Origin: Lepidodermella squamata | Taxonomy: Eukaryota > Animalia > Gastrotricha | DNA length: 64,000 bases | Assembly (NCBI GenBank): GCA_047495785.1 | Contig: JBLDXI010000064.1 | Span: 372,001-436,000, forward strand | Direction of reading: 5' to 3' | Shown: positions 1 to 64,000 of the stretch, piece by piece | Numbering within the stretch: position 1 is the first letter of the stretch | Layout: each line of letters begins with the position of its first letter | Position numbers and translations under genes: made by a program | Notes under the pieces: model-generated | Databases searched by the model: none | Told to the model about the DNA's origin: nothing | The model's input: only the letters and a program-made list of their open reading frames with translations

Positions 1-1071
1 CAGTAGCAGTTGGCTGGCGGCATATTGCGCAAAGTAGGTCATTCTCTTGCCAATAAGGGCCCGTTCTCAGAGTGCGATCACGGAGTTGCCAGGGATGGAC
101 AGGGATTTTTGTCCATCTCTGGCTTCAAGAACACAATATCGTCTTAACGCGAATATCCTATTTTTCGTTGTGTTCCGAGAGCTCGAACAAATCTTTCAGC
201 GATTATGAGCTGGCGTGCGCCGATTTAGGGTGTGAACTTTCACCCGAATTGATCCACTTCGATCATAAATTGCTAGATATTGCAAGCTTAGACTCAAAAT
301 GTATTGCGGTGATTCTGAAAAATCTCAAATAAATGGAAAAAAGTTCAAAAATTATTTCTATTCTCAAAAACTGCTGGAGGAGATACTCGCCTTGATCGGC
401 GAAGTTTCCCTTGCCTTTTCGAGATAAAAAGACGAGAGGGTCAAATTTCCTGGGCGAAATTAAATAATAAGATCAATAAAAATTGAATAAGATTATATCT
501 TATATCACTGGGCATTGATGCATTTCAGCTAGAATATCCGAAATTCCGAGGAAGCTGGACCTTCAAGTACGATCTTACAAAAATTGCTCGATGGAGTATT
601 CTCGCGGCCTCTCTGATCCAGTCAACATCACCGATTCGAAAATGTGTTTAGCCGCCGATGGCAGCGATGTTTGCTTCGGAGATTCTGGGGGTCCTCTCAT
701 GTGCTCGAAGTCGAGGAAAACTTTCCTACTAGGCATAATTTCGAATGGTGATGATGATTCGTGCAATGGATCCACGCCTGGGATGTACAGCAGAGTTTGC
801 AAGGTTCTCGATTGGATCACGGAAAACACAGATGTTGGCGGCCAGACGACTACTTGTATTGTCCCTACCGTAACAGCAGGATTTGTAACGCGAGTGGACC
901 AAGAAACTTCGGAAGATACCGGCGTAGTTCTGAAGCCAGGATCAGTGGTGGAAAGAGGCGGGTCCGTGAGTGTCAAATGCAACCCCGGTTATGCCTACTC
1001 TGCCTTTGTGTCAACCGCCTCTTGCTTGCCTCCATTCCGCCCAGCGATAGCTGGCAGGTGCAACCCTACAA
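1..1071 (+). CDS. Trypsin-like (S1) serine protease, C-terminal part, followed by a first sushi/CCP-like module; 5'-partial; exons <1-33 and 529-1071
   Basis: Catalytic-Ser motif SDVCFGDSGGPLMC, followed by LLGIISNG and PGMYSRV..LDWI. Upstream exon reads VAVGW. A phase-1 GT(34)..AG(528) intron joins the frames. C-terminal C..VSVKCNPGY..C..C pattern is CCP-like. Confidence 0.85.
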
Positions 1072-1118
1072 GTAAGTGAATGTTGTATTTAAAGCATTAT
1101 CTAAAGCATTCAGTCAAG

Positions 1119-1294
1119 GCTGCGATGCTGTTGGCACAATACAAAATGGCAACATATCTCCTGGTCTGTCGAGCGTCGGAGCTACCCGAAACATATCCTG
1201 CAATCAGGAATTTGTGATTCGAGGAAATGCTTCAATAGTGTGCCTCTCAAACTTCACTTGGTCCCGACCAGGTTCCTGTGTGACTAGGCTACCT
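1119..1294 (+). CDS. Sushi/CCP-domain exon of the same gene
   Basis: CDAVGTIQNG...SCNQEFVIRGNASIVCLSNFTWSRPGSC fits the CCP C..NG..C..F...G...C....W....C pattern. Intron 1072(GTAAGT)-1118(AG) is phase-compatible; donor GTAAGT follows at 1295. Confidence 0.75.
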
Positions 1295-1413
1295 GTAAGT
1301 TTTCTATTTATTTCAAGCTTTCAACTACAAGACCTTATGTCTCGATTATTCTATTAGCCATTTGAGAGGTTTCATTTAGGGGAATTTATTGAGGGAACTT
1401 CTACTACATTTAG

Positions 1414-1860
1414 ATCCGTGAAGTGTACGCAGAATTGTGGAATCTAACAGCCGAGACGGACGACGTGGCGCAGGTTCGGCAACTAGTTTCGGAGATTGAC
1501 GATTCCACTGGTGGCAAGTTCGATCCAAATTGGCGCAACCCAAATGTATCACATTGCGATAAGTCGACTACAAAGAACAGCACCCTGTTATACAGTGTCT
1601 GGCTGTGTTCTGGTCGAGAATCAGACGCGCAGCTGGAAATTGCTCGGCTGCTGTTGGATCGCGGAGCTGATGTGAATGCCAAGGAGGGAAGCTACGGCAT
1701 GACGCCGTTGATTGCAGCGGCTAATAACGGGGATCTCGATGGAGCTCGACTGTTGCTGGATCGCAACGCTGCCATCGAGGCCACTAGTAGCGATGGCTTC
1801 ACTGCGTTGATATATGCCGCTGCATTTGGGAAAGTCGAGATGGTTCGCCTGTTGCTGGAT
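1414..1860 (+). CDS. Ankyrin-repeat coding segment 1, interrupted at LLLD by an element
   Basis: LEIARLLLDRGADVNAK..YGMTPLIAAA..GDLDGARLLLDRNAAIEA..DGFTALIYAAAFGKVEMVRLLLD are canonical ankyrin repeats. Acceptor TTTAG at 1413 is in frame with the 1295 donor. Confidence 0.9.
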
Positions 1861-2500
1861 GGTTGCGCACCAAAGGTCCCACAGGGACGGAGTCCCCAAT
1901 AAGCGATAGAGTACGGCGCATCAGCTACTGCTGATGCGGAAGGGGTTATAGGAAATTTTGGGGAAACTCCTAGGGAAACTCCTGTGATAGCTGTAAAATT
2001 CCAAAAAATACCAAAAAATCGGCCATGTTTCAAAACCTCCAATAACTTTTCTTCAAACATAGCGAACAAACTACTGATTTTTAAACAATTAAAAACCAAA
2101 AAATCGCTCTTCCGGTTACGCAATTGCGCAACTACCTTGACCTAACGGCGTAAGGTCACCGTAGCCGGTCGCCACCACCGCGCGCTGTCGCGCGCGCACA
2201 CGACCACACACGCGTAATCACCGGCGCTCATTATAACCGCGCGCACCTGTGGCTGCGCAACTGCGCCATTCTTTTTATTGTATCGCCGTTAAAAACTTTT
2301 TATGAATTACCGGCTGCCTCCCTCCCCCGGGGGAGGGAGGCATCAGTTATCTTTCTTAAAGAACATGATATTTATCTCCGGTTTGGAGGGTGGGGGAAAT
2401 AAAAACCGGCCGATCTTATTTCATCTATAACTTCACCAAAAATAATCCGAATTTGAAAATTTTTGCGGCAACCGGCAGCTGGTGCCCCGTTTTTCTAGAT
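1861..2500 (+). mobile_element. Single short non-autonomous Helitron-like unit (type A, 640 bp) at ankyrin site 1
   Basis: Junctions ctgGAT|GGTTGCGCACC and CCCCGTTTTTCTAGAT|cgcaac. Both ends are shared with the RepHel-coding element. Boundary is ambiguous by the 3 nt GAT. Confidence 0.9.
2315..2342. other. Perfect 28-bp GC-rich palindrome present in every type A 5' region (first copy given)
   Basis: TGCCTCCCTCCCCC|GGGGGAGGGAGGCA is self-complementary. Confidence 0.9.
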
Positions 2501-2704
2501 CGCAACGCATCTACCGAGACCAAGGGAAAGACTGGCATGACGGCTTTGATGTATGCGGCGGTAAACGCGAACGGGCGAGTCGATACGGTACAGCTGTTGC
2601 TGGATCGCAACGCTGCGATTGATGCCAAGGATAACAATGGGTTCACCGCGCTGACAATGGCAGCTTTGAATGGGAATTTCGAGGTGTTTCGTCTACTGCT
2701 GGAT
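2501..2704 (+). CDS. Ankyrin-repeat segment 2 (two repeats, 204 nt) between insertion sites 1 and 2
   Basis: RNASTETKGKTGMTALMYAA...VQLLLDRNAAIDAKDNNGFTALTMAALNGNFEVFRLLLD continues segment 1 exactly once the element is removed. Confidence 0.9.
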
Positions 2705-5265
2705 GGTTGCGCACCAAAGGTCCCACAGGGACGGAGTCCCCAATAAGCCATAGAGTACGGCGCATCAGCTACTGCTGATGCGGAAGGGGTTATAGGAAAT
2801 TTTGGGGAAACTCCTAGGGAAACTCCTGTGATAGCTGTAAAATTCCAAAAAATACCAAAAAATCGGCCATGTTTCAAAACCTCCAATAACTTTTCTTCAA
2901 ACATACCGAACAAACTACTGATTTTTAAACAATTAAAAACGAAAAAATCGCTCTTCCGGTTACGCAATTGCGCAACTACCTTGACCTAACGGCGTAAGGT
3001 CACCGGAGCCGGTCGCCACCACCGCGCGCTGTCGCGCGCGCACACGACCACACACGCGTAATCACCGGCACTCATTATAACCGCGCGCACACTGTGGCTG
3101 CGCCACTGCGCCATTCTTTTTGTTTATTGCCGTTAAAATCTTTTTATGAATTACCAGCTGCCTCCCTCCCCCGGGGGAGGGAGGCATCAGTCATCTTTCT
3201 TAAAAAACATGATATTCAACCCCGGTTTGGAGGGTGGGGGAAATAAAAACCGGCCGATCTTATTTCATCTATAACTTCACCAAAAATAATCCGATTTTGA
3301 AAATTTTTGCGGCAACCGGCAGCTGGTGCCCCGTTTTTCTAGATGGTTGCGCACCAAAGGTCCCACAGGGACGGAGTCCCCATAAGCAATAGAGTACGGC
3401 GCATCAGCCACTGCTGATGCGGATGAGGTTATAGGCCGATTCGCGGAAACTCCTAGGGAAACTCCTGTAATAGCTGTAAAATTCCTAAAAATACCAAAAA
3501 ATCGGCCATGTTTCAAAACCTCCAATGATTTTTCTTCAAACATACCGAACAAACTACTGATTTTTAAACAATTAAAAACGAAAAAATCGCTTCTTCGGTT
3601 ACGCAATTGCGCAACTACCTTGACCTAACGGCGTAAGGTCACCGTAGCCGGTCGCCACCACCGCGCGCGCTGTCGCGCGCGCACACGACCACACACGCGT
3701 AATCACCGGCGCTCATTATAACCGCGCGCACCTGTGGCTGCGCAACTGCGCCATTCTTTTTATTGTATCGCCGTTAAAAACTTTTTATGAATTACCGGCT
3801 GCCTCCCTCCCCCGGGGGAGGGAGGCATCAGTTATCTTTCTTAAAAAACATGATATTTCGCTCCGGTTTGGAGGGTGGGGGAAATAAAAACCGGCCGACC
3901 TTATTTCAACAATAACTTCACCAAAAATAATCCGATTTTGAAAATTTTTGCGGCAACCGGCAGCTGGTGCCCCGTTTTTCTAGATGGTTGCGCACCAAAG
4001 GTCCCACAGGGACGGAGTCCCCAATAAGCGACAGAGTACGGCGCATCAGCGACTGCTGATGCAGAAGGGGTTATGGCCGCTTTGGAATACCTTGCTAGGG
4101 AAATTCCTGTGATACATGTAGAAATTCTAAAAATACCGAAAAATCGGGCAGACTTTCAAGTGGCAGGTAGAAACTTTCCATTTATGCCGCATCAATTGCT
4201 GATTTTTAAAAAATTGAAAACGAATAAATCGCTTCTTTTATTACGCAATTGCGTAACTACCTTGACCTAACGGCGCTAGGTCACCGGAGCCGGTCGCCAC
4301 CGCCGCGCGCTCTCGCGCGCGCACACGACACCTCTTGCGTAATCACCGGCGCTCTATTGTTAACTCACCAGCGCTGTGGCAGCGCTAACAGCGCAACTGG
4401 TATTGGCGCTCGAAACTTTTTATATGCCGTTAAAAACTTTTTATGAATTACCAGCTGCCTCCCTCCCCCGGGGGAGGGAGGCATCAGTCATCTTTCTTAA
4501 AAAACATGATATTCAACCCCGGTTTGGAGGGTGGGGGAAATAAAAACCGGCCGATCTTATTTCATCAATATCTTCATCAAAAATAATCCGAATTTGAAAA
4601 TTTTTGCGGCAACCGGCAGCTGGTGCCCCGTTTTTCTAGATGGTTGCGCACCAAAGGTCCCACAGGGACGGAGTCCCCAATAAGCGATAGAGTACGGCGC
4701 ATCAGCTACTGCTGATGCGGAAGGGGTTATAGGAAATTTTGGGGAAACTCCTAGGGAAACTCCTATGATAGCTGTAAAATTCCAAAAAATACCAAAAAAT
4801 CGGCCATGTTTCAAAACCTCCAATAACTTTTCTTCAAACATAGCGAACAAACTACTGATTTTTAAACAATTAAAAACGAAAAAATCGCCGCTTCAGTTAC
4901 GCAACTACCTTGACCTAACGGCGTAAGGTCACCGGAGCCGGTCGCCACCACCGCGCGCGCGCACACGGCCACACACGCGTAATCACCGGCACTCATTATT
5001 ACCGCGCGCACACTGTGGCTGCGCCACTGCGCCATTCTTTTTGTTTATTGCCGTTAAAAACTTTTTATGAATTACCGGCTGCCTCCCTCCCCCGGGGGAG
5101 GGAGGCATCAGTTATCTTTCTTAAAAAACATGGTATTTAACTCCGGTTTGGAGGGTGGGGGAAATAATAACCGGCCGACCTTATTTCATCAATAACTTCA
5201 CCAAAAATAATCCGATTTTGAAAATTTTTGCGGCAACCGGCAGCTGGTGCCCCGCTTTTCTAGAT
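2705..5265 (+). mobile_element. Four head-to-tail type A units (2705-3344, 3345-3985, 3986-4641, 4642-5265) at ankyrin site 2
   Basis: Repeated TTCTAGAT|GGTTGCGCACC junctions; the units are non-identical subtypes. Confidence 0.9.
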
Positions 5266-8200
5266 GATTGCGCGAACCAACCCGATAGGGTTCCCCTAGC
5301 GGCGGAGCCGCAGCCTGAACCGGAGGTCCAGCGCCTCTCTCTCAACTTCGCCGGTCGAGGCGACTATGGTAGAGGCGTTTTGCGCTGGACGAAAAACAAA
5401 CCTAGGGAATTTTAACGATAAAAATATGGAAAAATAAGTCGTAGATAGATCTTTTTTCGAAGTTATGGACAAACTTTTTTTTGCAAGTTTCACCATACGG
5501 CTGATTTTTGGCGATTTTTTATTCATAAAAAAAATGGAGAACTGCTCATTAATATTCATGAGCTGCTTACGCCGCCGTCTGGGTCACGGATACCGGCACC
5601 CTCATGACCGAGGTTGATTGCATCACACGCGAGAGCCAGGTCGTTGCGGCGCGTCTCTTCGAAATTTCAATTTAAAACCAGTTTGGCGGCCCTCCCTGGG
5701 GGGAGGGCTGCATCAGTGACATTCTGCTAAAAATTCTGCATCGAACAGTCTAAATTTTGTTGATAGGCGATGAACGGTTGATTTTCTATCGAATTTACAA
5801 GTTGCGCGTACATGAAAAAGTGGCGCTCACTCACTGTGTGTGAAATTTTCAAGGCGCGTGTGACACCCAGATAGGTGCATAATTTGTCGTGACAAATTCG
5901 GATTTTTAGATACTAGGAAGGACGGCCGATTTTTTGGTACCAAAACCGCCGTAAGATTCGCAAGATTTCCTTTGACTATAGCGTTTGGCGCGCGATTGAT
6001 TTTTAGTAAAATTAAAAATTTCAATTTTGTCGAGTTTCGTCAATTTTTTTTGACACCTCACCCTGGTAGCGCTCATGTTTGAATGCACGTAGAATGTAGC
6101 AAATTTTGCGCTGAATTTTTAGAGACCAACCTCGTCATTGTAACCCTCATGGTTGTTGCACTATAAGAGGCGCGGTAAATCGCATTTTTCAACCCATTTT
6201 TAGTGCGCGGCGGCGCTCACACACACACTCAGGGTCGATTTCGGTCAAATATTGAGCACGTGCAGTAGTCTTGTGCGCACATACAAATCATTCAGTCCGA
6301 CGTAAAATTTCAAGACGAATCGAACGAGACCACGCCCATCGTCGTAGCACTCACAGTTATTTGCCTATAGAAGGCGCGGTCTATCCACCTTAAAATTTCA
6401 AAATTTCGATGTTTTTGTGATTTTTTCGCGACAGTTTGGAAGAGTCCCTGTGTAATAATGCAACTATTTCTAGTACAAAAATTGACGGGCTTTCGAGCGG
6501 TGAAAACCGCATGTCACCACCTATAACGGTTGTTTGCCTATAAGCCTCGCGGTGAAATGTGAGATAAAAATCAAAGCAAGTACATTTCGAAATTTCGCTT
6601 TTATATTTACGGGTCATATTTCGCTGCGACTTCATTGACGAATTTTCATGAGACATAAGTTATTCGGGGCGTTCTACTTGACGGTACATGCCTCACATTC
6701 ATAAGACACACCTATTTGATGCCACGCCCAAGCCAAAGTCAATTTTTATATATTTTGTTGACCAACTTTGCAATCTCATGTTCCTCATTTTCTTCATTCC
6801 CGCTGTTATATAAATGATTCTAACGCTTAGAGCATAGTAGGCTGGCCAATTAAAGACCAGGCTGGTCGTTTTAGCCCTTTTATTTATGGAGCTACTTATT
6901 TATCGCGCGGTAAAATATCAATTTTTTCGGCTATCGTCAATTTTTTTGACACCTCACCCGCGTAGCGCTCGTATTTGAATGACCCTAGATTGTAGCAAAT
7001 TTTGCGCAGAATTTTTAGAGACCAGCCGCGTCATTGTAGCCCACATGGTTGTTGCACTATAAGAGGCGCGGCAAATCGCGTTTTTCAGCCGATTTTTAGT
7101 GCGCAGCGGCGCTCACACACGCACTCACACGCACTTTCTGTCAAATTTGAAACACATGCAGCAGTGTTGTGCGCACATACCCGTTACACAGGCCGACGTA
7201 GAATTTCAAGACGAACCGAACAAGACTAAGCCCATCTTCGTAGCCCTCATAGTTATTTGCCTATAGTAGGCGCGGTAGAACTTGTTTTGATCCAACTTAA
7301 AACTTGAAATTTCGAGATTTCGACGTTTTTGTGAATTTTTTCGCGACAATACAGAAGCGACCGGGCGTAATGTAATAGCCATATCTAGTACAACATTTCA
7401 CGGGCTATCCACGGGTGAAAACCGCAAGCCGATATCAGCTGCCGTTTTTTGCCCGTAAGCCTCGCGGTAAAATTTGAGATAAAAAACAAGCCCTATCAAT
7501 TTCAAAATATCACTTCTGCAGTTCTGGGTCATATTCTAATGCGAGTTCAGTGGCGAATTTTCATGAGAAATGGGTAATTCGAGGAGCTCTATCGAACGGT
7601 AAATGTCTCATCTTGACAAGGCGCACCCATTTGACAGCACACCCTTTTCTAAGGTCAAAATTTGAACGGGGCCGCGCTTGCATAAAAACAAGTTTCACTC
7701 AAGTATCGCATATCATTCGATAGCCTGTGTTATTCAGGCTTTCATGGGAGTGGTTATTTGTTAAAACAATAAAGTTTGACGCCGCAATTGACCAAAAACT
7801 GATATTTGACATTCGATTTCCCGCCGATCAGGCGCCCGTAATTTTTCCTCATGTTTATTTTGAAAACTAATTTTTTTTATTTTTTCATCATGGTTCAAAT
7901 TGAGTTATAAGCCTGTTTCCCCGTTTTTAGCCCACTTCAAGGTAGCAAAGCACCTCGTTATTACTTGTGAATAATGAAACCATATTGAGGGTAATGAAAG
8001 TGTGCGCCGCCGCGGTTAGCCAGACCATGACCCAGATAGCCAGTTAACCGAGTCACACGACGTAGATAGAGTTATTGGGACATCAATCCCGGTTGCTGCC
8101 ATTCTCGAGGGAATATTGAAGATTGGGGAGGGGCGAAAAGTTCCCCTCCAAGATGGCTAGGAGGGGAATTTCAAGGGGTAGTGATTTAAACCGACTCAAC

Positions 8201-8268
8201 CATTCATGCTCAGCGCAAAGGTGCCAAAACGAACCAAATTAATGTCCTAGCATGGTTTTTTACTGGAT
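5266..8268 (+). mobile_element. Type B non-autonomous element (~3.0 kb) with two diverged ~0.9 kb internal repeats
   Basis: Starts GATTGCGCGAACC, ends TTTTTTACTGGAT. Recurs at 53567 and 61752. Internal repeats start near 6040 and 6935 (gtcaatttttttgacacctcaccc). No credible ORF. Confidence 0.85.
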
Positions 8269-8924
8269 GGTTGCGCACCAAAGGTCCCACAGGGACGAAG
8301 TCCCCAATAAGCGACAGAGTACGGCGCATCAGCGACTGCTGATGCAGAAGGGGTTATGGCCGCTTTGGAATACCTTGCTAGGGAAATTCCTGTGATACAT
8401 GTAGAAAATCTAAAAATACCGAAAAATCGGGCAGGCTTTCAAGTGGCGGGTAGAAACTTTCCATTTTTGCCGCATCAATTGCTGATTTTTAAAAAATTAA
8501 AAACGAAAAAATCGCATTATTTATTACGCAATTGCGTAACTACCTTGACCTAACGGCGCTAGGTCACCGGAGCCGGTCGCCACTGCCGCGCGCTCTCGCG
8601 CGCGCACACGACACCTCTTGCGTAATCACCGGCGCTCTATTGTTAACTCACGCGCTCCGTGGCAGCGCTAATAGCGCAACTGGTAGTGGCGCTCGAAACT
8701 TTTTATATGCCGTTAAAAACTTTTTATGAATTACCGGCTGCCTCCCTCCCCCGGGGGAGGGAGGCATCAGTTATCTTTCTTAAAAAACGTGATATTTAAC
8801 TCCGGTTTGGAGGGTGGGGGAAATAAAAACCGGCCGACCTTATTTCATCAATAACTTCACCAAAAATAATCCGAATTTGAAAATTTTTGCGGCAACCGGC
8901 AGCTGGTGCCCCGTTTTTCTAGAT
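8269..8924 (+). mobile_element. Type A unit, last copy at ankyrin site 2
   Basis: ACTGGAT|GGTTGCG start and TTCTAGAT|cgcaaa end. Absent from the inverted copy at ~58.1 kb. Confidence 0.9.
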
Positions 8925-9026
8925 CGCAAAGCTTCCACGGAAGTCAAAAATAGCAGAGGCTACACTACGTTGATGACTGTTGCAACTGAGAGCGTGCCAG
9001 TTGAAATTCTACAACTTTTGCTAGAT
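8925..9026 (+). CDS. Ankyrin-repeat segment 3 (one repeat, 102 nt) between insertion sites 2 and 3
   Basis: RKASTEVKNSRGYTTLMTVATESVPVEILQLLLD continues segment 2 in frame. Confidence 0.8.
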
Positions 9027-10973
9027 GGTTGCGCACCAAAGGTCCCACAGGGACGAAGTCCCCAATAAGCGACAGAGTACGGCGCATCAGCGACTGCTGA
9101 TGCAGAAGGGGTTATGGCCGCTTTGGAATACCTTGCTAGGGAAATTCCTGTGATACATGTAGAAAATCTAAAAATACCGAAAAATCGGGCAGGCTTTCAA
9201 GTGGCGGCTAGAAACTTTCCATTTTTGCCGCATCAATTGCTGATTTTTAAAAAATTAAAAACGAAAAAATCGCATTATTTATTACGCAATTGCGTAACTA
9301 CCTTGACCTAACGGCGCTAGGTCACCGGAGCCACTGCCGCGCGCTCTCGCGCGCGCACACGACACCTCTTGCGTAATCACCGGCGCTCTATTGTTAACTC
9401 ACGCGCTCCGTGGCAGCGCTAATAGCGCAACTGGTAGTGGCGCTCGAAACTTTTTATATGCCGTTAAAAACTTTTTATGAATTACCGGCTGCCTCCCTCC
9501 CCCGGGGGAGGGAGGCATCAGTTATCTTTCTTAAAAAACGTGATATTTAACTCCGGTTTGGAGGGTGGGGGAAATAAAAACCGGCCGACCTTATTTCATC
9601 AATAACTTCGCCAAAAATAATCCGAATTTGAAAATTTTTGCGGCAACCGGCAGCTGGTGCCCCGTTTTTCTAGATGGTTGCGCACCAAAGGTCCCACAGG
9701 GACGAAGTCCCCAATAAGCGACAGAGTACGGCGCATCAGCGACTGCTGATGCAGAAGGGGTTATGGCCGCTTTGGAATACCTTGCTAGGGAAATTCTTGT
9801 GATACTTGTAGAAAATCTAAAAATACCGAAAAATCGGGCAGGCTTTCAAGTGGCGGCTAGAAACTTTCCATTTTTGCCGCATCAATTGCTGATTTTTAAA
9901 AAATTAAAAACGAAAAAATCGCATTATTTATTACGCAATTGCGTAACTACCTTGACCTAACGGCGCTAGGTCACCGGAGCCGGTCGCCACTGCCGCACAC
10001 GACACCTCTTGCGTAATCACCGGCGCTCTATTGTTAACTCACGCGCTCCGTGGCAGCGCTAATAGCGCAACTGGTAGTGGCGCTCGAAACTTTTTATATG
10101 CCGTTAAAAACTTTTTATGAATTACCGGCTGCCTCCCTCCCCCGGGGGAGGGAGGCATCAGTTATCTTTCTTAAAAAACGTGATATTTAACTCCGGTTTG
10201 GAGGGTGGGGGAAATAAAAACCGGCCGACCTTATTTCATCAATAACTTCACCAAAAATAATCCGATTTTGAAAATTTTTGCGGCAACCGGCAGCTGGTGC
10301 CCCGTTTTTCTAGATGGTTGCGCACCAAAGGTCCCACAGGGACGGAGTCCCCAATACAAAATGCCGCATGCCGCTTTAGCTATCGCTGCCAAGCGTATGA
10401 GGTATATGGCGGTACTGCATTTTTCGCGCAGGGAAACGAATATTTCAGTTATAAATATGAAAAAAATACTGAAAAATCGGCAAGCTTTTCAAGTCTCAGG
10501 TAAAAACTTTCCAATATAATCGCAATAATTTCTGATTTTTAAACAATTAAAAACGAAAAAATCGCTTTATGAATGACGCAACTACTTGACCTAACGGCGC
10601 TAGGTCACCGCTGCCGTACGCCACCACCGCCGCGCGCGCGTCGGTCGCGCGCGCACACGACACCTATTGCGTAATCGCCGGCGCTCTATTGTTAACTCAC
10701 GCGCTCTGTGGCAGCGCTAGGAGCGCAACAGGTAGTGGCGCTCGAAACTTTTTATATGCCGTTAAAAACTTTTTATGAATTACCAGCTGCCTCCCTCCCC
10801 CGGGGGAGGGAGGCATCAGTTATCTTTCTTAAAAAACGTGATATTTAACTCCGGTTTGGAGGGTGGGGGAAATAAAAACCGGCCGACCTTATTTCATCAA
10901 TAACTTCACCAAAAATAATCCGAATTTGAAAATTTTTGCGGCAACCGGCAGCTGGTGCCCCGTTTCTCTAGAT
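9027..10973 (+). mobile_element. Three type A units (9027-9675, 9676-10315, 10316-10973) at ankyrin site 3
   Basis: Host ttgCTAGAT|GGTTGCG followed by repeated unit junctions. Confidence 0.9.
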
Positions 10974-11433
10974 GATTGCGCACCAACGGTCCCACAGGGA
11001 CGGAGTCCCCAATAAGCGATAGAGTACGGCGCATCAGCTACTGCTGATGCGGAAGGGGTTATAGGAAATTTTGGGGAAACTCCTAGGGAAACTCCTGTGA
11101 TAGCTGTAAAATTGCAAAAAATACCAAAAAATCGGCCATGTTTCAAAACCTCCAATAACTTTTCTTCAAATATAACGAACAAACTACTGATTTTAAAACA
11201 TTTTAATACGAAAAAATCGCCTTTTCGGTTACACAATTGCGTAATTACGTTGACCTAACGGCGCTAGGTCACCGGAGCCAGTCGCCAGCGCCGCGCACAC
11301 GACCACAGAAGCGTAATCACCGGCGCTCTATTGTTACTGTGCGCACACTGTGGTTACGCCGTTGAAAACAATTTAACTATGACAAGCTGCCTCCCTCCCC
11401 GGGGGGAGGGAGGCATGAAGAACAAGGAAGTCA

Positions 11434-13215
11434 GTGTTCGCCCGCGTGAACACTTGAAAAGTCAACGTTGACTAATCACCTGTTATTGGAGTATAGGCGT
11501 GGCCTATATCGTTAGAATCGGCGAAGAATTGTGCACATTTGGGCTGCTCACTGAGACGTGTGTGATGTTGTGAAGGGGATTGCGGCCGACAAACGTGTTT
11601 GCAACCAAGCTGTTAATAATCAGCGCGCGCACAACAAGTACGCACAATAACATGACTGTGCAACAAGGCTAATTTTTTATCATTTCAGCTTGTGCGTGTA
11701 TGAGCGTGTTTGATATTGAAAGTAATGGCAAAGAATTCTGCAGTTAATGATATAAAAATTATCTGCGCGCAGTTTTTGTTTCGCAGCGAATTGCGTGAAA
11801 ACACTTGGTAAATACGTCCTTCAATGTGTTCGCCCGCGTGAACAATTGAAAAGTCAACGTTGACTAATCACCTGTTATTGGAGTATAGGCGTGGCCTATA
11901 TCGTTAGAATCGGCGAAGAATTGTGCACATTTGGGCTGCTCACTGAGACGTGTGTGATGTTGTGAAGGGGATTGCGGCCGACAAACGTGTTTGCAACCAA
12001 GCTGTTAATAATCAGCGCGCGCACAACAAGTACGCACAATAACATGACTGTGCAACAAGGCTAATTTTTTATCATTTCAGCTTGTGCGTGTATGAGCGTG
12101 TTTGATATTGAAAGTAATGGCAAAGAATTCTGCAGTTAATGATATAAAAATTATCTGCGCGCAGCTTTTGTTTCGCAGCGAATTGCGTGAAAACACTTGG
12201 TAAATACGTCCTTCAATGTGTTCGCCCGCGTGAACAATTGAAAAGTCAACGTTGACTAATCACCTGTTATTGGAGTATAGGCGTGGCCTATATCGTTAGA
12301 ATCGGCGAAGAATTGTGCACATTTGGGCTGCTCACTGAGACGTGTGTGATGTTGTGAAGGGGATTGCGGCCGACAAACGTGTTTGCAACCAAGCTGTTAA
12401 TAATCAGCGCGCGCACAACAAGTACGCACAATAACATGACTGTGCAACAAGGCTAATTTTTTATCATTTCAGCTTGTGCGTGTATGAGCGTGTTTGATAT
12501 TGAAAGTAATGGCAAAGAATTCTGCAGTTAATGATATAAAAATTATCTGCGCGCAGCTTTTGTTTCGCAGCGAATTGCGTGAAAACACTTGGTAAATACG
12601 TCCTTCAATGTGTTCGCCCGCGTGAACAATTGAAAAGTCAACGTTGACTAATCACCTGTTATTGGAGTATAGGCGTGGCCTATATCGTTAGAATCGGCGA
12701 AGAATTGTGCACATTTGGGCTGCTCACTGAGACGTGTGTGATGTTGTGAAGGGGATTGCGGCCGACAAACGTGTTTGCAACCAAGCTGTTAATAATCAGC
12801 GCGCGCACAACAAGTACGCACAATAACATGACTGTGCAACAAGGCTAATTTTTTATCATTTCAGCTTGTGCGTGTATGAGCGTGTTTGATATTGAAAGTA
12901 ATGGCAAAGAATTCTGCAGTTAATGATATAAAAATTATCTGCGCGCAGCTTTTGTTTCGCAGCGAATTGCGTGAAAACACTTGGTAAATACGTCCTTCAA
13001 TGTGTTCGCCCGCGTGAACAATTGAAAAGTCAACGTTGACTAATCACCTGTTATTGGAGTATAGGCGTGGCCTATATCGTTAGAATCGGCGAAGAATTGT
13101 GCACATTTGGGCTGCTCACTGAGACGTGTGTGATGTTGTGAAGGGGATTGCGGCCGACAAACGTGTTTGCAACCAAGCTGTTAATAATCAGCGCGCGCAC
13201 AACAAGTACGCACAA
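11434..13215. repeat. 392-bp tandem array, ~4.5 copies
   Basis: gttcgcccgcgtgaaca recurs at 11436, 11828, 12220, 12612 and 13004. Confidence 0.95.
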
Positions 13216-13704
13216 GTACGGAGTCCCCAATAAGCGACAGAGTACGGCGCATCAGTGACTGCTGATGCAGAAGGGGTTATGGCCGCTTTGGAATACCTTG
13301 CTAGGGAAATTCCTGTGATACATGTAGAAATTCTAAAAATACCGAAAAATCCGGCAGGCTTTCAAGTGGCAGGTAGAAACTTTTCATTTTTGCCGCACCA
13401 ATCGCTGATTTTTAAAGAATTAAAAACGAAAAAATCGCTTTATTTATTACGCAATTGCGTAACTACCTTGACCTAACGGCGCTAGGTCACCAGTCCGGTC
13501 GCCACCGCCGCCATCACGACAGTGTTAACGTAATCACTAGCACTCTTCTATAACCGCACGCACGCTGTGACAGCGCTATCAGCGAAAGAAGTATTGCCGT
13601 GAAAAACTTTTTATCAATTACAGGCTGCCTCCCTCCCCCGGGGGAGGGAGGCATCACTTATCTTCATTAGGGAGCAAGACATTTCTGAAAATCTAGCAAA
13701 ATTC

Positions 13705-16700
13705 GTACTCGCAACGCTGTCCGTAGCGTGATTTACGTTTAAAAACAACATGTACGCACGTTGTTCGCACACGCGAACACGCGGAAATTTCACAGCTGCG
13801 GTTGAACTGTCAAACGTAATATAGAAGTGTCCTATATCATTAGAAATGGCGAAGAATTCTGCACATTTTCATCATTTAACCATAAATAACTGATGCAGTG
13901 CGCGATATCGGTGCCAGAAAAAGTGTTTGTTCGCAAAATAATTAATAATTACCGCGCGCGCACCGCATACACATGCACACGCATTTACACCAAGTGCACA
14001 GTGAACTACATGTTAAACATCTGTAGTATTTTTTTACCAGCGTTAACCTGTAGCTGTGTCGACATGTTTCATAAAAAAGTGAATGGCGAAGAAATCTGGT
14101 TTTAAACCTGCTACATTTGTCATTGCGATGTACTCGCAACGCTGTCCGCAGCGTGATTGACGTTTAAAAACAACATGTACGCACGTTGTTCGCACACGCG
14201 AACACGCGGAAATTTCACAGCTGCGGTTGAACTGTCAAACGTAATATAGAAGTGTCCTATATCATTAGAAATGGCGAAGAATTCTGCACATTTTCATCAT
14301 TTAACCATAAATAACTGATGCAGTGCGCGATATCGGTGCCAGAAAAAGTGTTTGTTCGCAAAATAATTAATAATTACCGCGCGCGCACCGCATACACATG
14401 CACACGCATTTACACCAAGTGCACAGTGAACTACATGTTAAACATCTGTAGTATTTTTTTACCAGCGTTAACCTGTAGCTGTGTCGACATGTTTCATAAA
14501 AAAGTGAATGGCGAAGAAATCTGGTTTTAAACCTGCTACATTTGTCATTGCGATGTACTCGCAACGCTGTCCGCAGCGTGATTTACGTTTAAAAACAACA
14601 TGTACGCACGTTGTTCGCACACGCGAACACGCGGAAATTTCACAGCTGCGGTTGAACTGTCAAACGTAATATAGAAGTGTCCTATATCATTAGAAATGGC
14701 GAAGAATTCTGCACATTTTCATCATTTAACCATAAATAACTGATGCAGTGCGCGATATCGGTGCCAGAAAAAGTGTTTGTTCGCAAAATAATTAATAATT
14801 ACCGCGCGCGCACCGCATACACATGCACACGCATTTACACCAAGTGCACAGTGAACTACATGTTAAACATCTGTAGTATTTTTTTACCAGCGTTAACCTG
14901 TAGCTGTGTCGACATGTTTCATAAAAAAGTGAATGGCGAAGAAATCTGGTTTTAAACCTGCTACATTTGTCATTGCGATGTACTCGCAACGCTGTCCGCA
15001 GCGTGATTTACGTTTAAAAACAACATGTACGCACGTTGTTCGCACACGCGAACACGCGGAAATTTCACAGCTGCGGTTGAACTGTCAAACGTAATATAGA
15101 AGTGTCCTATATCATTAGAAATGGCGAAGAATTCTGCACATTTTCATCATTTAACCATAAATAACTGATGCAGTGCGCGATATCGGTGCCAGAAAAAGTG
15201 TTTGTTCGCAAAATAATTAATAATTACCGCGCGCGCACCGCATACACATGCACACGCATTTACACCAAGTGCACAGTGAACTACATGTTAAACATCTGTA
15301 GTATTTTTTTACCAGCGTTAACCTGTAGCTGTGTCGACATGTTTCATAAAAAAGTGAATGGCGAAGAAATCTGGTTTTAAACCTGCTACATTTGTCATTG
15401 CGATGTACTCGCAACGCTGTCCGCAGCGTGATTTACGTTTAAAAACAACATGTACGCACGTTGTTCGCACACGCGAACACGCGGAAATTTCACAGCTGCG
15501 GTTGAACTGTCAAACGTAATATAGAAGTGTCCTATATCATTAGAAATGGCGAAGAATTCTGCACATTTTCATCATTTAACCATAAATAACTGATGCAGTG
15601 CGCGATATCGGTGCCAGAAAAAGTGTTTGTTCGCAAAATAATTAATAATTACAGCGCGCGCACCGCATACACATGCACACGCATTTACACCAAGTGCACA
15701 GTGAACTACATGTTAAACATCTGTAGTATTTTTTTACCAGCGTTAACCTGTAGCTGTGTCGACATGTTTCATAAAAAAGTGAATGGCGAAGAAATCTGGT
15801 TTTAAACCTGCTACATTTGTCATTGCGATGTACTCGCAACGCTGTCCGCAGCGTGATTGACGTTTAAAAACAACATGTACGCACGTTGTTCGCACACGCG
15901 AACACGCGGAAATTTCACAGCTGCGGTTGAACTGTCAAACGTAATATAGAAGTGTCCTATATCATTAGAAATGGCGAAGAATTCTGCTCATTTTCATCAT
16001 TTAACCATAAATAACTGATGCAGTGCGCGATATCGGTGCCGGAAAAAGTGTTTGTTCGCAAAATAATTAATAATCACCGCGCGCGCACCGCATACACATG
16101 CACACGCATTTACACCAAGTGCACAGTGAACTACACGTTAAACATCTGTAGTATTTTTTTACCAGCGTTAACCTGTAGCTGTGTCGACATGTTTCATAAA
16201 AAAGTGAATGGCGAAGAAATCTGGTTTTAAACCTGCTACATTTGTCATTGCGATGTACTCGCAACGCTGTCCGCAGCGTGATTTACGTTTAAAAACAACA
16301 TGTACGCACGTTGTTCGCACACGCGAACACGCGGAAATTTCACAGCTGCGGTTGAACTGTCAAACGTAATATAGAAGTGTCCTATATCATTAGAAATGGC
16401 GAAGAATTCTGCACATTTTCATCATTTAACCATAAATAACTGATGCAGTGCGCGATATCGGTGCCAGAAAAAGTGTTTGTTCGCAAAATAATTAATAATT
16501 ACCGCGCGCGCACCGCATACACATGCACACGCATTTACACCAAGTGCACAGTGAACTACATGTTAAACATCTGTAGTATTTTTTTACCAGCGTTAACCTG
16601 TAGCTGTGTCGACATGTTTCATAAAAAAGTGAATGGCGAAGAAATCTGGTTTTAAACCTGCTACATTTGTCATTGCGATGTACTCGCAACGCTGTCCGCA

Positions 16701-19145
16701 GCGTGATTGACGTTTAAAAACAACATGTACGCACGTTGTTCGCACACGCGAACACGCGGAAATTTCACAGCTGCGGTTGAACTGTCAAACGTAATATAGA
16801 AGTGTCCTATATCATTAGAAATGGCGAAGAATTCTGCTCATTTTCATCATTTAACCATAAATAACTGATGCAGTGCGCGATATCGGTGCCGGAAAAAGTG
16901 TTTGTTCGCAAAATAATTAATAATCACCGCGCGCGCACCGCATACACATGCACACGCATTTACACCAAGTGCACAGTGAACTACACGTTAAACATCTGTA
17001 GTATTTTTTTACCAGCGTTAACCTGTAGCTGTGTCGACATGTTTCATAAAAAAGTGAATGGCGAAGAAATCTGGTTTTAAACCTGCTACATTTGTCATTG
17101 CGATGTACTCGCAACGCTGTCCGCAGCGTGATTGACGTTTAAAAACAACATGTACGCACGTTGTTCGCACACGCGAACACGCGGAAATTTCACAGCTGCG
17201 GTTGAACTGTCAAACGTAATATAGAAGTGTCCTATATCATTAGAAATGGCGAAGAATTCTGCTCATTTTCATCATTTAACCATAAATAACTGATGCAGTG
17301 CGCGATATCGGTGCCGGAAAAAGTGTTTGTTCGCAAAATAATTAATAATCACCGCGCGCGCACCGCATACACATGCACACGCATTTACACCAAGTGCACA
17401 GTGAACTACACGTTAAACATCTGTAGTATTTTTTTACCAGCGTTAACCTGTAGCTGTGTCGACATGTTTCATAAAAAAGTGAATGGCGAAGAAATCTGGT
17501 TTTAAACCTGCTACATTTGTCATTGCGATGTACTCGCAACGCTGTCCGCAGCGTGATTGACGTTTAAAAACAACATGTACGCACGTTGTTCGCACACGCG
17601 AACACGCGGAAATTTCACAGCTGCGGTTGAACTGTCAAACGTAATATAGAAGTGTCCTATATCATTAGAAATGGCGAAGAATTCTGCTCATTTTCATCAT
17701 TTAACCATAAATAACTGATGCAGTGCGCGATATCGGTGCCGGAAAAAGTGTTTGTTCGCAAAATAATTAATAATCACCGCGCGCGCACCGCATACACATG
17801 CACACGCATTTACACCCATTTACACCAAGTGCACAGTGAACTACACGTTAAACATCTGTAGTATTTTTTTACCAGCGTTAACCTGTAGCTGTGTCGACAT
17901 GTTTCATAAAAAAGTGAATGGCGAAGAAATCTGGTTTTAAACCTGCTACATTTGTCATTGCGATGTACTCGCAACGCTGTCCGCAGCGTGATTGACGTTT
18001 AAAAACAACATGTACGCACGTTGTTCGCACACGCGAACACGCGGAAATTTCACAGCTGCGGTTGAACTGTCAAACGTAATATAGAAGTGTCCTATATCAT
18101 TAGAAATGGCGAAGAATTCTGCTCATTTTCATCATTTAACCATAAATAACTGATGCAGTGCGCGATATCGGTGCCGGAAAAAGTGTTTGTTCGCAAAATA
18201 ATTAATAATCACCGCGCGCGCACCGCATACACATGCACACGCATTTACACCAAGTGCACAGTGAACTACACGTTAAACATCTGTAGTATTTTTTTACCAG
18301 CGTTAACCTGTAGCTGTGTCGACATGTTTCATAAAAAAGTGAATGGCGAAGAAATCTGGTTTTAAACCTGCTACATTTGTCATTGCGATGTACTCGCAAC
18401 GCTGTCCGCAGCGTGATTTACGTTTAAAAACAACATGTACGCACGTTGTTCGCACACGCGAACACGCGGAAATTTCACAGCTGCGGTTGAACTGTCAAAC
18501 GTAATATAGAAGTGTCCTATATCATTAGAAATGGCGAAGAATTCTGCACATTTTCATCATTTAACCATAAATAACTGATGCAGTGCGCGATATCGGTGCC
18601 AGAAAAAGTGTTTGTTCGCAAAATAATTAATAATTACCGCGCGCGCACCGCATACACATGCACACGCATTTACACCAAGTGCACAGTGAACTACATGTTA
18701 AACATCTGTAGTATTTTTTTACCAGCGTTAACCTGTAGCTGTGTCGACATGTTTCATAAAAAAGTGAATGGCGAAGAAATCTGGTTTTAAACCTGCTACA
18801 TTTGTCATTGCGATGTACTCGCAACGCTGTCCGCAGCGTGATTTACGTTTAAAAACAACATGTACGCACGTTGTTCGCACACGCGAACACGCGGAAATTT
18901 CACAGCTGCGGTTGAACTGTCAAACGTAATATAGAAGTGTCCTATATCATTAGAAATGGCGAAGAATTCTGCTCATTTTCATCATTTAACCATAAATAAC
19001 TGATGCAGTGCGCGATATCGGTGCCGGAAAAAGTGTTTGTTCGCAAAATAATTAATAATCACCGCGCGCGCACCGCATACACATGCACACGCATTTACAC
19101 CAAGTGCACAGTGAACTACACGTTAAACATCTGTAGTATTTTTTA
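13705..19145. repeat. 425-bp tandem array 1, ~12.8 copies (one with a 10-bp duplication near 17815)
   Basis: Near-identical 425-nt periodicity, also visible in the ORF track. Confidence 0.97.
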
Positions 19146-20181
19146 GGCTGAACTTTCTCAGCAGCGCGACCACAACGAGACACAGCGATTAAACGATTTC
19201 CTTGGTTTATTTCACTTAAATCTCTTTCGGCATGTGACAATCGATATATTATCTCTTGTTATATTCACGAATGATGAAAATGGGCAATTGTTTTTAGGCA
19301 TTCTTCGGCATTCTTTCAGCATCGGAAGAAAGTGTATTTCACCGTGAAATAAATCAGTCCAGCATCGGAAGATCGTCGTTTTCAACAGCGTTGTTGGCTG
19401 TTCGGCTCGGCTGTCGCTCGGCTGCGTCGGCTGTGTCGCCGACATCAGGTTTAAGGTAAATCACTCGGACATTCGCACCGATCACCCAGTAAACGTTGTC
19501 TAATACTGGATCAACGCGGGCTGGAAGTGAAACGACGGCACCTCCGGCCAATTCGACGTCAACGAAACAGTTATTATCAGTCATTTAAGATTCTAAATGT
19601 CAAATGTTGATTAGGTATAATTATAATTAAAATATATTAATTAATTAAAATATATATACGGATATTTTCATTACGGATGAGTGAATAAACAGGATTGTAA
19701 ATAGCTGTACTAATAAAGCTCAATAAAATACTGCAATAATATTCACTAAAAGTAATGCAACAATGCCGAGTGAACACGAGTGACTATAACCTGAGGATTA
19801 CGTATTGTTCTTTGAAATAAGATCAATCGTCTTTCTTATCCGCACCAGTACTTTCCGTTACAGCGTCATTTCATCGACTACAGCGACTGCGAGCGTAACC
19901 GTCGGAGCACTTTCGGCGACGAGTCGGCGATGTGTAACGGTCGGCCACTGCATAACTGCGCAATGCGTAATGGGACAGACAGTTATCCCAACTCAGACGA
20001 TCATTTCTAATTATGCGCAATTCTATCACTATTTGAATTTCAACGCAGCTTTCTTCTTGAAATTTTTCTTTGCTATAATTAACCAATTGATTTAACCTCA
20101 CCTCATGTTCTATTTATCAAATAGTTACCAGCTTTTATTGAAAAATACTCAACGTTCAGTCTATGGCTAAACCGGAAGAGT

Positions 20182-21315
20182 ATGTTTTTAAAAAATTGGG
20201 ACCAAGTTAATAACAATATGTCTTACTGCAGCTATTCATTAGTTGGCATGTATCTAAAAACAAACAAGCTTGCCCGTGCTTCTCAAGAAGTCAACGTCGA
20301 ATCTCGCCGTATCAGTCTCGACTCCGTCCCAGCCGAACCGGTTGATGGTCAGCGCATCGAGGGTATACTACTATTGTCAAAACGTCGCAGTGCTGATCAA
20401 AGCCGACCTAAAGCCACCGCGACTGGTTTGAACCCCAGGGCTTCGAGCGCTCCACGAGTTGAAAATGCCTACTTGAGATTCATGGTTTTTGGGTGAGTTA
20501 ATTAACGATGAAGTTGTATGCCATTTCTAAGTTTTTTTTCTCCTAGATGTGTCGATGAAAGCGACGAAGCATTTGTTGTCGTCGTGAAAGACACACCGGC
20601 TGGTCGTCTAGCGCTGTCGTTCGGCGATCAAATAACGCCTGGGGCTCGGCTGTCAATTAGCAACCCAGTATCCGTAAGCCGGTGGAAAACGATGAAAGTC
20701 ATTGGCACTGATTGCCTTGTTCCTGCGGTTTCGCCTGTCCCCAGAAGCGTTGTCGAGCTCCCGTTCGAAGGCATCCCTCTTGCTGAGCGATTTCACGCCT
20801 TTCGCGCTGACATCGATGAATTGGAGGTCATGGAGGTGGCTTTTTGCACTGCATGCGGCCGAAGCTGTGATGGCAGGTATGGCACCTGTTGCAGTTGTGT
20901 CGGCGGTTTTCGCTTTGTCACCATCAAGACGCTGCCTGGCATTCGCGTGAAAGCGACGGCTTTTCGTGGTCTCAGCGCTGCTGTCTACTATTCTGTAGAA
21001 CTTGCCCGCCGCTTGGTTCCCGAGCAAGTTCTTCAAGGCGACTGCGACTACGGCATCGTGACTCGCCACATTCGCCGGTCGATCGAGGCGCACCGCGGCG
21101 GTTTTCGAGCTATTTTCTGGGCCAAACCGGCGAAAGCACCGGATTCTGATGTGCCGTCGTTTCATCGGATCCACATCGCACGCCTTATTCCCTTGGGTGA
21201 CCCGCTCCCGATGCTAGCGATTGGTGATGCTGTTGTGCCGCCAGTGCCTGCTGAGCGAGTTTTTGAAGCTGCGAACGACAATCAGCTGCCTGCAGATGGT
21301 ACCGCCACCGTCTAG
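20182..21315 (+). CDS. Element-borne two-exon gene (~350 aa), Cys cluster CTACGRSCDG..CCSC; possibly OB-fold/Zn-ribbon ssDNA-binding protein
   Basis: ORFs 20182-20496 and 20518-21315 are joined in frame by intron 20493(GTGAGT)-20546(TAG). Start may be 20218. Function is a guess from beta-strand pattern and Cys spacing. Confidence 0.6.
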
Positions 21316-21619
21316 GCCAATAATTTTGAGAGTGGATTAAACTCCTCATAAGCCTCATAATCGCCTTGTTGGCAGCATTTGTTCAGAATTTTCGTCCTGT
21401 TTGTATTTTATGTGCGCAATTATGTTATGTTCTAGTAGCGTGTTAGTGAAATGCAGGCGTAATACCTCCATATTAATTGTTAATCAAAATAAAAATTTCA
21501 AATCTGTACAAGATCACCTTCGTTTTACTTATTCGAACAAAGCTTCCTCAATGAGCCAACAACAAGGCTTCACCGGTTACCAACAAAGCTACAAAAAACG
21601 CAACAAAACATGAAGGCAT

Positions 21620-22443
21620 TCAGAGAGATTCGTAAAATGCAGGCAATTTTTCTGCGACTTCAATTAGGTGGGTACGCAGCCTATTAAAAATGTGCTGAGG
21701 AATTGAGCAACAAAGAAATTTCTGATGGTATTTGTAAGCTTCATAGGTGCACATCATCGAATAGCACCACGTGCGGCCCCAACCATACCGCTCGTTCAAC
21801 TGCTTAGTGAATGCGCTGATAGCCATCTTCGGGTTCTCCTGTTTAAGGCGAGCTAGGGCTTTGCCAAGATTGAAAGCTTGATGAAGCTTCGCTGATTGTA
21901 GCGAAGCTAGGGCCTTAATGCCAGCCTGGACAAACAGAACTGTCTCTTCCTGGGAAGACGATGGATGCAGTTCGACGACCTCAGCATCCGCGTAAGGAAT
22001 TAACGATCGAGTTTTCTCAACAAGAAGTTTGACTTCCTCGGGGCTGCCCAACGCATAATCGACACCTCTAATCTACAATTCCGAAAGTCAAATAATCATA
22101 AAATCGATTGCCATGGTTTGCCCAAATTTCTCAAATTTAAGTCAACAAATAATCAGATCGAAGTTAAATTACTTTCACCGAAGTCAGACGTTTCCCGCGC
22201 TTCGCTCGATTTGCCTTGGTCGAGGTCTTGCTCGCTCGCTGTTTTCTGGAGCTGCTGGCCGCTCCGGCTGGGGAAGATGAAGTGTCGGATTCGATATCGG
22301 CCCCTTCGTCGATCGCAGCTATGAAGCGTTTAGCCGTTTTCACGACTTTTGATATTTGATTGTTGCACTGTTTAAGGCGGCTAACTTCCTTAGCGAACGC
22401 GATAAATTTTGGCATATTTGCCACGATTCGTTTTTCTTTCTCG
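21620..22443 (-). pseudogene. 5'-truncated copy of the minus-strand accessory gene
   Basis: Matches 31911-32734 but is cut at 22443 by the duplication junction, losing MDKSD...EIQ. Confidence 0.7.
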
Positions 22444-23091
22444 CAGCGAATTGCGTGAAAACACTTGGTAAATACGTCCTTCAATGTGTTCGCCCGCGTG
22501 AACAATTGAAAAGTCAACGTTGACTAATCACCTGTTATTGGAGTATAGGCGTGGCCTATATCGTTAGAATCGGCGAAGAATTGTGCACATTTGGGCTGCT
22601 CACTGAGACGTGTGTGATGTTGTGAAGGGGATTGCGGCCGACAAACGTGTTTGCAACCAAGCTGTTAATAATCAGCGCGCGCACAACAAGTACGCACAAT
22701 AACATGACTGTGCAACAAGGCTAATTTTTTATCATTTCAGCTTGTGCGTGTATGAGCGTGTTTGATATTGAAAGTAATGGCAAAGAATTCTGCAGTTAAT
22801 GATATAAAAATTATCTGCGCGCAGCTTTTGTTTCGCAGCGAATTGCGTGAAAACACTTGGTAAATACGTCCTTCAATGTGTTCGCCCGCGTGAACAATTG
22901 AAAAGTCAACGTTGACTAATCACCTGTTATTGGAGTATAGGCGTGGCCTATATCGTTAGAATCGGCGAAGAATTGTGCACATTTGGGCTGCTCACTGAGA
23001 CGTGTGTGATGTTGTGAAGGGGATTGCGGCCGACAAACGTGTTTGCAACCAAGCTGTTAATAATCAGCGCGCGCACAACAAGTACGCACAA
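22441..23091. repeat. 392-bp repeat, ~1.7 copies
   Basis: Same unit as 11434-13215. Confidence 0.93.
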
Positions 23092-23580
23092 GTACGGAGT
23101 CCCCAATAAGCGACAGAGTACGGCGCATCAGTGACTGCTGATGCAGAAGGGGTTATGGCCGCTTTGGAATACCTTGCTAGGGAAATTCCTGTGATACATG
23201 TAGAAATTCTAAAAATACCGAAAAATCCGGCAGGCTTTCAAGTGGCAGGTAGAAACTTTTCATTTTTGCCGCACCAATCGCTGATTTTTAAAGAATTAAA
23301 AACGAAAAAATCGCTTTATTTATTACGCAATTGCGTAACTACCTTGACCTAACGGCGCTAGGTCACCAGTCCGGTCGCCACCGCCGCCATCACGACAGTG
23401 TTAACGTAATCACTAGCACTCTTCTATAACCGCACGCACGCTGTGACAGCGCTATCAGCGAAAGAAGTATTGCCGTGAAAAACTTTTTATCAATTACAGG
23501 CTGCCTCCCTCCCCCGGGGGAGGGAGGCATCACTTATCTTCATTAGGGAGCAAGACATTTCTGAAAATCTAGCAAAATTC

Positions 23581-26500
23581 GTACTCGCAACGCTGTCCGT
23601 AGCGTGATTTACGTTTAAAAACAACATGTACGCACGTTGTTCGCACACGCGAACACGCGGAAATTTCACAGCTGCGGTTGAACTGTCAAACGTAATATAG
23701 AAGTGTCCTATATCATTAGAAATGGCGAAGAATTCTGCACATTTTCATCATTTAACCATAAATAACTGATGCAGTGCGCGATATCGGTGCCAGAAAAAGT
23801 GTTTGTTCGCAAAATAATTAATAATTACCGCGCGCGCACCGCATACACATGCACACGCATTTACACCAAGTGCACAGTGAACTACATGTTAAACATCTGT
23901 AGTATTTTTTTACCAGCGTTAACCTGTAGCTGTGTCGACATGTTTCATAAAAAAGTGAATGGCGAAGAAATCTGGTTTTAAACCTGCTACATTTGTCATT
24001 GCGATGTACTCGCAACGCTGTCCGCAGCGTGATTGACGTTTAAAAACAACATGTACGCACGTTGTTCGCACACGCGAACACGCGGAAATTTCACAGCTGC
24101 GGTTGAACTGTCAAACGTAATATAGAAGTGTCCTATATCATTAGAAATGGCGAAGAATTCTGCACATTTTCATCATTTAACCATAAATAACTGATGCAGT
24201 GCGCGATATCGGTGCCAGAAAAAGTGTTTGTTCGCAAAATAATTAATAATTACCGCGCGCGCACCGCATACACATGCACACGCATTTACACCAAGTGCAC
24301 AGTGAACTACATGTTAAACATCTGTAGTATTTTTTTACCAGCGTTAACCTGTAGCTGTGTCGACATGTTTCATAAAAAAGTGAATGGCGAAGAAATCTGG
24401 TTTTAAACCTGCTACATTTGTCATTGCGATGTACTCGCAACGCTGTCCGCAGCGTGATTTACGTTTAAAAACAACATGTACGCACGTTGTTCGCACACGC
24501 GAACACGCGGAAATTTCACAGCTGCGGTTGAACTGTCAAACGTAATATAGAAGTGTCCTATATCATTAGAAATGGCGAAGAATTCTGCACATTTTCATCA
24601 TTTAACCATAAATAACTGATGCAGTGCGCGATATCGGTGCCAGAAAAAGTGTTTGTTCGCAAAATAATTAATAATTACCGCGCGCGCACCGCATACACAT
24701 GCACACGCATTTACACCAAGTGCACAGTGAACTACATGTTAAACATCTGTAGTATTTTTTTACCAGCGTTAACCTGTAGCTGTGTCGACATGTTTCATAA
24801 AAAAGTGAATGGCGAAGAAATCTGGTTTTAAACCTGCTACATTTGTCATTGCGATGTACTCGCAACGCTGTCCGCAGCGTGATTTACGTTTAAAAACAAC
24901 ATGTACGCACGTTGTTCGCACACGCGAACACGCGGAAATTTCACAGCTGCGGTTGAACTGTCAAACGTAATATAGAAGTGTCCTATATCATTAGAAATGG
25001 CGAAGAATTCTGCACATTTTCATCATTTAACCATAAATAACTGATGCAGTGCGCGATATCGGTGCCAGAAAAAGTGTTTGTTCGCAAAATAATTAATAAT
25101 TACCGCGCGCGCACCGCATACACATGCACACGCATTTACACCAAGTGCACAGTGAACTACATGTTAAACATCTGTAGTATTTTTTTACCAGCGTTAACCT
25201 GTAGCTGTGTCGACATGTTTCATAAAAAAGTGAATGGCGAAGAAATCTGGTTTTAAACCTGCTACATTTGTCATTGCGATGTACTCGCAACGCTGTCCGC
25301 AGCGTGATTGACGTTTAAAAACAACATGTACGCACGTTGTTCGCACACGCGAACACGCGGAAATTTCACAGCTGCGGTTGAACTGTCAAACGTAATATAG
25401 AAGTGTCCTATATCATTAGAAATGGCGAAGAATTCTGCACATTTTCATCATTTAACCATAAATAACTGATGCAGTGCGCGATATCGGTGCCAGAAAAAGT
25501 GTTTGTTCGCAAAATAATTAATAATTACCGCGCGCGCACCGCATACACATGCACACGCATTTACACCAAGTGCACAGTGAACTACATGTTAAACATCTGT
25601 AGTATTTTTTTACCAGCGTTAACCTGTAGCTGTGTCGACATGTTTCATAAAAAAGTGAATGGCGAAGAAATCTGGTTTTAAACCTGCTACATTTGTCATT
25701 GCGATGTACTCGCAACGCTGTCCGCAGCGTGATTTACGTTTAAAAACAACATGTACGCACGTTGTTCGCACACGCGAACACGCGGAAATTTCACAGCTGC
25801 GGTTGAACTGTCAAACGTAATATAGAAGTGTCCTATATCATTAGAAATGGCGAAGAATTCTGCACATTTTCATCATTTAACCATAAATAACTGATGCAGT
25901 GCGCGATATCGGTGCCAGAAAAAGTGTTTGTTCGCAAAATAATTAATAATTACCGCGCGCGCACCGCATACACATGCACACGCATTTACACCAAGTGCAC
26001 AGTGAACTACATGTTAAACATCTGTAGTATTTTTTTACCAGCGTTAACCTGTAGCTGTGTCGACATGTTTCATAAAAAAGTGAATGGCGAAGAAATCTGG
26101 TTTTAAACCTGCTACATTTGTCATTGCGATGTACTCGCAACGCTGTCCGCAGCGTGATTTACGTTTAAAAACAACATGTACGCACGTTGTTCGCACACGC
26201 GAACACGCGGAAATTTCACAGCTGCGGTTGAACTGTCAAACGTAATATAGAAGTGTCCTATATCATTAGAAATGGCGAAGAATTCTGCACATTTTCATCA
26301 TTTAACCATAAATAACTGATGCAGTGCGCGATATCGGTGCCAGAAAAAGTGTTTGTTCGCAAAATAATTAATAATTACCGCGCGCGCACCGCATACACAT
26401 GCACACGCATTTACACCAAGTGCACAGTGAACTACATGTTAAACATCTGTAGTATTTTTTTACCAGCGTTAACCTGTAGCTGTGTCGACATGTTTCATAA

Positions 26501-29436
26501 AAAAGTGAATGGCGAAGAAATCTGGTTTTAAACCTGCTACATTTGTCATTGCGATGTACTCGCAACGCTGTCCGCAGCGTGATTTACGTTTAAAAACAAC
26601 ATGTACGCACGTTGTTCGCACACGCGAACACGCGGAAATTTCACAGCTGCGGTTGAACTGTCAAACGTAATATAGAAGTGTCCTATATCATTAGAAATGG
26701 CGAAGAATTCTGCACATTTTCATCATTTAACCATAAATAACTGATGCAGTGCGCGATATCGGTGCCAGAAAAAGTGTTTGTTCGCAAAATAATTAATAAT
26801 TACCGCGCGCGCACCGCATACACATGCACACGCATTTACACCAAGTGCACAGTGAACTACATGTTAAACATCTGTAGTATTTTTTTACCAGCGTTAACCT
26901 GTAGCTGTGTCGACATGTTTCATAAAAAAGTGAATGGCGAAGAAATCTGGTTTTAAACCTGCTACATTTGTCATTGCGATGTACTCGCAACGCTGTCCGC
27001 AGCGTGATTTACGTTTAAAAACAACATGTACGCACGTTGTTCGCACACGCGAACACGCGGAAATTTCACAGCTGCGGTTGAACTGTCAAACGTAATATAG
27101 AAGTGTCCTATATCATTAGAAATGGCGAAGAATTCTGCACATTTTCATCATTTAACCATAAATAACTGATGCAGTGCGCGATATCGGTGCCAGAAAAAGT
27201 GTTTGTTCGCAAAATAATTAATAATTACCGCGCGCGCACCGCATACACATGCACACGCATTTACACCAAGTGCACAGTGAACTACATGTTAAACATCTGT
27301 AGTATTTTTTTACCAGCGTTAACCTGTAGCTGTGTCGACATGTTTCATAAAAAAGTGAATGGCGAAGAAATCTGGTTTTAAACCTGCTACATTTGTCATT
27401 GCGATGTACTCGCAACGCTGTCCGCAGCGTGATTTACGTTTAAAAACAACATGTACGCACGTTGTTCGCACACGCGAACACGCGGAAATTTCACAGCTGC
27501 GGTTGAACTGTCAAACGTAATATAGAAGTGTCCTATATCATTAGAAATGGCGAAGAATTCTGCACATTTTCATCATTTAACCATAAATAACTGATGCAGT
27601 GCGCGATATCGGTGCCAGAAAAAGTGTTTGTTCGCAAAATAATTAATAATTACCGCGCGCGCACCGCATACACATGCACACGCATTTACACCAAGTGCAC
27701 AGTGAACTACATGTTAAACATCTGTAGTATTTTTTTACCAGCGTTAACCTGTAGCTGTGTCGACATGTTTCATAAAAAAGTGAATGGCGAAGAAATCTGG
27801 TTTTAAACCTGCTACATTTGTCATTGCGATGTACTCGCAACGCTGTCCGCAGCGTGATTTACGTTTAAAAACAACATGTACGCACGTTGTTCGCACACGC
27901 GAACACGCGGAAATTTCACAGCTGCGGTTGAACTGTCAAACGTAATATAGAAGTGTCCTATATCATTAGAAATGGCGAAGAATTCTGCACATTTTCATCA
28001 TTTAACCATAAATAACTGATGCAGTGCGCGATATCGGTGCCAGAAAAAGTGTTTGTTCGCAAAATAATTAATAATTACCGCGCGCGCACCGCATACACAT
28101 GCACACGCATTTACACCAAGTGCACAGTGAACTACATGTTAAACATCTGTAGTATTTTTTTACCAGCGTTAACCTGTAGCTGTGTCGACATGTTTCATAA
28201 AAAAGTGAATGGCGAAGAAATCTGGTTTTAAACCTGCTACATTTGTCATTGCGATGTACTCGCAACGCTGTCCGCAGCGTGATTTACGTTTAAAAACAAC
28301 ATGTACGCACGTTGTTCGCACACGCGAACACGCGGAAATTTCACAGCTGCGGTTGAACTGTCAAACGTAATATAGAAGTGTCCTATATCATTAGAAATGG
28401 CGAAGAATTCTGCACATTTTCATCATTTAACCATAAATAACTGATGCAGTGCGCGATATCGGTGCCAGAAAAAGTGTTTGTTCGCAAAATAATTAATAAT
28501 TACCGCGCGCGCACCGCATACACATGCACACGCATTTACACCAAGTGCACAGTGAACTACACGTTAAACATCTGTAGTATTTTTTTACCAGCGTTAACCT
28601 GTAGCTGTGTCGACATGTTTCATAAAAAAGTGAATGGCGAAGAAATCTGGTTTTAAACCTGCTACATTTGTCATTGCGATGTACTCGCAACGCTGTCCGC
28701 AGCGTGATTTACGTTTAAAAACAACATGTACGCACGTTGTTCGCACACGCGAACACGCGGAAATTTCACAGCTGCGGTTGAACTGTCAAACGTAATATAG
28801 AAGTGTCCTATATCATTAGAAATGGCGAAGAATTCTGCACATTTTCATCATTTAACCATAAATAACTGATGCAGTGCGCGATATCGGTGCCAGAAAAAGT
28901 GTTTGTTCGCAAAATAATTAATAATTACCGCGCGCGCACCGCATACACATGCACACGCATTTACACCAAGTGCACAGTGAACTACATGTTAAACATCTGT
29001 AGTATTTTTTTACCAGCGTTAACCTGTAGCTGTGTCGACATGTTTCATAAAAAAGTGAATGGCGAAGAAATCTGGTTTTAAACCTGCTACATTTGTCATT
29101 GCGATGTACTCGCAACGCTGTCCGCAGCGTGATTTACGTTTAAAAACAACATGTACGCACGTTGTTCGCACACGCGAACACGCGGAAATTTCACAGCTGC
29201 GGTTGAACTGTCAAACGTAATATAGAAGTGTCCTATATCATTAGAAATGGCGAAGAATTCTGCTCATTTTCATCATTTAACCATAAATAACTGATGCAGT
29301 GCGCGATATCGGTGCCGGAAAAAGTGTTTGTTCGCAAAATAATTAATAATCACCGCGCGCGCACCGCATACACATGCACACGCATTTACACCAAGTGCAC
29401 AGTGAACTACACGTTAAACATCTGTAGTATTTTTTA
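23581..29436. repeat. 425-bp tandem array 2, ~13.8 copies
   Basis: 425-nt periodicity. Confidence 0.97.
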
Positions 29437-30472
29437 GGCTGAACTTTCTCAGCAGCGCGACCACAACGAGACACAGCGATTAAACGATTTCCTTGGTTTA
29501 TTTCACTTAAATCTCTTTCGGCATGTGACAATCGATATATTATCTCTTGTTATATTCACGAATGATGAAAATGGGCAATTGTTTTTAGGCATTCTTCGGC
29601 ATTCTTTCAGCATCGGAAGAAAGTGTATTTCACCGTGAAATAAATCAGTCCAGCATCGGAAGATCGTCGTTTTCAACAGCGTTGTTGGCTGTTCGGCTCG
29701 GCTGTCGCTCGGCTGCGTCGGCTGTGTCGCCGACATCAGGTTTAAGGTAAATCACTCGGACATTCGCACCGATCACCCAGTAAACGTTGTCTAATACTGG
29801 ATCAACGCGGGCTGGAAGTGAAACGACGGCACCTCCGGCCAATTCGACGTCAACGAAACAGTTATTATCAGTCATTTAAGATTCTAAATGTCAAATGTTG
29901 ATTAGGTATAATTATAATTAAAATATATTAATTAATTAAAATATATATACGGATATTTTCATTACGGATGAGTGAATAAACAGGATTGTAAATAGCTGTA
30001 CTAATAAAGCTCAATAAAATACTGCAATAATATTCACTAAAAGTAATGCAACAATGCCGAGTGAACACGAGTGACTATAACCTGAGGATTACGTATTGTT
30101 CTTTGAAATAAGATCAATCGTCTTTCTTATCCGCACCAGTACTTTCCGTTACAGCGTCATTTCATCGACTACAGCGACTGCGAGCGTAACCGTCGGAGCA
30201 CTTTCGGCGACGAGTCGGCGATGTGTAACGGTCGGCCACTGCATAACTGCGCAATGCGTAATGGGACAGACAGTTATCCCAACTCAGACGATCATTTCTA
30301 ATTATGCGCAATTCTATCACTATTTGAATTTCAACGCAGCTTTCTTCTTGAAATTTTTCTTTGCTATAATTAACCAATTGATTTAACCTCACCTCATGTT
30401 CTATTTATCAAATAGTTACCAGCTTTTATTGAAAAATACTCAACGTTCAGTCTATGGCTAAACCGGAAGAGT

Positions 30473-31606
30473 ATGTTTTTAAAAAATTGGGACCAAGTTA
30501 ATAACAATATGTCTTACTGCAGCTATTCATTAGTTGGCATGTATCTAAAAACAAACAAGCTTGCCCGTGCTTCTCAAGAAGTCAACGTCGAATCTCGCCG
30601 TATCAGTCTCGACTCCGTCCCAGCCGAACCGGTTGATGGTCAGCGCATCGAGGGTATACTACTATTGTCAAAACGTCGCAGTGCTGATCAAAGCCGACCT
30701 AAAGCCACCGCGACTGGTTTGAACCCCAGGGCTTCGAGCGCTCCACGAGTTGAAAATGCCTACTTGAGATTCATGGTTTTTGGGTGAGTTAATTAACGAT
30801 GAAGTTGTATGCCATTTCTAAGTTTTTTTTCTCCTAGATGTGTCGATGAAAGCGACGAAGCATTTGTTGTCGTCGTGAAAGACACACCGGCTGGTCGTCT
30901 AGCGCTGTCGTTCGGCGATCAAATAACGCCTGGGGCTCGGCTGTCAATTAGCAACCCAGTATCCGTAAGCCGGTGGAAAACGATGAAAGTCATTGGCACT
31001 GATTGCCTTGTTCCTGCGGTTTCGCCTGTCCCCAGAAGCGTTGTCGAGCTCCCGTTCGAAGGCATCCCTCTTGCTGAGCGATTTCACGCCTTTCGCGCTG
31101 ACATCGATGAATTGGAGGTCATGGAGGTGGCTTTTTGCACTGCATGCGGCCGAAGCTGTGATGGCAGGTATGGCACCTGTTGCAGTTGTGTCGGCGGTTT
31201 TCGCTTTGTCACCATCAAGACGCTGCCTGGCATTCGCGTGAAAGCGACGGCTTTTCGTGGTCTCAGCGCTGCTGTCTACTATTCTGTAGAACTTGCCCGC
31301 CGCTTGGTTCCCGAGCAAGTTCTTCAAGGCGACTGCGACTACGGCATCGTGACTCGCCACATTCGCCGGTCGATCGAGGCGCACCGCGGCGGTTTTCGAG
31401 CTATTTTCTGGGCCAAACCGGCGAAAGCACCGGATTCTGATGTGCCGTCGTTTCATCGGATCCACATCGCACGCCTTATTCCCTTGGGTGACCCGCTCCC
31501 GATGCTAGCGATTGGTGATGCTGTTGTGCCGCCAGTGCCTGCTGAGCGAGTTTTTGAAGCTGCGAACGACAATCAGCTGCCTGCAGATGGTACCGCCACC
31601 GTCTAG
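30473..31606 (+). CDS. Second copy of the Cys-cluster accessory gene (intron 30784-30837)
   Basis: Translation identical to 20182-21315. Confidence 0.6.
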
Positions 31607-31910
31607 GCCAATAATTTTGAGAGTGGATTAAACTCCTCATAAGCCTCATAATCGCCTTGTTGGCAGCATTTGTTCAGAATTTTCGTCCTGTTTGTATTTT
31701 ATGTGCGCAATTATGTTATGTTCTAGTAGCGTGTTAGTGAAATGCAGGCGTAATACCTCCATATTAATTGTTAATCAAAATAAAAATTTCAAATCTGTAC
31801 AAGATCACCTTCGTTTTACTTATTCGAACAAAGCTTCCTCAATGAGCCAACAACAAGGCTTCACCGGTTACCAACAAAGCTACAAAAAACGCAACAAAAC
31901 ATGAAGGCAT

Positions 31911-32844
31911 TCAGAGAGATTCGTAAAATGCAGGCAATTTTTCTGCGACTTCAATTAGGTGGGTACGCAGCCTATTAAAAATGTGCTGAGGAATTGAGCA
32001 ACAAAGAAATTTCTGATGGTATTTGTAAGCTTCATAGGTGCACATCATCGAATAGCACCACGTGCGGCCCCAACCATACCGCTCGTTCAACTGCTTAGTG
32101 AATGCGCTGATAGCCATCTTCGGGTTCTCCTGTTTAAGGCGAGCTAGGGCTTTGCCAAGATTGAAAGCTTGATGAAGCTTCGCTGATTGTAGCGAAGCTA
32201 GGGCCTTAATGCCAGCCTGGACAAACAGAACTGTCTCTTCCTGGGAAGACGATGGATGCAGTTCGACGACCTCAGCATCCGCGTAAGGAATTAACGATCG
32301 AGTTTTCTCAACAAGAAGTTTGACTTCCTCGGGGCTGCCCAACGCATAATCGACACCTCTAATCTACAATTCCGAAAGTCAAATAATCATAAAATCGATT
32401 GCCATGGTTTGCCCAAATTTCTCAAATTTAAGTCAACAAATAATCAGATCGAAGTTAAATTACTTTCACCGAAGTCAGACGTTTCCCGCGCTTCGCTCGA
32501 TTTGCCTTGGTCGAGGTCTTGCTCGCTCGCTGTTTTCTGGAGCTGCTGGCCGCTCCGGCTGGGGAAGATGAAGTGTCGGATTCGATATCGGCCCCTTCGT
32601 CGATCGCAGCTATGAAGCGTTTAGCCGTTTTCACGACTTTTGATATTTGATTGTTGCACTGTTTAAGGCGGCTAACTTCCTTAGCGAACGCGATAAATTT
32701 TGGCATATTTGCCACGATTCGTTTTTCTTTCTCGGATTGAATTTCCATTGGTGACGACGGCGGTGACGGCGAGTCACACTGGCGATCTGCACTAGAAAAG
32801 GATTCTTGATCTGACTGGCTCATCTCAGTGTCACTTTTATCCAT
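31911..32844 (-). CDS. Element-borne two-exon gene (~277 aa) of unknown function; basic low-complexity N-half, helical C-half
   Basis: ORFs 32844-32455 and 32342-31911 are joined by a phase-0 intron 32463(GTAATT)-32364(TGTAG). It converges tail-to-tail on the Cys-cluster gene. Confidence 0.6.
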
Positions 32845-33070
32845 AACTGTAATATTCTAAATAGGTAATACATTGAATTAGCCATCGACCGAGTAATACT
32901 AATCAGCGAAAAGTGCGAATACTTCTTGGGGATGTTTGTGCTTTATCTGCAACGGTATCAAATGTAGCGAACAGGCGGCGCTATACAACGTCAACATCGT
33001 CAGCAGGTGCTCGCCTCAAATGAATCATTTTATCGCCGTCTGTGCATTGTATGCATTGTATTTATAGAGG

Positions 33071-36000
33071 TTTAAAACAACATGTACGCACGTTGTTCGC
33101 ACACGCGAACACGCGGAAATTTCACAGCTGCGGTTGAACTGTCAAACGTAATATAGAAGTGTCCTATATCATTAGAAATGGCGAAGAATTCTGCACATTT
33201 TCATCATTTAACCATAAATAACTGATGCAGTGCGCGATATCGGTGCCAGAAAAAGTGTTTGTTCGCAAAATAATTAATAATTACCGCGCGCGCACCGCAT
33301 ACACATGCACACGCATTTACACCAAGTGCACAGTGAACTACATGTTAAACATCTGTAGTATTTTTTTACCAGCGTTAACCTGTAGCTGTGTCGACATGTT
33401 TCATAAAAAAGTGAATGGCGAAGAAATCTGGTTTTAAACCTGCGACATTTGTCATTGCGATGTACTCGCAACGCTGTCCGCAGCGTGATTTACGTTTAAA
33501 AACAACATGTACGCACGTTGTTCGCACACGCGAACACGCGGAAATTTCACAGCTGCGGTTGAACTGTCAAACGTAATATAGAAGTGTCCTATATCATTAG
33601 AAATGGCGAAGAATTCTGCACATTTTCATCATTTAACCATAAATAACTGATGCAGTGCGCGATATCGGTGCCGGAAAAAGTGTTTGTTCGCAAAATAATT
33701 AATAATCACCGCGCGCGCACCGCATACACATGCACACGCATTTACACCAAGTGCACAGTGAACTACATGTTAAACATCTGTAGTATTTTTTTACCAGCGT
33801 TAACCTGTAGCTGTGTCGACATGTTTCATAAAAAAGTGAATGGCGAAGAAATCTGGTTTTAAACCTGCTACATTTGTCATTGCGATGTACTCGCAACGCT
33901 GTCCGCAGCGTGATTTACGTTTAAAAACAACATGTACGCACGTTGTTCGCACACGCGAACACGCGGAAATTTCACAGCTGCGGTTGAACTGTCAAACGTA
34001 ATATAGAAGTGTCCTATATCATTAGAAATGGCGAAGAATTCTGCACATTTTCATCATTTAACCATAAATAACTGATGCAGTGCGCGATATCGGTGCCAGA
34101 AAAAGTGTTTGTTCGCAAAATAATTAATAATTACCGCGCGCGCACCGCATACACATGCACACGCATTTACACCAAGTGCACAGTGAACTACATGTTAAAC
34201 ATCTGTAGTATTTTTTTACCAGCGTTAACCTGTAGCTGTGTCGACATGTTTCATAAAAAAGTGAATGGCGAAGAAATCTGGTTTTAAACCTGCTACATTT
34301 GTCATTGCGATGTACTCGCAACGCTGTCCGCAGCGTGATTTACGTTTAAAAACAACATGTACGCACGTTGTTCGCACACGCGAACACGCGGAAATTTCAC
34401 AGCTGCGGTTGAACTGTCAAACGTAATATAGAAGTGTCCTATATCATTAGAAATGGCGAAGAATTCTGCACATTTTCATCATTTAACCATAAATAACTGA
34501 TGCAGTGCGCGATATCGGTGCCAGAAAAAGTGTTTGTTCGCAAAATAATTAATAATTACCGCGCGCGCACCGCATACACATGCACACGCATTTACACCAA
34601 GTGCACAGTGAACTACATGTTAAACATCTGTAGTATTTTTTTACCAGCGTTAACCTGTAGCTGTGTCGACATGTTTCATAAAAAAGTGAATGGCGAAGAA
34701 ATCTGGTTTTAAACCTGCGACATTTGTCATTGCGATGTACTCGCAACGCTGTCCGCAGCGTGATTTACGTTTAAAAACAACATGTACGCACGTTGTTCGC
34801 ACACGCGAACACGCGGAAATTTCACAGCTGCGGTTGAACTGTCAAACGTAATATAGAAGTGTCCTATATCATTAGAAATGGCGAAGAATTCTGCACATTT
34901 TCATCATTTAACCATAAATAACTGATGCAGTGCGCGATATCGGTGCCGGAAAAAGTGTTTGTTCGCAAAATAATTAATAATCACCGCGCGCGCACCGCAT
35001 ACACATGCACACGCATTTACACCAAGTGCACAGTGAACTACATGTTAAACATCTGTAGTATTTTTTTACCAGCGTTAACCTGTAGCTGTGTCGACATGTT
35101 TCATAAAAAAGTGAATGGCGAAGAAATCTGGTTTTAAACCTGCTACATTTGTCATTGCGATGTACTCGCAACGCTGTCCGCAGCGTGATTTACGTTTAAA
35201 AACAACATGTACGCACGTTGTTCGCACACGCGAACACGCGGAAATTTCACAGCTGCGGTTGAACTGTCAAACGTAATATAGAAGTGTCCTATATCATTAG
35301 AAATGGCGAAGAATTCTGCACATTTTCATCATTTAACCATAAATAACTGATGCAGTGCGCGATATCGGTGCCAGAAAAAGTGTTTGTTCGCAAAATAATT
35401 AATAATTACCGCGCGCGCACCGCATACACATGCACACGCATTTACACCAAGTGCACAGTGAACTACATGTTAAACATCTGTAGTATTTTTTTACCAGCGT
35501 TAACCTGTAGCTGTGTCGACATGTTTCATAAAAAAGTGAATGGCGAAGAAATCTGGTTTTAAACCTGCTACATTTGTCATTGCGATGTACTCGCAACGCT
35601 GTCCGCAGCGTGATTTACGTTTAAAAACAACATGTACGCACGTTGTTCGCACACGCGAACACGCGGAAATTTCACAGCTGCGGTTGAACTGTCAAACGTA
35701 ATATAGAAGTGTCCTATATCATTAGAAATGGCGAAGAATTCTGCACATTTTCATCATTTAACCATAAATAACTGATGCAGTGCGCGATATCGGTGCCAGA
35801 AAAAGTGTTTGTTCGCAAAATAATTAATAATTACCGCGCGCGCACCGCATACACATGCACACGCATTTACACCAAGTGCACAGTGAACTACATGTTAAAC
35901 ATCTGTAGTATTTTTTTACCAGCGTTAACCTGTAGCTGTGTCGACATGTTTCATAAAAAAGTGAATGGCGAAGAAATCTGGTTTTAAACCTGCTACATTT

Positions 36001-39000
36001 GTCATTGCGATGTACTCGCAACGCTGTCCGCAGCGTGATTTACGTTTAAAAACAACATGTACGCACGTTGTTCGCACACGCGAACACGCGGAAATTTCAC
36101 AGCTGCGGTTGAACTGTCAAACGTAATATAGAAGTGTCCTATATCATTAGAAATGGCGAAGAATTCTGCACATTTTCATCATTTAACCATAAATAACTGA
36201 TGCAGTGCGCGATATCGGTGCCAGAAAAAGTGTTTGTTCGCAAAATAATTAATAATTACCGCGCGCGCACCGCATACACATGCACACGCATTTACACCAA
36301 GTGCACAGTGAACTACATGTTAAACATCTGTAGTATTTTTTTACCAGCGTTAACCTGTAGCTGTGTCGACATGTTTCATAAAAAAGTGAATGGCGAAGAA
36401 ATCTGGTTTTAAACCTGCTACATTTGTCATTGCGATGTACTCGCAACGCTGTCCGCAGCGTGATTGACGTTTAAAAACAACATGTACGCACGTTGTTCGC
36501 ACACGCGAACACGCGGAAATTTCACAGCTGCGGTTGAACTGTCAAACGTAATATAGAAGTGTCCTATATCATTAGAAATGGCGAAGAATTCTGCACATTT
36601 TCATCATTTAACCATAAATAACTGATGCAGTGCGCGATATCGGTGCCAGAAAAAGTGTTTGTTCGCAAAATAATTAATAATTACCGCGCGCGCACCGCAT
36701 ACACATGCACACGCATTTACACCAAGTGCACAGTGAACTACATGTTAAACATCTGTAGTATTTTTTTACCAGCGTTAACCTGTAGCTGTGTCGACATGTT
36801 TCATAAAAAAGTGAATGGCGAAGAAATCTGGTTTTAAACCTGCTACATTTGTCATTGCGATGTACTCGCAACGCTGTCCGCAGCGTGATTTACGTTTAAA
36901 AACAACATGTACGCACGTTGTTCGCACACGCGAACACGCGGAAATTTCACAGCTGCGGTTGAACTGTCAAACGTAATATAGAAGTGTCCTATATCATTAG
37001 AAATGGCGAAGAATTCTGCACATTTTCATCATTTAACCATAAATAACTGATGCAGTGCGCGATATCGGTGCCAGAAAAAGTGTTTGTTCGCAAAATAATT
37101 AATAATTACCGCGCGCGCACCGCATACACATGCACACGCATTTACACCAAGTGCACAGTGAACTACATGTTAAACATCTGTAGTATTTTTTTACCAGCGT
37201 TAACCTGTAGCTGTGTCGACATGTTTCATAAAAAAGTGAATGGCGAAGAAATCTGGTTTTAAACCTGCTACATTTGTCATTGCGATGTACTCGCAACGCT
37301 GTCCGCAGCGTGATTTACGTTTAAAAACAACATGTACGCACGTTGTTCGCACACGCGAACACGCGGAAATTTCACAGCTGCGGTTGAACTGTCAAACGTA
37401 ATATAGAAGTGTCCTATATCATTAGAAATGGCGAAGAATTCTGCACATTTTCATCATTTAACCATAAATAACTGATGCAGTGCGCGATATCGGTGCCAGA
37501 AAAAGTGTTTGTTCGCAAAATAATTAATAATTACCGCGCGCGCACCGCATACACATGCACACGCATTTACACCAAGTGCACAGTGAACTACATGTTAAAC
37601 ATCTGTAGTATTTTTTTACCAGCGTTAACCTGTAGCTGTGTCGACATGTTTCATAAAAAAGTGAATGGCGAAGAAATCTGGTTTTAAACCTGCTACATTT
37701 GTCATTGCGATGTACTCGCAACGCTGTCCGCAGCGTGATTGACGTTTAAAAACAACATGTACGCACGTTGTTCGCACACGCGAACACGCGGAAATTTCAC
37801 AGCTGCGGTTGAACTGTCAAACGTAATATAGAAGTGTCCTATATCATTAGAAATGGCGAAGAATTCTGCACATTTTCATCATTTAACCATAAATAACTGA
37901 TGCAGTGCGCGATATCGGTGCCAGAAAAAGTGTTTGTTCGCAAAATAATTAATAATTACCGCGCGCGCACCGCATACACATGCACACGCATTTACACCAA
38001 GTGCACAGTGAACTACATGTTAAACATCTGTAGTATTTTTTTACCAGCGTTAACCTGTAGCTGTGTCGACATGTTTCATAAAAAAGTGAATGGCGAAGAA
38101 ATCTGGTTTTAAACCTGCTACATTTGTCATTGCGATGTACTCGCAACGCTGTCCGCAGCGTGATTTACGTTTAAAAACAACATGTACGCACGTTGTTCGC
38201 ACACGCGAACACGCGGAAATTTCACAGCTGCGGTTGAACTGTCAAACGTAATATAGAAGTGTCCTATATCATTAGAAATGGCGAAGAATTCTGCACATTT
38301 TCATCATTTAACCATAAATAACTGATGCAGTGCGCGATATCGGTGCCGGAAAAAGTGTTTGTTCGCAAAATAATTAATAATCACCGCGCGCGCACCGCAT
38401 ACACATGCACACGCATTTACACCAAGTGCACAGTGAACTACATGTTAAACATCTGTAGTATTTTTTTACCAGCGTTAACCTGTAGCTGTGTCGACATGTT
38501 TCATAAAAAAGTGAATGGCGAAGAAATCTGGTTTTAAACCTGCGACATTTGTCATTGCGATGTACTCGCAACGCTGTCCGCAGCGTGATTTACGTTTAAA
38601 AACAACATGTACGCACGTTGTTCGCACACGCGAACACGCGGAAATTTCACAGCTGCGGTTGAACTGTCAAACGTAATATAGAAGTGTCCTATATCATTAG
38701 AAATGGCGAAGAATTCTGCACATTTTCATCATTTAACCATAAATAACTGATGCAGTGCGCGATATCGGTGCCGGAAAAAGTGTTTGTTCGCAAAATAATT
38801 AATAATCACCGCGCGCGCACCGCATACACATGCACACGCATTTACACCAAGTGCACAGTGAACTACATGTTAAACATCTGTAGTATTTTTTTACCAGCGT
38901 TAACCTGTAGCTGTGTCGACATGTTTCATAAAAAAGTGAATGGCGAAGAAATCTGGTTTTAAACCTGCGACATTTGTCATTGCGATGTACTCGCAACGCT

Positions 39001-40292
39001 GTCCGCAGCGTGATTTACGTTTAAAAACAACATGTACGCACGTTGTTCGCACACGCGAACACGCGGAAATTTCACAGCTGCGGTTGAACTGTCAAACGTA
39101 ATATAGAAGTGTCCTATATCATTAGAAATGGCGAAGAATTCTGCACATTTTCATCATTTAACCATAAATAACTGATGCAGTGCGCGATATCGGTGCCGGA
39201 AAAAGTGTTTGTTCGCAAAATAATTAATAATCACCGCGCGCGCACCGCATACACATGCACACGCATTTACACCAAGTGCACAGTGAACTACATGTTAAAC
39301 ATCTGTAGTATTTTTTTACCAGCGTTAACCTGTAGCTGTGTCGACATGTTTCATAAAAAAGTGAATGGCGAAGAAATCTGGTTTTAAACCTGCTACATTT
39401 GTCATTGCGATGTACTCGCAACGCTGTCCGCAGCGTGATTTACGTTTAAAAACAACATGTACGCACGTTGTTCGCACACGCGAACACGCGGAAATTTCAC
39501 AGCTGCGGTTGAACTGTCAAACGTAATATAGAAGTGTCCTATATCATTAGAAATGGCGAAGAATTCTGCACATTTTCATCATTTAACCATAAATAACTGA
39601 TGCAGTGCGCGATATCGGTGCCAGAAAAAGTGTTTGTTCGCAAAATAATTAATAATTACCGCGCGCGCACCGCATACACATGCACACGCATTTACACCAA
39701 GTGCACAGTGAACTACATGTTAAACATCTGTAGTATTTTTTTACCAGCGTTAACCTGTAGCTGTGTCGACATGTTTCATAAAAAAGTGAATGGCGAAGAA
39801 ATCTGGTTTTAAACCTGCTACATTTGTCATTGCGATGTACTCGCAACGCTGTCCGCAGCGTGATTTACGTTTAAAAACAACATGTACGCACGTTGTTCGC
39901 ACACGCGAACACGCGGAAATTTCACAGCTGCGGTTGAACTGTCAAACGTAATATAGAAGTGTCCTATATCATTAGAAATGGCGAAGAATTCTGCACATTT
40001 TCATCATTTAACCATAAATAACTGATGCAGTGCGCGATATCGGTGCCAGAAAAAGTGTTTGTTCGCAAAATAATTAATAATTACCGCGCGCGCACCGCAT
40101 ACACATGCACACGCATTTACACCAAGTGCACAGTGAACTACATGTTAAACATCTGTAGTATTTTTTTACCAGCGTTAACCTGTAGCTGTGTCGACATGTT
40201 TCATAAAAAAGTGAATGGCGAAGAAATCTGGTTTTAAACCTGCTACATTTGTCATTGCGATGTACTCGCAACGCTGTCCGCAGCGTGATTGA
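33071..40292. repeat. 425-bp tandem array 3, ~17 copies
   Basis: 425-nt periodicity with a few shared SNP variants. Confidence 0.97.
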
Positions 40293-40727
40293 CTTTTAAT
40301 ATTTAGAAATCACCGCGCGCTCCCCACGATTCTGAAAATTCGAAAAAATAATGCGGCATAATTAGCACCCGAGCACCCGAGCCCCTTTTTATGCTCAATA
40401 CAATCTTATACTTCGAAAACTATCCGCCTTTTTTTTCAAAATATATATTTATCAAGGCGATTTGAATATTTGTGTAGCGTAATCTAGCTCCGTTTTGGAG
40501 TAAGCGGTTCAGTTGCTTTTCTTCCCGGAATCCCTTCCCGCGATACTAGATCCTACTTCAAGTTTTTAAATCCTCAATGTAAAATAGCAGTTCCGAAGTT
40601 ATTTCTCTTTATCTGCATTGACCTTCAAAAAGTTTCGTTTTTTGATTCCCGGATTGCGGACTCACTGACATTTCCATGTTTAGGTAATTTTGAAGTTATA
40701 CAAAGCCATCCTACTTGCAACGGGTAC

Positions 40728-41180
40728 ATGCAAACTCCTCAACCCATCGTTAACGGCGAGAGACATGTTGGTGAAATAGGTTCAGAAAGTTGTGCCAAAT
40801 CCGACGAAATCTGGCTGCATTCCCGGCACCATGAGGTTTCGATCATGACTTTCGTGTCTTCGCTTGGTACCACTGACACTTTGGCAGGTCTGAATGCGGA
40901 CATTTTCCACCAGGGCTTTACGTATATTAGCCAATCCGGGACTAATTCAGATGGACTTGATGAATGCGATTATTCTCGCCAAATTCAAGAGCTGATGGGA
41001 ACCCTCATGGTACCAACCTCGAAGATTTTCGACATGACTGGGACGCTGACGTACCACAACTTTCAAAATGAATACGATGCATTGCTGAAAGTTGAATTGA
41101 TAGTTGATACCACTGATTTTGATGATGTTAAGCGCTTTGTATCAATTTGCAGAAACCATAACTGCTCTAGTGATCTATAG
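40728..41180 (+). CDS. Possible small element-borne ORF (150 aa), unknown
   Basis: Open frame with protein-like composition in unique sequence; no recognisable motif. Confidence 0.3.
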   Translation: MQTPQPIVNGERHVGEIGSESCAKSDEIWLHSRHHEVSIMTFVSSLGTTDTLAGLNADIFHQGFTYISQSGTNSDGLDECDYSRQIQELMGTLMVPTSKIFDMTGTLTYHNFQNEYDALLKVELIVDTTDFDDVKRFVSICRNHNCSSDL

Positions 41181-41765
41181 CAATCTGGAAAGTAGCGACA
41201 AGCTGAGTCCAATCGTTCCAAGCATTCTTTCCTGCCATCTGAGCTCGCAAGCATTGTAAATACGTAAGCTGTCATATTTTGACACTTACTGCAATATCTC
41301 ATTGAATCTTTTCAACATGAGTTACTCGATTATTGTCTATTAAATGTACCTGATTCGAAATTATTAGATTTTTGGAAACGCTTATTATCATATGTTTCCC
41401 ATTGCTTTCACTGGCAAATCAAATGTATGGTGCCTTGGTCACATCAGAAGCCTGTGGTTGGTCTGCCTACACGGTTATTTCCTCGGAGTACGGTAAACAG
41501 CTGGGGCGACTGAGCGCTTTAATATTGGCCACTGGAAATGAAAGTCAATTTCTAACGACTCGTCCGCTGATGTTCTTGAATATCCATTCAGCCATTTTTC
41601 GATCGGAATAAAATGATATAAATGAGTGACTTCTCGAGGTTAACGAATGACGTCTTACTTGCCATCGCGCAATTACAGACTATTCGACGAAATTTGTCTC
41701 ACTTATAGAATTATTTGTTAAATTCCGGCCATTTGTTACCTTCTGCTATTACCACTGCTACTACA

Positions 41766-44700
41766 ATGCCAAGAACCACGTTCGGAACAAAACCTAGATC
41801 CGGAACAAAACCTAGATCCGGAACAAAAACCAAAACATCAGCTTGTTCGGAATGCAGTCAAAGTGGCGTCAACGTAGCTACTCACTGCTTTCAATGTAAC
41901 AGTCACCATGCGGCAAGTGCTTGTCCGTTTGATGCGACCTCAAACACGGCATCGCAATCGGTGAGTGCCGGGGTGCCATCGGCGGTTCCTAGTCAATCGG
42001 GAAGATCGTACGCTGTCCCAGAGAATCGGATCCAAGGGGAAAATAACGGTGTTTCGCAGCAATCGTCATCAATGATTGGTACAGCAGCTTCTCGTGCGGA
42101 GTCACAAAACCAACGCCGGTCTTTCGCGGAAGTTGTATCAGGCCGCATCGGTAGAGATGATAGTGCTACACGTGAGTTTGACGGCTGTAGTCTGTAGTGA
42201 TCTTTAATGTTTAGGGGACATTGGTTCGATATTTGAATATAAAACATATTTGCATTCAAAATAGCCCGCTCAGCGTCACTACTAATTTATGTTTACACAA
42301 GCCAGAATTCAATGTGAATACTTTTCATCGGATGCTTTCCATCGTGTACCAAATAACTATTGCAAACCATTTTTTAAACTTATTACTCGAGGAAAATTTG
42401 TTCTCTCTGGTGAAATTCGAGGTTTCTCCCCCAAAAATATCAAGATTGCCAAACTTGTTTACCTACTTAATTAACTTGTTTATTTAGCCATTAGTCGATC
42501 AGACATGGAAGTTCGGCTGCCTTCTGCCGTTATTCCTGGAAACAACGACTGGTTGCGAGCTGTCGCCCGCATGAACAACCTGGTAATCATCGACAACCTG
42601 GGGCGTGGTGATTGCCAGTTCATGGCTGTGGCGGATTGTGCAAGGAAAATCGGAATCTCATGCACTTACCAAGATTTGCGTATCCGTGCCCAGCAACGGT
42701 TTGCTACCGGGAAATACAGCCACTTGATAGTTCGAGATCCGGTAGCCGAACAAATTGCTAGGGCTAACTGCCAGCCAATACCGTCAAAGGATGCTGCTGA
42801 ATTTCTAGGTCGCATCGCATTGCCTGCATCTGATGGTGGTGATTGGGGCGACGATGTCTCACTCTTGCTGCAAGCGGACAGTCTAGATGTCAAAATCAAA
42901 CTGTTCGACGGTCGCAGTCGTGAAATTTTAGATTATGGTAGCGGCCACCGGCTCATTTACGTTGCATATGATGGTGCTATGCACTATATGGCTATGGTGC
43001 CTGTCGATTCTGGCGATTCTGATTTGCCTGTCATTTCGCCAGGAGTGCCAGGCTCCAGCTCTGGGACACTTGGTGCCAGCAATCCAAACCATACGTCGAC
43101 AGCTTCAGCGGAGAAAAGCAGAAGAAAGACAAAGTCATGCGTTAAGAAGGACAACGAGAAGGCCAACAGAAGGGTTAACGGTAATTGAAAAACGAAATTA
43201 ACCACTATGATTGGACTCGCCATTTTTAAACTACTAAACTACTTTCCTCCTTTTTAGGTCGTTTAGCCAGTCGCGCGGGGAATAGAGACTTATCACAAGG
43301 TCGTGAAGTAACTACGGGACTACCTACTCGTAAGCAGCTTACATCATGTTATATTCCACATGGGATATCGTATTAATTATTCAGTAGAACTCCCATTGTC
43401 TGCGTCTGATTGCATTACCAGATCTACAACAGTTTCTCCGCAAGCAAAAAACAACGCTGGGCAAGGAGTATACATTAATAATGAAATGGCGAGTAAGTTT
43501 AAGCAAACATTTACTTGCCATGGGTTAAACTAAAACTGTTTAAGATACTGCTGGGATTGACGTAAATAGAACGCAAAGCGCAGTTCCTCAATGTGCTCTA
43601 TGCAAAAGGAGTGAAACAAATAACTATCCTCTGCCTCTGCAGCTGGTCAACGAAGTCACTGTGAAGAAGTACGGCGCTTTGAACCAGGGCTCCAAGCACC
43701 GAAATCTGCTATTATGCAGTTGCTGCGAACTTTATCTGCTGAAAGACTCCAAGCCATTACCATTTGAAGACGCGTGGCCTGCTATAATATACGCAATTTA
43801 TTTTGACGACAAATATCGCTCAATTGCTGAGCAGCTTAAAAACCTGCTTCCGCTTTCACTGCGCGAATCTTGGGCAATCGAAATGCAGAAAACGGGGCGT
43901 GATCTGATGATGACCGATGAGCCTTTTTCCTCTGACGTATCAGATTATCATTTAAACATGGAGAAACGAGCTTATAGCTCACCAGGTTAGCAGTCACGAC
44001 GATTATTTTGTTGAATTATTTTATACTTGGTCTTGTACAGGTGCGTTCAGGCGCCAAATGGATGACTTCTGTTGTCCGCAAGTGAAGTGTGCTCTCGGCT
44101 GCTGGAATTGGCCGGAATTCTGTCGCAAACTCCCGGTGATTCACTTAATTAATCATCTAACAGGATTGCGCATCGGCAATTCGAATCATCGGCTATTGAC
44201 CGCTGCGCGTCCTGACTATCCCAATCCACCTAGGATGTATCGCGGTTGGCGGATTTCACCTGCAATGGTTGTCGACAAAGCTATGGGCCTTTGTTTTTTG
44301 GTATGCGAGAATCATGGCGACAAAGAGCTAAAAAAACAGTTCCTTCACATTCCAATTAATCCCGCATTCGATGAAGAACAACCACAAGTGCCGGAAGCAG
44401 TGGCTCCAGTTGTAACTAGTCCCAACATCGTTCGCAAGGGAAAACTAGGCTCGTACTCCGCTTCCGTTCCCGTTGTCGCTTGTGTTGGCGGCTATCATGG
44501 AATGAGCAGCTTCACAATGGCACCAAGTGTAAGCACCCTTCCAATGACCAGTGCTGACATTGCTCCTCAGCTAATGGCAGCCATTCAACGCCCCGACATC
44601 GGGCGTTGTTTTGCATCTAAAACTGGCGTCATGGATGTTGCCCATCTACTTGCGTCATTTCAGGATCAACATCCTCATGCGTCATCGCAGGCTGAAATGG

Positions 44701-47700
44701 CTTTAAGGGGCGCTACTTTCATGGACCTACCGGACGCCTTCCATTCGTGGGCTGTAATCAGAAAAGATGCAGTAGGACCTTCTACGACTAGAAATGACGT
44801 TGAAAATGTTCAAGATTCAAATCGCATGTCTATTAAAGAACTCGTGTTAAATGTCGTTCATAAAGCTGATGACTTTGGCATGAAGCCTGTGTCCTTCAAC
44901 ATACGCAATTCGGATCCCAAGTCATTAATGTACTCTGTGGTTATCGATGTGCTGCTACATTGTCGACCCGTACACAGAAATGTTCTATCGCATTACGTTA
45001 CTGCCAGTAATCGCCGCGTTGGAAATTTACCGCTCATAAAGCTTCTATCGACAGTTTCGCATATCTTCGCGGATCAGCCGGTAAAGCATATCGGAGGCAA
45101 TTCTAGTAAATTACTGTGGGGTGAGCGTGATTGCAAAACTACTGTCATCGACCACGCCCTTGATATCATCACAAATCTGTGCCCGGCAATCAACAGCGAT
45201 GAGCTGTGCCACGGCGGAAGTGAAATAATTCATCCTAGCTTGCAGATTGATGTGTGCGAAACCTCCCGACAATTCACACTCAGGAGTGGATCCCGGCACG
45301 GTCTGTCACAACTTTATTTTTCTATAACCATTTAATAGCTCCCGTATTTTTTCGCAGGCGCAAACAGCTATCTCACTCTGGACTCCGGCGTATGTAATTC
45401 TCCACTTGCATCGTATAAACCAGTCACAGACATCACCATTTGTCAAGCCAACTCAGCCGACCAAGTCCCAGTGTGCAAACTTCCTCTTCAGCTCAACGAT
45501 TCTGCTCTGCTATTCGTGCTTGTCGAGGAAAAGCTGACGACGACACAGCTGAGCAGATACAAAACGGTTATGCGTTGGAGTAGTGATTTCAAGGGCTGGT
45601 GGTCGATCGATAGCGACGGAAAAGTTGTGAAAGAGGCAGACTTTGCAAAGATGAACGGAACTGTCGTCTTTGGCATATACGCGAGACCTGGTGATAAAGC
45701 GAGGCAACATCAAGCCATTCTTTCGTCTATCGGGGGGCAAAGACAAGCCGTGTGCAAGACACACGTTCTTAAGCATGAAGGAAATGGCCTGATTAAAGTT
45801 CCACAACCACTTGCTGTTAAATGCTGTATGTATGTTCGACGCGGCCGGCAGCCGATGCAGTGTGGTAGAGTTGCATATCTCAGATGTCCAGAAGGAATCC
45901 AGCATGGCTTGACCTGTGCAACTGGCATCTGCAATTCTTGTTTCACTAAATTGCCACGCGAAAAATCGCAACGTGTCCCAGCGCCTTCCCGGTTTTACAA
46001 ATCAAAACGTGGTGCAAAGCGTCAGGACTTCGGCCCACAATCAGACGATGGTCACGACCCTGCCATGAACTTTGAAGAAGAACTAATTTTACGCGGCGAG
46101 CCTGAACTTGAGGATCCTACGACTGTTGATGAACTTCCTCCTGTTTGGATTGACGATTCTTGCTTGCCTTCGGCTAATGAAGTTCTGCTAACTGAAAATA
46201 TTGATCAAGGCGAACCCCTGCCATCATCGCATTCGTTTTCAAACCCTCAGTCTAGCATTCCCAGCAAATACCTTCTTGCCAATTATTTCCGAATCCTAGA
46301 AAGAAAACGTGCGCCTTATCAAAGCGGCAAGTCGCATTACTTATTGCAGCAAATGGTACGTGCAGGTGGCGCACCTGCTTCTTCTCTTTTGTATCCGGAA
46401 GCAAATATTTTGCCATCGATTTATTACCAGACCTTTCATAACTCCATACCTGGCGCCCTTCCTCACCATGTTTACTGTTCGCCTGATTCGAACAAGTTTC
46501 GCGGTATTGCAAGCTTGAGCGCACACAACAAGGTACGAATGGCGGATGGTGATTTGGCGACTTCTAGGACCTGGCAGTCACTTCACTGGGCTTTTGACAT
46601 AACAGTAAACGAGAAGCTTAACCATAACAGCTCTGATATGCTTTACCGTCGGGGTTTCGAGCACATAAGTGAGCGTGGAGGCTTTGGCACTGATGGCGCA
46701 CAGACCGGACTCGAGTATGATGATTTCGACTCTTCTCGCAAGATCAAGGAGTTAGCTGCTACCATGAAGGCATCGCCGTGGCAGCTTTTTTACACGTTTA
46801 CGGCGAACGATAGCGGATCACCCGGCCTGCGGCCATTTATCAACCGCCTCAAAATAGCCAGCCAAATTACTACAACTAAGAATCAGGCCGATAAGTTCAA
46901 TTACGACCTAAAGCAACGCGAAGTTGACGCTCTTGAGAAGGACCCCAAAGTTTTCCGTCAGCTTTACGATTCGAATTTTTTCCTTATTAACAAAATATGG
47001 CACAGAACGATTCACCACGTGGTTAGATTTGTAGAGCAGAGTCCGTCCATGTTGCTCGGCAAAATCGATTCGCATTTTTCACGTATCGAGTTCCAAAGCC
47101 AAGGATCTCTTGGTAATAAGTGTCACGTCCACGGTGGAGTTTCGGTTATCCAAAAAGATGGTGACCCGCCAATCGAGCATAAAATTTGCCTTGATCCCGA
47201 TCTTTTCTTTTCCAAGGAGTTTGGGACTGATTACGATTCCCTACTTGCTGATGGCCTCGTCGACGATTTAGATGATTTCGAAGACCTGCAGAAATTTATG
47301 GCGACTGTCACGCGACATATCTGCACGAATGCCGGCGAACGGTGTCTTAAACAGCGCGGAGAAAATGGAGAGGAAATGTGCAGAGTTCGTGCGCATCCAA
47401 GAAGTGAGCATCACTGGTACGAAGAGAAAGAGAATTTGTATGAAGATGAAGTTTTCGAACGCTTGCAAGCATGTGGGCTTGCAGAGCGTGTGAGTATTGG
47501 GCAGGAGGGCGATTATACATGGCGACTAAAGCACGACAAATTGAAGGCCGGCGTTCATCACTATCCTCTCAGAAGCTGCGACTTCGGAATTAAAATGCTG
47601 CCGACGATTCCCTTGTTTGCAATCATGCTTCGTTGTTCATCAAACATACAACGTTGTGACGAAAGATTCATGATTAGCTATCTAGTCAAATATTGCGCCG

Positions 47701-50700
47701 GTAAAGAAGTTAGATATAAGCCATCAGAAGTTAAAAGCACCAAAAATCCGGAAGAAGTTGTTTTTGAATCCGCCAAAGAGCCTTTGCCAAATCTGAAAAT
47801 AAGCGGTGTAGCTTTCCATGAACGAAAGCGGCTGGAAACTTCGAAAACAGAAAAGCAAACTAACATTATGGAAGTAGCTGCCACTGAAATGCACTGGGTC
47901 GTTTCAGGGTTTCCATACACTTACACCAATGTTACTCATATTCATGTCAGCACTCAACCGCCTGAGCATCGCTTAGCCTATAAATCCCAGGTGAAGCGCG
48001 GCATTCTTCGGCCAGGTATTTTTCATTGAATGTTGCCTTTTAACAATTCATAACATGCATTTGAAGGTGCCGATTCTGCAGCGTGGGATATCAATTATGA
48101 AAGGTACGGTTTCCAACCTTGGCGACTTTTCACCAGAGAACAATTGCAGCTAGCTCGCGAATATTTCGATTCCAAATTGCAACCTGGGGCGACCGAGCGG
48201 TTCAACATTCGCCCCCCAGAGCTGCTAATATTCGATAACTTAGAGCTTTTCCATCAAGTATTTGTTGCCTGCATTGAGCGAAAGAAGACAAAACTTGTTA
48301 AAGCGGTTGATCAATCGCCATGGAAGGATGCACTGAACAGATTCTACCGAATTCGTCACTGCAGTCTGCATATCGCAATCGAGTTCTTGAAAAAGCAACC
48401 CATCGATCATCCCGCTCGCCAACCTCTCCTCAGCATCTTAAATCGTCTCGTTCAAGGCGATTTAGAAATATCTGAACGCTATCTTCATTCATCATCAGCT
48501 GTTCGCGCCATTGCTGTTCCATCCACGATCGCGCCATACAATCGCCAAAAGTTCCTTTATCATGTCATCATGACGCTTGGATCTATGGAGAATGAACTCC
48601 AAACTTTCTCTTCTCCCCTATTCGCAGTCAATTTTGCAAATGCTCGCCTGGTTTCACCGCCCGAAATTTTCGATGGCGCTATGGTTCAACCAGCCTTGGA
48701 AAGCGAAGTTTTATCCATCTTCCGCCGCATCATTCTGGAGCAGCTAGTATGGCTTCCTGTTTCGGCGAAGCGCCTTGGAACATATATCCTCAAGACGTGG
48801 GAAACATTGCAAGATTATTTCTTCGGCTCGCACAGTAATGACCACGACGTACCTGCCATTTCCTACATCGCCATTAAAGGCCAAGCTGATAACAAAATTC
48901 TTGAAGCTGAATCACTTTTCAAAGAAATGCTTGTTCGCACATGCCACGCTCAGCTTGTCGCAAAAATTGTCATGCCCCCAGCCGATGAGTTTCAAGCTGC
49001 TGCTATCGAGCGCCCCGTTCAGTGGCTTCCATTACTGCGAAAATCATCTGGTAACTTATCTTGACATTTCTGAAAAAATAAACAACACTTGTGTTTACTC
49101 TAGGTCAAACCGATGAATCTCTCCAGCAACAGCAGCTTGCACTGAATCACGGCGTCAGAAAAATCGATGCATTGCTCCGACATCGCGTATCTTTCAAGCA
49201 CTCGGTCTACGTCGGTCCGCCTGGTGCAGGAAAAACATTTTTGGCTCAAGTTATTGCTATGTATGCCATTTCCAAAGGCTACAATGTCTGCCTGACAGCA
49301 CTAACCTCCGAACGTGCAAGATCTTTGGGTGGACGACACTTGCATCTCTTGTTTCCAATGCGCGTTCTGCATTCTTCTTACACACACGCACAGCTGGAAG
49401 CTCAGGAATGCATTCGCTCTCTCGGTAGAGACCCTGTGAAGGCCGAACTGCTCTACCGACTCGACGTTTTCGTCATCGAGGAAATTGGCCTCGTTTCCGC
49501 GGAAATGTTCGCCATGCTCGATTCAGTCATGAAATACGTTATGGGCAACGACCTGAAATTCGGCGGCAAGATGGTTATAGCTACTGGGGACCACGCTCAG
49601 CTACAGCCTGTTGTTGGCAGACCATTCTGGTTGTCAACGAATCTTTTGTTCGGCTTTGACATCGTGGTGCTAACGCATTATGTTCGTTCGGCAGAGGATG
49701 AGCAACTCCAGGAAATACTCCGCCTCCTGCGTCTCCCCTTCATCGATGAGAAACAGCGACAGCAAGTCATATCTACCATCATGGCGCGATCTCGTTTCTA
49801 CTCCTCATGGAATGATGTTCCAGAGCGACTTATCCGCGTTGTTACTACGCGCAACGCCGAAAAAGCCGTCGTGCAGCAGTATCTGCAGAAAAAACAGCAA
49901 CACGTCGAAGTCGTGAGATGCCAGGCAAACGATGAATTTCAGCGCAGCGCCGACACCTGGAAGGTCACAACAAACAAGACACATATCGGAAAGCTGGATC
50001 GTACTTGCTTGGAGCCGTCTGAGCTTGTCTTGTTCTTAGGGCAGTGCGTCTGCATGACGTTCAACAACATGCAATCAAATAGTCGACGATCCCAATCAAA
50101 CATTTTCTCAAGGCCAACTCGCCGTCATTAATACATTGCCCATCGACATCGCTGACCGCAATGCAAAAATCGCTGTTCGTCTTGTTCCACCTGGTGTACG
50201 ACCATCAGAAGTGATTGATCCTAACTGGCCCGTTATCGAAGTCGCCCGTCACCGCGGAATTCCTATGATCGTCGGGTCCGATGCCATGCGCGCACGCAGA
50301 GTGCAATTTCCTTTTCGGTACTACATTTGCACAACAGTTCATCGTATCATGGGTTCAACGGTGGAGGAGGGTATCGCAATTCAAATCTCGGACGTTGAAC
50401 GGCCGTTTCGAATGTGGGAAAAGGCCCAGTTTATTGTCATGGTTTCCCGTTGTCGCAATTTGAGCAGGGTGGCTTTTGTCACAACGAGCAAAGCGGCTAC
50501 ATCGCGGGCAATCGATTCGATTCTAATGAAAGATAGCGCTTACGAACGCGCTATCATCAATCGACTAACCCAGTTGAACGTTCTTAACGAAGCCCAATCT
50601 GTTATCGACGTCGAAGCTCCAGTTTTTTACGTCACCAATTCAATCAGTCCTACTGTCGACTATGGCGTTTGCTACCATCTGGTTTCGCAAACGCGCCCGT

Positions 50701-51123
50701 TTGCGTCCTACGTTGGTGAAACAATGTTCTCGGCGGAAAAGCGCCTTCGAGAGCATAACACTGGTACTTATATTTCATGTTAACAGCAGCCAATACGACA
50801 TTCTTTTTTGCTTAGGCTGCGGCGCCAATTTTACCCGTGGTGACACCTGGTTTCTCTACGGCATTGTCCACGGCTTTCAGAGCCCAGCAGCACGGAAAGC
50901 CTTCGAAACACGAGTTCATAAAAAGTTGGAGACCACTTTCTTTCCCTGGCAAGTCAGAGCAGCCGTTGCGGAACTCGTTGCAATCATCAACACGGATATG
51001 TTAGCAACGCAACAGCTAATTATTGTTCAGTTCGGACGGGTTGATGAACAACGTGTTCGTCTTATCGCTGAAACCCGTCGTGTCATGGATCAGCTAAAAA
51101 CATTTGTTAAAGAAGACGATTGA
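41766..51123 (+). CDS. Helitron-type RepHel polyprotein (~2,850 aa predicted): Cys/His N-terminus, OTU protease, Cys-rich region, HUH-Y2 Rep, Pif1 (SF1B) helicase, GIY-YIG nuclease; one apparent frameshift near 50060-50100
   Basis: OTU: GRGDCQFMAV..DWGD..YDGAMHY. Rep: FYTFTAND (~46790), IEFQSQG..HVHG (~47085-47135), YLVKY (47679-47693). Helicase: GPPGAGKT, VIEEIGLVS, FGGKMVIATGDHAQLQPV, QFPF..TTVHRIMGST, QFIVMVSR. GIY-YIG: GVCYHL..YVGET..RLREHNTG|CGANFT..W..GF..FE. Phase-compatible introns at 42172-42487, 43181-43257, 43330-43387, 43493-43544, 43986-44040, 45301-45357, 48016-48066, 49051-49103, 50764-50815; the 5' exons are less certain. Confidence 0.9.
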
Positions 51124-52252
51124 TTTTCTGTCATTTTGTCATTATGAACTTTTCGCCGAACTCAGAAAGTCGCTCAAATATACCCTGGAGGATAGAGATG
51201 AATACCGAATTTTAATTTTGTGCTTCAGTCGCCATGTATCGCCCTCCTGCCCAACAATCACTCGCTCTGACGAGCTTCATGTTCTATCGGCTTTTCTTAC
51301 TTTTAGATATTTTCTATCATTTTCTGATCATATTAGCTTGCCATGCCTCTTGCGAAAGTAGGTGACCCCGGCAAATGCAAAGCTTCCACGACTTCTGGTG
51401 ATTCTGGTGCCGATGCCACTGCGAGTCAATCAAACTACTTCCATCCGGTACTCCGATTGCAAGACCATCTCAGACGCTCCGGGAGGAGAGTTTCATCCGA
51501 AAAGCGTATCAGCTTGTAGAAACAACGTTTCATTGATGGCAACTACTATTCAATTGCAAACTTTCACATCTTCAGCCATCATAAACTCAACTTGAGACAT
51601 GAGAATTACTGTTTTTTTAGATTTTTATTTCATCAATTATGACGCAATCCGCTGGTGACTACTATTCAGTTACTTCTTCACCTACCTCCGCTCGACCTAT
51701 TTCACACAAGCTGAACCATTACGGCTCAGGAATTATGTTTCTTAGAGGGTTCCAGCACCTCAGTGAGCCTTGCGGCTTCCGCAATGACGCAGCACAAACC
51801 GAGGTGCAGTATCCCGACAGCTATCTCGCCAAATATTGCGCCGGGAAAGAAGCCAGATATGAGCCATCCATCAAACTTACTAAGAATTCGGCAAACAGCA
51901 GCAAACCGTGATAAAAAACTGGTTGTCATGAATGAACGTTGCACTGTTTCTCGAAAGCGACTCCTTGCTGGTTACTCATTATACTTTTCGAGGACAGCTC
52001 GGCGATAGCAATGGCTTTGCAAAATCTTATTATGCATCGAATTCTGGTGGAATAAATACTTCTCATGAATGTTACTTGTTGCTAACAAAAACCGCCTTTG
52101 CCAATCCTTTGCCATTGACATTCCTTTCCCCGTTTTGGAGGGTGGGGGAAATAAAAACCGGCCGACCTTATTTCATCAATAACTTCACCAAATATAATCC
52201 GATTTTGAAAATTTTTGCGGCAACCGGCAGCTGGTGCCCCGTTTTTCTAGAT

Positions 52253-53566
52253 GGTTGCGCACCAAAGGTCCCACAGGGACGGAGTCCCCAATACAAAATG
52301 CCGCATGGCGCTTTAGCTATCGCTGCCAAGCGTATGAGGTATATGGCGGTACCACATTTTTCGCATAGGGAAACGAATATTACAGTTACAAAATTAAAAA
52401 AAATACTGAAAAATCGGCGAGCTTTTTAAGTCTCATGTAAAAACTTTCCAGCATAATCGCAATAATTTCTGATTTTTAAACAATTAAAAACGAAAAAATC
52501 GCTTTATTGATTACGCAACAACTTGACCTAACGGCGCTAGGTCACCGGTGCCGTACGCCACCACCGCCGCGCGCGCGACGGACGCGCGCGCACACGACAC
52601 CTATTGCGTAATCGCCGGCGCACAGCTATAACCGCGCGCACATTGTGGTAGCGCTAGGAGCGCAACAGGTAGTGGCGCTCGAAACTTTTTATATGCCGTT
52701 AAAAACTTTTTATGAATTACCGGCTGCCTCCCTCCCCCGGGGGAGGGAGGCTTCAATCATCTTTCTTAAAAAACATGATATTCAACCCCAGTTTGGAGGG
52801 TGGGGGGAAATAAAAACCGGCCGATCTTATTTCATCTATAACTTCACCAAAAATAATCCGATTTTGAAAATTTTTGCGGCAACCGGCAGCTGGTGCCCCG
52901 TTTTTCTAGATGGTTGCGCACCAAAGGTCCCACAGGGACGAAGTCCCCAATAAGCGACAGAGTACGGCGCATCAGCGACTGCTGATGCAGAAGGGGTTAT
53001 GGCCGCTTTGGAATACCTTGCTAGGGAAATTCCTGTGATACATGTAGAAAATCTAAAAATACCAAAAAATCGGGCAGGCTTTCAAGTGGCGGGTAGAAAC
53101 TTTTCATTTTTTCCGCATCAATTGCTGATTTTTAAAGAATTAAAAACGAAAAAATCGCTTAATCGATGACGCAACAACTTGACCTAACGGCGCTAGGTCA
53201 CCGGTGCCGTACGCCACCACCGCCGCGCGCGCGTCGGTCGCGCGCGCACACGACACCTATTGCGTAATCGCCGGCGCACTGCTATAACCGCGCGCACACA
53301 GTGGCAGCGCTAGGAGCGCAACAGGTAGTGGCGCTCGAAACTTTTTATTCGCCGTTAAAAACTTTTTATGAATTACCAGCTGCCTCCCTCCCCCGGGGGA
53401 GGGAGGCATCAGTTATCTTTCTTTAAAAACATGATATTCAACCCCGGTTTGGAGGGTGGGGGAAATAAAAACCGGCCGATCTTATTTCATCAATAACTTC
53501 ACCAAAAATAATCCGAATTTGAAAATTTTTGCGGCAACCGGCAGCTGGTGCCCCGTTTTTCTAGAT
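52253..53566 (+). mobile_element. Two type A units (52253-52911, 52912-53566)
   Basis: TTCTAGAT|GGTTGCG junctions directly after the large element's 3' end. Confidence 0.9.
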
Positions 53567-56548
53567 GATTGCGCGAACCAACCCGATAGGGTTCCCCTAG
53601 CGGCGGAGCCGCAGCCTGAACCGGAGGTCCAGCGCCTCTCTCTCAACTTCGCCGGTCGAGGCGACTATGGTAGAGGCGTTTTGCGCTGGACGAAAAACAA
53701 ACCTAGGGAAACGAATTTTAACGATAAAAATATGGAAAAATAAGTCTTAGATAGATCTTTTTTCGAAGTTATTGACAAACTTTTTTTTGCAAGTTTCACC
53801 ATACGGCTGATTTTTGGCGATTTTTTATTCATAAAATAACTGCTCCACCGCTCATTAATATTCATGAGCTACTTACGCCGCCGTCTGGGTCACGGTTACC
53901 GGCACCCTCATGACCGAGGTTAATTACCTCACACGCGAGAGCCGGGTCGTTGCGATGCATCTCTTCGAAATTTCAATCTAAAACCAGTTTGGCGGCCCTC
54001 CCTGGGGGGAGGGCAGCATCAGTGACATTCTACGGAAAATTCTGCATCGAACAGTCTAAATTTGGACGCTGGGCGATAAACGGTTGATTTTTTATTGAAT
54101 TTACAAGTTGCGCGCACTTGAAAAAGTAGCCCTCACTAACTGTATGTGAAACTTTCAAGGCGCGGGTGCCACCCAGATAGCTGCGGAATTTGTCGGGACA
54201 AAGTCGGTTTTTTAGATAGTAGAAAAGATGGCCGATTTTTTGGTACCAAAACCGCTGCGAGATTCGCAAGATTTCCTTTGACTATAGCGTTTGGCGCGCG
54301 ATAGATTTTTAGTGAAAATTAAAATTTCAGTTTTTTGGAGTTTCGTCAATTTTTTTGACACCTCACCCGGTTAGCGCTCAGGTTTAATTGCACGTAGAAT
54401 GTAGCAAATTTTGCGCAGAATTTTTAGAGACCAGCCGCGTCATTGTAGCCCTCATGGTTGTTGCACTATAAGAGGCGCGGCAAATCGCGTTTTCAGCCTA
54501 TTTTTAGCGCGCCGGCGGCGCTCACACACACACTCAGGGTCGATTTCGGTCAAATATTAAGCACGTGCAGTAGTTTTGTGCGCACATACAAATCATTCAG
54601 TCCGACGTAAAATTTCAAGACGAATCGAACGAGACCGCGCCCATCGCCGTAGCACTCACAGTTATTTCCCTATAGAAGGCGCGGTCTATCCACCTTAAAA
54701 TTTCAAAATTTCGATGTTTTTGTTATTTTTTCGCGACAGTTTGGAAGAGTCCCTGTGTTATAATGCAACCATTTCTAGTACAAAAATTGACGGGCTTTCG
54801 AACGGTGAAAACCGCATGTCACCACCTATCACGGTTGGTTGCCTATTATAAGCCTCGCGGTAAAATGTGAGATAAAAATCAAAGCAAGTACATTTCGAAA
54901 TTTCGCTTTTATATTTACGGGTCATATTTCACTGCGACTTTTCATGAGACATAAGTTATTCGGAGCGTTCTACTTGACGGTACATGGTACATGCCTCGCA
55001 TTCATAAGACACGCCCATTTGATGCCACGCCCAAGCCAACGCCAATTTTTATATATTTTGTTGACCAACTTTGTACTCTCATGTTCCTCATTTTCTTCAT
55101 TCGCGCTGTTATATAAATGATTCCAACGCTTAGAGCATAGTAGGCTGGATAATTTAAGACCAGGCTGGTCGTTTTAGCCCTTTTTTTTTATGGAGCTACT
55201 TATTTATGGAGCGGTAAAATTTCAATTTTTTCGGCTGTCGTCAATTTTTTTGACACCTCACCCGGGTAGCGCTCAGGTTTAATTGCACGTAGAATTTTGC
55301 GCAGAATTTTTTGAGACCAGCCGGGTCATTGTAGCCCTCATGGTTGTTGCACTATAAGAGGCGCGGCAAATCGCGTTTTTCAACCTATTTTTAGCGTGCC
55401 GGCCGCACTCACGCGCTCACAGTGAGTCGATATCTGTCAAATTTAAAACACATGCAGCAGCTTTGTGCGCACATAGCAATAATACAGGCGGACGTAGAAT
55501 TTCAAGACGAATCGAACGAGCCTAGGCCCATCGTCGTAGCCCTTATGTTTTTTTGTGTATAAGCGCCGCGGTAAATCTTGCTTCGATCCACCTTAAAACT
55601 GGAAAATTTCGAAATTTCGATTTTTTTGTGAATTTTTTCGCGACAATACGGAAGCGTCCGGGCGTTATTTAATTTCCATTGCTAGTGCAACATTTCACGG
55701 GCTATGCAACAGTGACAACCGCAAGTCAATATCAGCTACCGTTTTTTGCTCGTAGCCCACGCGGTAAAATTAGAGATAAAAACAAACCAAGCATATTTTG
55801 AAATTTCGCTTGCCCGATTCTGGGTCTTATTCAACAGCATGTTCAGTTGCGAATTTTCATGAGAAATGGGTAACTCGAGGCGCTCTGTCGAACGGTACAT
55901 GTCTCACTTTCACGAGGCGCACCTATTTGACAGCACACCATATGCCAGGGTCAAATTTTGAGCAGGGCCGCGCCAACAGGCAAACAAGTTTCAAATATAT
56001 GTATCTTATGTTATTTGATAGCTTGAGTTATTTGCTATATCCTGGAGCTGTTTTTTGTCAAAATATTCAAATTTTGGCACTAAAATTGACCAAAAACTGA
56101 TTTTCGACATGAAATGTGCTGCCGGTGACGCCCGTGTTTTTCGTTGACGATATGAAAACCAATTCTCTTTGGATCATGGTAAATTAACTTGTAAGCCTGT
56201 TCTCCTATTTTTAGCTTATTTCGAGGTAATAATGCAGAAACCGCAATTTGTACATAATGAAATTATATTGAGGGTAACAATATAAGTGTGCGCCGCCGCC
56301 GTTAACCGGGTCGTGACCCAGATAACCAGTTAACAAGGTAATAAGATGTAGATAGGTTTATTAAGGCATCGATTACTGCATTTTCGAGAGAATATTGAAG
56401 ATTCGGGAGGGGCGAAAAAAGTTCCCCTCCAAGATGGCTAGGAGGGGAATTTCAAGGGGTAGTGACGTAACCCGCCTAAACTTGTCATGCTCAGCGCAAA
56501 GCTGCCAAAACGAACCAAATAATTTCCTAGCATGGTTTTTTACTGGAT
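53567..56548 (+). mobile_element. Type B element, diverged copy
   Basis: Same termini as 5266-8268 with many internal substitutions. Confidence 0.85.
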
Positions 56549-59500
56549 GGTTGCGCACCAAAGGTCCCACAGGGACGGAGTCCCCAATAAGCGATAGAGT
56601 ACGGCGCATCAGCTACTGCTGATGCGGAAGGGGTTATAGGAAATTTTGGGGAAACTCCTAGGGAAACTCCTGTGATAGCTGTAAAATTCCAAAAAATACC
56701 AAAAAATCGGCCATGTTTCAAAACCTCCAATAACTTTTCTTCAAACATAGCGAACAAACTACTGATTTTTAAACAATAAAAAACGAAAAAATCGCTCTTC
56801 CGGTTACGCAATTGCGCAACTACCTTGACCTAACGGCGTAAGGTCACCGTAGCCGGTCGCCAGCACCGCGCGCTGTCGCGCGCGCACACGACCACACACG
56901 CGTAATCACCGGCGCTCATTATAACCGCGCGCACCTGTGGCTGCGCAACTGCGCCATTCTTTTTATTGTTGTGCGCGCGCTGATTATTAACAGCTTGGTT
57001 GCAAACACGTTTGTCGGCCGCAATCCCCTTCACAACATCACACACGTCTCAGTGAGCAGCCCAAATGTGCACAATTCTTCGCCGATTCTAACGATATAGG
57101 CCACGCCTATACTCCAATAACAGGTGATTAGTCAACGTTGACTTTTCAATTGTTCACGCGGGCGAACACATTGAAGGACGTATTTACCAAGTGTTTTCAC
57201 GCAATTCGCTGCGAAACAAAAACTGCGCGCAGATAATTTTTATATCATTAACTGCAGAATTCTTTGCCATTACTTTCAATATCAAACACGCTCATACACG
57301 CACAAGCTGAAATGATAAAAAATTAGCCTTGTTGCACAGTCATGTTATTGTGCGTACTTGTTGTGCGCGCGCTGATTATTAACAGCTTGGTTGCAAACAC
57401 GTTTGTCGGCCGCAATCCCCTTCACAACATCACACACGTCTCAGTGAGCAGCCCAAATGTGCACAATTCTTCGCCGATTCTAACGATATAGGCCACGCCT
57501 ATACTCCAATAACAGGTGATTAGTCAACGTTGACTTTTCAAGTGTTCACGCGGGCGAACACTGACTTCCTTGTTCTTCATGCCTCCCTCCCCCCGGGGAG
57601 GGAGGCAGCTTGTCATAGTTAAATTGTTTTCAACGGCGTAACCACAGTGTGCGCACAGTAACAATAGAGCGCCGGTGATTACGCTTCTGTGGTCGTGTGC
57701 GCGGCGCTGGCGACTGGCTCCGGTGACCTAGCGCCGTTAGGTCAACGTAATTACGCAATTGTGTAACCGAAAAGGCGATTTTTTCGTATTAAAATGTTTT
57801 AAAATCAGTAGTTTGTTCGTTATATTTGAAGAAAAGTTATTGGAGGTTTTGAAACATGGCCGATTTTTTGGTATTTTTTGCAATTTTACAGCTATCACAG
57901 GAGTTTCCCTAGGAGTTTCCCCAAAATTTCCTATAACCCCTTCCGCATCAGCAGTAGCTGATGCGCCGTACTCTATCGCTTATTGGGGACTCCGTCCCTG
58001 TGGGACCGTTGGTGCGCAATCATCTAGCAAAAGTTGTAGAATTTCAACTGGCACGCTCTCAGTTGCAACAGTCATCAACGTAGTGTAGCCTCTGCTATTT
58101 TTGACTTCCGTGGAAGCTTTGCGATCCAGTAAAAAACCATGCTAGGACATTAATTTGGTTCGTTTTGGCAGCCACCATCGCCACCACCGCGCGCTATCGC
58201 GCGCGCACACGACCACACACGCGTAATCACCGGCGCTCATTATAACCGCGCGCACCTGTGGCTGCGCAACTGCGCCATTCTTTTTATTGTATCGCCGTTA
58301 AAAACTTTTTATGAATTACCGGCTGCCTCCCTCCCCCGGGGGAGGGAGGCATCAGTTATCTTTCTTAAAAAACATGATGTTCAACCCCGGTTTGGAGGGT
58401 GGGGGAAATAAAAACCGGCCGATCTTATTTCATCAATAACTTCACTAAAAATAATCCGATTTTGAAAATTTTTGCGGCAACCGGCAGCTGGTGCCCCGTT
58501 TTTCTAGATGGTTGCGCACCAAAGGTCCCACAGGGACGGAGTCCCCAATAAGCGATAGAGTACGGCGCATCAGCTACTGCTGATGCGGAAGGGGTTATAG
58601 GAAATTTTGGGGAAACTCCTAGGGAAACTCCTGTGATAGCTGTAAAATTCCAAAAAATACCAAAAAATCGGCCATGTTTCAAAACCTCCAATAACTTTTC
58701 TTCAAACATAGCGAACAAACTACTGATTTTTAAACAATAAAAAACGAAAAAATCGCTCTTCCGGTTACGCAATTGCGCAACTACCTTGACCTAACGGCGT
58801 AAGGTCACCGTAGCCGGTCGCCAGCACCGCGCGCTGTCGCGCGCGCACACGACCACACACGCGTAATCACCGGCGCTCATTATAACCGCGCGCACCTGTG
58901 GCTGCGCAACTGCGCCATTCTTTTTATTGTATCGCCGTTAAAAACTTTTTATGAATTACCGGCTGCCTCCCTCCCCCGGGGGAGGGAGGCATCAGTTATC
59001 TTTCTTAAAAAACATGATGTTCAACCCCGGTTTGGAGGGTGGGGGAAATAAAAACCGGCCGATCTTATTTCATCAATAACTTCACTAAAAATAATCCGAT
59101 TTTGAAAATTTTTGCGGCAACCGGCAGCTGGTGCCCCGTTTTTCTAGATGGTTGCGCACCAAAGGTCCCACAGGGACGGAGTCCCCAATAAGCGATAGAG
59201 TACGGCGCATCAGCTACTGCTGATGCGGAAGGGGTTATAGGAAATTTTGGGGAAACTCCTAGGGAAACTCCTGTGATAGCTGTAAAATTCCAAAAAATAC
59301 CAAAAAATCGGCCATGTTTCAAAACCTCCAATAATTTTTCTTCAAACATACCGAACAAACTACTGATTTTTAAACAATTAAAAACGAAAAAATCGTTTCT
59401 TCGGTTACGCAATTGCGCAACTACCTTAACCTAACGGCGTAAGGTCACCGGAGCCGGTCGCCACCACCGCGCGCTGTCGCGCGCGCACACGACCACACAC

Positions 59501-61751
59501 GCGTAATCACCGGCGCTCATTATAACCGCACGCACACTGTGGCTGCGCCACTGCGCCATTCTTTTTGTTTATTGCCGTTAAAAACTTTTTATGAATTACC
59601 GTCTGCCTCCCTCCCCCGGGGGAGGGAGGCATCAGTTATCTTTCTTAAAAAACATGATATTTAACTCCGGTTTGGAGGGTGGGGGAAATAAAAACCGGCC
59701 GACCTTATTTCTTCAATAACTTCACCAAAAATAATCCGAATTTGAAAATTTTTGCGGCAACCGGCAGCTGGTGCCCCGTTTTTCTAGATGGTTGCGCACC
59801 AAAGGTCCCACAGGGACGGAGTCCCCAATACAAAATGCCGCATGGCGCTTTAGCTATCGCTGCCAAGCGTATGAGGTATATGGCGGTACCACATTTTTCG
59901 CATAGGGAAACGAATATTACAGTTACAAAATTAAAAAAAATACTGAAAAATCGGCGAGCTTTTTAAGTCTCATGTAAAAACTTTCCAGCATAATCGCAAT
60001 AATTTCTGATTTTTAAACAATTAAAAACGAAAAAATCGCTTTATTGATTACGCAACAACTTGACCTAACGGCGCTAGGTCACCGGTGCCGTACGCCACCA
60101 CCGCCGCGCGCGCGACGGACGCGCGCGCACACGACACCTATTGCGTAATCGCCGGCGCACAGCTATAACCGCGCGCACATTGTGGTAGCGCTAGGAGCGC
60201 AACAGGTAGTGGCGCTCGAAACTTTTTATATGCCGTTAAAAACTTTTTATGAATTACCGGCTGCCTCCCTCCCCCGGGGGAGGGAGGCTTCAATCATCTT
60301 TCTTAAAAAACATGATATTCAACCCCAGTTTGGAGGGTGGGGGGAAATAAAAACCGGCCGATCTTATTTCATCTATAACTTCACCAAAAATAATCCGATT
60401 TTGAAAATTTTTGCGGCAACCGGCAGCTGGTGCCCCGTTTTTCTAGATGGTTGCGCACCAAAGGTCCCACAGGGACGGAGTCCCCAATACAAAATGCCGC
60501 ATGGCGCTTTAGCTATCGCTGCCAAGCGTATGAGGTATATGGCGGTGCTGCATTTTTCGCGTAGGGAAACGAATATTTCAGTTATAAATATGAAAAAAAT
60601 ACTGAAAAATCGGCGAGCCTTTCAAGTCTCAGGTAAAAACTTTCCACCATAATCGCAATTATTCCTGATTTTTAACAAATTAAAAACGAAAAAATCGCTT
60701 TATCGATGACGCAACAACTTGACCTAACGGCGCGAGGTCACCGGTGCCGTACGCCACCACCGCCGCGCGCGCGACGGTCGCGCGCGCACACGACACCTAT
60801 TGCGTAATCGCCGGCGCTCTATTGTTAACTCACGCGCTCTGTGGCAGCGCTAGGAGCGCAACAGGTAGTGGCGCTCGAAACTTTTTATTCGCCGTTAAAA
60901 ACTTTTTATGAATTACCAGCTGCCTCCCTCCCCCGGGGGAGGGAGGCATCAGTTATCTTTCTTAAAAAACATGATATTCAAACCCGGTTTGGAGGGTGGG
61001 GGAAATAAAAACCGGCCGATCTTATTTCATCAATAACTTCACCAAAAATAATCCGATTTTGAAAATTTTTGCGGCAACCGGCAGCTGGTGCCCCGTTTTT
61101 CTAGATGATTGCGCACCAAAGGTCCCACAGGGACGGAGTCCCCAATACAAAATGCCGCATGGCGCTTTAGCTATCGCTGCCAAGCGTATGAGGTATATGG
61201 CGGTACCACATTTTTCGCATAGGGAAACGAATATTACAGTTACAAAAATTAGAAAAATACCGAAAAATTGGCGAGCCTTTCAAGTCTCAGGTAAAAACTT
61301 TCCAATATAATCGCAATAATTTCTGATTTTTAATAAATTAAAAACGAAAAAATCGCTTTATCGATGACGCAACAACTTGACCTAACGGCGCTAGGTCACC
61401 GGTGCCGTACGCCACCACCGCCGCGCGCGCGCACACGACACCTATTGCGTAATCGCCGGCGCTCTATTGTTAACTCACGCGCTCTGTGGCAGCGCTAGGA
61501 GCGCAACAGGTAGTGGCGCTCGAAACTTTTTATATGCCGTTAAAAACTTTTTATGAATTACCGGCTGCCTCCCTCCCCCGGGGGAGGGAGGCATCAGTTA
61601 TCTTTCTTAAAAAACATGATGTTCAACCCCGGTTTGGAGGGTGGGGGAAATAAAAACCGGCCGACCTTATTTCATCAATAACTTCACCAAAAATAATCCG
61701 ATTTTGAAAATTTTTGCGGCAACCGGCAGCTGGTGCCCCGTTTTTCTAGAT
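56549..61751 (+). mobile_element. Six type A units (56549-58509 interrupted, 58510-59149, 59150-59789, 59790-60448, 60449-61106, 61107-61751)
   Basis: Repeated CTAGAT|GGTTG or CTAGAT|GATTG junctions. Confidence 0.9.
56966..58172 (-). other. Inverted templated insertion: type B 3' end + ankyrin segment 3 + large-element 5' end + ~1.5 copies of the 392-bp repeat
   Basis: Reverse complement of 8222-8268 + 8925-9026 + 10974-~12030. Flanked by a ~110 bp re-copy of the host unit, with ttgt microhomology at the left junction. Confidence 0.9.
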
Positions 61752-64000
61752 GATTGCGCGAACCAACCCGATAGGGTTCCCCTAGCGGCGGAGCCGCAGC
61801 CTGAACCGGAGGTCCAGCGCCTCTCTCTCAACTTCGCCGGTCGAGGCGACTATGGTAGAGGCGTTTTGCGCTGGACGAAAAACAAACCTAGGGAAACGAA
61901 TTTTAACGATAAAAATATGGAAAAATAAGTCGTAGATAGATCTTTTTTCGAAGTTATGGACAAACTTTTTTTTGCAAGTTTCACCATACGGCTGATTTTT
62001 GGCGATTTTTTATTCATAAAAAAAATGGAGAACTGCTCATTAATATTCATGAGCTGCTTACGCCGCCGTCTGGGTCACGGATACCGGCACCCTCATGACC
62101 GAGGTTGATTGCATCACACGCGAGAGCCAGGTCGTTGCGGCGCGTCTCTTCGAAATTTCAATTTAAAACCAGTTTGGCGGCCCTCCCTGGGGGGAGGGCT
62201 GCATCAGTGACATTCTGCTAAAAATTCTGCATCGAACAGTCTAAATTTTGTTGATAGGCGATGAACGGTTGATTTTCTATCGAATTTACAAGTTGCGCGT
62301 ACATGAAAAAGTGGCGCTCACTCACTGTGTGTGAAATTTTCAAGGCGCGTGTGACACCCAGATAGGTGCATAATTTGTCGTGACAAAGTCGGATTTTTAG
62401 ATACTAGGAAGGACGGCCGATTTTTTGGTACCAAAACCGCCGTAAGATTCGCAAGATTTCCTTTGACTATAGCGTTTGGCGCGCGATTGATTTTTAGTAA
62501 AATTAAAAATTTCAATTTTGTCGAGTTTCGTCAATTTTTTTTGACACCTCACCCTGGTAGCGCTCATGTTTGAATGCACGTAGAATGTAGCAAATTTTGC
62601 GCTGAATTTTTAGAGACCAACCTCGTCATTGTAACCCTCATGGTTGTTGCACTATAAGAGGCGCGGTAAATCGCATTTTTCAACCCATTTTTAGTGCGCG
62701 GCGGCGCTCACACACACACTCAGGGTCGATTTCGGTCAAATATTGAGCACGTGCAGTAGTCTTGTGCGCACATACAAATCATTCAGTCCGACGTAAAATT
62801 TCAAGACGAATCGAACGAGACCACGCCCATCGTCGTAGCACTCACAGTTATTTGCCTATAGAAGGCGCGGTCTATCCACCTTAAAATTTCAAAATTTCGA
62901 TGTTTTTGTGATTTTTTCGCGACAGTTTGGAAGAGTCCCTGTGTAATAATGCAACTATTTCTAGTACAAAAATTGACGGGCTTTCGAGCGGTGAAAACCG
63001 CATGTCACCACCTATAACGGTTGTTTGCCTATAAGCCTCGCGGTGAAATGTGAGATAAAAATCAAAGCAAGTACATTTCGAAATTTCGCTTTTATATTTA
63101 CGGGTCATATTTCGCTGCGACTTCATTGACGAATTTTCATGAGACATAAGTTATTCGGGGCGTTCTACTTGACGGTACATGCCTCACATTCATAAGACAC
63201 ACCTATTTGATGCCACGCCCAAGCCAAAGTCAATTTTTATATATTTTGTTGACCAACTTTGCAATCTCATGTTCCTCATTTTCTTCATTCCCGCTGTTAT
63301 ATAAATGATTCTAACGCTTAGAGCATAGTAGGCTGGCCAATTAAAGACCAGGCTGGTCGTTTTAGCCCTTTTATTTATGGAGCTACTTATTTATCGCGCG
63401 GTAAAATATCAATTTTTTCGGCTATCGTCAATTTTTTTGACACCTCACCCGCGTAGCGCTCGTATTTGAATGACCCTAGATTGTAGCAAATTTTGCGCAG
63501 AATTTTTAGAGACCAGCCGCGTCATTGTAGCCCACATGGTTGTTGCACTATAAGAGGCGCGGCAAATCGCGTTTTTCAGCCGATTTTTAGTGCGCAGCGG
63601 CGCTCACACACGCACTCACACGCACTTTCTGTCAAATTTGAAACACATGCAGCAGTGTTGTGCGCACATACCCGTTACACAGGCCGACGTAGAATTTCAA
63701 GACGAACCGAACAAGACTAAGCCCATCTTCGTAGCCCTCATAGTTATTTGCCTATAGTAGGCGCGGTAGAACTTGTTTTGATCCAACTTAAAACTTGAAA
63801 TTTCGAGATTTCGACGTTTTTGTGAATTTTTTCGCGACAATACAGAAGCGACCGGGCGTAATGTAATAGCCATATCTAGTACAACATTTCACGGGCTATC
63901 CACGGGTGAAAACCGCAAGCCGATATCAGCTGCCGTTTTTTGCCCGTAAGCCTCGCGGTAAAATTTGAGATAAAAAACAAGCCCTATCAATTTCAAAATA
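61752..64000 (+). mobile_element. Type B element, truncated by the window end
   Basis: Near-identical to 5266 onward. Confidence 0.88.

Follow-up and report, generated by a model that had tools for sequence, protein, structure and literature searches.

Insertion behind the short word CTNGAT by a Helitron-like family of the gastrotrich Lepidodermella squamata

The elements that interrupt an ankyrin-repeat gene in a 64,000-nucleotide stretch of Lepidodermella squamata DNA (the whole stretch analysed, hereafter the window) very probably belong to a group-2 Helitron-like family that inserts after CTNGAT, ankyrin sequence as such not being recognised. The family would have a Helentron/Helitron2-like build, with one giant Rep-PIF1-GIY-YIG element and 640-bp and 3-kb non-autonomous derivatives, and would integrate in one orientation directly behind a host CTNGAT (loosely YTNRAT), without target-site duplication.

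Results

Insertions and arrays in the ankyrin gene

The host segments of the gene and their junctions with the elements were as follows.

1423..1860, plus strand: host ankyrin-repeat coding segment (Pfam Ank, E 5e-18; sequence), with an unfilled CTGGAT at 1756-1761 and the occupied target CTGGAT at its end (1855-1860)
1860/1861, plus strand: junction ttgCTGGAT^GGTTGCGC (sequence reading, motif mapping)
2501..2704, plus strand: host ankyrin segment of two repeats (Pfam Ank_4/Ank; sequence), with an unfilled CTGGAT at 2600-2605 and a filled one at 2699-2704
2704/2705, plus strand: junction ctgCTGGAT^GGTTGCGC (sequence reading, motif mapping)
8925..9026, plus strand: host ankyrin repeat (sequence; tblastn match to sister repeats), whose terminal CTAGAT (9021-9026) is the occupied target
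9026/9027, plus strand: junction ttgCTAGAT^GGTTGCGC (sequence reading, motif mapping)

In good agreement with an earlier sequence-only reading of the window, the three insertion points fall at equivalent codons in different ankyrin repeats, each after CTGGAT or CTAGAT. The inserts all have one orientation, and the host frame is restored exactly past ...TTTCTAGAT, at 2501 (cgc aac) and at 8925 (cgc aaa). Two unoccupied look-alike sites reported at the same time (ttgctggatcgcaac at 1753-1767 and 2597-2611) were also found to be real. In run X2, a 280-nt contig covers 2476-2704 and continues with 51 nt unlike the window; it could represent an unfilled site at 2704 in another sample.

The inserted units, most of them in head-to-tail order, are listed below.

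1861..2500, plus strand: solo 640-bp non-autonomous unit (A640, subfamily I), starting GGTTGCGCACC and ending TTTTTCTAGAT (sequence, motif mapping, unit tree)
2705..8924, plus strand: head-to-tail array (motif mapping, sequence comparison)
2705-3344, 3345-3985, 3986-4641, 4642-5265 and 8269-8924, plus strand: A640 units of this array
5266-8268, plus strand: 3-kb unit (B3k) of this array, ending TTACTGGAT
9027..10973, plus strand: three A640 units (9027-9675, 9676-10315, 10316-10973)
10974..52252, plus strand: giant autonomous-type element, 41.3 kb (sequence comparison)
52253..56548, plus strand: two A640 units (52253-52911, 52912-53566), then B3k (53567-56548)
56549..58509, plus strand: A640 unit broken by an inverted captured segment
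57579..58175, minus strand: inverted fossil of the locus (sequence comparison)
58510..64000, plus strand: five A640 units (starts 58510, 59150, 59790, 60449, 61107), then B3k from 61752

The third array extends beyond the window, as its B3k from 61752 crosses the edge and ends at window-equivalent 64759. There CAC GGC GCA GAT ATC follows (HGADI, ankyrin-like), so that the frame resumes at this end too. The inverted fossil preserves the order B3k tail, ankyrin repeat 8925-9026 and giant element 5' end, with no A640 between them. As it lacks units 8269-8924 and 9027-10973, filled and empty states can be compared at two CTNGAT sites, and this comparison shows that units were added there later. 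The A640 units 9027-10973 postdate the state kept in the fossil.

A Rep-helicase element with the same termini

The earlier proposal that a RepHel-coding element shares both termini with the 640-bp units was borne out by sequence comparison: the giant element matches the 640-bp unit with 83% identity over its first ~440 nt (10976-11416) and with 95% over its final 126 nt (52127-52252). The following features were located inside it.

11434-13215: 392-bp satellite
13705-19144, 23581-29435 and 33064-40299: 425-bp satellites
45471..48029, plus strand: exon for the Rep (HUH, two-tyrosine) transposase (Pfam, translation, Atlas look-alikes)
49091..50783, plus strand: PIF1 helicase exons, then the start of a GIY-YIG nuclease domain (Pfam, Atlas)

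The translation of the open reading frame at 45471-48029 carries HVH and YLVKY motifs. Its Pfam match to Helitron_like_N is weak (E 5.7e-4, below the curated cut-off), and 95% of its Atlas look-alikes are Helitron_like_N, at 0.95. Downstream of Rep, PIF1 was matched by Pfam with E 1e-15 at 49091-50131. The GIY-YIG signal was weak in Pfam (E 0.03) and reached 0.91 in Atlas; an AP endonuclease domain was not matched past the helicase of the giant element. At ~50050-50075 the helicase changes frame without an intron, and the sole RepHel copy with matching termini thus bears a helicase frameshift. A solved-structure sequence search with Rep and the C-terminal piece returned nothing useful, and the nearest named relative of the transposase was an unnamed protein of the ostracod Cyprideis torosa. 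An autonomous relative on contig C29, 78% identical, has the same kind of junction, with CTTGAT on the 5' side and a 3' end ...TTTTTCTGGAT. The HUH/two-tyrosine Rep, the fused PIF1, the missing duplication and the fixed orientation are all Helitron-like. A copy of GATTGCGC at 44164 was considered as the RepHel start and discarded, being a chance 8-mer within an open reading frame with no target word before it; the true start is 10974.

The target word across the genome

Host/element junctions were read at 28 independent sites (29 in all), covering two subfamilies and 17 contigs, with 25 outside the window. CTNGAT precedes the element at 24 of the 28, and all 28 fit YTNRAT save for single deviations at -5 and -2. 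Based on the 29 junctions, the logo from -6 to -1 reads C24/T5, T28, any base, G24/A5, A28 and T29, and information is confined to these positions, those from -7 to -20 looking random. A pattern search of the genome counted 82 occurrences of CTNGAT^GRTTGCGC versus 1 for the reversed control. The junction logo thereby upholds the view that the family is sequence-specific far past an AT/TT dinucleotide and that its orientation is fixed by this, as it was relative to the target at all 28 junctions and 21 array ends. The specificity is not absolute, since five of the 15 B3k junctions depart from CTNGAT (TTTAAT twice, TTCAAT, TCTAAT and TTTAGT).

No strong consensus was found on the 3' flank of the array ends, where the +1 base (n=21) is G nine times, T five, A four and C three. 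Target-site duplications were sought at the flanks of the 28 junctions and 21 array ends and in the filled-versus-empty comparison, and none was seen. A duplication of 6 bp was ruled out, as the 3' word remains CTAGAT irrespective of the host N. At its own 3' end the element carries CTAGAT or CTGGAT, and from the sequence the insertion point can be placed no finer than within the common GAT.

How the arrays may form

Because the elements themselves end in CTAGAT or CTGGAT, resident ends are targets too, and arrays build up. The HUH nuclease would read the hexamer as a nick and joining site both in element ends and in target DNA, and each resident 3' end and each host-word/5'-end junction would become a target anew, giving mixed head-to-tail arrays. 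Among A640 3' ends, 46 of 49 adjoin another element. We put forward tentatively, at slightly less than an even chance, that CTNGAT (with a weak following G) serves the HUH transposase as terminator, as joined-end junction and as genomic target. A family 'X' (GGAGGCGCG...) lying behind A640 at loci L007 and L008 was set aside, having four copies only and no clear junction rule.

Arrays could instead arise mainly by rolling-circle read-through, as concatemers that move as composites, the hexamer mattering for the first landing only. L001 has three identical 659-bp units side by side, a composite of A640 and a B3k variant occurs at both C4:2.39 Mb and C42:1.18 Mb with host flanks that differ, and A640 lies nearly always upstream of B3k. 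However, the fossil copy documents later additions at two junctions, and adjacent units are mostly of different subfamilies, which makes this an unlikely main route. The identical units and recurrent composites do indicate that concatemer formation or read-through mobilisation also builds arrays; the process is compatible with insertion behind CTNGAT and probably acts alongside it.

Why one ankyrin gene was hit three times

The sequence-only reading had taken ankyrin LLLD codons for the target, with a transposase that recognises about 9 nt (YTGCTRGAT) and exploits these codons as a multicopy safe site. All three insertions in the window gene are indeed at LLLD codons, the unrelated junction L003 also carries TTGCTGGAT, and ankyrin LLLD sites took 3 of ~28 events while making up <0.1% of CTNGAT sites, a nominal excess that comes from a single locus. 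Yet nothing is conserved at -7 to -9 in the 29 junctions, YTG occurs there in just one of the 25 junctions outside the window, and not one of these 25 flanks resembles ankyrin; some lie in other exons, coding for ANF_receptor and neurotransmitter-gated channel domains. At least 164 full-motif sites followed by ankyrin RNA codons (LLLDRNA) are uninterrupted, some at a distance of 5 kb from the window and dozens on C4, the contig on which the family is most frequent. Within the window, five of the 11 CTNGAT words are LLLD sites, so that three hits in three have P ~0.06. The flank survey that had been named in advance as able to refute ankyrin targeting thus came out as a preference for a short motif only, and the extended motif fell with it. 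Ankyrin targeting is largely refuted already, and we give it very little credence. The family is not of the multicopy-gene site-specific type (R1/R2, Dada, Pokey), as 25 of 28 junctions lie in unrelated sequence.

One insertion might also have spread to further repeats through unequal crossing-over, gene conversion or segmental duplication of a repeat together with its insert. Ankyrin repeats are tandem paralogues, and local duplication in arrays is evident from identical units in L001 and L004 and from large internal repeats. In a tree of 38 units, however, those from the three sites do not group as sisters, and the subfamilies are intermingled among loci; units 1861 and 2705 are not closest mutual relatives, and unit 9027 belongs to another subfamily. 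This spread over subfamilies argues for independent insertions. The array contents differ among the three sites, and the ankyrin repeats diverge much more among themselves than the inserts do, so copying is highly improbable.

That the inserts act as introns is scarcely credible: A640 starts G^GT and ends in a pyrimidine tract plus AG^AT, GTTGCG...CCCCGTTTTTCTAG read as an intron preserves the frame on paper, and GT-AG splicing would leave three bases, one extra Asp codon, but the donor GTTGCG bears little resemblance to the GTAAGT of adjacent introns, B3k units begin GAT without a GT, the third insert has 55.7 kb against 40-90-nt introns in the genome, and two public runs (none recorded as RNA) held no exon-exon record spanning an insert, only short contigs and paralogous ankyrin cross-matches.

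The three hits are best explained by dense targets, independent insertions and the strong regional clustering of the family, with nine of the 28 junctions on contig C4 (2.4% of the genome) and five on C64. Ankyrin repeats ending Leu-Leu-Leu-Asp spell CTN-GAT once per 99 bp, making the gene beside the giant element target-rich, and short-range reinsertion may have struck it three times. The gene was thus hit because the short word CTNGAT lies in its Leu-Asp codons and not through ankyrin recognition; the ankyrin aspect itself is ordinary.

Discussion

Comparison with known systems

Helentron/Helitron2 elements (HLE2) have a RepHel with an added nuclease domain, cause no target duplication, carry a short inverted repeat at the 5' tip and near the 3' end with a small 3' hairpin and then a T run, and show satellite cargo, non-autonomous derivatives and tandem copies (PMC4067079, PMC11417382, PMC7492417). 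The family described here resembles them in having GGTTGC at the 5' tip and GCAACC ~30 nt from the 3' end (5' GGTTGCGC versus 3' subterminal GCGGCAACC, 29-37 nt from the end), with short GGCA...TGCC stems after GCGGCAACC and then a T run. It likewise has satellite cargo, non-autonomous derivatives and tandem copies, and no duplication. Unlike Helentrons sensu stricto, which have an AP endonuclease, its nuclease looks like GIY-YIG, a domain mentioned for one HLE2 family, HelenSM92 (PMC11417382). The insertion site described for HLE2 lies between T and T in T-rich sequence, whereas here the 5' flank is the defined hexamer CTNGAT and the 3' flank is free. CTNGAT targeting is a new variation on this group-2 insertion between T and T.

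FoHeli1 and FoHeli2, Helitron2-like elements of Fusarium oxysporum, insert between TNAT and A (PMC5148889), a precedent for an extended 5'-side word that ends in AT and fixes orientation. Three bases of their word are specified, with an A at +1; here five are specified (CT.GAT), the word is the element's own 3' end and, unlike in FoHeli1/FoHeli2, arrays are the rule. With canonical Helitrons (HLE1, e.g. Helraiser) the family shares a rolling-circle Rep-PIF1 transposase and the lack of duplication. The HLE1 termini (5' TC, 3' CTRR, A-T site) are not those found, as the 5' end is GGTTGCGC or GATTGCGC without TC, a terminal inverted repeat is present and the target word is much longer. Only by shifting the boundary one base left within GAT does the insertion point fall at A^T and the element end in CTAGA, near the canonical CTRR.

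IS608 inserts in one orientation beside a short fixed tetranucleotide, which then forms part of the site cut in the following round. IS91 inserts orientation-specifically beside a fixed tetranucleotide that is later part of the next cleavage site (PMC10288648). The likeness to IS91/ISCR and IS200/IS605 is in mode of action only, these being prokaryotic, without a fused helicase and with other words. A Helitron-like lineage of Paramecium, with a proposed insertion into one strand of the C4A2 telomere repeat (PMC13085455), likewise has a short target word and fixed orientation; its target is a tandem non-coding chromosome-end repeat, and it belongs to a separate third clade of Helitron-like elements.

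Implications for annotation, arrays and host genes

The annotation rule 'A-T or T-T' is used as a filter by tools such as HELIANO, so that such tools would overlook a family specific for a five-base word or misplace its boundaries. A target word that equals the element terminus offers a simple explanation of head-to-tail Helitron arrays and satellite seeding. It would also provide a eukaryotic HUH nuclease with a defined motif for single-strand nicking, of possible use in HUH-tag applications. If the hexamer does act as terminator, junction and target together, homing to resident ends, mixed tandem arrays, satellite seeding and the splitting of Leu-Asp codons in any exon would follow, and among eukaryotic rolling-circle families this one would be the first under an IS91/IS608-like rule of target equal to cleavage site. 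On the host side, every Leu-Asp codon pair of the form CTN-GAT is at risk, which accounts for the exons that these elements have repeatedly split in the Lepidodermella squamata genome.

Insertions in the ankyrin-repeat gene

The layout of the window (G000:C64:372001-436000 in the L. squamata assembly, an animal genome of 121 Mb) was established by motif mapping and by BLAST of the 640-bp unit against the window. From 1861 on, nearly all of it consisted of one repeat family, all on the plus strand.

Features of the window
Left end: trypsin and sushi exons (Pfam)
From about 1423: ankyrin-repeat coding region (Pfam Ank)
1861-2500, plus strand: solo 640-bp unit (motif mapping, BLAST)
2705-8924, plus strand: second insert, an array of four 640-bp units, a 3-kb unit at 5266-8268 and one further 640-bp unit
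9027 to beyond the window end, plus strand: third array, finishing at window-equivalent position 64759 (pattern search)
10974-52252, plus strand: RepHel-coding giant element, 41.3 kb

Every unit started with GGTTGCGC or GATTGCGC; the 640-bp units and the giant element ended in TTTCTAGAT and the 3-kb units in TTACTGGAT, and neighboring units were joined directly without a spacer. The end of the trypsin domain and the sushi (CCP) exon lay at 591-1294, immediately 5' of the ankyrin region and on the same strand. Introns near the insertion region are short and use GTAAGT donors and TTTCAG-type acceptors.

The three host/insert junctions described in the sequence-only reading were confirmed as CTGGAT/GG at 1860/1861, CTGGAT/GG at 2704/2705 and CTAGAT/GG at 9026/9027, all at the Leu-Asp codons closing an ankyrin repeat. 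The exact restoration of the host frame at 2501 and 8925 likewise agreed with that description, as did the sister sites at 1753 and 2597, both of them empty. After the third array end (64759), a pattern search found codons for His-Gly-Ala-Asp-Ile, with which an ankyrin repeat usually continues; each of the three inserts is therefore precise.

The target is a six-base word

A genome-wide census built on two 5'-end probes, from the 640-bp and 3-kb units, gave 47 and 28 copies of the respective 5' ends. From 29 loci fetched around 5' ends, those ends without another unit's 3' end before them were taken as junctions, yielding 29 junctions, 28 of them independent, across 17 contigs. The upstream bases of the 29 junctions were C in 24 and T in 5 at -6, T in 28 at -5, any base at -4, G in 24 and A in 5 at -3, A in 28 at -2, and T in all 29 at -1; no signal was visible at positions -7 to -20. 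CTNGAT preceded 14 of 14 junctions headed by a 640-bp unit, and relaxed variants (TTTAAT, TTCAAT, TCTAAT, TTTAGT) were present at 5 of the 15 headed by a 3-kb unit. CTNGAT joined to GRTTGCGC had 82 genomic matches versus 1 for the reversed control, among them the 5' junction of an autonomous relative on contig C29, whose 3' end is TTTTTCTGGAT. At 21 array ends, the 3' flank displayed neither a target duplication nor a strong consensus; an excess of G at +1 (9/21) and of GGA (5/21) was noticed post hoc. The insertion point is fixed only to within the shared GAT, and placed one base leftward it becomes an A^T insertion.

The further proposal that the family recognizes approximately YTGCTRGAT and uses the LLLD codons of ankyrin repeats as a multicopy target was not supported. 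The YTG extension at -9 to -7 occurred in 1 of 25 junctions outside the window, which is chance level. In tblastn searches of the window ankyrin protein against the 600 nt preceding each junction, hits were confined to the sites in the window, and Pfam analysis of open-frame flanks returned ANF-receptor and neurotransmitter-gated channel domains but no ankyrin. Moreover, YTGCTRGAT followed by Arg-Asn-Ala codons was uninterrupted at no fewer than 164 sites (control 3) in many ankyrin genes, some of them 5 kb from the window and dozens on C4, the contig richest in the family. The 2.2 kb of host sequence in the window contains 11 CTNGAT words, 5 of them at LLLD, and the probability of three out of three insertions at LLLD is about 0.06.

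The ankyrin-repeat gene family is itself very large, and its repeats close with near-identical LLLDRNA codons every 99 bp (164 or more exact sites); it includes genes on contigs C4 (1.42-2.04 Mb), C10 (0.36 Mb), C36 and C42. Elsewhere, other members of the transposon family split open frames at three fetched loci (L018:3012-3602, L017:2987-3358 and L009:5055-5384, all minus strand), encoding ANF-receptor and neurotransmitter-gated ion-channel ligand-binding domains, so that split exons are no rarity with these elements.

Maximum-likelihood analysis of 38 units resolved three subfamilies, each spread over mixed loci. The 1861 and 2705 units were not sisters and the 9027 unit belonged to another subfamily; by this placement the three insertions are independent. 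The gene is target-rich, with one CTN-GAT per 99-bp repeat, and the junctions were clustered: 9 of 28 were on C4, which makes up 2.4% of the genome (binomial P about 1e-8), and five were on C64 (0.8%). The giant element occupies the third insertion site. Short-range reinsertion into a target-rich gene would suffice for the three-insertion pattern.

Growth of the arrays

An inverted partial copy of the locus was found at 57579-58175 (minus strand) inside a 640-bp unit, in which the 3-kb-unit tail, the ankyrin repeat 8925-9026 and the giant-element 5' end are directly joined in this order. Relative to this fossil, the present locus has gained one unit (8269-8924) after the CTGGAT of the 3-kb unit and three units (9027-10973) after the host CTAGAT. 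This filled-versus-empty comparison shows that new units land after a CTNGAT already bordering a resident element. Immediately before another element stood 46 of 49 640-bp-unit 3' ends, and 3-kb units were mostly last in arrays. Three adjacent units at locus L001 were identical, and composites of 640-bp and 3-kb units recurred at separate loci, which points to concatemers or read-through mobilization as an additional contribution to array building.

Within the 640-bp unit hosting the inverted copy (56549-58509) lies about 1.2 kb of foreign DNA, and the copy itself includes an ankyrin exon of 102 bp. Unit positions 309-421 are duplicated (113 bp) on either side of the foreign DNA, an arrangement that resembles template switching or the capture of a gene fragment by a rolling-circle element. 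In another public sample (run X2, record 12), a 280-nt contig matched the insert tail and exon at 2476-2704 and then ran on for 51 nt unlike the window; it could represent an allele whose second insertion site is empty.

The giant RepHel element

The giant element and the 640-bp unit were 83% identical over the first ~440 nt and 95% identical over the last 126 nt (BLAST), and by these shared termini the short units are therefore its internal-deletion derivatives. GATTGCGC at 44164 was rejected as the start of the RepHel element, lying inside an ORF with no target word before it. Between 11434 and 40299 the interior contains a 392-bp satellite (4.5 copies), three blocks built from a 425-bp satellite (12.8, 13.8 and 17 copies, 99% identical) and repeats of about 10 kb that are 99.4-99.5% identical. 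The satellites sit inside these higher-order repeats, each of which also contains a decayed 640-bp-unit core (13195-13684, 23071-23560). A duplicated 265-aa cargo ORF (20518-21315 and 30809-31606) had no Pfam match, and further cargo ORFs lay at 40728-43188 and 44058-45335.

The transposase gene carries GT-AG introns and encodes a Rep bearing the motifs HVH and YLVKY, a PIF1 helicase (Pfam) and the start of a GIY-YIG nuclease (a weak Pfam hit plus Atlas look-alikes). Near 50050-50075 the helicase frame shifts without room for an intron, so this copy is probably defective, unless the assembly contains an error at that point. Its Rep is single-copy in the genome, the nearest relatives being on C29 (78% identical) and at C64:720 kb (61%). 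Another Rep family, 35% identical, recurred with ~15 kb spacing and identical scores at G000:C42:1249693-1340154 and C20:3101754-3169731, a pattern suggestive of autonomous elements of about 15 kb arranged in tandem.

Relation to known systems and proposed mechanism

The termini match the group-2 build: one arm of an inverted repeat lies at the 5' tip and the other ~30 nt before the 3' end, where a short hairpin and a T run follow. Reviews and tools give insertion between A and T for group 1 and between T and T for group 2 (PMC11417382, PMC4067079, PMC10288648). Longer words have precedents in Fusarium FoHeli1/2, inserting between TNAT and A (PMC5148889), and in Paramecium Helitrons, with apparent insertion into C4A2 telomere repeats (PMC13085455); a GIY-YIG domain is mentioned once for a group-2 family (PMC11417382). 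In the searchable literature we found neither a CT.GAT rule nor a target equal to the element's own terminus, and we therefore rate the family as a variant not previously described.

Each family member itself ends, on its 3' side, in a CTNGAT word, and unit-unit junctions read CTAGAT/GRTTGCGC. In the simplest model, the HUH nuclease would cut and join after this hexamer anywhere in single-stranded DNA, whether at the element's 3' terminus, where the ends of a circular intermediate meet, or in the target. After integration, the host word before the 5' end would rebuild the site for the next round. The mode of action would resemble that of IS91 and IS608, a likeness that does not speak for membership in either family.

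What the first reader, a model, noticed from the sequence alone, without database searches (positions are those of the whole stretch)
2705..64000. Element 3' end recreates its own target, giving self-growing head-to-tail arrays of over 55 kb
Seen: type A and the large element end TTTCTAGAT and type B ends TTACTGGAT, both matching the host CTRGAT. About 21 elements are stacked with no spacer (1 at site 1, 6 at site 2, at least 14 at site 3). Neighbours are often different subtypes (A1, A2, A3, B, autonomous), which simple tandem duplication or a single rolling-circle concatemer would not produce. Inference: each insertion leaves a new landing pad, so the array is a record of successive independent insertions. 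GAT is present on both sides of every element, so the sequence alone cannot separate a 3-bp TSD from a target-mimicking end. The HUH mechanism favours the latter.
Basis: partly seen in the sequence, partly recalled or inferred. Interest (0 to 1): 0.85.

Follow-up and report, generated by a model that had tools for sequence, protein, structure and literature searches.

The report
Self-targeting Helitron-like transposon arrays
A family of rolling-circle (Helitron-like) transposons in an invertebrate-type genome inserts right after the short motif CTRGAT and itself ends in that motif, so copies pile up head-to-tail at the same spots; the idea is largely right, but most of the 55 kb is satellite DNA and segmental duplication rather than stacked insertions.

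Summary
On the + strand, all 21 unit starts (G[GA]TTGCGC) directly follow CTRGAT. Three of these motifs are host sequence in ankyrin-repeat codons and 18 are the 3' end of the preceding unit. The counts 1, 6 and 14 are reproduced.

The 16 complete ~640-bp units form three clades that are interleaved along the arrays. Only 1 of 16 has its nearest relative next to it. Two 659-bp units are identical but have different neighbours. An inverted, 100% identical copy of part of the locus lacks four units exactly at their junctions, giving natural empty sites.

The linked coding element shares its last ~120 nt with the short units. It encodes an HUH/two-tyrosine Rep, a Pif1 helicase and a C-terminal GIY-YIG nuclease. 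Its Rep model matches only the Helraiser Helitron transposase.

Serial, sequence-specific, orientation-specific integration at reusable CTRGAT pads is the best explanation.

Caveats:
- About 29 kb of "site 3" is 392/425-bp satellite plus a ~10-kb repeated block inside one composite element.
- One stretch is an inverted duplication that carries host DNA.
- The host pad persists after insertion, so the mimic is not strictly needed for growth.
- IS801 and IS1294 already show a target identical to the terminus cleavage site.

Verdict: a new variant of a known kind, of moderate interest.

The parts
1423..1860 (+). Host ankyrin-repeat coding sequence ending in the occupied target ...TTGCTGGAT (site 1). 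It also holds an identical unoccupied paralogous motif at 1756.
   Evidence: Read directly. CTRGAT table.
1861..2500 (+). E01, an A1-type non-autonomous unit (640 bp), the single insertion at site 1
   Evidence: Junctions ttgctggat|GGTTGCGC and CTAGAT|cgcaac. A1 clade.
2501..2704 (+). Host ankyrin-repeat coding sequence between sites 1 and 2. Unoccupied motif at 2600; occupied target CTGCTGGAT at 2696-2704.
2705..5265 (+). Site 2, first four units: E02 (A1, 2705-3344), E03 (A1, 3345-3985), E04 (A2, 3986-4641), E05 (A1, 4642-5265)
   Evidence: Exact CTAGAT|GGTTGCGC junctions. Clades.
5266..8268 (+). B1, a ~3-kb non-coding B-type element. Its 5' end is GATTGCGCGAACC and its 3' end TTACTGGAT. It has an internal ~900-bp duplication.
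   Evidence: no ORF of 120 aa or more
8269..8924 (+). E07 (A2), inserted directly after the B1 end. It is absent from the inverted copy, which gives an empty site.
8925..9026 (+). Host ankyrin-repeat piece of 102 bp, ending in the site-3 target TTGCTAGAT
9027..10973 (+). Site 3, first three units: E08 (A2, 9027-9675), E09 (A2, 9676-10315), E10 (A3, 10316-10973). All three are absent from the inverted copy.
10974..52252 (+). Composite large element bounded by canonical junctions. Parts: A1-like 5' part 10974-11420; 392-bp satellite 11434-13215; partial A 13205-13700; 425-bp satellite arrays 13705-19144, 23581-29435 and 33070-40299; 3.3-kb unique segments 19145-22440 and 29436-32733; coding region about 41800-51120; A-type 3' tail 52125-52252. 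Its internal history is unresolved.
42487..51120 (+). Transposase gene with at least 6 GT-AG introns of 50-60 nt. Parts: OTU-like region 42487-43089; Rep (HUH HVH, tyrosine motif YLVKY) within 45471-48029; Pif1 helicase 49091-50131; GIY-YIG 50640-51000, spliced across 50764-50815. There is one apparent frameshift near 50095-50104.
52253..53566 (+). E20 (A3, 52253-52911, identical to E27) and E21 (A2/A3 recombinant, 52912-53566)
53567..56548 (+). B2, the second B-type element, ending in TTACTGGAT
56549..56975 (+). E23p, the 5' 427 nt of an A1 unit, broken at a junction with inverted satellite
56976..58170 (-). Inverted, 100% identical copy of [last 47 nt of B | 102-bp host piece | 5' part of the large element | 392-bp satellite]. 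It lacks E07 and E08-E10.
   Evidence: 1046/1046 and 102/102 identities; read
58171..58509 (+). E24p, the 3' part of an A1 unit
58510..61751 (+). Five stacked units: E25 (A1, 58510-59149), E26 (A1, 59150-59789), E27 (A3, 59790-60448), E28 (A3, 60449-61106), E29 (A3, 61107-61751)
61752..64000 (+). B3, the third B-type element, cut off by the end of the window

Best explanation
This is a family of Helitron-like rolling-circle transposons. It comprises one coding element and two kinds of non-coding derivatives: A (~640 bp, three subtypes) and B (~3 kb).

The coding element encodes an OTU-like region, an HUH two-tyrosine Rep, a Pif1 helicase and a GIY-YIG nuclease.

The elements integrate in one orientation immediately 3' of a T-rich CTRGAT motif. 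Each element also ends in T-rich CTRGAT.

Proposed mechanism (inferred, by analogy with IS91-family and IS608 chemistry): Rep cleaves single-stranded DNA after the same motif three times. It cleaves at the left boundary, where the motif is supplied by the flank; at the element's own right end; and in the target.

Integration therefore neither destroys the host motif nor leaves a scar, and it adds a second copy of the motif at the new right end. Both motifs can be hit again, so unrelated copies accumulate head-to-tail with exact CTRGAT|G[GA]TTGCGC junctions.

Later events enlarge and scramble the locus: satellite expansion inside the large element, a ~10-kb segmental repeat, an inverted duplication and inter-unit recombination.

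Shown here: the junctions, the empty sites, the interleaved phylogeny, the identical copies in different contexts, the shared termini and the enzyme family. Inferred: the position of the nick within or next to GAT, the absence of a duplication, and the role of the GIY-YIG domain.
For: Junctions: 21 of 21 unit starts directly follow CTRGAT, 3 host and 18 element ends. All three host sites are the same codon motif (TGCTRGAT) of an ankyrin repeat, in one orientation.

Independent insertions:
- The nearest relative is adjacent for 1 of 16 units. Adjacent identity is 87.3% against a permutation mean of 83.2% (P=0.052).
- Tree sister pairs E01-E25, E10-E28 and E20=E27 lie far apart.
- E20 and E27 are 659/659 identical, and identity decays within 30-50 nt outside the unit.

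Empty sites: the inverted copy, identical over 1046+102+47 nt, reads B-end TTACTGGAT|cgcaaag and ttgctagat|GATTGCGCACC. It lacks E07 and E08-E10.

No reciprocal mosaics occur at heterotypic junctions.

The coding element shares its last ~120 nt with the A units.

Enzyme:
- HVH and YLVKY motifs are present; H293/H295 are invariant and Y478/Y482 nearly invariant across 61 relatives.
- The family profile hits Helraiser 7LCC at E=1.3e-5.
- 36 of 61 relatives match Pfam Helitron_like_N.
- The AlphaFold model (pLDDT 82.7) has 7LCC as its only significant Foldseek hit, E=5.9e-5, probability 1.0.
- Pif1 helicase. GIY-YIG at E=1.7e-7 after splicing.

A conserved 5' hairpin has two compensatory pairs between A and B.

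Precedent: IS801 and IS1294 use GTTC as both target and ter cleavage site and make no duplication (PMC13181058).
Against: - Only one locus in one assembly is available. The three host sites are paralogous repeats, so the true length of the target (6 or 9 nt or more, and possibly the 3' flank CGCAA) is unknown.
- 17 other CTRGAT motifs in the window are unoccupied, including two identical ankyrin motifs.
- The GAT ambiguity means a 3-bp duplication is not excluded.
- The empty sites rest on a 100%-identical inverted segment that could be an assembly chimera or another haplotype.
- Runs of the same subtype (A1-A1, A3-A3-A3) and P=0.052 leave room for some dimer formation or local duplication.
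- The coding copy has an apparent frameshift near 50100.
- The junction stem formed by the subterminal inverted repeat is no more stable than shuffled sequence.
Confidence: 0.7

Rival explanations
1. Terminator read-through or rolling-circle concatemers. Arrays arise because Rep skips the 3' signal. Multimers, or several neighbouring units, are then copied and inserted as one piece.
For: This is the usual explanation for tandem Helitron arrays in bat and silkworm (PMC4067079; PMC5876387). Same-subtype runs exist (E02-E03, E25-E26, E27-E29), and adjacent identity is slightly raised, P=0.052.
Against: - 10 of 17 element-element junctions join different subtypes or types.
- Only 1 of 16 units has its nearest relative adjacent.
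- No multi-unit block recurs. E20=E27 is identical only within single-unit bounds.
- The empty sites show single-position gains.
- It does not explain the CTRGAT host sites.
Confidence: 0.12
2. Post-insertion recombination. A few adjacent insertions were expanded by unequal crossing-over, segmental duplication or gene conversion, or by homologous recombination of excised circles into resident copies.
For: This certainly acts at the locus:
- a ~10-kb block repeated at 99.4-99.6% identity;
- the inverted duplication;
- E21 as an A2/A3 recombinant;
- 3' tail haplotypes shuffled among subtypes.
TE dimers are known seeds of arrays (bioRxiv 10.1101/158386).
Against: - Units within arrays differ by 4-25% and are phylogenetically interleaved.
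- No higher-order periodicity exists among the short units.
- No reciprocal mosaics occur at heterotypic junctions.
- E07 sits between a B end and host DNA, where there is no homology to recombine with.
Confidence: 0.1
3. Same self-renewing target, but with a true 3-bp GAT duplication. The elements would end in ...CTA or ...CTG, and staggered nicks 3 nt apart (for example Rep on one strand and GIY-YIG on the other) would duplicate GAT.
For: GAT flanks every unit and occurs once in the empty sites. A second nuclease domain is present.
Against: HUH single-strand transposons (Helitrons, IS91, IS200/IS605) generally make no duplication (PMC10288648; PMC13181058). GAT is invariant at all 21 junctions, which is also what an element-borne end would give.
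Confidence: 0.15
4. Assembly artefact. Repeats were mis-joined so that the stacking, the identical units or the inverted segment are not real.
For: The locus is extremely repetitive. E20=E27 and the inverted segment are 100% identical, as collapsed or chimeric reads could be.
Against: Most stacked units differ from their neighbours by 4-25%, with consistent exact junctions. Misassembly would not produce that pattern. Sites 1 and 2 have host sequence on both sides.
Confidence: 0.05

Closest known systems
HLE2 group of Helitron-like elements (Helentron/Helitron2) and their non-autonomous HINEs such as DINE-1
   Same: - A large Rep-helicase protein with an upstream OTU-like region and a C-terminal endonuclease.
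- The 5' terminus pairs with a 3' subterminal sequence, followed by a small palindrome.
- The target context is T-rich.
- Abundant short non-autonomous derivatives share the termini.
- Elements carry tandem repeats (PMC4067079; PMC11417382).
   Different: - The target is CTRGAT rather than a TT dinucleotide.
- The nuclease is GIY-YIG, not an AP endonuclease.
- No DUF6570 domain was detected.
- The Rep only marginally matches Pfam Helitron_like_N.
IS91 family (IS801, IS1294), bacterial HUH two-tyrosine rolling-circle insertion sequences
   Same: - Orientation-specific insertion next to a short specific motif, with no duplication.
- In IS801 and IS1294 the target tetranucleotide GTTC equals the ter-end cleavage tetranucleotide.
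- Read-through (one-ended transposition) occurs (PMC13181058).
   Different: These are bacterial elements with no fused helicase or GIY-YIG domain and a 4-nt motif. Long mixed arrays are not a noted feature. There is no sequence relationship beyond the HUH fold.
Telomere-repeat-targeting Helitrons of Paramecium aurelia (a third Helitron clade)
   Same: Site-specific, strictly oriented insertion by a Helitron-like element. [quoted passage not shown] Non-autonomous derivatives exist (PMC13085455).
   Different: Their target is a host tandem repeat (C4A2), not a motif carried by the element's own end. The host lineage differs. No GIY-YIG domain is mentioned in the paper's text (0 occurrences).
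Canonical Helitron (HLE1) tandem arrays in bat, silkworm, maize and Xenopus
   Same: Head-to-tail junctions and arrays occur, and distantly related Helitrons are sometimes directly adjacent (PMC4067079; PMC5876387; PMC12001565). The Rep fold matches Helraiser.
   Different: Canonical elements have 5'-TC and CTRR-3' ends and an AT target. Their arrays are ascribed to terminator bypass, not to a terminus that copies a 6-nt target.
IS200/IS605 (IS608)
   Same: Subterminal hairpins and no duplication (the latter stated in PMC5876387).
   Different: It has a single-tyrosine enzyme and uses cut-and-paste through a circle. The right-end motif differs from the target, so the end is not itself a target.
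Double insertion of site-preferring transposons as seeds of tandem arrays (P element, hobo, R1)
   Same: The principle that an insertion preserves or regenerates its preferred site, so that dimers and arrays follow (bioRxiv 10.1101/158386).
   Different: There the site is regenerated by a target-site duplication made by DDE or retro-elements. Here it is most likely carried by the element's own end.

Membership tests
Helitron-like elements (Rep-helicase rolling-circle transposons) | Rep domain with an HUH motif and a two-tyrosine motif | tested here: met
   HVH and YLVKYxxGK are present in 45471-48029. H293/H295 are invariant and Y478/Y482 nearly invariant across 61 relatives.
Helitron-like elements (Rep-helicase rolling-circle transposons) | Rep homologous to known Helitron Rep | tested here: met
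   The window protein scores below the Pfam cut-off (20.6-21.4 against 28.9 bits). However, 36 of 61 relatives match Helitron_like_N. The family profile hits Helraiser 7LCC at E=1.3e-5. The model (pLDDT 82.7) has 7LCC as its only significant fold match, probability 1.0.
Helitron-like elements (Rep-helicase rolling-circle transposons) | Pif1-type helicase fused downstream of Rep | tested here: met
   PIF1 at E=1e-15. PDB Pif1 helicases and the Helraiser helicase are matched. The region is collinear with 2500-aa relatives.
Helitron-like elements (Rep-helicase rolling-circle transposons) | No target-site duplication | tested here: inconclusive
   GAT flanks every unit and occurs once in empty sites. 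A 3-bp duplication and an element-borne end give the same sequence.
HLE1 (canonical Helitron) | 5'-TC and CTRR-3' termini | tested here: not met
   Units start with G[GA]TTGCGC and end with CTRGAT. The ends fit neither terminus in the same reading: choosing a CTAG 3' end makes the unit start with AT, and B would then end in CTGG.
HLE1 (canonical Helitron) | Insertion between host A and T | tested here: inconclusive
   This is possible only if the nick lies within GA|T. The sequence cannot place the nick.
HLE2 (Helentron/Helitron2) | Short inverted repeat between the 5' terminus and a 3' subterminal site, with a palindrome before the 3' end | tested here: inconclusive
   The 5' GGTTGCGC pairs with GCGGCAACC 27-36 nt from the 3' end, enclosing GGCA...TGCC. 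In B, TTGCGC pairs with GCGCAA 48-55 nt from the end. The stems are short and no better than shuffles.
HLE2 (Helentron/Helitron2) | Insertion between T and T | tested here: not met
   The junctions are GAT|G and GAT|C, and the empty sites read GAT|C. Only the upstream context is T-rich.
HLE2 (Helentron/Helitron2) | AP endonuclease at the C-terminus (Helentron) and the DUF6570 marker | tested here: not met
   The C-terminus is GIY-YIG. No Exo_endo_phos or DUF6570 hit was found in the window pieces or in the relatives.
IS91 family | Bacterial HUH two-tyrosine transposase without a helicase; oriIS/terIS ends; tetranucleotide target | tested here: not met
   The gene is eukaryotic, with introns and a fused Pif1 helicase. 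Only the logic of target equal to ter motif is shared.
Replitrons | Single-tyrosine Rep without a helicase; short direct terminal repeats | tested here: not met
   A two-tyrosine motif and a fused helicase are present. Replitron features as described in PMC10288648.

The most novel reading that the evidence does not exclude
The Rep-Pif1-GIY-YIG proteins found here, in an ostracod, a tunicate, a hagfish and many metagenomes, may mark a distinct and so far uncharacterised clade of Helitron-like elements. Its Rep would use one 6-9-nt motif for initiation, termination and target cleavage. That would make it a naturally scarless, orientation-specific, sequence-specific single-strand DNA integrase of animals, whose arrays record successive integrations.
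Probability: 0.3. Interest if true: 0.75.

Novelty: new variant of a known kind. Interest (0 to 1): 0.55.

Why it matters
Helitron-like elements are normally described as choosing only a dinucleotide (AT or TT). Their tandem arrays are usually put down to terminator bypass.

This locus differs. The element has a longer, oriented target that equals its own 3' end. In-window empty sites and an interleaved phylogeny show that arrays can be built by repeated independent integration.

If this holds genome-wide, it has four consequences:
- It links eukaryotic Helitron-like transposition to the cleavage logic of bacterial IS91-type elements.
- It gives a simple route from transposon to satellite-like array.
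- It explains how one gene's repeated codon motif can become a transposon sink.
- It points to a Rep-Pif1-GIY-YIG lineage whose site specificity could be tested biochemically.

Tried and rejected
- An exact scan of metagenome contigs for the A-type 3' end found nothing.
- Exact-protein look-ups of two window ORFs found nothing on record, so no further copies from the same genome could be examined.
- Host identification through the protease exon gave only weak trypsin hits.
- The 265-aa ORF in the 3.3-kb unique segment has no Pfam hit and no homologue.
- Rfam and tRNA scans of the window were empty, so the A units are not small-RNA-derived SINEs.
- The first structure prediction, from 10 sequences, was unusable (pLDDT 45). 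It was repeated with 61 sequences.
- A phmmer search and a 10-sequence profile of Rep against PDB gave nothing.
- Termini of related elements could not be defined. L005 and L006 are the same locus. The two Cyprideis loci share only coding similarity. The repeats downstream in L004 were uninterpretable.
- CTAGAT at 40546 was considered as the true left boundary of the coding element. Neither side resembles A or B termini, so the left end remains undefined.
- A DDE-type cut-and-paste origin was rejected: there are no terminal inverted repeats, and the 3' tail is shared with an HUH-encoding element.

Full report
**What the window is.** The sequence is eukaryotic. It has ~50-60-nt GT-AG introns, a trypsin/CCP-like gene and an ankyrin-repeat gene at 590-2704 and 8925-9026. 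It is not human. The nearest named relatives of its transposase come from an ostracod (Cyprideis torosa), a tunicate (Styela clava) and a hagfish (Myxine glutinosa). The host species could not be identified.

**The observation.** TTTCTAGAT occurs 17 times and TTACTGGAT twice. I cut the sequence at every GAT|G[GA]TTGCGC.
- This gives 16 complete A units of 624-659 bp.
- It gives three B elements of ~3 kb (5266-8268, 53567-56548, 61752 onward).
- It gives one large composite (10974-52252) and one rearranged A unit (56549-58509).

All 21 unit starts on the + strand directly follow CT[AG]GAT. Three of these motifs are host sequence (1855, 2699, 9021), each the same ankyrin codon motif TGCTRGAT. 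The other 18 are the last six bases of the preceding unit. CTRGAT is expected once per 2048 positions. Three independent host junctions in the same phase of a ~100-nt repeat are therefore far beyond chance. Seventeen other CTRGAT motifs are unoccupied, including two identical ankyrin motifs at 1756 and 2600. The motif is thus not saturated, and the full target may be longer.

Most of "site 3" is not stacked elements.
- 11434-13215 is a 392-bp satellite.
- 13705-19144, 23581-29435 and 33070-40299 are arrays of a related 425-bp satellite.
- Between them lie 5'-truncated A copies and a 3.3-kb unique segment.
- Together these form a ~10-kb block present twice in full, plus a third satellite array, at 99.4-99.6% identity.

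All of this lies inside a region bounded by canonical junctions at 10974 and 52252. I treat that region as one composite element with an unresolved internal history. Separately, 56976-58170 is an inverted copy of the last 47 nt of B, the 102-bp host piece, the 5' part of the composite and some 392-bp satellite.

**Are the arrays serial insertions?** The 16 complete A units fall into three well-supported clades:
- A1: E01, E02, E03, E05, E25, E26.
- A2: E04, E07, E08, E09.
- A3: E10, E20, E27, E28, E29.
- E21 is a clean A2 (5') / A3 (3') recombinant.

Along the arrays the subtypes are interleaved, both with each other and with B. The evidence for independent insertion is as follows.
- The nearest relative is an immediate neighbour for only 1 of 16 units.
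- Mean identity of adjacent pairs is 87.3%, against 83.2% in permutations (P=0.052).
- Sister pairs lie far apart: E01-E25, E10-E28 and E20=E27.
- E20 and E27 are identical over all 659 nt but have different neighbours on both sides. Identity decays 30-50 nt outside the unit.

**Natural empty sites.** The inverted segment is 100% identical to its parent: 1046/1046 nt of element and satellite, 102/102 nt of host and 47 nt of the B end. Yet it lacks E07 and E08-E10. It reads TTACTGGAT|cgcaaag and ttgctagat|GATTGCGCACC.
- E07 therefore entered exactly after a B element's own end. This shows that an element end is used as a landing pad.
- E08-E10 entered exactly after the host motif, upstream of the resident composite. 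This shows that the host pad survives the first insertion and is used again.

The mimic is thus sufficient for growth but not necessary. The segment could be a true inverted duplication, a second haplotype or a chimeric join. In all but the last case it documents precise unit-level presence and absence.

**Rival routes.**
- Concatemers or read-through cannot give junctions between diverged subtypes, and no multi-unit block recurs.
- Homologous recombination of circles into resident copies predicts reciprocal mosaics at heterotypic junctions. None is seen, and E07 has no homology on either side.
- Recombination does act at the locus, however. Examples are E21, shuffled 3'-tail haplotypes, the ~10-kb repeat and the inverted copy.
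- A 3-bp GAT duplication cannot be excluded from sequence alone. It would change the chemistry but not the self-renewing logic.

**The enzyme.** The composite ends with a coding element whose last ~120 nt are those of the A units. Its gene has at least six short GT-AG introns. It is collinear with 1700-2800-aa relatives:
- an OTU-like region at 42487-43089 (relatives carry Pfam OTU);
- Rep at 45483-49028;
- a Pif1 helicase at 49106-50104;
- a C-terminal GIY-YIG domain, which passes the Pfam cut-off once the 50764-50815 intron is removed (E=1.7e-7). Relatives carry it too.

There is one frame change without a gap near 50095-50104. It suggests a frameshift or a base-calling error.

Rep contains HVH and YLVKYxxGK. 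Across 61 relatives the two histidines are invariant and the two tyrosines nearly so. The window protein alone is below the Pfam Helitron_like_N cut-off. However, 36 of 61 relatives match that family and the family profile hits Helraiser at E=1.3e-5. A confident model (pLDDT 82.7, pTM 0.84) has the Helitron transposase 7LCC as its only significant structural match (E=5.9e-5, probability 1.0). No AP endonuclease and no DUF6570, the HLE2 marker, were found.

**DNA signals.**
- A and B share the 5' G[GA]TTGCG.
- Both have a 5-bp hairpin with an invariant GGA loop ~25 nt from the 5' end, differing by two compensatory pairs: GGGAC/GTCCC against GCGGC/GCCGC.
- Both have a long central G/C palindrome.
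- Across a head-to-tail junction, the 3' subterminal GCGGCAACC can pair with the next unit's 5' GGTTGCGC. This leaves the T-rich CTAGAT unpaired next to the stem. It is an HLE2-like layout, but no more stable than shuffled sequence.

**Mechanism proposed.** Rep nicks single-stranded DNA after T-rich CTRGAT at the left boundary (motif in the flank), at the right end (motif in the element) and in the target. It then joins the element's first base to the target's GAT-3'OH. This is the logic of the IS91 family. In IS801 and IS1294 the target GTTC is also the ter cleavage tetranucleotide and no duplication is made (PMC13181058). As I recall it from general knowledge, IS608 likewise keeps its target motif at the left flank. 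The position of the nick, the absence of a duplication and any role of the GIY-YIG domain (for example second-strand nicking) are inferences.

**Comparison with the literature.**
- Helitron-like elements are described as inserting at AT (HLE1) or TT (HLE2) (PMC11417382).
- Tandem Helitron arrays, and even adjacent unrelated Helitrons, are known and are usually ascribed to terminator bypass (PMC4067079; PMC5876387).
- Site-specific Helitrons were reported for Paramecium telomeric repeats, also with satellites between ORF and ends (PMC13085455).
- The general rule that an insertion which preserves its site breeds tandems is established for other transposons (bioRxiv 10.1101/158386).
- A GIY-YIG domain in a Helitron-like element is mentioned once, as a capture in a moss family (PMC11417382).

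**Verdict.** This case is a new variant of a known kind. It has a 6-9-nt oriented target equal to the element's own terminus, mixed arrays with internal evidence of serial integration, and a Rep-Pif1-GIY-YIG lineage spread across animals and metagenomes (472 representative relatives). The size claim is inflated, the precedent is closer than implied, and the evidence rests on one locus. Interest 0.55.

Noticed in passing
window 50640-51000 (intron 50764-50815); relatives P0003, P0006, P0008, P0010: The transposase ends in a GIY-YIG nuclease instead of the AP endonuclease of Helentrons. The same Rep-Pif1-GIY-YIG architecture occurs in Cyprideis torosa, Styela clava, Myxine glutinosa and many metagenome proteins. 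This may be a separate Helitron-like lineage.
   Followed up: partly
window 56976-58170 (minus strand) against 8222-8268, 8925-9026 and 10974-12019: An inverted segment is 100% identical to its parent but lacks four units. Its breakpoints lie inside an A unit and inside the 392-bp satellite, with 4-nt microhomology. It could be a real fold-back duplication, another haplotype or an assembly chimera.
   Followed up: partly
window 11434-40299: Two related satellites (392 bp and 425 bp, sharing a ~50-nt core) are each preceded by a 5' A-like fragment. They sit in a ~10-kb higher-order block repeated at 99.4-99.6% identity. The repeat breakpoint cuts a minus-strand gene that is complete only in the last copy (32455-32844).
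   Followed up: partly
window 20518-21315 and 30809-31606 (+); 21620-22051 and 31911-32342 (-): These are orphan ORFs in the 3.3-kb unique segment. The 265-aa one has a Cys-rich CxxC...CCxC stretch. It has no Pfam hit and no homologue among 5.8 billion proteins. Whether these are captured or host genes is unknown.
   Followed up: partly
window 50095-50104: Homologue alignments switch reading frame here without any gap, next to a T run. This is either an inactivating frameshift in the helicase or a base-calling error.
   Followed up: partly
every A unit, e.g. 1861-2500: A units begin G|GT... and end ...TTTTTCTAG|AT. Splicing from that GT to that AG would remove the unit, or a whole A array, and leave exactly one extra GAT codon in frame in the ankyrin gene. 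The donor GTTGCG is weak, and B ends in CTGG, so this may be coincidence.
   Followed up: no
window 2501-2506, 8925-8930, 1762-1767, 2606-2611 against unit 5' ends: The host sequence just 3' of each ankyrin target (CGCAAC or CGCAAA) is the reverse complement of the element's 5' GTTGCG. It also resembles the 3' subterminal repeat. The target may therefore extend 3' of GAT. The sites are paralogous, so this amounts to a single observation.
   Followed up: no
window 52912-53566 (E21); 3' 220 nt of all A units: E21 is a clean A2/A3 recombinant with its breakpoint near unit position 225-260. The 3' tail haplotypes are shuffled among subtypes, which indicates template switching or gene conversion between units.
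   Followed up: yes
window 2730-2742 (A) and 5298-5310 (B): A 5-bp hairpin with an invariant GGA loop is conserved between A and B through two compensatory base-pair changes. It is a candidate Rep recognition element at the left end.
   Followed up: partly
window 41783-41828: An 18-bp repeat (2.6 copies) inside the first coding exon region of the large element contains two unoccupied CTAGAT motifs.
   Followed up: no
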